This document shows positions 1 through 43,847 of a DNA stretch of 43,847 bases, piece after piece. Position 1 is the stretch's first letter, and each line of letters starts with the position of its first letter. The position numbers and the translations under genes were made by a program. A model generated the notes under the pieces. That model saw only the letters and a list, made by a program, of their open reading frames with translations. It did not search any database and was not told the origin of the DNA. The stretch spans positions 1 through 43,847 of the forward strand of contig JBHLLO010000020.1 in assembly GCA_048885535.1 (NCBI GenBank), given 5' to 3'. Source of the stretch: Candidatus Hermodarchaeota archaeon. GTDB taxonomy: Archaea > Asgardarchaeota > Lokiarchaeia > Sigyniarchaeales > SOKP01.

Positions 1-359
1 TAGATATCATCAAGTTGAAAATCTGGATTTTCATATAGACACCAAACTGTTTTTGCTGTATCCATAACAGAACCACCCCCAAGTGCAATAATTAAGTCTG
101 GCTCATACTCCAAGCATAGTTTTCTGGCTTTTAGGACCCCCTCTTCTCTAGGATCAGGAAGTACTTCATCAAAAACCGAGTAAGTTTTACCAAGTTTATC
201 TAATTTATCTGTTAATATCTTCAGATCACCTAAGCCTGCAAGAACTTTATCACTTATAATGAAACATTTATTCCCAGAAATATTTTCCAAAAAATCCAAT
301 GAATCTGGTCCATAAATAATATTTGGAGAGAAAAAGAACCATGGTATATCATCAACCAT
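1..359 (-). CDS. Iron-containing alcohol dehydrogenase (5' part; runs off the window start)
   Basis: Not in the ORF track. Manual translation from ATG at 359 gives MVDDIPWFFFSPNIIYGPDSL...FDEVLPDP...PDLIIALGGGSVMDTAK, the Fe-ADH GGGSxxD NAD-binding motif. SD-like AGGTGG lies just upstream. Confidence 0.9.
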   Translation of the reverse strand, partial: MVDDIPWFFFSPNIIYGPDSLDFLENISGNKCFIISDKVLAGLGDLKILTDKLDKLGKTYSVFDEVLPDPREEGVLKARKLCLEYEPDLIIALGGGSVMDTAKTVWCLYENPDFQLDDI

Positions 360-496
360 ATATTTCCACCTTTTTTACATTTTTATATAATTTTCTCTAA
401 TTTGGATATTAATTATACTATTATCTTTATTAAATTAAATAAATTATTAAATGCAAACTTAGGAATGAAAATACTTGCTAAATAGGGTGTTTTTAT

Positions 497-928
497 ATGA
501 AAGAATCAGAAAAAGAAAATCTATTTATAACTTTTAAAGGAGTAATCGAAAGTATTATTGAAGATAAAAGAAAAAGGCCTAAAAATTTAAAAAATCTCAA
601 TAAATTTGAAGCTAAGATTAATTTGGGTCTTCAAATCCAAGAAGATTTTATGTTCTGGGTGAATCTTATTGCTGGGGATGGTAATTATAAACTAGGTCGC
701 GATAAGTTAGAGGAATATGATTTAGAAATCATTTCAGATCCAGAAGATTTAATGTATTTCTCTAGTGGTGAATATTCTACTCTTCATATGATGTTTAAAA
801 AAAATAAATTTGGATTTAGAAAACTAAGATTTAAAAAAGGAAATACAGGTAAAGGTTATATTGGAATCTTATTAAAATTGCCAAAAATTCTTGTCTTGGA
901 CAAAATTAAACCTCCAAATAAAAAATAA
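497..928 (+). CDS. Hypothetical protein, possibly SCP2-like (sterol-carrier) fold
   Basis: 143-aa ORF with SD-like GGGTG upstream. The pattern ...YDLEIISDPEDLMYFSSGEYSTLHMM...KLRFKKG...LLKL loosely resembles the SCP2 C-terminal half. Confidence 0.45.
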   Translation: MKESEKENLFITFKGVIESIIEDKRKRPKNLKNLNKFEAKINLGLQIQEDFMFWVNLIAGDGNYKLGRDKLEEYDLEIISDPEDLMYFSSGEYSTLHMMFKKNKFGFRKLRFKKGNTGKGYIGILLKLPKILVLDKIKPPNKK

Positions 929-937
929 TGTCTTTGA

Positions 938-1564
938 CTACGATTTATTCAAAATCTTATTTTTTTCAAACAAGAAATAGTATTTATTTTCATTAACTAT
1001 TTCCGATATCTTATCTAATTGAAATAATGAAACTTCAATATCCTTTGTTTCTTTATCAATAGATAATACAATGAAAGAGGGAATCCTACTAGCAACAAAA
1101 GACCAGGCTCCAGTAACACTTCCAGGATTTAATAATAGAATCCCCTTTTTTGAAACATACACTTCTTCTTTATGGGTATGCCCAGAAATTAAAATATTAC
1201 AATTTTTCTCCGCCGCTAAAAGCTCGAGTTGAGTTTTATCTCCTCTAGGTTCGATTTGAGCTCCATGAGTTAAACCAATTATCAATTTCTCTCCATTGAA
1301 ATTAATTACCTTTTCTTGATAGAGTGGAGCGTCCCTATTTCCGTAGTAGAAGTCCATATTTCCAATCACTCTATATACATCTCTTTTAGTGATTAATCTT
1401 AACAGTTCCATAAATTCAGGATATTCTACCTCATCTCCAGTGAAAAATGTACATTCAAATAACTCTAATTCAATCAATTCTTTTAGTTTAGTTTGAATGA
1501 GGTCAGATACCTTTGATGCCCTTTTTGGTACGTGAGTATCTCCAATTACGAGTAATTTTGTCAT
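938..1564 (-). CDS. Vps29-like / YfcE-family calcineurin-like metallophosphoesterase
   Basis: Motifs GDTH, TGD, GNMD, THG, SGHTH, NPGS. The segments HGAQIEPRGD, NPGSVTGAW and IPSF closely parallel eukaryotic Vps29 (HGHQVIPWGD, NPGSATGAY, IPSF). Confidence 0.85.
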   Translation of the reverse strand: MTKLLVIGDTHVPKRASKVSDLIQTKLKELIELELFECTFFTGDEVEYPEFMELLRLITKRDVYRVIGNMDFYYGNRDAPLYQEKVINFNGEKLIIGLTHGAQIEPRGDKTQLELLAAEKNCNILISGHTHKEEVYVSKKGILLLNPGSVTGAWSFVASRIPSFIVLSIDKETKDIEVSLFQLDKISEIVNENKYYFLFEKNKILNKS

Positions 1565-1585
1565 GTCAACTTCTTTCTAGGCATA

Positions 1586-2692
1586 TTATTTTCGCTTTTT
1601 GTCTTTTTCATCAGCTTCTTGGACAAATTCATATAATTTTTTTGCTGCTTTATTGCTTTTAAAATGTTCCCTTATGGGCCCCAATAATTGATTTAAATAT
1701 TTAGTTAAAGCTGGTTTTAAGTCAGCAGGGTTCAAATTTTCTTTTCTGTAGTCGTTTTCTAATTCTTTGTAGGATCTATATATTACATCTCCTCCATACT
1801 TCTCAGAGCGTTCAACTTTAAAAGAATCAATTAATTCAAAAAGAATATATTTACAATATTCTAATATGGGATTTTCATTGATTTCTTTTGGAGGACAATA
1901 TGCTTTAATTATTTTTCTTTTTATATCTTCAGGAGAATCTAACATAAATATAGCAGTATCAGGGTCTGATTTTGACATTTTTAATTTTATGACTCTTTCA
2001 ACTCCAGTTAAGTCGGTATCTGGTGGTTTATTTAAACCCATTAACATATGATGATGAATTGCTATTGGTTTAGGTTTATTCAGTTTAGGAGCAATTTCTC
2101 TAGCAAGCATATTGACCTTTCTCTGGTCTAATCCTAATTGACATATATCTGCTGGTAGATAGAATATATCAGCTGTCTGCATCAGGGGATAAAGGATTTG
2201 GGATGCTGTTAGTTTTTCTGATTCTTCTCTTCCCATAATTTGTGTACATCTTTTCACTCTTTTAAGAGTTGAATTTATTGAAATCTTTAGTAGCAATTCC
2301 CAATAAGCAGGTTCTTTTACAATATCAGAAGCATAAATAAATTCTACTTTACTCAAATCCATTCTACATGCTTTCCAAACCTCTATAAAAAAGTCACCAA
2401 CTTTTCTGATAACCTCCAAATCTCCACCAAATTTATGATTTGCCGCAGCATGCCAATCAGCAACAAGAAACTTAAATCTTACCCCTGCTTTAGTTATCTT
2501 ATTTACGTTTATTGCCCTTAGTAAACCCTGGGCGATATGAATGTTTCCACTAGGCTCAAAACCGTCATAGGCATAAATTTTTTGTTTATGATCAATTTTC
2601 CATTGAACCATTTCTCTTAATTCATCTAAATCTATTATCTCTTCACCAACTTCTTGTAGTAATGCAATTCTTTCATCTAAAGTTAACGTCAT
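1586..2692 (-). CDS. tyrS: Tyrosine--tRNA ligase (archaeal/eukaryotic type)
   Basis: YDGFEPSGNIHIAQG (HIGH equivalent), YPLMQTAD, QLGLDQRK, KMSKS, IIKAYCP. Confidence 0.96.
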   Translation of the reverse strand: MTLTLDERIALLQEVGEEIIDLDELREMVQWKIDHKQKIYAYDGFEPSGNIHIAQGLLRAINVNKITKAGVRFKFLVADWHAAANHKFGGDLEVIRKVGDFFIEVWKACRMDLSKVEFIYASDIVKEPAYWELLLKISINSTLKRVKRCTQIMGREESEKLTASQILYPLMQTADIFYLPADICQLGLDQRKVNMLAREIAPKLNKPKPIAIHHHMLMGLNKPPDTDLTGVERVIKLKMSKSDPDTAIFMLDSPEDIKRKIIKAYCPPKEINENPILEYCKYILFELIDSFKVERSEKYGGDVIYRSYKELENDYRKENLNPADLKPALTKYLNQLLGPIREHFKSNKAAKKLYEFVQEADEKDKKRK

Positions 2693-2883
2693 CTTTCCAG
2701 TTAATACGTGATTTTTAAAATAATAAATAAATTTTATGATATATTTTTTATGGATTTAAAGTCACAATTTAAAAACATCACCTTTAAATGAATTTAAAGC
2801 CAATTTAGAGAAGATTAAAAAAGGAATATGTAATATTTTATTTCGTATTTGAAAAGTCTAATACATAAAATTAGGTGTAAAAA

Positions 2884-5346
2884 TTGCTTGATGAATCAAT
2901 TTTAAATCTTCAAATTTCACTTTTATTGATTATTGGCACGTTTATTTTTATATTTGTATGTCTTAAGAGAAAAGACTTGATTATATATTTACCTGCTTAT
3001 ACTTTTGCTCCTATAGGATATATTTTCATCTATTTAGAATTCTTGAATAATATCTATAGATTACTAGGAAATGCAATTTTTCTTATTGCTATTCTCGCCC
3101 TTCTAATCGCTATTTTTTATGAATATTATAAAATTATTTATAAAAATAGGAGTCTTAACAGAAATAGCCTTTTACCAAGTATGGTTCCCCTTTTGATTAT
3201 TAGCATTCAGGCTACTTTTTCTTTATTACTTCTAATATCCATTATAATGATCATTAAACTTTATTCAATTGAAAAATCTCCGAAATATGTTTCTTTAATT
3301 ATATTTTTATCTTCTGCATTCCTATCGAGCTTTACTACTATCTTATCAAATTTCAATTTTCCTGGATTATGGGAATTGAGCTTTATGGGAATGTTCATTT
3401 TTTGCACATGTTATTTTGTATTTCCTATCCTTATTTATTTGGAAGAGAGATTAATTAGAGTTGGTAAGAAACTAACAACCTCTGAAGAAAGATATAGACT
3501 TATTTCAGAGAACGCAAACGATCTAATAGCAATGTTGAATGCAAAGTATGAGTACGAGTACATAAACGAACATGCTTACCATGCCATTTTAGGGTATACC
3601 AAAAAAGATTTAATTGGAAAAAATGCCCTTGAAATTATTCACCCTGAAGATACAAAACGCTTAATGAATTCAAGCGATTTATTAGCTTTGAATTTGGAGG
3701 AATTAAACGACATAGATAAAGAAGAATTAAGAGCTAGACATAAAGATGGCCATTATGTATGGCTGGAGTATACCAGTAAATTTCTTGTTGATGATCAAGG
3801 AACAATAAAAGTTATTGTAATTTCTAGAGACATAACAGAACATAAAAAAGCGGACCTAGAATTAAAAGAATCGGAAGAAAAGTTTAGAACACTATTTGAA
3901 AAAGCAAATGATGGTATTCTTCTTACTAATTACGAAACGCAACAAATTTTTACGGGAAATAAAAAAATCTGTGAGATGTTAGGATATTCTATAGAAGAAT
4001 TACAAAATATGTATTTTGAAGACCTACATCCAAAAAATAGTTTAAATCATATTGAAAATCAATTTGAATATAACTTGAGAGAGGAAAGTTCTATAGCACG
4101 AGATATCCCTATGAAGAAAAAGGATGGAAGTATATTTTATTGTAATGTTAACAATTTTAAAATTGAATTGGGAGAAAAAAGGTATTTTATAGGTTTGTTT
4201 AGAGATATAACGGAACGTAGAAAAGCGGAGATAGAATTAAAAGAATCTGAAGAAAAATTCAGAGTAATTACAGAGCAATCTTTCATAGGTGCAATAATAG
4301 AGCAAGATTTTGATTTAAAATATATAAACACACAATTTGCGAAAATTTTAGGCTTGAACTCTGAGGATTTATTAAATTGGAAGATTCCAGACTTTTTTGA
4401 TATTATTCATCCAGATGATATAAATAGTTTTAAAGAACTCATCGATAAAAAGACAAATAATTTAATTCAGGACATAAAGAATTTTCAGTTTCGAATAATT
4501 AAAAAAAATGGAGAAATAGTATGGCTTGAACTTTTTTCAAAAGCGATTATGTACCAAGATAAACCTGGTAACTTAGCACTTGTTATGGATATTACAGAGT
4601 TAAAGAAGATAGAGGAAATTGTAAGAGAGGAGAACAAAAAATTAGTCGAACTTGATGAATTAAGGAAGGAATTAATCACTCGAATATCACATGAATTAAG
4701 GACTCCCTTAACGACAATATATGGGACTTCTCAGATACTTTTAGATTCGAATAAAAAGGAGATCATTGAAAAAATATGGCCATACTTAGAAATGAATTAT
4801 AGAGGATCGGTACGCCTTAAAGAACTTGTTGATAATTTACTTGATGCTTCAAGACTGGACAATAGAAAGCTTGAAATAAAAGTTACTAAAGTAAATTTAA
4901 CCTCTATGATTCAAGATTGCATAAAAGAATTATTGTATCAAGCAAACAATAGACAATTAACAATAATAGATGATTTTCCTCCCGAGTATTATTTTACTCT
5001 TGATAAGCACAGATTTTCACAAGTTATAATCAATATTCTCTCAAATGCGATAAAAAATACAACCCCTTTTGGGAAAATCTTTTTAAGGTTAAATGAGACA
5101 ATCAATTATGTTGATATAATTATCCAAGATACAGGAGTCGGTATTACTAAAGAAGAAAAAAAAAATTTATTTCAAAAATTTGGAAAAATTGAAAGATATG
5201 GAATGAATTTGGACGTTGATATTGAAGGTGCCGGTTTGGGGTTATACATTTCAAAGGAAATTGTAGAATTACATGGTGGGCAAATACTCGTTGAGTCTGA
5301 TGGAAGAAATAAGGGATCTACGTTTATAATACGATTGTATAAATAG
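2884..5346 (+). CDS. Membrane-bound sensor histidine kinase with three PAS domains
   Basis: About 190-aa multi-TM N-terminus. Three PAS/PAC repeats (SEERYR/SEEKFR starts, IHPED, RDITE ends), HisKA SHELRTPLT, HATPase NILSNAIK, DTGVG, GAGLGL. TTG start with AGGTG upstream. Confidence 0.95.
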   Translation: MLDESILNLQISLLLIIGTFIFIFVCLKRKDLIIYLPAYTFAPIGYIFIYLEFLNNIYRLLGNAIFLIAILALLIAIFYEYYKIIYKNRSLNRNSLLPSMVPLLIISIQATFSLLLLISIIMIIKLYSIEKSPKYVSLIIFLSSAFLSSFTTILSNFNFPGLWELSFMGMFIFCTCYFVFPILIYLEERLIRVGKKLTTSEERYRLISENANDLIAMLNAKYEYEYINEHAYHAILGYTKKDLIGKNALEIIHPEDTKRLMNSSDLLALNLEELNDIDKEELRARHKDGHYVWLEYTSKFLVDDQGTIKVIVISRDITEHKKADLELKESEEKFRTLFEKANDGILLTNYETQQIFTGNKKICEMLGYSIEELQNMYFEDLHPKNSLNHIENQFEYNLREESSIARDIPMKKKDGSIFYCNVNNFKIELGEKRYFIGLFRDITERRKAEIELKESEEKFRVITEQSFIGAIIEQDFDLKYINTQFAKILGLNSEDLLNWKIPDFFDIIHPDDINSFKELIDKKTNNLIQDIKNFQFRIIKKNGEIVWLELFSKAIMYQDKPGNLALVMDITELKKIEEIVREENKKLVELDELRKELITRISHELRTPLTTIYGTSQILLDSNKKEIIEKIWPYLEMNYRGSVRLKELVDNLLDASRLDNRKLEIKVTKVNLTSMIQDCIKELLYQANNRQLTIIDDFPPEYYFTLDKHRFSQVIINILSNAIKNTTPFGKIFLRLNETINYVDIIIQDTGVGITKEEKKNLFQKFGKIERYGMNLDVDIEGAGLGLYISKEIVELHGGQILVESDGRNKGSTFIIRLYK

Positions 5347-5356
5347 GAGTGATTAA

Positions 5357-5746
5357 ATGGGAAAAGAATATGAAGAAATAGATTTTTTAATTATAGAAGA
5401 TGATCTTGACACAAATACCTTTTTAAATGAATTTTTTAAAACTCAAGGTTATAATTGTAAATCTGCTCGAAATATTAAAGATGCCTTGGAATTATTAAAA
5501 AATAATATTCCCTCTATAATTCTTTTAGATATTTTATTGCCAGATAAAAAAGGATATGAAATAATCACCTTCATTAAGTCGAATCCATTACTTAACAATG
5601 TTTTAATCTACTTTTTGACCGCTGTTCCCATACATGATGCTATAAGAAAAGTAGAAGAATATAATATTGAGGGGGCAATTGGAAAACCATTTAATTTGGA
5701 AGAACTTAAACTACTATTTAAGGATTTAAGAAAAAAGAGGAGATAA
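5357..5746 (+). CDS. Stand-alone response regulator receiver (CheY-like)
   Basis: IIEDD, ILLDILLP (phospho-Asp), LTA, KPF. Lies 10 bp after the kinase with SD GGAGTGA. Confidence 0.93.
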   Translation: MGKEYEEIDFLIIEDDLDTNTFLNEFFKTQGYNCKSARNIKDALELLKNNIPSIILLDILLPDKKGYEIITFIKSNPLLNNVLIYFLTAVPIHDAIRKVEEYNIEGAIGKPFNLEELKLLFKDLRKKRR

Positions 5747-5913
5747 TCTAATTTTTTCATGTTCATGATTTTCTCTTTAAATATGTAAGAGTTCGTCTAC
5801 TAGACCAAGTCCATAAAAATAACATCAAATATGAATGTGAATGTAGTAAAAAAATTTGATTTTGATCGAATTTGGCAATTTTCTAAATAGAATTGGAAAA
5901 AACTTATAATAAG

Positions 5914-8616
5914 TTAAGACTTTTTACTTTTCCTTTGTTCGATTGCAGCTTGAGCTGCTGCTAATCTTGCTATAGGAATTCTAAATGGGGAACAAGAAAC
6001 ATAATCAATCCCAATTGAATTTGCAAATTTAATTGACTTCGGTTCTCCTCCATGCTCTCCACAAATACCACACTTTAAATCTTTTCGAGTTTTTCTTCCA
6101 AGTTCTATAGCCATCTTCATAAGTTTTCCAACACCATCTTGATCTAAGATTTCAAATGGATTTGATTCTAATATTTCCTTACTTAGGTAAATAGGTAAAA
6201 ATTTTCCTTCAGCATCATCCCTACTAAATCCATAGGTCATCTGTGTTAGATCATTAGTTCCAAATGAAAAGAACTCTGCTTCCATGGCAATTTCATCTGC
6301 AGTTAAGGCAGCTCGTGGGATTTCTATCATTGTTCCAAACTTATAATCTAATTTCACACCATATTCTTTTATAGTCTCCTCAGCAATCTCTAATAATTGT
6401 GCTTTAACAACTTGTAATTCAGACAGCATTCCTACCAAAGGAATCATAACCTCAGGGATAACTTCAACTCCCTTCTGTTTAAGTTCACATGCTGCTTCAA
6501 AAATTGCTCTCACTTGCATCTCGTTAATCTCTGGCCATGTTAGGCCCAATCTAACTCCCCTTAATCCCATCATTGGATTTTCTTCGGAGAGAGACCTAAT
6601 TAAGGAAATTACCTTACTCTTTTTCTTAATCTCCTTATCTAAGGGATTATTATTAAGAAGTGATTTTGATAATTCATTTGTCATTTTTAGTTCTTGGTAC
6701 TCGAGCATGACTGTAGTTAAATCAGGTAGAAATTCGTGTAATGGAGGATCCAATAATCTTATAGTCACTGGTTTTCCTTCCATAATTTTGAAAATTTCAT
6801 AGAAATCTCCTTTTTGCATAGGTAAAATTTTATTTAAAGCTTCTTGACGCTCTTCTTGTGTTCGAGCTATAATCATTTTTTGAACAACTGGAAGTCTATC
6901 TTGAGCCATGAACATATGTTCTGTTCTAGTTAACCCAATTCCTTCTGCTCCAAATTCTATAGCTTTCTTAGCATCTGTGGGGGTATCTGCATTTGCCCTT
7001 ACTCCAATAGTCCTAATTTCATCAGCCATTTCTAATAGTTCTAAGAATTCACCCTTTATCTCAGGTTCTATCAATGGAACTTTTCCCCCGATTACGCGTC
7101 CAGTCGTACCATCTATTGTGATATAGTCTCCTTCTTGAACAATAGTCTCTCCGACTCTAAATTCTCTTTTTTCTTCATCAATTTCAATATCTTGAGCCCC
7201 CACAACTGCTGGTTTACCCATCCCTCTTGCTACTACTGCTGCGTGAGATGTTTTTCCCCCAAATTGGGTAAGTACACCACTTGAGGCAAACAAACCGTGT
7301 ACATCATCAGGTTTCGTTTGAGGTCTAACTAATATAATTTCTTCTTCTCCAGCATTTGCCATTGCTTCTGCTTTATCTGGATCAAAAATTGCCTTACCTG
7401 AAACAGCTCCAGGAGATGCATTAATGCCAGTAGCATAAACGTGAACTACAGCATGTTCATCAATACTTTTAAATAATAATTTTGAAATCTTATTAGGATC
7501 AAGACTCATAATTGCTTCTTCTTTAGAGACTAAACCCTCTTTAACCATGTCAACAGCTATCTTGACTGCTGCTGAAGGCGTACGTTTACCATTCCTCGTT
7601 TGGAGTATGTATAAAGTGCCGTCCTCAATTGTAAATTCTATATCTTGCATATCTCGATAATGCTTTTCAAGTTTATTCATAGTATCTAGTAGTTCTTTAT
7701 AGATTTTGGGGAATTCTTTCTGCATTTCTTCAAGCATTTTTGGAGTTCGTATGCCAGCTACTACATCCTCACCTTGTGCATTTGACAAATATTCACCAAA
7801 TTTTTTGTTCTCACCAGTAGAGGGATCTCGTGTAAAAGCTACACCAGTAGCGGAATTCCATCCTTTATTTCCAAAAACCATCGTCTGAATATTTACTGCG
7901 GTCCCAAAATCAGGAATATCATTTAGTTTTCTATAAATTATTGCTCGTTTGTTATTCCATGATTTAAAAACAGCTTCAATTGCTAGAAATAGTTGTTTAT
8001 ATGGATCTTGTGGAAATGGAGAACCTATTTCTTTTTCGTATAATGCCTTATAATCAGCAATTATTTTTTGTAAATCAGACACGGTTAAATCTGTATCTTG
8101 GGCATTTCTAGATATGTTTCTTTTATATTTGTCAAGAATAACTTCAAACTTTTCGTCTCCAAGCCCCATTACAACATCTCCGAACATTTGTATAAATCTA
8201 CGGTATGAATCGTAAGCGAATCTAGGATTATCTGTCTGTTCTGCCATTCCTTTAACAGATTTATCATTCAAACCGAGGTTCAAGACTGTGTCCATCATGC
8301 CAGGCATAGATTGTGGCGCACCACTCCTCACACTAACAAGGAGAGGATTTCTTGTATCACCAAACTTTTTTCCTGTTTTGTTCTCCAATTCTTTAAGATG
8401 ATCAATCACAAGTGGCTCAATTTCTGACATTATTTTGTCAGGGTTTTGAAAGTAAATTAAGCAAGCCTCCGTCGTAATTGTGAATCCTGGTGGAATATTT
8501 AATCCCAAATTAGTCATTTCCCCTAAGTTTGCTCCTTTTCCACCAAGGAGGTTTTTTAACTCTTTTTTTCCTTCATTAAACTTATAAACATATTTATTAG
8601 TTTCAGTGGCTGTCAT
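5914..8616 (-). CDS. ppdK: Pyruvate, phosphate dikinase
   Basis: LLGGKGANL, VSVRSGA..SMPGMMDTVLNLG, QGEDVVAG, GGKTSHAAVVARG (phospho-His), GTNDLTQ, CGEHGG. Confidence 0.98.
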   Translation of the reverse strand: MTATETNKYVYKFNEGKKELKNLLGGKGANLGEMTNLGLNIPPGFTITTEACLIYFQNPDKIMSEIEPLVIDHLKELENKTGKKFGDTRNPLLVSVRSGAPQSMPGMMDTVLNLGLNDKSVKGMAEQTDNPRFAYDSYRRFIQMFGDVVMGLGDEKFEVILDKYKRNISRNAQDTDLTVSDLQKIIADYKALYEKEIGSPFPQDPYKQLFLAIEAVFKSWNNKRAIIYRKLNDIPDFGTAVNIQTMVFGNKGWNSATGVAFTRDPSTGENKKFGEYLSNAQGEDVVAGIRTPKMLEEMQKEFPKIYKELLDTMNKLEKHYRDMQDIEFTIEDGTLYILQTRNGKRTPSAAVKIAVDMVKEGLVSKEEAIMSLDPNKISKLLFKSIDEHAVVHVYATGINASPGAVSGKAIFDPDKAEAMANAGEEEIILVRPQTKPDDVHGLFASSGVLTQFGGKTSHAAVVARGMGKPAVVGAQDIEIDEEKREFRVGETIVQEGDYITIDGTTGRVIGGKVPLIEPEIKGEFLELLEMADEIRTIGVRANADTPTDAKKAIEFGAEGIGLTRTEHMFMAQDRLPVVQKMIIARTQEERQEALNKILPMQKGDFYEIFKIMEGKPVTIRLLDPPLHEFLPDLTTVMLEYQELKMTNELSKSLLNNNPLDKEIKKKSKVISLIRSLSEENPMMGLRGVRLGLTWPEINEMQVRAIFEAACELKQKGVEVIPEVMIPLVGMLSELQVVKAQLLEIAEETIKEYGVKLDYKFGTMIEIPRAALTADEIAMEAEFFSFGTNDLTQMTYGFSRDDAEGKFLPIYLSKEILESNPFEILDQDGVGKLMKMAIELGRKTRKDLKCGICGEHGGEPKSIKFANSIGIDYVSCSPFRIPIARLAAAQAAIEQRKSKKS

Positions 8617-8776
8617 TTTTCTTTTCCAAATATATATTATTGCTCAATTTATACGTTTGAAAAAATAAAAACTAAATCCTAATTGTTCAAGTGATTTAGA
8701 TTTTAAAACTCTTAAGTTTATAAATATATTTTCTGAAATAAAATTTTTGCTTTATAGAATTTTATTTTAGAATACA

Positions 8777-9589
8777 CTAGTCCTCGTATTTTAATATCTT
8801 AAAGAGTTCCCAGATTCCATTAATCACAAAATCTGGTTTAAACTCTTTATTTTCCTCAATCATTTCAATTGAAATTTCCCCAGATAATACACAACAAGTG
8901 GCAACTCCAGCTTCTATTCCCATTTTAATATCAGTATATAATCTATCTCCAAACATTACAGCATCTTCAGGGGGAATTTCTAATTCTTGCAATTTAAATA
9001 AAAGCATTTCCTTATTTGGCTTTCCAAAAACTCTTGGCATTCTACCAGTAGCTTTGTGCAATAAAGCAGCAATACCTCCCGCATCCGGAATATACCCTTC
9101 CACTGTTGGACATTTATCGTCTAAATGAGTTGCTATATATGGAATATTATTTTGTAGAAGATACGAGGCGCGAACTAAACGTTCATAAGTTAATTCTTGA
9201 TCAAAAGCAAGAACTAATATTTCAGGATCTTCCTCGGTTAGGATAAAACCTTCACTCAAAAATTCGTACTTGAGAGATTCAGTGCCTAATAAAAAGATCT
9301 TCTCAAAATTATTCTTTTTAAGGTAATCTAAGGTTGGATGCTGGGATAAAATGATGTTTTCTTTAGTTATATTCAAATTCATATTATTAAGCTTCGTTAA
9401 ATAATCAGAGGTTGACTTACTGGAATTATTCGAAAGAAAAAAAAAGAATTTTTCTTTTTTCTCTAATAACCTAATTATGTCAATTACACCATCAAAAAGG
9501 TTATCCCCAATGTAAATAGTACCATCTAGATCAAAGAAGAACACTTTTTTTTTTGCTAGTTCAGAAAAATCTTGTTCCCGGTCAAACAT
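8777..9589 (-). CDS. HAD-IIA family hydrolase (NagD-like phosphatase)
   Basis: FDLDGTIY, LSNNS, FGKP, GDRLYTDI. Confidence 0.92.
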   Translation of the reverse strand: MFDREQDFSELAKKKVFFFDLDGTIYIGDNLFDGVIDIIRLLEKKEKFFFFLSNNSSKSTSDYLTKLNNMNLNITKENIILSQHPTLDYLKKNNFEKIFLLGTESLKYEFLSEGFILTEEDPEILVLAFDQELTYERLVRASYLLQNNIPYIATHLDDKCPTVEGYIPDAGGIAALLHKATGRMPRVFGKPNKEMLLFKLQELEIPPEDAVMFGDRLYTDIKMGIEAGVATCCVLSGEISIEMIEENKEFKPDFVINGIWELFKILKYED

Positions 9590-9697
9590 GAGTGCTATTA
9601 ATGAAGCAATTATAAATTATTCAATTAAATTGTTCTAATAAACCTATTTAAAATTAAATTACCAAATAATTTTTTGATCAAATGATTTAAAGAGACA

Positions 9698-10396
9698 TCA
9701 TTTTTCGTACATATCAAAGTAAAAAGATTCTTCTTTCTTTTGATTCTCTATTAACCAGGCTTTATATTTATATGTCATTTTACGTTTTTTCAGGGGTTTG
9801 TAGGAAGTTTCTTCTTCGAACAATATTTGTTTCATCTCCGAATTTAATTTCTTATATATTTCTTTATTTGAAGCTCTCTCCATGAGAAAAAAAGCTATGA
9901 TAGCAAAAAAAATAATTCCTGGCGTTATCATATAGCGAGCGATTTGAGGAGAATAAACGAGTGAAAATGTACCAAAAATTAACGCTATAGGGACAGTACA
10001 ATAACAGCAATAATAACAACATGTAGTACCATAATATTTTACTTTTGGTTTAAAACTTATATCTAAATTACGCAATTTTGCGTCTTTTATCAACCACTTT
10101 TTATAGGATTTTGTTATTTTTTTTCCTTTTAAAGGTTCTAAGCCTATCTCTTCTAAAAAAGTTTCACGGCTTATTTTTGAATCTAGCATAATACAAGTTC
10201 TTTTAATTCTTCTAAGGATTAATGAATATATAATTAAAATAAATAATATTGAATAAATTAAATAGAAATACCATTCAAGATTTAATAAAACATCAAAAGG
10301 AACCAACCAGAAGAAAAGGATTAATAATAAAATGCAATTAGTTAAGATCTTTTCAAACTTGGCACGTATATATAAGCTTAGAAATTCTAACAGCAT
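9698..10396 (-). CDS. Hypothetical membrane protein with internal duplication
   Basis: Two hydrophobic helix pairs, each followed by a FxEExxxxPLKxxKxTxxYKxWLI motif. Cys cluster TCCYYCCYC. Confidence 0.7.
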   Translation of the reverse strand: MLLEFLSLYIRAKFEKILTNCILLLILFFWLVPFDVLLNLEWYFYLIYSILFILIIYSLILRRIKRTCIMLDSKISRETFLEEIGLEPLKGKKITKSYKKWLIKDAKLRNLDISFKPKVKYYGTTCCYYCCYCTVPIALIFGTFSLVYSPQIARYMITPGIIFFAIIAFFLMERASNKEIYKKLNSEMKQILFEEETSYKPLKKRKMTYKYKAWLIENQKKEESFYFDMYEK

Positions 10397-10499
10397 TTTA
10401 ATTATCTTAGGATAATTTTATTCTTAAGTTGAATTAAATTAAGAAACAAGACATTAGAAAAAAAAAGTTTGAAAATTATTATATTTTTACTAAATTTAA

Positions 10500-11978
10500 T
10501 CATTTTTCAATGGGTGTTCCGCACCAAATACAGAATTTATCTTTTTCTGAAAGTTTACTTCCACAGAAAGAACAAACTTTAGCTTTAGCGGGAGTTATTA
10601 TTTCTGAAGCTCCAATGTTTCTGCCTTCTGCCTTAGCTCCACATCTTGGGCAAAAATTTGCATCTTTTCTCATATCAAAGCCACATCGAGGACAATATTC
10701 AGTTTCGGCTTCAACAACTTCCTTAGCTTCTGTTTTAACGGTTGTGTCTTCGGGCTTTTCTGGCTTTTCTTCTTTTTTCGCTTTTAAACTCTGAGCTTTT
10801 TGACTTCTTCTCGCTACGAATGCAATAATTATAACAATGACAATGATTACTAATCCAACAATTAATATCCATGAAATATCAATCCATCTATCAGCATAAG
10901 TCACCCCTGTTTCATATGTGACATCAAAAGTAATGGTTGTAGATTCTTCTGGTGAATTAAATGGATCAAAATATATAAAAAAGTACCAATTACCTGAGTA
11001 AGGAACATTAAATGTACCAGAATAGGGAAGTTTAAATGATTCTCTTACCTCGTAAGCACCAGAAAAGTCGATAACATCTGCAGCAAGATAATTAACAGTA
11101 TAAAATATATTAACTGTTCCTGGAAGATCGTTATACCAAACTAGATAATAGTCATCTGCTTGAGTTATTGAAAAGACTCCTGAAGTACCATTGGTATTTA
11201 ATACCTCCTCATAAAAGCTGGGACTCCCTCCTTGATTCCAAATGTAAAGTTGATAAGCATCTGCTATAAAGAAATCAACGGTACTATTCGCTGTAAAATC
11301 ATAGTTAATAGAGGAAGTTGGATTTAAGTAAAGCCAATAAGTTTGATATTGGTTGCTAGATAAATTAAATGAATATATATCGCCACCGGGTCTATTCCAG
11401 GTGGGTAAATTTTCAAATGGTTGATCCCAAATTGCAAAACTTATATTACTTGGTAATGATCGAATTGAATATGTAATACTATTTCCACCATTAATATATT
11501 CATATTCATACCAATATTCATTATAATAGAGAGTTTCAGTAGATCGATAATTTACAGTCCCAGATGCATCAGCATCAGTAAAAGGAAACCATAATCCTAC
11601 ACCAAGGAAAGGTAATATGATTAAACCAAATATAATAGCAAAAAGTATTCCACCACCGACGTATACAGGACTGTAATACCATGGTCGATACCAATATCCA
11701 GACCACCAGGGGGAATACCACCATCGCCAATACCATGGTCTATATCCCCACCAATAATAGCGTCGATGGGGGTAATAGTATCCATGTCTATAGGGACCAC
11801 GCGGAGGACGTGATACAATTCGAGATGATCCTGTTCTACCAAATGGTACTCCACTCCTTCCTGTGCGGAAACTAGCTGGACCACCCCTAAAGCCACCACC
11901 TCTGAATCCTCCACCAAATCCTCCACCTCTAAAACCGCCACCTCTGAAACCACCCCTAAATCCACCACCACGAGGCAT
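10500..11978 (-). CDS. Two-pass membrane protein: N-terminal RGG/GAR tract, aromatic-rich segment, beta-rich ectodomain, C-terminal double zinc ribbon
   Basis: MPRGGGFRGGFRGGG..., TM1 ILFAIIFGLIILPFLGVGLWF, TM2 WILIVGLVIIVIVIIIAFVA, CPRC/CPRC and CSFC/CIWC pairs. SD GAGGTGA 6 nt before the ATG. Confidence 0.85.
   Translation of the reverse strand: MPRGGGFRGGFRGGGFRGGGFGGGFRGGGFRGGPASFRTGRSGVPFGRTGSSRIVSRPPRGPYRHGYYYPHRRYYWWGYRPWYWRWWYSPWWSGYWYRPWYYSPVYVGGGILFAIIFGLIILPFLGVGLWFPFTDADASGTVNYRSTETLYYNEYWYEYEYINGGNSITYSIRSLPSNISFAIWDQPFENLPTWNRPGGDIYSFNLSSNQYQTYWLYLNPTSSINYDFTANSTVDFFIADAYQLYIWNQGGSPSFYEEVLNTNGTSGVFSITQADDYYLVWYNDLPGTVNIFYTVNYLAADVIDFSGAYEVRESFKLPYSGTFNVPYSGNWYFFIYFDPFNSPEESTTITFDVTYETGVTYADRWIDISWILIVGLVIIVIVIIIAFVARRSQKAQSLKAKKEEKPEKPEDTTVKTEAKEVVEAETEYCPRCGFDMRKDANFCPRCGAKAEGRNIGASEIITPAKAKVCSFCGSKLSEKDKFCIWCGTPIEK
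11880..11972 (-). repeat. Coding low-complexity tandem repeat encoding (R)GG(G)F units
   Basis: Imperfect 12-15 bp units on the + strand (e.g. ccacctctgaa, ccacctctaaa, ccacccctaaa) encode RGGGF-RGGF-RGGGF-RGGGF-GGGF-RGGGF-RGG. Confidence 0.9.
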
Positions 11979-11979
11979 A

Positions 11980-12984
11980 TTATTTCACCTCTCTATTTTT
12001 AGATGTTCCTTTCTGTCTAAAAAATCGGTCATGATTTATTGCTGCGATTATTAAAACCATTGAAATTATTGACATTGACAAACCTAAAGCATCTGGTGCT
12101 ACAAAGGTTGATACTCCTGAAAGTACAAAGGCAATCCCAAATAATATCCATTCAATCACCATAAAGACTAATAAGAGTAATGGAAAGACATTTCGCAGTA
12201 AAAATTCAGTAAGAGTATACTTTTTACCTGTATAACTAGCATATATTAAGGAGAATAAACTTATTATACCAAAAATTAGAATTAAGACACTGAATACTAT
12301 TATTGCGATCCAAATCCCTCCATTTAATGAAAATACATCAAGATAGGAGACAAAATAATTAAAACCTCTTGCTTCGAATAATTGAAATGTTACTCTTCCA
12401 TCAATTGAAAATGCTATTCCGAATAAACTAGATAGATCCATCTGATTTCCGACAAAAAACCCATATGCTCCACCGAATGGTAGAAATATACCAAGTAGAA
12501 CTGCTAAAATTGAACAAACAGCTGTAAACAAGAATTCTGCCATTCTTGTATTAGTAACTTGGATTAATCCTATTTCATCAATATTCTCATCAGGAATAAA
12601 ACTCCAACAATCTTGAATTGAACAGACCCCCAATAGTTTCCCATTCTCTACAACAGGGACAACGTTCGCTTGTAAATCCCTCATTCTAGTAAAAGCTTCT
12701 GTAACAGGAGTACTTAATGATACTGGAGTAATTTTATACATTGCTGTTATTACATTTGCGGTTTTTGGATCTAACCCTTCTGCTATAACATCTTGAATAA
12801 TATCAAAGTCACCAATTACTCCCAAAACTTTTTCTGTACCTTCTTCTATCACAACTAAGTCTGGTATACCCATTTTTTTCATTTTTTGGGCAGCTTCATT
12901 AACTGTTGCTTTACTGCTTATAGTTCCATATTCATCGTCAATGATTAAATCTTTTACATAATACTGTTTTGTGGATAAGCCCAT
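11980..12984 (-). CDS. CBS-pair protein with C-terminal multi-pass membrane domain
   Basis: Two CBS repeats (TVNEAAQKM...VLGVIGDFDI; PVTEAFTRM...PVVENGKLLGVCSIQD), then about 4 hydrophobic helices. The stop codon is 1 bp from the next start. Confidence 0.85.
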   Translation of the reverse strand: MGLSTKQYYVKDLIIDDEYGTISSKATVNEAAQKMKKMGIPDLVVIEEGTEKVLGVIGDFDIIQDVIAEGLDPKTANVITAMYKITPVSLSTPVTEAFTRMRDLQANVVPVVENGKLLGVCSIQDCWSFIPDENIDEIGLIQVTNTRMAEFLFTAVCSILAVLLGIFLPFGGAYGFFVGNQMDLSSLFGIAFSIDGRVTFQLFEARGFNYFVSYLDVFSLNGGIWIAIIVFSVLILIFGIISLFSLIYASYTGKKYTLTEFLLRNVFPLLLLVFMVIEWILFGIAFVLSGVSTFVAPDALGLSMSIISMVLIIAAINHDRFFRQKGTSKNREVK

Positions 12985-13270
12985 TTATAATCACATTTTT
13001 TGTTAAATTAATTATTAAATATAAAAACTAACTGGGGTATTAAATGTTACTATAGTCCAATTATTATCTGGGGTTTATATATTGTAAGAAGAAATAACAT
13101 ACTCCCTATAAATCCAAATTTTTTGAAGAGTGATTGAAAAGACATTGAAATATATTGATTAAAAGAGTTTGAATGTTTTGGTTTCATTTATTGTTGTACT
13201 ACTAATCCTAAATAGGAAATAAGCCTTAATATTCAATATTTCAACAAAATAAAAAAGAGAAAAGTTAGTA

Positions 13271-13726
13271 CTAATAAAATTCTGTTTCTATCACAGTAGT
13301 AGAATTAACAAGTTCTTGTGCCGCCTTAGTTGCTCGCATCACTTTAGCCATATTCCCAACGAGCTTAAATTTACCTGCCATTAATCCTTGTATGGGGTCT
13401 AGTTCTTTCCTTAAAACTTTTACCCAGTTTTCATAAGGTCCTGAGAAAACAAACTCTGCACCAACCTTTTCACCTTCTTTCAAAGGTCTGGGAGGTGAAT
13501 TGGGAGGTAAAATATCATACTCTTCATTTGGAGCTAGAATTTTTGCTCCTGTGCAATCTCCCTTGTACAATCCTATGAACATTTTAATTTCGTGATTTAA
13601 ATTTCCACTTGGTTCAACAACAAAAATAAAATCTCCTTCCCACCAAGAAGCAGCGGCTTTATAATTAGCGTTGTTGTTAAGAGCTTTTACATAAGCTTCA
13701 GTCCATTCTTCAGTAAATACTTTCAT
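13271..13726 (-). CDS. SCP2 sterol/lipid-binding domain protein
   Basis: FTEEW..AY..ALN, AEFVFSGPYENW..V....LDPIQGLMAGKFKLVGNM. The ATG at 13726 is preferred over the GTG at 13735 because the GTG lies within SD-like GAGTGA. Confidence 0.88.
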   Translation of the reverse strand: MKVFTEEWTEAYVKALNNNANYKAAASWWEGDFIFVVEPSGNLNHEIKMFIGLYKGDCTGAKILAPNEEYDILPPNSPPRPLKEGEKVGAEFVFSGPYENWVKVLRKELDPIQGLMAGKFKLVGNMAKVMRATKAAQELVNSTTVIETEFY

Positions 13727-13867
13727 TATTATCACTCTTTATTTAGAATTTTAAGGTTTTTGGTTAATATTAACTTTTATAAATACATTTTCAAATTTAG
13801 GTTTTGAGAAATCTCTTACAAATTTGCAAGTTTTATTGATAATAATTAGATTTTAAAAAATGAATTA

Positions 13868-15022
13868 TTACACTCCTACTCCAATTGTGTTTCCAATACC
13901 AGCAACTATCACTTTTGTTCCTTTCTCAGTACGTTTTCTAATTGCCATTTTAATCTTTTCTACTAAGCCTGGAACACTTTGCGTAATACTTCTTCGCATA
14001 GTTGTTATAGCATCTTCTAATGATTCTCTACACACAAGTGCATCAATTGGAATTAATTTTTTTGTTGATGATTCTTCAATATAGTACTTTTCTACACCAA
14101 TTCCTCCTATAGCGGCTCCCACCCCAACAACAATTGAACCTGTTTTATCTCCAGATAGCTTTAACCCTGCATCAATCATAATAATTCTAGATATTCCCTC
14201 TCCATGTTCTTCTATAAGTTTTTTGATGGCAGTACCAGGTTTTCCCACAGTTCCACCGGGTCCTTTTGCTCGAACAACATAAATAATTCTATCTTCAAAA
14301 TTTACTTCTTGTACGATTGTATTTTTTGCGATTTCTTTTGCCTGAATATCATCTCGTTCTGCAATATTTCTTACGAAATTACCCGCTACAAGTGGTCCTA
14401 AAGCATCACCAATTGGACTACCTTCTGAGAAAGCTTTAGCTGCATGATAATAAGACTTTGCCATTGATTTTATGATACTCATCTGCATTGAAATTTGTAC
14501 TAAGATCATATAAGATTTTGACTTTTTCCCTAAGATTAGAAAGTGTTTGACTAATCGATAAATGTAATCTACAGCCATTACGGCTTCCACCAGATTTTCA
14601 AGATTTTGAGCATCTGCAGATCCTTTTATTATATTTGGAGCCAATGCACTAACTTCTTCTTCAAATCTATTATCTCTTATATTAATTACGTGATCAATTT
14701 TTGGAATAATTCCAAAAGGATCAAGTGAAACAGGAGTAATTGCGATAAAAGTTAGAAAATCTTCAAGTTTGAGCATCAAATCTTTATCTGTTTCCTTTTT
14801 ATCAGCAAATTTCTTGAAATTGGATAGTAGGATCTGTTTGCATTCATCATCCCATTCTTTAAGCTTAGATAAACCAGATTCTATTTCTTTTTGTGATCTC
14901 CAAGCTTGGATTCGAGTTCCATAAAAGATGGAAATGAAGATCAACACAAACCATAAAACTTGAAGTAATAAACTAAGGGGATCCATCTGAGTTTGACTAA
15001 ATTGCATTAAATTAAAGATCAT
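13868..15022 (-). CDS. DUF1512 family protein (archaeal, N-terminal TM)
   Basis: PIGDALGPLVA, GPGGTVGKPG, IDAGLK, GVGAAIGGIGVEK and C-terminal GIGNTIGV are typical of DUF1512. Confidence 0.85.
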   Translation of the reverse strand: MIFNLMQFSQTQMDPLSLLLQVLWFVLIFISIFYGTRIQAWRSQKEIESGLSKLKEWDDECKQILLSNFKKFADKKETDKDLMLKLEDFLTFIAITPVSLDPFGIIPKIDHVINIRDNRFEEEVSALAPNIIKGSADAQNLENLVEAVMAVDYIYRLVKHFLILGKKSKSYMILVQISMQMSIIKSMAKSYYHAAKAFSEGSPIGDALGPLVAGNFVRNIAERDDIQAKEIAKNTIVQEVNFEDRIIYVVRAKGPGGTVGKPGTAIKKLIEEHGEGISRIIMIDAGLKLSGDKTGSIVVGVGAAIGGIGVEKYYIEESSTKKLIPIDALVCRESLEDAITTMRRSITQSVPGLVEKIKMAIRKRTEKGTKVIVAGIGNTIGVGV

Positions 15023-15167
15023 GATTATCGTTTCTATTTTTTATGTTTTCATTTATTAGAATTTTAATCTAGTTAGTTTTCATAATAACAAAATTTATTT
15101 AGTTTTATATTCTTTTCTATTATAAAGATTAGTTGTTAAAAGAAAACAGAGGGTTCAAGGAAAACAC

Positions 15168-15602
15168 ATGATCGACGATGAGGATGAAGAAGAGGAATAC
15201 TTAAAGAAAGGGATTTCACTCAAGAGCGTTTTGAAAAACTTGTTATTGATAGCTTTGATAATAGTTGGTGCACTGTTTATTTATTTGGGTAGTGGTACTA
15301 ACCAAGTTACTAACTTCTTTATAGGCTTTTCATTTATATGTTTGGGTTCTGCTTTAATTCAAATTCAAAAACGTCCATCTGAACCAATTAGGCAAACTCT
15401 GTCTATTTTAAAGTGTAAACTATGTGGAGTTACAAAAGTAAGAAATTACCAGCATGGAGACTTCGTTTTTAAAGAAGTAGAAGCATGTAATGATTGCAAT
15501 GAGGCAATGGAAGTAGATCAAATCTATAGTGTGAAATTAAAGAAACCTGTTACTCCGAAAAAGGAAGAATCGAAAATTAATGTTAAGGAACCCAGTAAAT
15601 AA
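15168..15602 (+). CDS. Small membrane protein with C-terminal zinc ribbon
   Basis: Acidic N-terminus, 2 TM helices, CKLC...GDFVFK...CNDC...IY. Confidence 0.75.
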   Translation: MIDDEDEEEEYLKKGISLKSVLKNLLLIALIIVGALFIYLGSGTNQVTNFFIGFSFICLGSALIQIQKRPSEPIRQTLSILKCKLCGVTKVRNYQHGDFVFKEVEACNDCNEAMEVDQIYSVKLKKPVTPKKEESKINVKEPSK

Positions 15603-15624
15603 ATTTACTAATTCTTAGCTAAGT

Positions 15625-16080
15625 GTGGTCCCTATATTAAACAAATTAGGAATGGGTGGAACTTTTGATCATTTGCATCAAGGTCATAAATATTTGATAA
15701 AAACAGCTTTAAGACTATCACATAAAATTGAAATTGGCTTAACATCACAAGATTTGTTAAAAAATAAAAAAGCTCATTCTAAATTGGAGGATTATGCTAC
15801 AAGAAAGAAAAAATTAGAGGGTTTTATTAAATCTTTTGCTAATTTGAATAGAGTAAGTATTGTAGAAATTAAAAGTTGGGATGATATGGCTAAGTATTCT
15901 CAAAATCCTGAATACGATGGTTTGATCGTAAGTGAAGAAACATATTCAAACGCAGTGAAATTAAATGACCTAAGAGAAGAAAAGGGGATGGAACGGTTAA
16001 TTTTAATTGTCATACCGATAATAAAAGATAAAAATAACAAAAAGATTAGTTCAACTGCTATTCGGGAAACCTTAAGGTAA
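15625..16080 (+). CDS. coaD: Phosphopantetheine adenylyltransferase (archaeal/eukaryotic type)
   Basis: GGTFDHLHQGHK (HxGH), IGLTS, IVSEET, KISSTAIR. Confidence 0.92.
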   Translation: MVPILNKLGMGGTFDHLHQGHKYLIKTALRLSHKIEIGLTSQDLLKNKKAHSKLEDYATRKKKLEGFIKSFANLNRVSIVEIKSWDDMAKYSQNPEYDGLIVSEETYSNAVKLNDLREEKGMERLILIVIPIIKDKNNKKISSTAIRETLR

Positions 16081-16221
16081 AAAAATTTTTTAGGATCATA
16101 TCATATTTATATTTATATAGATTATTGCTTGAGATGTATTAAATTTGAAGGAAATTCTAGATGCATTATATCATATATATAATCTCAAGTATGCTTCATT
16201 ATTCTTCCTATTTTTTAATCT

Positions 16222-16263
16222 GCCAAGGGACTAAATATTCAATTTTTGGTTTTTTCCCTTGGC
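16222..16263. repeat. 9-bp perfect inverted repeat (GCCAAGGGA / TCCCTTGGC) in the intergenic region
   Basis: GCCAAGGGA at 16222-16230 and TCCCTTGGC at 16255-16263; GC-rich relative to the surroundings. Confidence 0.7.
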
Positions 16264-16395
16264 TGCTGTAAACAATTACATAAATTTGTTATATTGCCAT
16301 TTTTTAACTGTCAAGGTAATTATTTCTTCTCTAGTTCAAGATAGAGTGCTTTTAAGCTAATATTTACGCGTAAGATTTAAATAGGTTAAAAATTT

Positions 16396-16411
16396 AGAAA
16401 GTATATATTAA
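16396..16411 (+). promoter_or_regulatory. Candidate BRE/TATA box for pheS
   Basis: AGAAAG-TATATATT about 30 nt upstream of the pheS ATG, which lacks an SD. Weak evidence in an AT-rich background. Confidence 0.35.
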
Positions 16412-16438
16412 AAAGTAATAATTTTTAGATGTATTTAG

Positions 16439-17980
16439 ATGACAATCAAACTTAGGAAACAAGTAATCACTATATTAAAGATTTTAAAAGAAAAAGGAAA
16501 AAACGTAATAGCAGAAGATTTAGCTGAAGAATTAAATCTTGATTATATAATCCTTATGTCTGCAGTAAACGACCTTATAGAATATGATTTAGGTGGATTT
16601 AAAGAGAAAGAGATTAATAAGATATCACTAAATAAAGAAGGGAGAAAATATTTAAAAGATTTTTTACCTGAAAGACAGCTTCTACAGTTCTTGATAAAGA
16701 ACAATATTAAAGAAACCTCTATAAATGATCTCTTAAAGAAAACCAAATTTGATGAGAGTCTTTTCTATATTGGTCTTTCTAATATGAAAAAAAATAAATG
16801 GATAGCTGAAAGTAAAGCAACTGGAGAAAACAAAATTTTTCTCATTAAGGAGCAATATCCTGAGACGGACTTCGAGGTTTTTTTAAAAAAATTTGAAGAT
16901 AATCCTACTTTAGACTATGCGTCAATATCTAAAGCCGATAAACATCATGTTGAAATTCTAAATAAAAGAAAACTCATAGAGAAAACAAAGAAAACAGAAA
17001 GAATTATCTTTTTAACTGAGAAGGGTAAAAAGCAACCTTTATCCAAGATTCAAGAATTAAAACAGGTAAGTAAAATCACACATGAAATGATAACTAGTAA
17101 AACTTGGAACAAATATGAATTAAAACCATTTGACGTCACTAAACCAGGACCTTTATTAAAAGCGGGAAAGATACATCCTTTAATTAATTTAATCAATGAA
17201 ATAAGAGATGTATTTTTATCTATGGGATTTACAGAAATTAGAGGACCAATCATTGAAAGTGCATTTTATAACTTTGATGCTTTATTTCAACCTCAAGATC
17301 ATCCTGCTCGTGAGTTACAAGATACATTTTATTTAAGCAACCCAAAAGCTGCAAAGTTACCAGAAAAAGATAGAGTATTGGCAGTCAAAGCGACCCATGA
17401 GAATGGAGGGGAAAGTGGTTCTTTAGGATGGGGCTATGAATGGGATGAAAATATTGCTAAAAAAACCTTATTGAGACCACACACAACGGCTACAACTATG
17501 AGAAGATTAGCCCAATTTTACAGAAACCAAGAACAGGTTCCAGTAAAAGTATTTTGTGTAGACAGAGTATTTCGAAATGAAAGAGTGGATAAATCACATC
17601 TAGCAGAATTCACCCAAATAGAAGGTATAGTAATCGATGATAATCTGACCTTATGTGATTTAATTGGTTTACTTTCAGAATTCTATAAAAAGTTAGGATT
17701 TAAAAAAATTATTACTAGACCAGGATTTTTTCCATATACGGAACCGAGTATGGAGGTTTCAGTATATTATGACAAATTGGGTGAATGGTTAGAGATGGGA
17801 GGATCTGGAATATTTAGACCAGAAGTGACTTATCCTTGGGGAATTCGAGAGCCAACACGGGTATTAGCATGGGGTCAAGGATTAGAAAGAATTGCAATGC
17901 TTTATTATGACAGAAGCGATATGAGAGATTTTTATATTAATCCAATAAAATGGTTAAGGCAACAATCTTATTATAAATGA
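16439..17980 (+). CDS. pheS: Phenylalanine--tRNA ligase alpha subunit (archaeal type)
   Basis: NFDALFQPQDHPARELQDTF, LRPHTT, RVFRNE..D.SHLAEFTQIEG, FFPYTEPS, AWGQGLERIAM; long N-terminal winged-helix-like region. Confidence 0.97.
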   Translation: MTIKLRKQVITILKILKEKGKNVIAEDLAEELNLDYIILMSAVNDLIEYDLGGFKEKEINKISLNKEGRKYLKDFLPERQLLQFLIKNNIKETSINDLLKKTKFDESLFYIGLSNMKKNKWIAESKATGENKIFLIKEQYPETDFEVFLKKFEDNPTLDYASISKADKHHVEILNKRKLIEKTKKTERIIFLTEKGKKQPLSKIQELKQVSKITHEMITSKTWNKYELKPFDVTKPGPLLKAGKIHPLINLINEIRDVFLSMGFTEIRGPIIESAFYNFDALFQPQDHPARELQDTFYLSNPKAAKLPEKDRVLAVKATHENGGESGSLGWGYEWDENIAKKTLLRPHTTATTMRRLAQFYRNQEQVPVKVFCVDRVFRNERVDKSHLAEFTQIEGIVIDDNLTLCDLIGLLSEFYKKLGFKKIITRPGFFPYTEPSMEVSVYYDKLGEWLEMGGSGIFRPEVTYPWGIREPTRVLAWGQGLERIAMLYYDRSDMRDFYINPIKWLRQQSYYK

Positions 17981-17985
17981 GGTGA
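17979..17985 (+). promoter_or_regulatory. Shine-Dalgarno GAGGTGA for pheT, overlapping the pheS stop
   Basis: Same motif and 6-nt spacing as the GAGGTGA-aataat-ATG of the gene starting at 11978. Confidence 0.8.
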
Positions 17986-17991
17986 ACAAAA

Positions 17992-19671
17992 ATTCCCACT
18001 ATTGATTTAAAAATTGAGAGATTAGAACGATTAGTTGGAAAGAAGTTAGATTTGAAGGAATTAGAATATGACTTGCAGTGGATAAGTTTGGATTTAGAGG
18101 GGATTGATGAGCAGGAAAACAAAATTAAAGTTGAATATAATCCCAATAGACCAGACTTTTCTAGTCCAGAAGGCATTGCAAGAGTTCTTAAAGGTTATTA
18201 TGAACTTGAATTAGGGATACCTAAGTTTGAAATAACTCCAGGAAATATTACTCTGAACGTAGATCCAAGTGTAAAGAAAGTTAGACCATATATTGTATGT
18301 GGAGTAATTCGAAACATCGATTTAGATGAGGATGAGGTTGCTACATTGATGAATATTCAAGAACAACTGCATTGGGCTGTAGGACGAGACAGAAAAAAAG
18401 TAGCAATTGGTGTTCATGACTTAGACAATGTTGTACCTCCCTATAAGTATACTGCTGAAAAACCTGATTCAGTAAGCTTTGAACCCTTACATGGGGATGG
18501 GTACCCAATGAATTTAGAGGAGATTTTATTGCTACACGAAAAGGGTATAGAATATGCCCATATATTGGAAGGAAAGGAAGTTTATCCAGTCATATTTGAT
18601 AAGAACAATGAGGTACTATCATTTCCTCCTATTATAAATGGAGTATTAACTACAGTTACAGATGATACAAAAAATTTATTTTTAGATCTAACTGGCACTG
18701 ACTTTAGTGCAATAAATCTAGCATTAAATATTTTAACTAGTACCCTAGCAGATATGGGGGCAACAATAGAAAGTGTAAAAGTAAATTATGAGGGAGAGAA
18801 AGAAATCATTACCCCTAACTTAGAACCAACCAAATGGGAAGTAGATATAAATTATATCAATAATGTTATAGGTTTGAATTTAACTACTTCAGAAATGATT
18901 AAATGTTTTCAAAAGGTTAGAATGGATGCGGTGAAAGCGAAAAAGAAGGGTTATTTAGACGTTTTTGTACCCGCATATAGAGGAGATATCATTCATCCAA
19001 TAGATTTTACTGAAGAGTGTGCTATGGGTTATGGATATTTTAAATTACCTCTTACAATAAGAGAAGGGGGGATTGGAAAATATCATCCTATACAAGATTT
19101 TTCAAATAAAGTTCGAAGAATAATGATTGGAGCAGGTTATTTAGAAGTCGTCAATTTTCTTTTGGCCAGTTCAGAAAAGCAATTTACATTTATGAAACAA
19201 AAATTTGAAGAAGGAAAAATAACAAAAATCGAAAATCCTGTCTCAAAAGAATATAACACTCTTAGAACAAAAATTTTACCAAAATTAATGGAAACCTTAC
19301 TACTTAATCGATCTGAAGAAAAGCCAATTAGAATTTTTGAAGTAGGAGATGTAATTTTATTAGAGCCCAAAGAAGAAACAGGTGCTAAGAGAGAAATTCA
19401 TCTTGCAGCAGTAACTTATCATGAGGATGCGGATTTTACAGAGATACGCTCAACATTAGATTATTTAATGACAACACTTGGTCATAATACAAATTATGAA
19501 GTAAAAGCCAGTGATAATCCAACTTATATTAAAGGTAGATATGGAGAAATATATCTAAATGGTGTCAAAATTGGTGAAGTTGGAGAAATTCATCCTGAAG
19601 TTTTGACTAGTTTCAAATTAGAATTTCCTGTTGCGGCATTAGAAGTAGAACTTGAGCATTTTGAATTTTAG
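17992..19671 (+). CDS. pheT: Phenylalanine--tRNA ligase beta subunit; probable ATT start at 17992
   Basis: NRPDFSSPEGIAR, QEQLHWAVGRDRKKVAIGVHD, LSFPPIING, IFEVGDV, GEIHPEV. The open frame extends 20 codons above the track's TTG (18052) to ATT-CCC-ACT-ATT, matching the typical MPTI N-terminus. Confidence 0.95.
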   Translation: MPTIDLKIERLERLVGKKLDLKELEYDLQWISLDLEGIDEQENKIKVEYNPNRPDFSSPEGIARVLKGYYELELGIPKFEITPGNITLNVDPSVKKVRPYIVCGVIRNIDLDEDEVATLMNIQEQLHWAVGRDRKKVAIGVHDLDNVVPPYKYTAEKPDSVSFEPLHGDGYPMNLEEILLLHEKGIEYAHILEGKEVYPVIFDKNNEVLSFPPIINGVLTTVTDDTKNLFLDLTGTDFSAINLALNILTSTLADMGATIESVKVNYEGEKEIITPNLEPTKWEVDINYINNVIGLNLTTSEMIKCFQKVRMDAVKAKKKGYLDVFVPAYRGDIIHPIDFTEECAMGYGYFKLPLTIREGGIGKYHPIQDFSNKVRRIMIGAGYLEVVNFLLASSEKQFTFMKQKFEEGKITKIENPVSKEYNTLRTKILPKLMETLLLNRSEEKPIRIFEVGDVILLEPKEETGAKREIHLAAVTYHEDADFTEIRSTLDYLMTTLGHNTNYEVKASDNPTYIKGRYGEIYLNGVKIGEVGEIHPEVLTSFKLEFPVAALEVELEHFEF

Positions 19672-19696
19672 CTCATACTAATTAGAGGTAATTTAT

Positions 19697-19969
19697 ATGG
19701 GTGAAATTGAAAATTATAGAGAAAAATTAGAACAAATTAGGAAGGAAATTGATAAAATTGATGATAATATTGTAGATTTGTTAAATAATAGAGGAGAACT
19801 AGTTTTAAAAATTGGTAAGATTAAAAAAGAGCATAATTTAAAAACTAAACAGTCTAATAGAGAAATTGAAATAATGAAAAGGATTCAGTCCAGATCAACC
19901 TTCTATAAAAAAAGTATTAGTGCTATATGGAAAAAAATAATAAAAGCTAGTCGAAAGATACAAGGTTAA
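19697..19969 (+). CDS. Monofunctional chorismate mutase (AroQ class)
   Basis: LEQIRKEIDKIDDNIVDLLNNR...IGKIK...RE...SRKIQ; SD GAGGT. Confidence 0.85.
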   Translation: MGEIENYREKLEQIRKEIDKIDDNIVDLLNNRGELVLKIGKIKKEHNLKTKQSNREIEIMKRIQSRSTFYKKSISAIWKKIIKASRKIQG

Positions 19970-20177
19970 ATTGCTAGAAGTGGTAAAAATTCTTTGATTT
20001 TAAGTAAAGAGAAAGTATCTAGAAGATTGAGAATTAAGATGTTAATCAATTAACTTACTTGTCAAAGTATTATTTAGATTTTTAAAAGGTTATTAATTAT
20101 ATATTTTTAAATTAATTGTATTTAAAACTCGTTTTTTAAGTACAGAATATAATACATTAAATTCTGGTTAGGTTTAA

Positions 20178-20906
20178 ATGCTCAGAAACGAAAGAATTGA
20201 TGGTCGTGCTTTTAATGAAATAAGGAAAACTACGATTGAGCGTAATTATCTTAAATACCCTGAAGGATCTGTGTTGATAACTCAAGGGAGTACAAAAGTG
20301 ATAATAACAGCTTCTGTATTGGATTATGTTCCCCGATTTTTAGCAGATTCTGGAACTGGATGGATCACAGCAGAGTATAACATGCTCCCAAGAGCAACAC
20401 AAGTAAGAAATAGCCGAGAAAGAGATAGGTTAAGAATTAAAGGAAGAACGCATGAAATTCAACGCCTAATAGGGAGATCGATGAGAGCTGCTTTTGATTA
20501 TGAGAAGATTGGTGAACGAACCATTCAGGTAGATTGTGATGTAATCCAGGCTGATGGAGGAACAAGATGTGCCTCAATAACTGGAGCATTTGTAGCTGTA
20601 TTTGATGCTATCAATTATCTTTATAATGAACATTTAATCTATGATTTTCCAGATTATAAGGTTACAGCAGGAATATCATTAGGCATAAAAAATGATAAAA
20701 TCATTTTAGACTTAAACTACAATGAAGATTCAAAAGTAGATGTAGATTTTAATTTAGTCCAAAATGAAGACTCCGAATTCATAGAAATTCAAGGAACAGC
20801 TGAGGGTGCCACTTTTAGTAAAGAAATGTTCAAAGAAGTCTTAGAGATAGGAGAAATGGGTATTTCAGAATTAATTAAGATTCAAAAAAAATTATTAAAT
20901 CTATAA
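20178..20906 (+). CDS. rph: Ribonuclease PH, bacterial type
   Basis: GWITAEYNMLPRAT, GRTHEIQRLIGRSMRA, DCDVIQADGGTRCASITG, EIQGTAEG. Confidence 0.93.
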   Translation: MLRNERIDGRAFNEIRKTTIERNYLKYPEGSVLITQGSTKVIITASVLDYVPRFLADSGTGWITAEYNMLPRATQVRNSRERDRLRIKGRTHEIQRLIGRSMRAAFDYEKIGERTIQVDCDVIQADGGTRCASITGAFVAVFDAINYLYNEHLIYDFPDYKVTAGISLGIKNDKIILDLNYNEDSKVDVDFNLVQNEDSEFIEIQGTAEGATFSKEMFKEVLEIGEMGISELIKIQKKLLNL

Positions 20907-21046
20907 TTATTTATCATTATTTTTTATCTTTTAATTATAGTTTGTTAGCTATTCTAATTTTTTCTCAAGTTTTCCTCTTAATCAATCAATTTTATTTATT
21001 TTTAATTACTTTTAATTACATTAATGGTCTTAATAAAAGAAAACAT

Positions 21047-22222
21047 ATGAAAAAAGTCTTTATTTTATCTCCATTAGCATTAGAAAATGGAAGAGGTGGA
21101 GAAATATCCTCTATGGAATTAGCATCAGGATTAAATAATTACTTTAATGTAATTTTTGCTGATACTAACCGTTTTTCAGGGAAAAAATTATTTTCCAGGA
21201 AAATAATCTTGAAGAAATTAAAAGGAATTAAAAATGTATATCGATTGAATTTTGCTACTGCTAGAATTGGTAATAAGTATTTTGATATCATCTATCCTTT
21301 GGAATTTAAAAAATTGTATAAATTAACAAAAAACTGTGATATTATCTATAGTTCAATTTCAAATCTTAAAATCAGTCTCATGTTAATGATTTTAAGTACT
21401 TTTAATCGTAAAGTAAAATTTATAATAGGGTATAGGAGACCATTACATTCAGAGAAATTATTTTCGATATATAACTTAAGATATAGATTGACAATACTCT
21501 TGCTCTCTATTTTTAAAAAGAGAGTGTACCACCATGCATTATCCCATTATGCGAAAAGGTTTTTGGATAACTTTTATGATCCTCAAAAAGTTATGCATAT
21601 AACTCATGGAATTCAATTAGATGATTATTTAGTAGAAGATGTTAACAAGGAACCCCTTAATGTATTAAAGTTCGTTTATATCGGCTATTTAGATGACATT
21701 CATAAAGGTGTCAAAGTTTTAGCGAAGGGGGTTGAACGTTTTATTGAAGATCATCGTCCTAAGGATGTTTTCTTCGAGTTTTGTGGGATGGGTCCTTTAG
21801 AATCCCAAATTAAAGCTTTAGAACACAAATTTCCAGAATATATAAGATTTAATGGATATGTAAGTTATGAAAAAATTGTTTCTTATTACCAGAAAAATGA
21901 TGTTTTTCTATTCTCATCAAGGAGAGAACCTTTTCCAAGGGTACTTATGGAAGCTTTAGCAGCAAAATTAGTAATTATATGTAGTAAAACAGTAGGTTCC
22001 ATTGAGTTATTACAAGGAAAAAATTTTGCCTTTTTTATTAAAGAATTGAATCCCGAGGAAATTAGTAAAAAAATTCTTGAAGTATATGAGGAATGGAAGA
22101 AAAATCTTGAACACTTTAGAAAATTACAATCTTTAGCTCAAGGTTTTGTATTTAATAATTATTCCTCTACTATCGAAATATCAATGCTTAAAGATTGGAT
22201 AGACAAAATAACATCTAAATAA
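21047..22222 (+). CDS. Glycosyltransferase family 4 (GT-B)
   Basis: GRGGE, IGYL...HKG, SRREPFPRVLMEA (E-x7-E). ATG 21047 is preferred over the track's TTG 20942, whose extension is T-rich intergenic-like sequence. Confidence 0.88.
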   Translation: MKKVFILSPLALENGRGGEISSMELASGLNNYFNVIFADTNRFSGKKLFSRKIILKKLKGIKNVYRLNFATARIGNKYFDIIYPLEFKKLYKLTKNCDIIYSSISNLKISLMLMILSTFNRKVKFIIGYRRPLHSEKLFSIYNLRYRLTILLLSIFKKRVYHHALSHYAKRFLDNFYDPQKVMHITHGIQLDDYLVEDVNKEPLNVLKFVYIGYLDDIHKGVKVLAKGVERFIEDHRPKDVFFEFCGMGPLESQIKALEHKFPEYIRFNGYVSYEKIVSYYQKNDVFLFSSRREPFPRVLMEALAAKLVIICSKTVGSIELLQGKNFAFFIKELNPEEISKKILEVYEEWKKNLEHFRKLQSLAQGFVFNNYSSTIEISMLKDWIDKITSK

Positions 22223-22227
22223 GGAAT

Positions 22228-23559
22228 TTAATCTTGAATAAAATCTCTTTCTTTAATTATATTTGGAATTTTTCCTTTTATATGAGGGGGAGTTATTATA
22301 CCATAGAGCTTTAATAGTAATGGAACAAAATCCAAATAGGAAATTTCTCTAATTTTTGTTTTTAATACATCTTTTCCATAGGCAATAAAGATTCCAATTT
22401 CTGAGTGATTCAAAGAATTGAAGTGATTTTTTACGAAATATGAACTTTTAACACTAAAAAGAATATTCTTTTTCATCACAATGATGTAATCGGGTAAGTA
22501 TTTTGAATCGAATTCTATTAATCTTTCAACATATTTACATTTTTTCAATGCAATTTCAAGATATTTCTTTAATTTTTTTTCTTTCTTAGATAAATATATT
22601 CCACCATAATTTGAATAGAAGTGCAGGAACCTTGATTTACTTAGTGAAACTTTTTTTTTCTCATGAGAGATTTTAGAACCAAATTTACCTTTTATTCTTG
22701 TTAAATAATACTTAAACCTGTTATGAAAGAAGGTGGTATCAAAGATATTTCTATTAATTAAACCGAATATTTTAATAAAAAGGCTCATTAGTTTAGACAA
22801 GAATTCTGTGTTATAAAACAGAATACCTTCTTTTTCTAAAAATCGTTTTATATTAAATTCATATTTATATGTATCTAATCCGTGGTCACTGATTATAAAC
22901 AAATTATCAAAATCATTAGAATCGAGTATTTCCCCCAAGAATTCATCAATTTTTATATAACCATCTTTTAAAATATTTTGAGTAAGTCCTAATTTATATT
23001 TAGGGTGATGTGTGATACAATCGGGAACGCGGACAATATAAACTAACAAATTAAAGGGTTCTCTGATTTTTTTTAAAAATAATTCCTTCTTAGTTTCAAA
23101 CGCTTTAAAAATCTCGTCTATATTAGACCCATCAATAATCCAATTCTGATCAATAAATTCACCCAGATAATTGGGAAAATACATTTTTTCACTCAACCGT
23201 GGAGTTAATAACCCCGTAATCATTTCACCATTAACATTCCAAGCAGGATAAGTAGAAGGAAGGTTTAAACAAAAAGTTCTTATATTTTCATTATTAAATA
23301 TGCTCTTTTCTTTCCATAAATGTGATGAAAAAACTCCAAAAGAAGGATCATAGAATGTACAATAACCAAGATCTAAAGTTGACAAACCAGAAAAAAGGCA
23401 GGGAAATGATGGGATAGTTACTGGAGGAATAGTAACTCTTAATTTAGAATAAAATCCATTCTTTAATAACCTTTTAAAATTAGGGAGTAACCCTTCTTTA
23501 ACATATGGAAAGATATGGTTAAAGTCACCACCATCAATTCCAATAACTATATTCTTTAT
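22228..23559 (-). CDS. Alkaline-phosphatase-superfamily protein (nucleotide pyrophosphatase/phosphodiesterase-like); probable ATA start
   Basis: The frame is open 58 codons above the track start: (ATA)KNIVIGIDGGDF...VTIPPVTIPSFPCLFSG. Also PDCITH, SDHG, NH..GIFIAYG, DFVP. Confidence 0.85.
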   Translation of the reverse strand: MKNIVIGIDGGDFNHIFPYVKEGLLPNFKRLLKNGFYSKLRVTIPPVTIPSFPCLFSGLSTLDLGYCTFYDPSFGVFSSHLWKEKSIFNNENIRTFCLNLPSTYPAWNVNGEMITGLLTPRLSEKMYFPNYLGEFIDQNWIIDGSNIDEIFKAFETKKELFLKKIREPFNLLVYIVRVPDCITHHPKYKLGLTQNILKDGYIKIDEFLGEILDSNDFDNLFIISDHGLDTYKYEFNIKRFLEKEGILFYNTEFLSKLMSLFIKIFGLINRNIFDTTFFHNRFKYYLTRIKGKFGSKISHEKKKVSLSKSRFLHFYSNYGGIYLSKKEKKLKKYLEIALKKCKYVERLIEFDSKYLPDYIIVMKKNILFSVKSSYFVKNHFNSLNHSEIGIFIAYGKDVLKTKIREISYLDFVPLLLKLYGIITPPHIKGKIPNIIKERDFIQD

Positions 23560-23589
23560 GCCTAACCCTCTTAAAATTTTATTTCTATT

Positions 23590-25047
23590 TTAATCTAAAT
23601 CTAATTTACCGATGGATTTTTGGATTTTAGTTTTCTCTTCTGAATCTTTCACCTTTAATAGATGTATATTTTTTAATTCTCTGAATTCTTCGATTTCTTT
23701 CAGATTCTCGTTTATTAAATTATTTTTCTCTAAAGGATCAGCAGATAAATCATAGAAATTCTCAATATTTTTTTCTTCATCAAAAATGTATTTTTTGTTT
23801 TTACTTCTTATTGAAATCAATACAAATCCTTCTTTCTGATTTCTTTTAATTTTTCCCTTTTTTTGATAACATTCTGATATAATATATTTTTCATCATCAA
23901 GAGATTCACCATAAATTAATGGTAGAAGACTTCTTCCTAAAATATTTTGAGGTTTTTTTATTTTGAAATAATCCAAAATGGTAGCTGGAATATCTCTCAA
24001 TTGAATTAGTGTATTCACTTTATTGATTTGTTTAACTTGTGCTAAATCCACAATAAACAGCGGAACTCTAAGTAGTTCATCATATACATTACCTTGATGG
24101 TGAAAGTATCCATGCTCATAAAAAGATTCACCATGATCTGCAGTTATTATTACTAAACAACTTTTTTTGAATTTCTTTTTTAATGTAGTGAATAGTACGT
24201 CAAAAGATTCATCTAAAAAGTTAATACCTCCATCATATAAATCAATTAATTCATTAATTAATTCTTTCGTGACATTATATTTTTCTGGTGTTTTACGGAT
24301 ATATTCATTTAGATATTCTCTTTTAGAATAATTGATATCAGATTTTCTAAATTTTAAAACATTTTCAGATGGGGGATTAAATGGACTATGAACATCCATA
24401 AAATGAGCCCATAAAAACAAAGATCCTCTGTGTTTATGGAGGAAAGAAATTATTTTTTTAATCACAAATTTAGCGTCATAAGCAATAGAAAGAAAAGGTA
24501 AGAAGATCCGGGTGAAAAGGGGGAATTTATCTCTAATCCAATTACTGATCTTATTAAAGCCCCTTAAACGATATGTGATTTTTCTCGAGAAATTTCTGTA
24601 GTTTAAAATCTTTCTTACTTTCAAACTTAATCTACTCTTGAATGTCAGATTCTTAGGTTTATGGAATTCTGCTTTATATCTCTCTCCATCTAAAAAGATA
24701 TTAAAGCCGCGTTTATAATTAAAAAATTCTCCTAAGTGTGGATTACTATGAATACCATATGTAAAAATGCCTTCATTCTTTAAGATCTGAGGAAGTGTTA
24801 TTTTATTTAAAGGTATAGGACTATAACCTCCATCAGAAAAGGGTAATTTTGAAGTAAAAATTGAAGAAAAAGATGAAGGTGTCTCTGGACCATTTGAGAT
24901 TGCATTAAAAAAGGTCGTTCCTTCTTCAATAAACCTTTCTAAGTTTGGAGCGGTGTTTCTATGATAGCCATATGATTTTATATGATCTGCTCTTAAAGCG
25001 TCGATAGTAATTAGGAAGACAGCTTTTTGTTCTGATGTGTTTACCAT
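23590..25047 (-). CDS. Sulfatase-like hydrolase/transferase (Thr at the nucleophile position)
   Basis: ITIDALRADH, ETPSSF, HFMDVHSP, LYDGGI, TADHGE, YDELLRVPL, DPLEKNN. Confidence 0.88.
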   Translation of the reverse strand: MVNTSEQKAVFLITIDALRADHIKSYGYHRNTAPNLERFIEEGTTFFNAISNGPETPSSFSSIFTSKLPFSDGGYSPIPLNKITLPQILKNEGIFTYGIHSNPHLGEFFNYKRGFNIFLDGERYKAEFHKPKNLTFKSRLSLKVRKILNYRNFSRKITYRLRGFNKISNWIRDKFPLFTRIFLPFLSIAYDAKFVIKKIISFLHKHRGSLFLWAHFMDVHSPFNPPSENVLKFRKSDINYSKREYLNEYIRKTPEKYNVTKELINELIDLYDGGINFLDESFDVLFTTLKKKFKKSCLVIITADHGESFYEHGYFHHQGNVYDELLRVPLFIVDLAQVKQINKVNTLIQLRDIPATILDYFKIKKPQNILGRSLLPLIYGESLDDEKYIISECYQKKGKIKRNQKEGFVLISIRSKNKKYIFDEEKNIENFYDLSADPLEKNNLINENLKEIEEFRELKNIHLLKVKDSEEKTKIQKSIGKLDLD

Positions 25048-25210
25048 TGTAAAAATATAATAATACTAAATTAAATAAGATTTTGAGTCTTTGAGGCTAT
25101 TATCTCTAATTCATTAATTTTATTTATTTTAATATTTTTTAAAAAATTATAACCTCTTATAAGCTAATTTTCTATTTATTAGAATTACCCTTAGAGTGAA
25201 AGCTATACTA

Positions 25211-26737
25211 ATGGAAACTTTTAATAAAAAAATTCTAATCATTGGCATTGATGGTGCTACATGGAGTATTTTAGATGAGGTCTTAGAGAAAGGTTATATG
25301 CCTTATTTAAAGAGTTTAAAAGAAAATGGGGCTCATGGAATATTAAGGTCTACAATTCCCCCCTTATCACCTTCTGCTTGGGGAACTATTCAAACTGGAA
25401 GAGATGCCATAAATAATCACATATATGAGTTTTATAGTTTTGACAAAATAACGAAGAAAGTAAAACTTGTTAATTCAAATTTTTTAAAAAATACAGTTTG
25501 GGATATTCTTAGTAGTGTAGGAAAGAAAGTAGCTGTAGTTAATATTCCTCTCACTTATCCTCCTAAGAAAGTAAATGGTTTTATCATAAGTGGAATAATG
25601 ACTCCTTCTCTTGAGTCTAATTTCACATATCCTTCTGATCTAAAACAAAAAATTTTGCAAAAAATACCTAATTACCAATTAAAATACATCGAAGAAAAGA
25701 AATATGGAAATCCCATAGTTTTTATGAAAAACTTTGTTAAACACAGGATAGAAAATGTAAAGGATAGAACAAAAGCATGTCTATATTTACTTCACAACAA
25801 TATTATTGATATTCTAATGGTAAATTTTCAGGCTAACGATATTTTACAGCATTCTCTTTGGGGTTATATTGAAAGAAGTCATAAACTATATGACGAAAAT
25901 GTTAAAGGTTTTATTTATAGTAATTTTCATAAAAATCTTGATTTTTGTATTGAAACCTTAGTCGAAGAATATAAAAGATATGCAAATGGGAAACTTTTAA
26001 CAATAATCTTATCCGATCATGGATTTGAGTCACATTTAAAGCAATTTTACTTAGGAGATTGGCTTTATAGGCTAAATCTTTTAAAAATTAAAAGAGGATC
26101 AATTAAATCAATAATTAGAAGGAAAATTAGGGAATTTATAGAAAAATTAACTATCCAATCTTTTCAAGTTAAAATTTTAAGGTTATTAAAAAGCCTTTCA
26201 AATATGATTAGTACAGTGCGATCACCAGATAAGAGGTCAACGATTATAGACACCAATTTAGATTTAGAAAATTCTAAAGTTTACTCATCTGGGATAAGTT
26301 TATATGGTTATATCTTTATTTTTCCTGAAGGAAAAGAGAGGCTTCAGATTATAAATTTATTAAAAAAGAAATTATATAATTTAGAGGATTCTGAAACTGG
26401 CTTAAAAATTGTAAAAAAAGTATTTACAAGGGAGGAAATCTATAAAGGTGATCATCCTCATTTAATTCCTGATTTAATTATTCAACCATCTAAGGGATAT
26501 TCATTCACTGGAATGTATAAAGGGAAAAAAAAGCTAATTGAAAAAATCACGTTGAAGGAATCGGAATCAATCGGAAAACACAATGAGGAAGGTATAATAA
26601 TAGTTAATGGTTCAAGCATTACTAAGAAAAAAATTGAAAAGGCATCCCTAAGAGATATTACTCCTACCATTCTTAGGTATTTTGATCTTCCTTTAAAAGA
26701 TGATTTAGATGGAAAAGTATTAGATTGTTTAGAATAA
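25211..26737 (+). CDS. Alkaline-phosphatase-superfamily protein (nucleotide pyrophosphatase/phosphodiesterase-like)
   Basis: IIGIDGATW, STIPPLSPSAW..IQTG, NIPLTYPP, DILQH, SDHGF, GKH, DITPTIL. ATG 25211 follows SD-like GAGTGA (track start is GTG 25196). Confidence 0.9.
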   Translation: METFNKKILIIGIDGATWSILDEVLEKGYMPYLKSLKENGAHGILRSTIPPLSPSAWGTIQTGRDAINNHIYEFYSFDKITKKVKLVNSNFLKNTVWDILSSVGKKVAVVNIPLTYPPKKVNGFIISGIMTPSLESNFTYPSDLKQKILQKIPNYQLKYIEEKKYGNPIVFMKNFVKHRIENVKDRTKACLYLLHNNIIDILMVNFQANDILQHSLWGYIERSHKLYDENVKGFIYSNFHKNLDFCIETLVEEYKRYANGKLLTIILSDHGFESHLKQFYLGDWLYRLNLLKIKRGSIKSIIRRKIREFIEKLTIQSFQVKILRLLKSLSNMISTVRSPDKRSTIIDTNLDLENSKVYSSGISLYGYIFIFPEGKERLQIINLLKKKLYNLEDSETGLKIVKKVFTREEIYKGDHPHLIPDLIIQPSKGYSFTGMYKGKKKLIEKITLKESESIGKHNEEGIIIVNGSSITKKKIEKASLRDITPTILRYFDLPLKDDLDGKVLDCLE

Positions 26738-26853
26738 TAATTGACAGATTTTTCACATTTTGAATCAAATTTCATGATTTTCAACAAATTTTTTAATTTT
26801 TATCAATTCTAACTAGTTAAAGTTGAGTGTTTCACTTTATCTGGTGATTTCTG

Positions 26854-28161
26854 ATAAGAAATATTATTATTGGAATAGATGGAGGCTGCTTTGAAAGCAT
26901 TTTACCATTAATTAAAAAAAACTTACTTCCTAATTTTAAAAAGATTATCAATGAAGGTTATAGTGCACCTGTACAGGTAACAGTTCCCCATGCTACAATC
27001 CCTTCATGGCCATGTCTTTTTTCTGGGCTTGAAGTTTCTGAATTAGGGTATTATACATTCATCCATCCAACGAGAGGAATTTTTAATTCGAAAGTATGGA
27101 GAGATAAATCAATTTTATCTATTAAAGATTTAAAAATCTTTGCTATAAATGTACCGGGTACTTATCCAGCTTGGCCAATTAATGGGGAAATGATCACAGG
27201 AATTTTATCACCCTCAATTTCTTGTTATCCTAAAGAGTTACAAGAGAAAATTGAAGATAAATGGATTATTGAGGGCAAAAATTTATCAGAAATTCTTAGT
27301 GCATTTGAAATGAAAAAGAACTTGTTTTTAAAAAAAATAAAAGAAGATTTCGATTTATTAGTATTTGTTATTAGAGTGCCTGATGCCATATCCCATCGAG
27401 TTTTAGGAGAGAAAGAAACCATCTTAAATGCAATGAACCTTGGTTATAAGAAGATTGACGAATTCCTTGGAGAAATTTTGGAGGAAAAGCAATTTGATAA
27501 TCTACTTATTTTTAGTGATCATGGATTAAAATTTTATAACAAAGTATTATACTTCCCTAGATTATTGGAAAAAAAGGGATTACTATATTTAAATGAGTTA
27601 AAAGGAAAAAGGATTAATAGCCTCATATTGAAGTTTTACGATATTATTAGACCTCTTTTGCGCGTGTCTCTTTCAAAAAAGGTTTATCAGAAATTATTTA
27701 ATGCTGAAAAAAGGGAAATTGAAAGGAAAAAAGATAGAAAATTAACTTTTTTTGATAAGAGTAAACCTAAAACATTTATCCAAAAATTAACCTCAAATAT
27801 GGGAGCGCTATTTTTATTTGGAAAAGATCAAGAAAAAAAGACCAAAATAAAAGAACAGCTTGAAAAAGATAAACATATTGATCAAATTTTTGAATATTCC
27901 AAATTAGGATTTCCAGACTTTTTAATTGCTCTTAAAGATGATTTTATTTTTTTTAAAGATTGTTCCTACTTTTTAAAAAGAAACACCGAAGTATTTAGTC
28001 ATACTAATAGGGGATTCTTTATGGCGTATGGTAAGAATATAAGAAAAGATTCAACAAATTTGATAAATTACCTAGATATTGCACCTACAATTCTTAAGCT
28101 ATATGATAAAGAAAAACCAAATTACATGAAAGGTAAAGCCTTAAATATCTTTAAAATCTGA
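26854..28161 (+). CDS. Alkaline-phosphatase-superfamily protein, paralog of 22228-23559; probable ATA (or CTG 26851) start
   Basis: The frame is open 112 codons above the first ATG (27190): (ATA)RNIIIGIDGGCF...VTVPHATIPSWPCLFSG...NVPGTYPAWPINGEMITG. Also PDAISH, SDHG, SH..GFFMAYG, DIAPTIL. GGTGA lies 6 nt upstream. Confidence 0.87.
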   Translation: MRNIIIGIDGGCFESILPLIKKNLLPNFKKIINEGYSAPVQVTVPHATIPSWPCLFSGLEVSELGYYTFIHPTRGIFNSKVWRDKSILSIKDLKIFAINVPGTYPAWPINGEMITGILSPSISCYPKELQEKIEDKWIIEGKNLSEILSAFEMKKNLFLKKIKEDFDLLVFVIRVPDAISHRVLGEKETILNAMNLGYKKIDEFLGEILEEKQFDNLLIFSDHGLKFYNKVLYFPRLLEKKGLLYLNELKGKRINSLILKFYDIIRPLLRVSLSKKVYQKLFNAEKREIERKKDRKLTFFDKSKPKTFIQKLTSNMGALFLFGKDQEKKTKIKEQLEKDKHIDQIFEYSKLGFPDFLIALKDDFIFFKDCSYFLKRNTEVFSHTNRGFFMAYGKNIRKDSTNLINYLDIAPTILKLYDKEKPNYMKGKALNIFKI

Positions 28162-28175
28162 AAATTAAACCTCAC

Positions 28176-29369
28176 TCATAAGATATTTTTTCGCTTCCTA
28201 TATTTCTTATCCTTGTAAATAAGAATCTCAAAAAATACTTCAATTGTTATTATAGCTTCTATGTAAATATAAAAAATGATTTTCAAATATAGAGATATGC
28301 TAATCTTATTTCGAAATTCCTTTTTGATGGAAATTAGAAAGAAGATTACTTTTCTAATTTTTTTTAGATAAAGGCTAAATAAACCTATAACGCCTAGGAT
28401 AAACAGAAAAAAGTTAAAGAGGAGAAAAGTTGGACAAATTAAGATATATATTGATAGAATTGTCATTAAAGTAAATTTAAGATAACGAGTTTTAGTTTTA
28501 CCCTTGAGCTTGTTAAAGAGAGGATTCTGTATCCATCTTTTATTTTGACTCATATAGGTTTTGATTTTATCAGGAAAAAAAGTAAAAATTCTCCAACGGT
28601 AATTTTCTAACTCATATATATCAAATCCCTTTTCTGAAAGTTTTACCCCAACCCATCCATCTCCTATAAGTTCACCCTGAGGGAATTTCCCTATCTCTTT
28701 TAAAACATCATATCTCAAACAAGTATGGGGACTAATTCTTTTCGATTTAGGTTTAAATCTTTTTCGAAATCTAGGATTTCTATCAATATTCAAATAATTA
28801 ACCAAACTTAATTTTTCTTGTTGCTTTAAAGGCCTAGTAGATGTGATTATTATATTTTTATTTTGATTTACAATTAAGGAAATCATCTTAAGAAAAATCT
28901 CATTAGTAATATAAGAATCAGCATCAATTAAGTACACCAATCCTTCCGAAACATAAGCTAAACAATCGTTTATTGCTCTTATCTTACCGCCTCCACCTTT
29001 TTGTTCTAGAACTATAAAGTTGTTATATTTTTTGAAAGATTCAGCTATAACTTTTGTCTCTTCGGATCCACCAGCATTCACTATTACTCTCAAATAGGGA
29101 TAAGTCAAATTCAAAATTGATAATAGGCATTCCTGGAATAACTTACCCTCTTTCCACGCAGGAATTATAAAATTAACAACGGGAGTTTTTTTTAATTGTT
29201 CGAAAGTTACTATTTCAGAATCATCAAATTCTTTAAGTTGAGTTAAATAATTCAAATCTCTAACTACAAGGGCAATAATATGATAACCTAAAACAATTAA
29301 AAACAAGAGGAATATGAAAAATGGTGAAGATATTATTGCAAAAACATTAATAAGAAATTCAATCACCAT
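28176..29369 (-). CDS. Membrane glycosyltransferase family 2 with QxxRW motif
   Basis: N-terminal TM, IIPAWKE, GGGKIRAIN, IDAD, QNKRW, C-terminal TM helices; SD AGGTGA 6 nt upstream. Confidence 0.85.
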   Translation of the reverse strand: MVIEFLINVFAIISSPFFIFLLFLIVLGYHIIALVVRDLNYLTQLKEFDDSEIVTFEQLKKTPVVNFIIPAWKEGKLFQECLLSILNLTYPYLRVIVNAGGSEETKVIAESFKKYNNFIVLEQKGGGGKIRAINDCLAYVSEGLVYLIDADSYITNEIFLKMISLIVNQNKNIIITSTRPLKQQEKLSLVNYLNIDRNPRFRKRFKPKSKRISPHTCLRYDVLKEIGKFPQGELIGDGWVGVKLSEKGFDIYELENYRWRIFTFFPDKIKTYMSQNKRWIQNPLFNKLKGKTKTRYLKFTLMTILSIYILICPTFLLFNFFLFILGVIGLFSLYLKKIRKVIFFLISIKKEFRNKISISLYLKIIFYIYIEAIITIEVFFEILIYKDKKYRKRKNIL

Positions 29370-29387
29370 ATTTGATCACCTTAAAAA

Positions 29388-30644
29388 TCATTCTATTAGT
29401 TCTTTAAAAAGTTGTAAATAATCTTGAATTATTTTATTCCATACAAACTTTTTAATCACACGATTATAACCATATTCTCCCATATCAATTCTTTTTTGAG
29501 GATTGTTGTAAAATAACATGATTTTGCTAATTAACTCATTAAGATCATCTGGTTTTATTAAAAACCCCGTTTTCTCATCAATTATTGCTTCAGAAATCCC
29601 TCCTGCTTTTGTTCCAATCACTGGGAGCTTGAAATAATTCGCTTCTAAAAAGACTATACCAAAACCTTCTATATTAGTTTTTTTTGTACTAGAAGGCATG
29701 ATAAATAAATCTGAAAGTTTGTAGAATTTATTTCTTCTTTCATTATCGCAAGGTCCTAAAAATTCTATATATTTTTCCAAATTTAAAGTCCGTGTTAGTT
29801 TTTTTAAATACTCTGTTTTTTCACCCTCACCTATTAAGAGATATTTTAAATTCAAATTTGGATGACTGTTTCTTATGTTATTTATTGCTTCAATTACTAA
29901 ATCGAATCTTTTTCTTGGATTATGCCGACCTACACTTAAAATTATAAATTTGTCATTAGCAACCTTCAATTCAGTTCTTAATTCTTCTTTAGATTTTTCA
30001 ACTAGTAATTCTTGCGGATTTATACCTAGATTAATAATACTCAAGTTCTTGTCTTTTAAATGATGCATTTTTTTAATAATCTCTTTCATCCTCCGATTTG
30101 TAACGATTACTTTATCTATGTTCTTAAAATAAAATGTTTTTAAAGATAAAGGAGATCTAATTAAGAAATCATTACCATGAGCAATTGTGACAATTTTCTT
30201 ATTTAGGATTCTAGATAAGATAAAATTTAAACACAAAATCCAACCAGAATTACCACTTAGAATTAGATCAATTTTTAATTGTTTAAATAATGGATAAATT
30301 CTGTTTAAGTTATGAATTATCAACATTGTTAATTTTGGTCGAAGGATTAAATGAAAGAATATTTTTATCCGTTCATCAAAATGTGTCCTCTTATCAGTTA
30401 GTATTTTCCAAAAGGACAAAAATATTAGAAAGAGTTTGTGCTTATCAAATAAGAATTTTCTTAGATCCTTTAATTTGAAATTTTTACGTTCTAAAGTTTT
30501 AAATACGTTTTCGCATTCAGAGTAAGGATTAATAACGTATAGATTATGGATAGATGTTTTAAAAGATTTATAGATATTCGTTGAAACTTGAGAAACACCA
30601 CCTAAATTAGGATAAAAATCATCAGTTATTAGAAGAATATTCAT
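29388..30644 (-). CDS. Glycosyltransferase family 4 (PimA/PimB-like GT-B)
   Basis: ITDDFYPNLGGV, AHGND, VGRH..RK, EGFGIVFLEA, GGISEAI. Start is placed at MNILLI (30644); the track start is 30695. Confidence 0.9.
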   Translation of the reverse strand: MNILLITDDFYPNLGGVSQVSTNIYKSFKTSIHNLYVINPYSECENVFKTLERKNFKLKDLRKFLFDKHKLFLIFLSFWKILTDKRTHFDERIKIFFHLILRPKLTMLIIHNLNRIYPLFKQLKIDLILSGNSGWILCLNFILSRILNKKIVTIAHGNDFLIRSPLSLKTFYFKNIDKVIVTNRRMKEIIKKMHHLKDKNLSIINLGINPQELLVEKSKEELRTELKVANDKFIILSVGRHNPRKRFDLVIEAINNIRNSHPNLNLKYLLIGEGEKTEYLKKLTRTLNLEKYIEFLGPCDNERRNKFYKLSDLFIMPSSTKKTNIEGFGIVFLEANYFKLPVIGTKAGGISEAIIDEKTGFLIKPDDLNELISKIMLFYNNPQKRIDMGEYGYNRVIKKFVWNKIIQDYLQLFKELIE

Positions 30645-30748
30645 ATATTTAATTCCTAACAGTTCATTTTTTTCAAGAAAAAATTTATCTTTCATTCCTA
30701 ATATTCTATGTTATTCATAAAAAAAGAATCTTCTATTTTTGAATAGAT

Positions 30749-32404
30749 ATGGAAAATACTCAGAATGATAAAGCTATTAAAAAAATGGCTAAAGACCATA
30801 AAATTTTAGCTGTCAACTCAATATTTTCATTTTTCCATAGTTATAGTGGGTTTATATTTTCTATTTTATCGTCAGTTCTTATTGCCAGAATGATCTCTCA
30901 AGACTTATGGGGGTATATTCTTCTAAGCCTTTCCTCTGTAAACATATTTGCCTTAATCTTAAGCTTTCTACCTCCAAGTTTAGGTTTATCTTTAAATTAT
31001 TATATTCCCAGATATAGAGCATTAAATCAAAGTAATACATTAAAATCATTTGTTAAATACACTCTTCTTATTAGGGTCATTTTTAGTATTTTAATATTCA
31101 GTCTTAGTATTTTTCTCTTCTACTTTTGGACAGATTTATTCAACATTAATCTTGAAAGTTATTCTCATCTCTTTCTAATATTTTCTCCCCTTATCCTAAT
31201 TTTTGGTCTCGATAAAATCTTAAATGATATAATTCGAGCATTCAATATGTTTAAAATGGTTTTCTACTTACTTATTTTAAAAAATTTGTTGTATATTGGC
31301 GGATTATTTATTTACTTTTTAGTTTTCAATACTTTTACAGCTGAAGTTATCGCAGTTATTAACTTAATTTCGAACTTTATTCCATTTCTGTGTAACATTA
31401 TAATAGTTTTTGTTGTTTTTAAATCGAGGTTAAAAAAAACTCAAGATAAGGAGATGACATTAAGGCAGGCTGCAATAAAGATGTTTTCATATGGAATTCC
31501 TTTAAGTTTTAAAGATTTTGCTGATGGTTTTTATAAACAACTTAAAGTTCAATTAGTTGGGATTTTTGCTTCTCCAGAAGTTGTTTTAGGGTATAGTATT
31601 GGAAATAATTATAATAATGTTTCTTTTGAAGCAGTAATTTCTCTTGGAAAACCATTAACTATCGCATTCTCATCATTATATGCTAAAGAAAAAAAGGAAG
31701 AAATTTCAAAAATTTATCGGGTTTCATATTTTTATTCAGTTTTTTTAATTTTACTTATCTCTGGTTTATTGTTTTTTGTTGCAGATTTCTTTTTATTTAT
31801 TGTGTATGGAGAATCATATCTAGAATACTCCTTAATTTTAAAATTGATGGTTATCGCGATTATTTTTAACGTTCAAGGTTCTTTTTTCTTTAGTTTAATG
31901 AGGGCAAGTAATAAAGTGAAATATTTGTTTCCTATAAGCATAGCGGTAATTTCTGTGAGGCTATCTATGTTCTTAATTGGCTTAGTATTTTTTGGGATAA
32001 TTGGTGCAATTATGATTGGGATTTTCTTCGCGAATATTCTAATTTTTCTTTTTTTGTTAGGGCTTACTATTAAATTTTTTGATTTACGACTTAATCTATT
32101 CAAAGTTTTTATGCAGTATATTATCTTCTTTATCTCGCTGATAATTCCAATCGTATTAAATTTGTTAATATTAGATAATGTTAAACTTCTAATATTAGGA
32201 AGTTTGAATTTATTGGTTCTCAGAACTTTCGATATATTTGGAATTTTGATATTTTTATTTTGTTTTTTCATTTTTAACTTAATATTCCAGATTTTTACAA
32301 GGAAAGATATTGATTATTTAATTGCTTTCTTTTCAAAAGATAATAAAGTACATAAACTCATTAGAAAGTTTTTAGGCTTCTTTAAAAGATTTATGAGAGA
32401 ATAG
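30749..32404 (+). CDS. Oligosaccharide flippase (Wzx/RfbX, MOP superfamily)
   Basis: About 14 hydrophobic helices, IARMISQDLWG (ARxLgxxxyG), YGIPL, G.Y, VYGESY; located within the GT cluster. Confidence 0.88.
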   Translation: MENTQNDKAIKKMAKDHKILAVNSIFSFFHSYSGFIFSILSSVLIARMISQDLWGYILLSLSSVNIFALILSFLPPSLGLSLNYYIPRYRALNQSNTLKSFVKYTLLIRVIFSILIFSLSIFLFYFWTDLFNINLESYSHLFLIFSPLILIFGLDKILNDIIRAFNMFKMVFYLLILKNLLYIGGLFIYFLVFNTFTAEVIAVINLISNFIPFLCNIIIVFVVFKSRLKKTQDKEMTLRQAAIKMFSYGIPLSFKDFADGFYKQLKVQLVGIFASPEVVLGYSIGNNYNNVSFEAVISLGKPLTIAFSSLYAKEKKEEISKIYRVSYFYSVFLILLISGLLFFVADFFLFIVYGESYLEYSLILKLMVIAIIFNVQGSFFFSLMRASNKVKYLFPISIAVISVRLSMFLIGLVFFGIIGAIMIGIFFANILIFLFLLGLTIKFFDLRLNLFKVFMQYIIFFISLIIPIVLNLLILDNVKLLILGSLNLLVLRTFDIFGILIFLFCFFIFNLIFQIFTRKDIDYLIAFFSKDNKVHKLIRKFLGFFKRFMRE

Positions 32405-32411
32405 AACTCAA

Positions 32412-33296
32412 TCAATAATACTCATATAAGTGCATAGTACCATTGGCTATTAAATTGAATCTTTTTGTAAGTTTTAGGTTCCAATCTTTCCAATGGGGAA
32501 TTTTGTAGTTGACAGTTTTGTTTATCTTCTTTGAAAATAATTCTCGAATTTTTAATCTAACAGTGTTATTGTCTAGTTTTAAACCAAAATGATCTAGAAT
32601 CTTAAAAAATCCAGCAAAATCTTTGTCATAATTAAAGATATCTTCAAACTTAATTATTAACACATTTTGGTCATTTTTAATAGCTTCAAAGACCGCAGTA
32701 TTTAACTTATCCCATTTCCAAGCAAGCTTTTCAAACTGAGTCATAGCAAACCAACTTTTCCTAAATGGATCATTATCGAAATCAATTGCCCGAATTCGAT
32801 AAACATCTCGTATAAGTGGTTTTAAGTTAAGTTTAAGAATTTTTTGTATATAGAACAAAATTTTAATTGGTATAAATCTGAGAAGAGGAACTAACGGAAA
32901 TTGAGTTTTATGAATATATGAACTATAAATACCTCTACTTATTGCAGATCTTAACCAATCTCTACCATCTCTGACTATATAAACTACTTTGTAATTATTA
33001 AAAACATTTCTTATAATTGGAATAAGTAGACATAAATATGGATTAGATTCTATATAGCACTTCTTATTAATACTCTTGTGGAGCTTATATCTTTCTTTAA
33101 TAAAACTTCTTATTCCTTTTTCAAGTTGTATCTTTTTCGTTCCAAATTCAAATCTTAGTTTATAAGGAATTGGTGGGGGTTCATGTCTTGCATCTATACC
33201 TTCAAATAACTCCTTCAAAAGATAGATCAGAAATTTTGTGCCTGTTCTTCCTGTAGATATTATGAAATTATCGGATGAGCTTTTCGAAACTGCCAT
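32412..33296 (-). CDS. PAPS-dependent sulfotransferase
   Basis: 5'-PSB loop STGRTGTKFL, HEP, 3'-PB motif IVRDGRDWLRS, KFEDI. Confidence 0.85.
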   Translation of the reverse strand: MAVSKSSSDNFIISTGRTGTKFLIYLLKELFEGIDARHEPPPIPYKLRFEFGTKKIQLEKGIRSFIKERYKLHKSINKKCYIESNPYLCLLIPIIRNVFNNYKVVYIVRDGRDWLRSAISRGIYSSYIHKTQFPLVPLLRFIPIKILFYIQKILKLNLKPLIRDVYRIRAIDFDNDPFRKSWFAMTQFEKLAWKWDKLNTAVFEAIKNDQNVLIIKFEDIFNYDKDFAGFFKILDHFGLKLDNNTVRLKIRELFSKKINKTVNYKIPHWKDWNLKLTKRFNLIANGTMHLYEYY

Positions 33297-33423
33297 GTTT
33301 CATTATAATAAATTAAATATTATCTAAAAACCAAATGCATTTGCATTATTAAGATATGACCTTTAAGGAATGGAAAAATCTAAAAATTTCTAAAATATTA
33401 TTCTATTAAGTGAATTAGAAAAT

Positions 33424-34887
33424 ATGATAAAAAGGACTATCTTAATTACAATCGATTGTTGGAGATTAGATAGATTAGGGATTTTTGGTTATAACGATTC
33501 TGTTTTGCCTAATATCAATAAATTATCTAACAACGCTAGTACATTTGAAAATATGATAGCCAATTCCTCAAATACGGCCCCCTCATTTTATGCTTTGTTT
33601 ATGTCAAAAATTCCTGTTATAGATGGGCAATATAGCCCCCTCCCTTCTGATCAAAAGCAATTTACTGAAATTCTGAGAGAAAACAAAATAAAGACTTGTG
33701 GAATTCATTCTAATCCCCATTTAGGGAAGTTATGCAATTATAACAAAGGATTTGATGATTTTTTTGATATGTTTGAAGAACCTGAATATTATTCATTGAG
33801 AAAGAATCTAATAAATAGAATTTACAAGATTTTTGACTTTTTTGGATTAAGAACCAGAATAACCAAATTCAATAAGAAATTGTTAAAAAGAATTAGATTG
33901 AAAAAGTTCAAACCATCACTAACTACAAAAAAAATCAATTACGCATATTCCAATGCAAAAGATGTTACAAGGAAAGCAATTGATTGGATTAGTAAAAATT
34001 ATAAATCAAATTTTTTCTTATGGATTCATTATATGGATGCTCATCGTCCGTATTTTCCTCCTGATAAATTTATAAAGAGGGTAAGTAATCGAGAAATCTC
34101 AGAATCTAAAAAGCTATTTCTCAGAGATATTGTTAATTATTTTAAACCTGACTCAAAAGAAAGATTGGATATTGATAATAATTCTATTGAGTTAACTAAT
34201 ACTCTATATGATGCTGAATTAAACTATGTTGATTATTATATCGGAATTTTGCTCGAATATTTAAAGCATATTAAGATTTTTTCTAATGTAAATCTTATTT
34301 TAACAGCAGATCATGGGGAAGCTATATTTGAACATGGTTTCTTAGGGCACCAAATTTCGCTGTACGATGAATTGCTAAAAATTCCTCTAATAGTTCGACT
34401 AGCTAATAATCAGAAAACACAAAATTTAATCAAATTTTATGCCGAATTGATAGATGTTGCTCCTACAATATTAGATACTTTCAATATTACTTCGAATAAA
34501 AATTTTCGCGGAAAAAGTCTAATTCCGCTAATGATTAACGCCGATACTTCTAAAAAGTCAGAAAATATCCTCAGTGCTTTACTACATCATAATAACAAGA
34601 TATATTCTTTTTATCGTAAAACAGACGAGTCTTATTTTTTAATGATATCAACCAGAACTAAAAATTGGAAGTTAATATTTGATGAACAAACAAATGACTA
34701 TGAATTATATAATTTAACAGAAGATCCAAAAGAATTAACAAATTTATATTATAAAGAAAATATGCAATTAGAAGAAATAAAGCAAAACCTATTAACTGTA
34801 ATAAAGGTTGCAATGGAAAAGCTTTATAATGAAAAACAGAAGATTAAAAGGGTTATTCTCAAGAATATTTCAAAATTTTCAATTTGA
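33424..34887 (+). CDS. Sulfatase-like hydrolase/transferase (Thr at the nucleophile position), paralog of 23590-25047
   Basis: ITIDCWRLD, NTAPSF, HSNPHLG, HYMDAHRPY, LYDAEL, TADHGE, LYDELLKIPL, DPKELTN. Confidence 0.88.
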   Translation: MIKRTILITIDCWRLDRLGIFGYNDSVLPNINKLSNNASTFENMIANSSNTAPSFYALFMSKIPVIDGQYSPLPSDQKQFTEILRENKIKTCGIHSNPHLGKLCNYNKGFDDFFDMFEEPEYYSLRKNLINRIYKIFDFFGLRTRITKFNKKLLKRIRLKKFKPSLTTKKINYAYSNAKDVTRKAIDWISKNYKSNFFLWIHYMDAHRPYFPPDKFIKRVSNREISESKKLFLRDIVNYFKPDSKERLDIDNNSIELTNTLYDAELNYVDYYIGILLEYLKHIKIFSNVNLILTADHGEAIFEHGFLGHQISLYDELLKIPLIVRLANNQKTQNLIKFYAELIDVAPTILDTFNITSNKNFRGKSLIPLMINADTSKKSENILSALLHHNNKIYSFYRKTDESYFLMISTRTKNWKLIFDEQTNDYELYNLTEDPKELTNLYYKENMQLEEIKQNLLTVIKVAMEKLYNEKQKIKRVILKNISKFSI

Positions 34888-34923
34888 TCGGTTGAATTTA
34901 AGTAATTTTTACTAGTTTTATAT

Positions 34924-35550
34924 CTATTTAATTTGTTTGAGTTTCTGGATAACCTTATTTGGATTGGGTGCTCTTAAAATAGTGCTGGCGCTAGTTAATA
35001 TATCTGCATTACATAGTTTTTTAGCATTTTTAAGATTGACACCCCCGTCTACATCAATTTTAAAATTAAATTTTTTTTTAAATTCTGCTAAATGGTTTAC
35101 TCTATTAATAGTTTCAGGTAAAAATTTTTGCCCAGAATAACCTGGATTCACTCCTAAAATTAAAATTAAATCTATTAAAGATATTAACCCTAAAATTTCT
35201 GATATTTTAGTTTGTGGATTAACAGCTAATCCTATTCTCTTTTTATTTTTTTTTAAGATGTTAATAATTGGAATTTTATCATTATTAATTTCATAATGAA
35301 AGAAAATACCATCTACAAAAGCCACTATCTTTTCAATATATTCTATTGGATTTTGAACCATCAAGTGGACTAAAATAGGAATCTTAAAATTATCTTTAAT
35401 GAGGTTTATGACTTTTAGATTGAGGTTTTGAGAAGCAACAAATTTACCATCCATAACATCTACGTGGAAATAATCTATGTTATCTAAACCTTCAACTAAT
35501 TTGAGATCGAAACCAGCCCGTGCATGTAAAGAAACAGCAACTTCTTTCAT
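34924..35550 (-). CDS. rpe: Ribulose-phosphate 3-epimerase
   Basis: HVDVMDGKFV, VHLMV, FHYE, GVNPGYSGQKF, VDGGVN. Confidence 0.93.
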   Translation of the reverse strand: MKEVAVSLHARAGFDLKLVEGLDNIDYFHVDVMDGKFVASQNLNLKVINLIKDNFKIPILVHLMVQNPIEYIEKIVAFVDGIFFHYEINNDKIPIINILKKNKKRIGLAVNPQTKISEILGLISLIDLILILGVNPGYSGQKFLPETINRVNHLAEFKKKFNFKIDVDGGVNLKNAKKLCNADILTSASTILRAPNPNKVIQKLKQIK

Positions 35551-35557
35551 AATAGAT

Positions 35558-36490
35558 TTATTTTCGATTTATTAGCTCTAAAAGTTTATCTTTAATATTT
35601 GTAATATTTAACCCATAAGCATCTAAAAGCTTCTCACGAGAACCAGATTGAATAAAAGAATCATTTATTGCTAGAAATTTCATGGGTAAAGACTGTTTTT
35701 GAGAGAGAATACGAGCTATAATGCTGCAGAAACCACAATAAATATTATGCTCCTCGATAACAACTATTCCCTTCATGGATTCAACTTCATTAAATAACCT
35801 CTCTTCATTAATAGGTTTGATTGAAGAGAGATTAATTACCTTAATGGAACAATTTAATTCTTCCTCAAATATAGTAGCGTTGGTAACTGCTAGAGCACTT
35901 CCATATCCCATTCCAATAAGACAATAATCGCTTCCTTCTTTCAATATATCTGGTTCTCCTAAAAGAAAATTGTAATTTTCTTCATGGATGTTTGAAAAAC
36001 TAGCTCTTGGCAATCTAATGTAAACAGGACCGTGCATACGAAATGCATATTCAAGCATCTGTATTAGTTCAATTGAATCGGATGGCACTAATACAGTCAA
36101 ATTTGGTAGGATTGACATCAGACTTATATCTTCTAATGCATTATGAGTACTTCCATCCTCTCCGACAATGCCCCCATGAGTAGTTATGATTTTAACATTC
36201 AAATTATCATGACAAGCCATCCTAATGAATTCCCAAGCTCTTCCAGTTGTAAATATAGAAAATCCACTGACTACGGGAATCTTTCCAGAAATCGCTAAAC
36301 CTAATGCCACACCAACCATATTTTGTTCAGCAATTCCCATATTAAAAAATCTATCTGGATATTTTTTAGCAAATTTATAAGTTCGTGTCGAAGATGATAA
36401 ATCAGAATCTAAAACTACAATATTGCTATTTTTACTGCCTATTTTTACTAAAAAGTCCCCGAATGTATCTCTGAGAGAATCTTCTTTCAT
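35558..36490 (-). CDS. Transketolase, C-terminal (pyrimidine-binding) subunit
   Basis: DSDLSSST, GIAEQNM, GEDGSTH..LED, GPVYIRL, EEHN. ATG 36490 follows GAGGT. Confidence 0.93.
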   Translation of the reverse strand: MKEDSLRDTFGDFLVKIGSKNSNIVVLDSDLSSSTRTYKFAKKYPDRFFNMGIAEQNMVGVALGLAISGKIPVVSGFSIFTTGRAWEFIRMACHDNLNVKIITTHGGIVGEDGSTHNALEDISLMSILPNLTVLVPSDSIELIQMLEYAFRMHGPVYIRLPRASFSNIHEENYNFLLGEPDILKEGSDYCLIGMGYGSALAVTNATIFEEELNCSIKVINLSSIKPINEERLFNEVESMKGIVVIEEHNIYCGFCSIIARILSQKQSLPMKFLAINDSFIQSGSREKLLDAYGLNITNIKDKLLELINRK

Positions 36491-36501
36491 TTTACTATAC
36501 C

Positions 36502-37359
36502 TCAATTTAAATTCCTTTTAATTTTTTCAAGTTCTTTCAAGGCAATCTCATATTCATCTTTATTAGGCGGTCTTCCATGAAATTTTTTCGTATGTTCCAT
36601 AAATGACACTTCTGAACCTTTAACTAAATAAGAGATAATAACTTTAGGTTTTTTCAAAATTGTTTTGGATCGTTCAAACGCGAGAATTGTTTCATTTATA
36701 TTTGAGCCATCTACTTCGATTACTTCCCAACCAAAAGCTTTCCATTTTTCAGCTAAAGGTTCTAAAGCCATAATTTCTTCTGTTGAACCATCAATTTGAA
36801 TTCCATTTCGATCAACAATTGCAATCAAATTCTCCAATTTGTAATGACTTGCAGCCATTGCGGCCTCCCATATTGCTCCTTCATTTAATTCTCCATCTCC
36901 TAATAATACAAACACAGAATTAGCCTTCTTATCAATTTTTGATGCTAATGCACAACCAACTCCAATAGATAAACCCATTCCTAAAGAACCAGTGGAAATC
37001 TCTATTCCTAAACTTGATTTTTTTACAGGATGTCCTTGTAAGTCAGATCCAAGTTTTCTGAGGGATAAGAGTGCTTCTCTTCTTATAAGCCCAATTTTAG
37101 ATAAAACGGCATATAAAGCTGGAGCTGCATGACCTTTACTCAAAATAAAGATGTCTCTTTCTTTCCATTGTAAATCCTCTTTGTTTATCCTCATAATTTT
37201 TGTATATAGTAAATAAAGAATACTTACACATGATAAAGAACCTCCTGGGTGCCCAGATTGCGCTTCATATATCATTTTTAAGATATCTTTTTTAAGATCT
37301 ATTATCTCCATTGAAATTTGTTTTACTTCATTATCTGAAATTACCACTAACTTAATCAC
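36502..37359 (-). CDS. Transketolase, N-terminal (TPP-binding) subunit
   Basis: SGHPGGSLS, LSKGHAAPALY, LQGHP, TGSLGMG, GDGELNEG..WEA, DRN. Confidence 0.94.
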   Translation of the reverse strand: MIKLVVISDNEVKQISMEIIDLKKDILKMIYEAQSGHPGGSLSCVSILYLLYTKIMRINKEDLQWKERDIFILSKGHAAPALYAVLSKIGLIRREALLSLRKLGSDLQGHPVKKSSLGIEISTGSLGMGLSIGVGCALASKIDKKANSVFVLLGDGELNEGAIWEAAMAASHYKLENLIAIVDRNGIQIDGSTEEIMALEPLAEKWKAFGWEVIEVDGSNINETILAFERSKTILKKPKVIISYLVKGSEVSFMEHTKKFHGRPPNKDEYEIALKELEKIKRNLN

Positions 37360-37365
37360 GAATTT

Positions 37366-38367
37366 TTATAATTTATTATTAAAAACAGTTGAAATGTATT
37401 TTGCTAAAATGTCTGAATTAAAAAATTCTACAGGGGGAAGGGAGGCAGAAAGTGCTGCTGCAGACATAGCAATCTTAACTCCCTCTAAAGCTGAAATCTT
37501 AGAGGCATAAACTAAACCTAATACCGCCATAATCGTACTACCAACAGCTACATAACTTCGAACAGGTTGGGTTAATAATGGCTTTATTCTTTCCACATTT
37601 TCCTGATCTTTAAAAAATAAATAGGAATCAGTTTCCAAATAATTTAGAAGGAGGTTTTTACATTTTGATGAATTTATAATACGTTTACCAGCAATAATAA
37701 TACTTGTTTCAGTACAGCAATCTATTGAAAAATTACTTAAGGCTTTTTGAAGATTTATTTTCATTAAATCAATGTCTTCATAAAGATAATAGTTTGAAAT
37801 ATTTGGACGGGCAATTATGGGCACATTCTTATAATTCTTTTTTAAGTTTTCTAACAATTTTATGATAAACTCATCTCTAAATAATTCTCCAGCACCATAG
37901 TCCAAGATGATGATAGAATCAATTTCTGTGAAATTTGATTGAATTAAGTTAAAAAAACTCTTAATAGTCTCTTTTGATATTTCCATTGAATAATCGGTCT
38001 CTAATCTTAATAAGTGTTGATTTTTTGCTTTAATTCGAGTAATCTGTGGAGTACTAATTTCACTATCTACAACTATATTCGCTGGATTGATATTTAGATC
38101 TTTCATCTTTTTAATGAAATAATTACCCTCATAGTCATCTCCTACAATGGTACATATATCTGGAACTCCGCCTAATGATTTAATAAATTGTAAAACTAAT
38201 CCAATCGCCCCTAAATATGTCTCATGACGTTCAATCTTTACATTTGGGACGGGAGCATCAGGAGAGATTTTATCCGCTTGTCCAAAAATATATCGATCAA
38301 TTAATGCTTCTCCAATTATTAGAACCTTTTTATTCTCCCACTTTGGTAATAAATCGATTAAAGCCAT
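37366..38367 (-). CDS. RfaE/HldE domain I (heptose-7-phosphate kinase)-like PfkB protein with degenerate catalytic motif
   Basis: VLIIGEALIDRY...KISPDAPVP (HldE: GD.MLD...RISPEAPVP), LLRLE, LDYGAG. The C-terminal DVTGAGD motif is replaced by SYVAVGS. Confidence 0.8.
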   Translation of the reverse strand: MALIDLLPKWENKKVLIIGEALIDRYIFGQADKISPDAPVPNVKIERHETYLGAIGLVLQFIKSLGGVPDICTIVGDDYEGNYFIKKMKDLNINPANIVVDSEISTPQITRIKAKNQHLLRLETDYSMEISKETIKSFFNLIQSNFTEIDSIIILDYGAGELFRDEFIIKLLENLKKNYKNVPIIARPNISNYYLYEDIDLMKINLQKALSNFSIDCCTETSIIIAGKRIINSSKCKNLLLNYLETDSYLFFKDQENVERIKPLLTQPVRSYVAVGSTIMAVLGLVYASKISALEGVKIAMSAAALSASLPPVEFFNSDILAKYISTVFNNKL

Positions 38368-38379
38368 TTTCAATCTTTC

Positions 38380-39036
38380 TTATTTTTTTAATTTTGCTTG
38401 TAGTTTTTCCCAATCTTTAAGAAAGGAGTCTAATCCTTCATCTGTTCTAGGGTGCTTAAACATTTTTTCAAGAACGCTGAAAGGGATTGTAGCAATATGA
38501 GCCCCCATCTTTGCTGCCTCAATTACATGCCTTGAATTCCTTACTGATGCCACAATGATTTCAGATTGAAAATCATATGCCTGGATAATCTGTATAGATT
38601 CCCACAACATATCAATTTCATCTTGACCATCATCCATCAACCTTCCAATAAAAGGGCTTATATAAGAAGCTCCAGCTTTGGCAGCTATTAACACTTGGTT
38701 TTGAGAAAATACTAATGTAACATTGGTCCTTATTCCTTCAGATTCAAGAATTTTCACAGCTTTGATACCATCCTTTGTCATAGGAATTTTTATAACAATG
38801 TTTGGTGCAATTTTTGCTAATTCTCTTGCTTCTCTTATCATCTCTTCAGTTTTCAACCCCACTACCTCCGCACTTACAGGACCATCAACAATTTTACATA
38901 TTTTTTTTAATTGTTCCATAGGTTCAGCGCCTTCTTTCGATAATAGAGTGGGGTTGGTAGTTACTCCGTCAATTATTCCCAAATCTTGCATTTCTTGAAT
39001 TTGTTCTAAATTAGCAGTATCTATAAAGAATTTCAT
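38380..39036 (-). CDS. tal: Transaldolase (short TalC/FSA family)
   Basis: [42 protein letters not shown]. Confidence 0.93.
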
Positions 39037-39066
39037 AATATTTTCACTTCACTAGTTTTTAATACT

Positions 39067-39630
39067 CTATAATTTTGAATCTATTTTTATATTTTTAGCA
39101 AATTCTAATAAATTATCAAAGATAAAATCAGGGATGATTTTATTTATTTTTTCTCTTTCTTCTTTCCCATAACCTGTTAAAACTAATACAGTTTGGCATT
39201 CTGCTGCTATTCCTGTTTCAATATCTTTTAATGTATCCCCTACCATAAATGATTCCCTTAAATTAATATTGTATATCTCTTTTGCTTTTAATATCATTCC
39301 TGGATTTGGCTTTCTGCAATTACATGGTCCAGTGAAATCAGGATGATGAGGGCAATAAAAAATGTCATCTAATTTTAAATTATTTTCATATAAGATTCTC
39401 TTCATCTTATTATGAATTTCGTTAAGAGTCTCTTCTGAGAAATAACCTCTAGCTATTCCTGCTTGATTAGTTATCACTATCAAAAGATAACCTAGATTTT
39501 TTAGAATTCTTATAGCTTCAATGGATCCTTCAATAAATTTAAAATTATCAGGGTCGGATAGGTGACTCACTTCTTCATTTATAACCCCATCTCTATCCAA
39601 GAAAATAGCTTTATTAGTATTTATCATCAT
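39067..39630 (-). CDS. gmhB: D-glycero-D-manno-heptose 1,7-bisphosphate phosphatase
   Basis: FLDRDGVIN, TNQAGIARG, CPHHP...CNCRKP, VGD...D; adjacent to gmhA. Confidence 0.92.
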   Translation of the reverse strand: MMINTNKAIFLDRDGVINEEVSHLSDPDNFKFIEGSIEAIRILKNLGYLLIVITNQAGIARGYFSEETLNEIHNKMKRILYENNLKLDDIFYCPHHPDFTGPCNCRKPNPGMILKAKEIYNINLRESFMVGDTLKDIETGIAAECQTVLVLTGYGKEEREKINKIIPDFIFDNLLEFAKNIKIDSKL

Positions 39631-39633
39631 TAA

Positions 39634-40200
39634 TTAACTAAAAAGTTCCTTTTCAACTAAATAACATATAATATGTCCAACTAAAATATGCCCCTCTTGA
39701 ATCCGAGGAGTATCAGTAGATGGAATCATAAGACAATAATCTACTATCTTTTCGATTTGATTTTCTTTTTGTCCGGTAAAACCAATCGTAATGGCACCCT
39801 TTTCTTTAGCTTTATTCAATCCTTTTATCACATTAGGAGAATTTCCTGATGTGCTTATTCCAATTACAATGTCTCCTTTTTCAACAAAAGAAGATACTTG
39901 TCTTTCAAATACAAATTCATATCCATAGTCATTAGCGGTCGCTGTAAGAACAGAAGTATTAGTGTGAAACGCTAAAGCTGGAAGCGATTCACGATCTTTG
40001 TAGAACTTACCCACAAATTCAGCAGCAATATGTTGGGCGTCTGCTGCACTACCACCATTTCCAAATAATACTACTTTCTTCTTGTTCTTATACCCATTAA
40101 TAATTTCTTTAGAAATCTGCGCTATAAGGGGCACTAATTTCTTAATTTCTTCCTTTACTCCAATACTTTCATTTATTATTGATATAATTTCATTTTCCAT
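39634..40200 (-). CDS. gmhA: Sedoheptulose-7-phosphate isomerase
   Basis: GNGGSAADAQH.AAE, TATANDYG, ISTSGNS.N, TPRIQEGH. Confidence 0.95.
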   Translation of the reverse strand: MENEIISIINESIGVKEEIKKLVPLIAQISKEIINGYKNKKKVVLFGNGGSAADAQHIAAEFVGKFYKDRESLPALAFHTNTSVLTATANDYGYEFVFERQVSSFVEKGDIVIGISTSGNSPNVIKGLNKAKEKGAITIGFTGQKENQIEKIVDYCLMIPSTDTPRIQEGHILVGHIICYLVEKELFS

Positions 40201-40236
40201 AAATATCATTTTAGTTAATATAATTAAGTCTTAAAC

Positions 40237-41244
40237 TTATAAATTCCAAACTTCTAATCCTTTAGGATTAAAGTGAAAATTTACAACAATTCCTCCAATT
40301 TTTTTCAATTCTTTTATAACTTCATGTTTTTTATCTGGATCAGAAAAAAGGAGTAAATGACCACCTCCTCCTGCACCAAGCAATTTCCCACCTATAACAC
40401 CAAATTTCCGTGATGTTAAATAGAAGTTTTCAACATTTTTGTTTGAGATTTTTGAACTAAGACTTTTTTTAGCTAGCCAACCTTTATGAAGAAGTTCACC
40501 AAATTCGCTTAACTTATTTATGTTTTTTGACTCAATTACTGCTTTCATTCCATGGGCAACATCTTTTAAATCTTGCATAGTATCAATAAATGATTTTCTT
40601 TCAACTTTATAACCTTCTAATACTTCATCTTGAATATCCGAGGAAAAATGTGAACCTCCTATATAACATAGAATTAATCGAAATTGTATTTCATTAAGAA
40701 TTTGCTCTGTTGTACTTATAGGGGTTACTTTCACTATGTCAGTAAATTCCATGAAATTAAAACCCCCATACGCAGCAGCAAATTGGTCCTGATAGCCACC
40801 TTTTTGTCTTAATTCAATTCTTTCAATATTATAAGCTTTTTGGGCAATTTCATGCCTTGTCAAATTCAATTGATAAAATTCATTAAACGCCCCAATAAGT
40901 GCAACAACTAAAGTAGAAGACCCACCCATTCCTGAACCTGCGGGTAAATCTGAAGAAACGCTAATATCAAATCCATTTGAAATCTTTAATACATTGATTG
41001 TTCCTTTGAATAGCTCATGACCTTCAGAATAATTATCGTCTCCAACACTGAACATATGTTGTTCATTAGAATCAGTAAAAACTACTTTTACCTTTGTATC
41101 ATCCCGAGGTGTAAGTGAAATATAAATATGACGATCTATTGCTGTGTTTATTACACATCCTCCATGTTCGGTGCAATAAGGGGGTAAATCTGTACCACCT
41201 CCTCCAAAACTTACTCTGAAAGGAGCTTTCGAACGTATTATCAT
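40237..41244 (-). CDS. hddA: GHMP kinase, D-glycero-alpha-D-manno-heptose-7-phosphate kinase (HddA)-like
   Basis: SKAPFRVSFGGGGTD, PAGSGMGGSS, GGYQDQFAAAYGGFN, GGKLLGAGGGG. Confidence 0.88.
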   Translation of the reverse strand: MIIRSKAPFRVSFGGGGTDLPPYCTEHGGCVINTAIDRHIYISLTPRDDTKVKVVFTDSNEQHMFSVGDDNYSEGHELFKGTINVLKISNGFDISVSSDLPAGSGMGGSSTLVVALIGAFNEFYQLNLTRHEIAQKAYNIERIELRQKGGYQDQFAAAYGGFNFMEFTDIVKVTPISTTEQILNEIQFRLILCYIGGSHFSSDIQDEVLEGYKVERKSFIDTMQDLKDVAHGMKAVIESKNINKLSEFGELLHKGWLAKKSLSSKISNKNVENFYLTSRKFGVIGGKLLGAGGGGHLLLFSDPDKKHEVIKELKKIGGIVVNFHFNPKGLEVWNL

Positions 41245-41375
41245 AAAAAATATTAGGTTTCTGATTTTAATTCTTAATTTTTACTTGGATAAGTAATAAT
41301 AAATAATATAATATTAAAACTGATTTAATTTTTGAATTAAAAGCGTAATCAATAGAATCGAAAATCAAAAGTTAA

Positions 41376-43847
41376 TTATGATTGTCGTTTAAACTCGAAT
41401 TCTATTAATTTGACATCTTTTTCTTTTATTTTTGTCTCACAGTAAGGACATTTTACTTCTGATTGTTTTTTAAACCGTGAAATAATATTATCCTTTAATG
41501 ATGCTGAACATTCCTTGTTAGGACAGATGTGTAACTGACCAGATACTTTTTCTTTTTCCTTTTTTAAATTTTGGTTGATAACACGTACATTTTCTGCCGT
41601 CACCTTCTCTGAAATCAAATCTTTATTCTTATCAAGATAATTCTTTAAATAATCTGTCTTAGCCCCTATTGTTAATTCGATATTTTCTCCAACATTGTAT
41701 TTATTTCTCTTTCGAGAATATTGTATATTCCTAATTAAATCATTAACCACTCTTTCAGCTAAAAGTCCATCATCTAAACTGACATCTAAATAGATATTAC
41801 AGTATTTTGTTTCCATTTTTAATAATTTTTTAGTATCTTTCACTGATTTTGATACGACTAAATCTTTCACATTTCCAATCTGTTTGATTATATCAGGGAA
41901 TTCTATCTCAGGCATTCCTTCTTTAGGTTCAATGATTAATCTTTTGTTTGGCCATCGTAACCTAATGTTATTTTCATCCTTTAATGCTCTTACATTTTCT
42001 ATTAAATCTCTTATGAAAATCATCTGGTTTTCCAAATCTATATCAATCAATTTTTCATTAAACTCCGGCCAATCTAGCAAGTGTAAACTCTTTGTTTCAA
42101 TTAATCCCATTGATTTTAAATGATTTTTAAACATTTTCAAGAATAATTCTTCTGCCATCATAGGATTAACAGGTGCTAATAATAGTAAATAATTATATAG
42201 TACGTGGTATAAAACCGCCATTATTTGCATTTTATTTGGGTCTTCAGAATAAACGTCAAGTTTTTCCCGGTTTAGCATTATATACCATCTGCTTATGTCA
42301 TTAACTGCTAAATCCCTCAATTCACCCGTAATCCATGGGAGTTGGTACTCATCCGAGAGTTGGGTTATTTTCTTTATTGTAGAATTTAATCTGGATAATA
42401 TCCATTTATCCAATTTATTAATTTTTTTCATATCGAATTTAAATTTTGATGGATCAAATCCTGCTAAATTGAACTTTTCATTAGCATACACGTAAATATT
42501 CCATATTGTATTGAGAATCTTGTAAGTATCAGTATATTCTTTAAGGCTGAAATTGAAATCTCGACCTGGTTGAGTCACTCCTATGCAGTAAAATCTAAAA
42601 GTCTCCGCTCCTTTAATATTCGATAAAGATTTATTTCTTTGGAGTTCAGGCACATCCCCGGTGATAAGGTCTTCAGGACTTACTACCTTTCCCTTTGATT
42701 TACTCATCTTAGCTCGCTCTAATAAAACCCATCCATGCATAAAACAAGCATTATAGTTTTTCTTGCCTGACGATATCATTGCACTGCTAAGTAAACTATT
42801 AAACCATCCTCTTATTTGATCCTTTCCTTCTATTATAAAATCTAATGGAACCCAAGTATCATAATGACTTTCACCATCATAGACTTCTTGAGCGGCCCAC
42901 ACGACTGAGCCAGAATCTAACCATACGTCTGAAATATCAGGAATTCTTCTTTTTGTACCTTCATTACATTTTTTACATTTCCACGTAACTCTATCAATCC
43001 AAGGTCTATGTAAATCCTCTGGACATTCTCCCGCTATTTCTTCTAATTCTTTACTTGAGCCTATTACTGTGATATCCTCACAATCCTCATTATCACATAT
43101 CCAAATACTTAAAGGGATACCCCAGAAACGTTGTCGTGATATACACCAATCTTTTAAAGTTGATAACCAACTTTTAAACCATCGATTTCCAGCCCAATCA
43201 GGAATCCAATATATTCCTTCATTCTCTTTAAGCAATTCAGGAATAAGACTTTCTGTTTTAAAAAACCATTGATTTGTTGCTCTATATACTAGTTTTGAAT
43301 CACATCTCCAACAATGAGCATATTCATGTTCTATTTCATTAGTGAGAATAAGAGTGCCTTTTTTATCTAAAACATCCAAGATTTGTTCATTTGCATCAAA
43401 AACATTCATTCCTGCAAATTGACCCGCTTCCTTTTTATAAATACCTCTAATATTCACAGGATTGAAAACAGGTATCCCGTTTTCCACACCAACTTCAAAA
43501 TCTTCTGGCCCATGTCCCGGTGCTGAATGAACTAAACCTACTCCTTCTGACGCTGATACATATTTCTCAGAAAGTACTATAGAATGGACTTTTTCACTTT
43601 GTCTAGAAAGTTCCCACTGATAAGGAACTTCATCTAATAAAGGATGGATATATTTCTTACCCTCTAATTCTTCTCCCAAAAAATCCTCTACTATTTTGTA
43701 CTTATAACTTAATTCACCTGAAATTAAATGAGTTATAGAAGCTTTTGATAATATCCAATATTCTTTAAGATCCTCTACATAAACCTTAGCATACTCCGCT
43801 GTTGGATTTGCCATTATTGCTGAATTTGCTACTAATGTCCACGGAGT
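41376..43847 (-). CDS. ileS: Isoleucine--tRNA ligase (archaeal/eukaryotic type), 5'-truncated by the window end
   Basis: The frame is open to the window end (TPWTLVAN at 43847). GLVHSAPGHG.ED, HCWRC, DWCISRQRFWG, EGKDQIRGWF, KMSKS. Confidence 0.96.
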   Translation of the reverse strand, partial: TPWTLVANSAIMANPTAEYAKVYVEDLKEYWILSKASITHLISGELSYKYKIVEDFLGEELEGKKYIHPLLDEVPYQWELSRQSEKVHSIVLSEKYVSASEGVGLVHSAPGHGPEDFEVGVENGIPVFNPVNIRGIYKKEAGQFAGMNVFDANEQILDVLDKKGTLILTNEIEHEYAHCWRCDSKLVYRATNQWFFKTESLIPELLKENEGIYWIPDWAGNRWFKSWLSTLKDWCISRQRFWGIPLSIWICDNEDCEDITVIGSSKELEEIAGECPEDLHRPWIDRVTWKCKKCNEGTKRRIPDISDVWLDSGSVVWAAQEVYDGESHYDTWVPLDFIIEGKDQIRGWFNSLLSSAMISSGKKNYNACFMHGWVLLERAKMSKSKGKVVSPEDLITGDVPELQRNKSLSNIKGAETFRFYCIGVTQPGRDFNFSLKEYTDTYKILNTIWNIYVYANEKFNLAGFDPSKFKFDMKKINKLDKWILSRLNSTIKKITQLSDEYQLPWITGELRDLAVNDISRWYIMLNREKLDVYSEDPNKMQIMAVLYHVLYNYLLLLAPVNPMMAEELFLKMFKNHLKSMGLIETKSLHLLDWPEFNEKLIDIDLENQMIFIRDLIENVRALKDENNIRLRWPNKRLIIEPKEGMPEIEFPDIIKQIGNVKDLVVSKSVKDTKKLLKMETKYCNIYLDVSLDDGLLAERVVNDLIRNIQYSRKRNKYNVGENIELTIGAKTDYLKNYLDKNKDLISEKVTAENVRVINQNLKKEKEKVSGQLHICPNKECSASLKDNIISRFKKQSEVKCPYCETKIKEKDVKLIEFEFKRQS

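Follow-up and report, generated by a model that had tools for sequence, protein, structure and literature searches.

The GDP-D-glycero-alpha-D-manno-heptose pathway, made up of GmhA, HddA, GmhB and HddC, is known from the Campylobacter jejuni capsule and the Aneurinibacillus S-layer glycan. Sulfatase-like proteins with a biosynthetic role have been described in haloarchaea. According to the available text of the respective papers, the N-glycan sulfotransferases VNG1056C and VNG1057C of Halobacterium salinarum are sulfatase-like proteins with an AlkP core, VNG1057C is soluble and cytosolic, and 5G2U is named as the closest structure for VNG1056C (PMC11980604), while in Haloferax volcanii the sulfatase-annotated Agl7 (HVO_2046) of the low-salt Agl5-Agl15 pathway is required for sulfation (PMC3892788). 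The words donor, phosphosulfate and formylglycine do not occur in the text available for these two papers (PMC11980604, PMC3892788). The Thermoplasma acidophilum N-glycan, in the accessible part of its description, contains heptose and 6-C-sulfo-fucose (PMC11407970). With these precedents, in Halobacterium and Thermoplasma and by implication for Haloferax Agl7, the locus analysed here can no longer be called undescribed, as it was in a preliminary description.

The window, a stretch of 43,847 nucleotides, is the entire contig of a Promethearchaeota MAG whose assembly is 91.6% complete. It carries a 20 kb island bounded by pheS-pheT-rph on one side and ileS on the other, with a G+C content of 0.26-0.28 vs about 0.29-0.36 in the flanks. 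The island consists of a glycan half of ten genes and a minus-strand operon of eight genes; the two halves are convergent and form separate transcription units. The ORF list and the Pfam and NCBIfam scans of the window place every gene of the preliminary description where it had been reported, and its counts of six tailoring genes vs three glycosyltransferases hold. Likewise, the window genes include neither aglB nor sat/cysC nor a sugar nucleotidyltransferase; the CTP_transf_like gene at 15625-16080 was rejected as a candidate for the last of these, being the CoA enzyme PPAT. The Asgard host is borne out by the 23 related loci, 17 of which belong to Promethearchaeota/Promethearchaeia, three to highly similar 'uncultured archaeon' entries and three to bacteria. 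As in bacterial Wzx-dependent O-antigen and capsule loci, glycosyltransferases, Wzx and sugar-supply genes lie together at a fixed site between housekeeping genes, with variable content and low G+C. Unlike in those loci, no Wzy polymerase or chain-length regulator is recognised in the window, and AglB is encoded elsewhere, on contig C12. To the extent that the haloarchaeal systems are covered by the available text, they share with this locus AlkP-core or sulfatase-annotated proteins inside an archaeal glycosylation cluster, a flippase in the same cluster (Agl15 in Haloferax) and probable action on the lipid-linked glycan before flipping. They differ from it in that the present locus is from the Asgard phylum and adds a canonical PAPS-type sulfotransferase, three NPP-type paralogues and a heptose operon. 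The likeness to Thermoplasma, again within the accessible description, is that of an archaeal protein glycan with heptose and a sulfur-bearing sugar to a locus known from genes alone; the Thermoplasma sulfo-sugar has a C-S bond (sulfonate), unlike a sulfate ester.

Three glycosyltransferases are encoded in the glycan half: GT4a on the plus strand (21047 with ATG or 20942 with TTG, to 22222; Glycos_transf_1, 1.1e-21), where by hydropathy the TTG start would add a hydrophobic N-terminus; a membrane GT2 on the minus strand (28176-29369; Glycos_transf_2, 7.7e-17) with three hydrophobic stretches and a weak NCBIfam resemblance to PgaC/NodC; and GT4b, also on the minus strand (29388-30695; Glycos_transf_1, 8.1e-41). 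The Wzx/MOP-type flippase (30749-32404, plus strand) scores marginally above the cut-off for Polysacc_synt (29.3 bits), has at least 10 hydrophobic segments by hydropathy and has orthologues in related islands. The GT4a orthologue adjoins the sulfatase-fold gene SulfL1 in 11 of 19 related loci, and in 12 of 19 archaeal loci SulfL1 has rph-pheT-pheS beside it. On the other side, ileS flanks the heptose operon in all eight loci with sequence there, and in five further genomes it shares a contig with SulfL1, at a distance of 21-34 kb. The genes between these flanks vary by genome (rml-like, NeuB, methyltransferase, pyruvyl transferase and others). We regard it as somewhat more probable than not that the stretch represents one form of a surface-glycan island of variable content, maintained by this Promethearchaeota genus between pheS-pheT-rph and ileS, with the pathway set out at the end of this text.

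The heptose operon (rpe, tktC, tktN, hldA-like, tal/fsa, gmhB, gmhA, hddA; 34924-41244, minus strand) is compact, its intergenic spacing ranging from a 4-nt overlap up to 30 nt. By Pfam and NCBIfam, the products of rpe, tktC and tktN (34924-37359, minus strand) are non-oxidative pentose-phosphate enzymes leading to sedoheptulose-7-P. The transaldolase/fructose-6-P aldolase family member tal/fsa (38380-39036, minus strand) scores above the cut-off of TIGR00875 (305.3 bits), as does gmhB, the heptose-1,7-bisphosphate phosphatase gene, with NF006506 (209.5 bits). It is paired with gmhA, the sedoheptulose-7-P isomerase gene (together 39067-40209, minus strand), for which models match at about 1e-53. 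The hddA-like gene for a GHMP heptose-7-P kinase (40237-41244, minus strand) matches NF049969 at 6.4e-72, and HddA has full-length PDB matches to HddA (4n3o, 3k85) and WcbL (5e-57 to 4e-54). The NCBIfam scores of gmhA, hddA and the HldA-like protein are all under the curated cut-offs. The last of these (37366-38373, minus strand; rfaE_dom_I, 150.7 bits, cut-off 345), related to HldA and the HldE kinase domain, appears pseudokinase-like. Its single PDB match is HldA 4e84, over the N-terminal half; GAGD is changed to AVGS and NxxE to NLQK in 12/12 orthologues, and none of 120 homologues retains the catalytic Asp or Glu. Judging from these motifs, it does not function as a conventional kinase, contrary to its original assignment; binding of a heptose phosphate, with a regulatory or other purpose, is more likely. 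Since the catalytic residues are missing in 120/120 homologues, HddA is likely to be the working kinase.

GmhA, HddA and GmhB are thus present and adjacent, as in the GDP-heptose pathway. The Asgard operon differs from it in being joined with tkt, tal and rpe, in its conserved HldA-like protein devoid of catalytic residues and in that HddC is found neither in the window nor clearly in the genome. The assembly yielded no equivalent of HddC or HldC; its nucleotidyltransferase matches comprise seven generic NTP_transferases and one weak rfaE_dom_II-like match (58.8 bits vs a cut-off of 181.5). The proposed heptose-1-P supply stands for gmhA, gmhB and hddA, and activation of the heptose is putative, because no heptose-1-P nucleotidyltransferase was found in the 91.6%-complete assembly. 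In relatives, a set of NTP-transferase, dehydratase, RmlC-like epimerase and reductase genes adjoins the operon.

Could the two halves be mere neighbours? The operon might supply pentose phosphate or heptose to another glycan, such as that of a second glycan cluster present in the same genome on C99, or to metabolism, with the glycosyltransferase and flippase genes making a heptose-free glycan. We consider this improbable. It would agree with the convergent, separately transcribed halves, with the operon adjoining ileS whatever its other neighbour, with its tkt, tal and rpe being the sole copies in the genome, and with the island having neither a heptose nucleotidyltransferase nor, among the window genes in Pfam and NCBIfam scans, a GT9-type heptosyltransferase. 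However, gmhA, gmhB and hddA sit within the operon, which is patchy (8/36 same-genus genomes) and lies inside a variable island; such patchiness argues against a housekeeping role, for which genus-wide presence would be expected. Moreover, the operon is directly followed by glycan genes in seven other genomes: G018 has both halves linked, and glycan genes come after the operon in G022, G029, G062, G063, G065 and the genome of L035, those in G029 and G062 forming a cassette that resembles GDP-heptose-modifying ones. The arrangement is no chance neighbourhood; linkage of the halves recurs in several other genomes.

The two sulfatase-fold proteins, SulfL1 (23590-25047, minus strand; PF00884, 9.9e-39) and SulfL2 (33424-34887, plus strand; PF00884, 9.9e-36), are 33-36% identical. 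Both have Thr in the formylglycine column and no C/S-x-P-x-R motif, which is absent from all 29 members of the family; the nucleophile is Thr or Ser in 27/27 aligned members. They also lack the sulfatase Arg and both sulfatase Lys, and have in common with E. coli EptA, a phosphoethanolamine transferase, an active site of Thr, DHGES and His. The suggestion that they are formylglycine sulfatases was accordingly rejected. Pfam names alone (Sulfatase, SGSH_C, Phosphodiest) might evoke a catabolic locus whose sulfatases and phosphatases desulfate or dephosphorylate glycans imported from sediment. This we find hardly credible: the formylglycine motif is missing from the island proteins, whereas two Cys-type sulfatases (CMPNR) and a maturase are encoded elsewhere in the genome; hydropathy reveals no hydrophobic segment, signal peptide or membrane anchor in the five AlkP-superfamily proteins, SulfL1/2 included; Pfam and NCBIfam scans find no glycoside hydrolase or uptake system in the stretch; and three glycosyltransferases, the flippase and the sulfotransferase are interleaved with the sulfatase-like and AlkP genes. 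What is supported is a biosynthetic Asgard glycan locus that depends on a flippase and supplies its own heptose. SulfL1, whose sequence matches include 5g2t_A, with 5G2U a further entry of the same protein, is a candidate sulfatase-like glycan sulfotransferase. SulfL1/2 are predicted to be soluble, as is VNG1057C in the available account, and they are likened to VNG1056C, VNG1057C and Agl7 by description.

The canonical PAPS-type sulfotransferase (294 aa; 32412-33296, minus strand) is recognised by its fold and PAPS-binding motifs. It has 202 homologues, many with PF13469 and PF00685, among which the 5'-PSB and 3'-PB residues are invariant, and its AF2 model (pLDDT 91.8) gives Foldseek matches to TPST and to SULT with PAP. 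A sat-AlkP-cysC trio lies within or adjoining six related loci, with one more partial, and the relatives' glycan clusters hold further sulfotransferases. Sulfation is therefore a likely theme of the locus, as first proposed. Of the genes to be sought outside the window, aglB was located; sat and true cysC were not found in the 91.6%-complete assembly, nor was hddC. As PAPS synthesis was not found, we infer the sulfate donor; the trio site in the two relatives checked corresponds to a contig end in the present assembly. ATP sulfurylase (Sat) occurs in 13/36 same-genus genomes. SulfL is present in 12 of these 36 (11 of them Sat+), AlkP1/3 in eight and the hddA orthologue in eight (all Sat+ in both cases), and outside the genus SulfL is found in 5/24 genomes, all five Sat+, although these counts are not independent because the genomes are related and the genes physically linked.

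The remaining tailoring proteins are NPP-type. AlkP1 (22228-23556, minus strand; PF01663) is soluble with a Thr nucleophile, and its paralogue AlkP3 (26854-28161, plus strand) is 42% identical to it. The AlkP1 frame is open to 23589 without ATG, GTG or TTG, and an ATA/ATT/ATC start position is common to the whole AlkP1/AlkP3 family, so both genes are intact, probably starting at ATA 23556 and ATA 26854, respectively. AlkP2 (25196-26737, plus strand; PF01663, 2.7e-29) is full-length with Ser at the nucleophile position, aligns to phosphonoacetate hydrolase 3t02 and is 30% identical to the relatives' sat-linked AlkP. Because the SulfL active site resembles that of phosphoryl transferases, the chemistry is just as compatible with phosphate-based tailoring. 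On the lipid-linked glycan, the five Thr/Ser-nucleophile proteins might add phosphoethanolamine- or phosphoglycerol-like groups or trim phosphodiesters, with sulfate coming from the canonical sulfotransferase only. Besides the EptA-like residues of SulfL1/2 and the failure to find sat and cysC in the assembly, this is favoured by the invariant D/T/D/H/D/H/H set of AlkP1-3 and by the AlkP3 model (pLDDT 78.9), whose top Foldseek matches are ENPP5, ENPP6 and Xac NPP (probability 1.00) and which also matches the phosphocholine-specific NPP phosphodiesterases ENPP6 and ENPP7. Nevertheless, no CDP-alcohol or other phospho-donor gene lies within the window, SulfL and AlkP1/3 are almost confined to Sat+ genomes, and the Halobacterium sulfatase-like proteins, in the text available, add sulfate (PMC11980604). 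We thus hold phosphate tailoring to be unlikely overall, though a serious contender.

The most likely product of the island is a surface sugar chain that contains heptose and is sulfated; it may be an N-glycan, glycolipid or polymer. In the proposed pathway, Tkt, Tal and Rpe from the ileS-side operon would provide sedoheptulose-7-P, which GmhA, the GHMP kinase HddA and GmhB would convert to D-glycero-D-manno-heptose-1-P, to be activated by a nucleotidyltransferase encoded outside the island. GT4a, GT4b and the membrane GT2 would assemble the oligosaccharide, presumably with heptose incorporated, on a carrier lipid facing the cytoplasm. There the PAPS-type sulfotransferase would add sulfate, most likely together with the soluble Thr-type SulfL1/2, which would work in the manner of Halobacterium VNG1056C/VNG1057C. 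At the same stage the NPP-like AlkP1-3, with their complete Thr/bimetal site, might act in nucleotide or PAP(S) turnover or add further anionic groups; substrates are predicted throughout. Wzx would then flip the product, and AglB would probably transfer the glycan to surface proteins as the putative final acceptor. What is new here is the Thr-type, EptA-like active site of the SulfL proteins and the sat-AlkP-cysC link.

Open reading frame listing together with Pfam and NCBIfam scans recovered every gene named in the preliminary description of the window, which is the entire contig C20 (43,847 bp) of an assembly of 3.09 Mb in 112 contigs that is 91.6% complete. The genes form an island of some 20 kb between pheS-pheT-rph and ileS. 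Its glycan half reads, in order, GT4a, AlkP1, SulfL1, AlkP2, AlkP3, a membrane GT2, GT4b, a Wzx-type flippase, a sulfotransferase and SulfL2, where GT stands for glycosyltransferases, SulfL for sulfatase-fold proteins and AlkP for NPP-type proteins. Converging on it from the minus strand is an eight-gene heptose operon, hddA-gmhA-gmhB-tal-hldA-like-tktN-tktC-rpe (34924-41244), with an intergenic spacing that ranges from a 4-nt overlap up to 30 nt. The glycan half is low in G+C (0.26-0.28) compared with the operon (about 0.32) and the DNA left of the island (0.29-0.36). A scan for bacterial-type promoters and terminators was uninformative (51 found against 54 expected; 3 against 3.2). Left of the island, at 2884-5746 and 5914-8616, lie a multi-PAS histidine kinase with a response regulator and a pyruvate phosphate dikinase, for which no tie to the island was seen.

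The distribution of SulfL1 relatives identifies the host as an Asgard archaeon, as the preliminary description had suggested. Of 23 loci, 17 are labelled Promethearchaeota or Promethearchaeia and three, at 50-52% identity, 'uncultured archaeon'; the remaining loci, from one Woesearchaeota and three bacterial MAGs, are only 22-31% identical. The flanks of the island are conserved. The rph gene (20178-20906), which adjoins pheS-pheT and encodes a bacterial-type RNase PH (TIGR01966, 330.9 bits against a cut-off of 141.5), is kept in 12 of 19 related archaeal loci (L012-L030), where rph-pheT-pheS adjoins the SulfL1 orthologue; a GT4a orthologue is the neighbour of the SulfL1 orthologue in 11 of these 19. 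On the other side, ileS is the next gene to the heptose operon in all eight fetched contigs with sequence there, and in five further genomes ileS and SulfL1 are 21-34 kb apart on the same contig. Between these fixed flanks gene sets vary, including GT4/GT2 enzymes, flippases or an ABC exporter, methyltransferases, a pyruvyl transferase, NeuB-type and rml-type sugar pathways, further sulfatase-like and AlkP genes, and sulfotransferases of three Pfam families. With such changing content, the operon and the glycosyltransferase cluster might serve different glycans. The preliminary description had proposed linkage of the two halves in other genomes as a test, and the outcome is positive: a single contig of one relative (G018) carries ileS, the heptose operon, Wzx, GT4b, two sulfotransferases, GT2, AlkP3 and SulfL1, and glycan genes directly follow the operon in six other genomes (that of locus L035, G022, G029, G062, G063 and G065). 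In view of this linkage we consider separate glycans, the second of two rival explanations, quite improbable.

Within the operon, GmhB scores above its curated NCBIfam cut-off, and GmhA and HddA match strongly yet below theirs; the alignment of HddA to solved HddA and WcbL kinases (5e-57 to 4e-54) spans the whole protein. The copies of tkt, tal and rpe in the operon are the only ones in the genome, which fits a dedicated supply of sedoheptulose-7-phosphate. The only PDB match of the hldE-like protein is HldA 4e84, of which it retains the sugar-binding N-terminal half. It had been listed as hldE in the preliminary description, but a working kinase is not what we find. Compared with E. coli HldE, GAGD is replaced by AVGS and NxxE by NLQK in 12 of 12 orthologues, and all 120 top database homologues, which are 60-100% identical and in several cases labelled 'bifunctional HldE', lack both the catalytic Asp and the Glu. 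The possibility of two active heptose kinases, serving the alpha and beta routes, was rejected because the hldA-like gene lacks the GAGD Asp and the NxxE Glu. Being conserved, the HldA-like protein is presumably functional, but not as an ordinary kinase, which leaves HddA, GmhB and a nucleotidyltransferase encoded elsewhere in the genome as the probable working route. Neither HddC nor HldC could be identified clearly. Among the seven NTP_transferases of the genome, the best score against the HddC model is 115 bits (cut-off 300), and none is an orthologue of the NTP_transferase linked to the operon in relatives, identity being only 25-27%. The only HldC candidate (C19:32596-33066) reaches 58.8 bits against a cut-off of 181.5, and no STT motif was seen in its sequence. 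The sole nucleotidyltransferase of the window, a CTP_transf_like gene at 15625-16080, was discarded as a candidate, since it is the PPAT of CoA synthesis. In two relatives, G029 and G062, the genes immediately after the operon encode an NTP_transferase, a (4,6-)dehydratase-like protein, an RmlC-like epimerase and a reductase (L042:9547-12816 and L049:12344-15662). This cassette, which is absent from the window, resembles GDP-heptose-modifying cassettes.

SulfL1 (23590-25047, minus strand) and SulfL2 (33424-34887, plus strand) match the AlkP-superfamily Sulfatase family PF00884 (9.9e-39 and 9.9e-36), with PDB sulfatases among the matches. Although they had been called 'sulfatase-like', they do not have the makings of true sulfatases. 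The C/S-x-P-x-R motif occurs in none of the 29 SulfL family members from the fetched loci; at the formylglycine position 24 of them have Thr and three have Ser, and two sequences are truncated there. In an alignment with E. coli AslA and the EptA catalytic domain, the SulfL Thr aligns to the Ser of AslA SSPTR and to an EptA threonine. Moreover, SulfL has DHGES as in EptA, as opposed to DNG in AslA, and its His matches the EptA His. Of the sulfate-binding pair of AslA lysines, that of GKWH falls opposite a gap and that of GAKG opposite Gln; DNG is the D-N metal motif. Judged by these residues, SulfL1 and SulfL2 are not formylglycine sulfatases. A catabolic sulfatase function was rejected on account of the missing formylglycine motif, the EptA-like site and the absence of a hydrophobic N-terminus in both proteins, Cys-type sulfatases being encoded elsewhere in the genome. 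There are two of the latter, with CMPNR-ATL-TG (C4:49786-51327 and C6:73698-75314), both unlinked to the island. The anaerobic sulfatase-maturing enzyme anSME (C23:40058-41266; 405.8 bits, above its curated cut-off) is likewise far from the island and unlinked to it, and no FGE was found in the assembly. The contrast between Thr-type and Cys-type proteins is thus internal to one genome, which encodes both Cys-type sulfatases and a maturase. None of the five AlkP-superfamily proteins of the island, nor the sulfotransferase, has a hydrophobic stretch, and they should therefore act in the cytoplasm.

AlkP1 (22228-23556, minus strand), AlkP2 (25196-26737, plus strand) and AlkP3 (26854-28161, plus strand) match PF01663. 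AlkP1 and AlkP3 might be taken for truncated pseudogenes, but in both the open frame extends further upstream, where the conserved N-terminal G-I-D-G (GxDG) and Thr motifs are encoded. We surveyed the starts of this family in the window (23556, minus, and 26854, plus) and in seven loci of relatives (L012, L013, L014, L016, L017, L019 and L026). In all ten distinct genes ATG, GTG and TTG are absent before the conserved (K/R)-N-(I/V)-(I/V) start, and the apparent start codon is ATA in eight, ATC in one and ATT in one. A GGTG(A)-like Shine-Dalgarno box (GAGGG in AlkP1) lies a few bases 5' of these starts, and the ATA of L017 comes immediately after a stop codon. Gene callers would drop about 70-115 residues, the nucleophile included. 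In the family alignment D9, D177, H181, D222, H223 and H383 are invariant and T48 nearly so; these positions correspond to the NPP nucleophile and bimetal ligands. The AlkP3 model (pLDDT 78.9) matches ENPP5, ENPP6, ENPP3, ENPP1 and the Xanthomonas (Xac) NPP with probability 1.00, and a search of the ESM Atlas with AlkP3 gave nothing more specific than 'alkaline phosphatase family' clusters. AlkP1-3 are thus predicted to be intact NPP-type enzymes.

The 294-aa sulfotransferase (32412-33296, minus strand) itself scores below the Pfam cut-off, and many of its 202 homologues carry PF13469 and PF00685. Its 5'-phosphosulfate loop (S14, G16, R17, G19, T20) and 3'-phosphate motif (R109, S117) do not vary among 24 sequences, and their aligned counterparts in SULT7A1 are SYPKSGT and IVRNPKD..S. 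The AF2 model (pLDDT 91.8) matches tyrosylprotein (TPST) and cytosolic (SULT) sulfotransferases solved with PAP (probability 1.00, TM 0.56-0.60). As for the sulfate donor, neither ATP sulfurylase (sat) nor cysC was found in the assembly. The APS-kinase Pfam matches considered as CysC turned out to be PSTK and an Mrp/ApbC ATPase. The PSTK-like gene (C54:17774-18595; TIGR03574, 7e-49, 166.5 bits, below the 290.5-bit cut-off) points to selenocysteine machinery. In relatives, sat, a PF01663 AlkP gene (about 460 aa, GLDC motif) and cysC form a tight trio (L047:7326-10453, L048:7089-10261, L051:2226-5556, L043:14058-17180, L056:6501-9655 and L057:2-3049). G022 and G061-G065 have the trio either within the island or next to the heptose operon; L013 has an incomplete copy. 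In G018 and G010 the trio is part of a second glycan cluster (L056, L057) with a PF00685 sulfotransferase and a flippase. The genome studied here has an orthologue (70-73% identical) of the GT4 gene flanking that cluster, only 1.3 kb short of the end of its contig C99; there, a second glycan cluster with GT4, methyltransferase and rml-like genes (L058:1-2546) runs off the contig. The absence of sat and cysC from the assembly is therefore weak evidence for their absence from the organism.

The position of an NPP-like protein wedged between sat and cysC suggests a role in PPi/PAP/APS turnover or in sulfuryl transfer. We scanned the rph-ileS stretch of G061, G063 and G064 in full, and of G062 in part, against Pfam. 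All four genomes carry the sat trio, and three query types detected no canonical sulfotransferase in these stretches, that of G062 being only partly covered. We also related island genes to the presence of Sat in 36 genomes of the same genus (13 with Sat) and 24 outside it (10 with Sat). SulfL1-like proteins occur in 12 of the 36, 11 of them Sat-positive, and in five of the 24, all Sat-positive; AlkP1/3-like proteins occur in eight and none, respectively, the eight all having Sat. An hddA orthologue (71-83% identity) is present in eight of the 36 same-genus genomes sampled, again all with Sat. The genomes compared are related, and physical linkage connects several of the genes, so this is an association and not independent proof. 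The main rival explanation holds that the AlkP-fold proteins tailor with phosphate and not sulfate. The EptA-like site of SulfL is compatible with it; the association with Sat and the sat-AlkP-cysC trio point to sulfate, and we regard phosphate tailoring as unlikely.

On balance we lean towards an assembly line that works in the cytoplasm and makes a sulfated, lipid-linked oligosaccharide with heptose. The oligosaccharide would be built on its lipid and sulfated in the cytoplasm, the Wzx-type flippase of the window (30749-32404, plus strand) would then flip the product, and AglB, encoded on contig C12, would probably transfer it. No polymerase was recognised in the window. The only STT3/AglB match in the genome (C12:53633-57535) is an unusually long open frame of 1301 aa. 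The initial proposal of a sulfated, heptose-containing glycan is thus supported in part, without the sulfatases and the hldE kinase. It is tempting to go further, although here we can offer only a tentative idea: the Thr-nucleophile AlkP-superfamily proteins (SulfL, and perhaps NPP-fold AlkP including the one between sat and cysC) might be another class of glycan sulfotransferases with a mechanism of its own, passing the sulfuryl group from PAPS or APS to the active-site Thr and on to the sugar, as phosphoethanolamine transferases do with phosphate. Asgard batteries of such enzymes might then yield multiply sulfated, heptose-bearing surface glycans, and the HldA-like pseudokinase might be a heptose-phosphate sensor or a new pathway enzyme.

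Sulfatase-like enzymes that add sulfate to archaeal glycans are already known from Haloferax volcanii and Halobacterium salinarum. According to PMC11980604, deletion experiments and expression in Hfx. volcanii showed that VNG1056C (membrane) and VNG1057C (cytosolic) of Hbt. salinarum, AlkP-core/sulfatase-like proteins of the aglB cluster, are its two N-glycan sulfotransferases; the terms donor, phosphosulfate and formylglycine are absent from the text of that paper. Agl7 of Hfx. volcanii (HVO_2046) is annotated as an N-acetylgalactosamine-4-sulfatase in Table S1 of PMC3892788. It adjoins HVO_2047, a protein of 296 aa. Going by the descriptions in these two papers, SulfL1 and SulfL2 resemble VNG1056C, VNG1057C and Agl7 in being AlkP-core/sulfatase-like proteins encoded in a glycosylation gene cluster. 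A Thermoplasma N-glycan contains heptose and a sulfo-sugar (PMC11407970), and NDP-heptose enzymes have been reported in archaea (commentary PMC11461863). A literature search combining sulfatase with Lokiarchaeota/Asgard and heptose with Asgard, covering titles and abstract openings outside bioRxiv supplements, found no description of the island. The system is hence 'undescribed' not in its use of sulfatase-like glycan sulfotransferases but in its Asgard setting, with batteries of two to five AlkP-fold genes, in the predicted Thr-type, EptA-like active site of SulfL, in the coupling to sat-AlkP-cysC, and in an operon of pentose-phosphate and heptose genes fused with a kinase-dead HldA homologue.

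These results would extend sulfatase-like sulfotransferases beyond haloarchaea and add two mechanistic leads, the Thr nucleophile in an EptA-like site and the sat-AlkP-cysC coupling. They also point to three kinds of systematic misannotation in Asgard genomes: the label 'sulfatase' on proteins without the formylglycine motif, 'bifunctional HldE' on a single-domain protein that is kinase-dead, and AlkP genes truncated owing to ATA starts. Asgard archaea are the closest prokaryotic relatives of eukaryotes, and their cell-surface chemistry is almost unknown. We found a single Asgard glycoproteomic study, of P. syntrophicum, the consulted sections of which describe linear N-glycans with three unassigned units (304.13, 311.08 and 303.10 Da) and do not mention heptose (PMC11284389). 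The locus offers a concrete, testable parts list for a heptose-containing, sulfated glycan, and its site, a hypervariable island, suggests serotype-like surface diversity.
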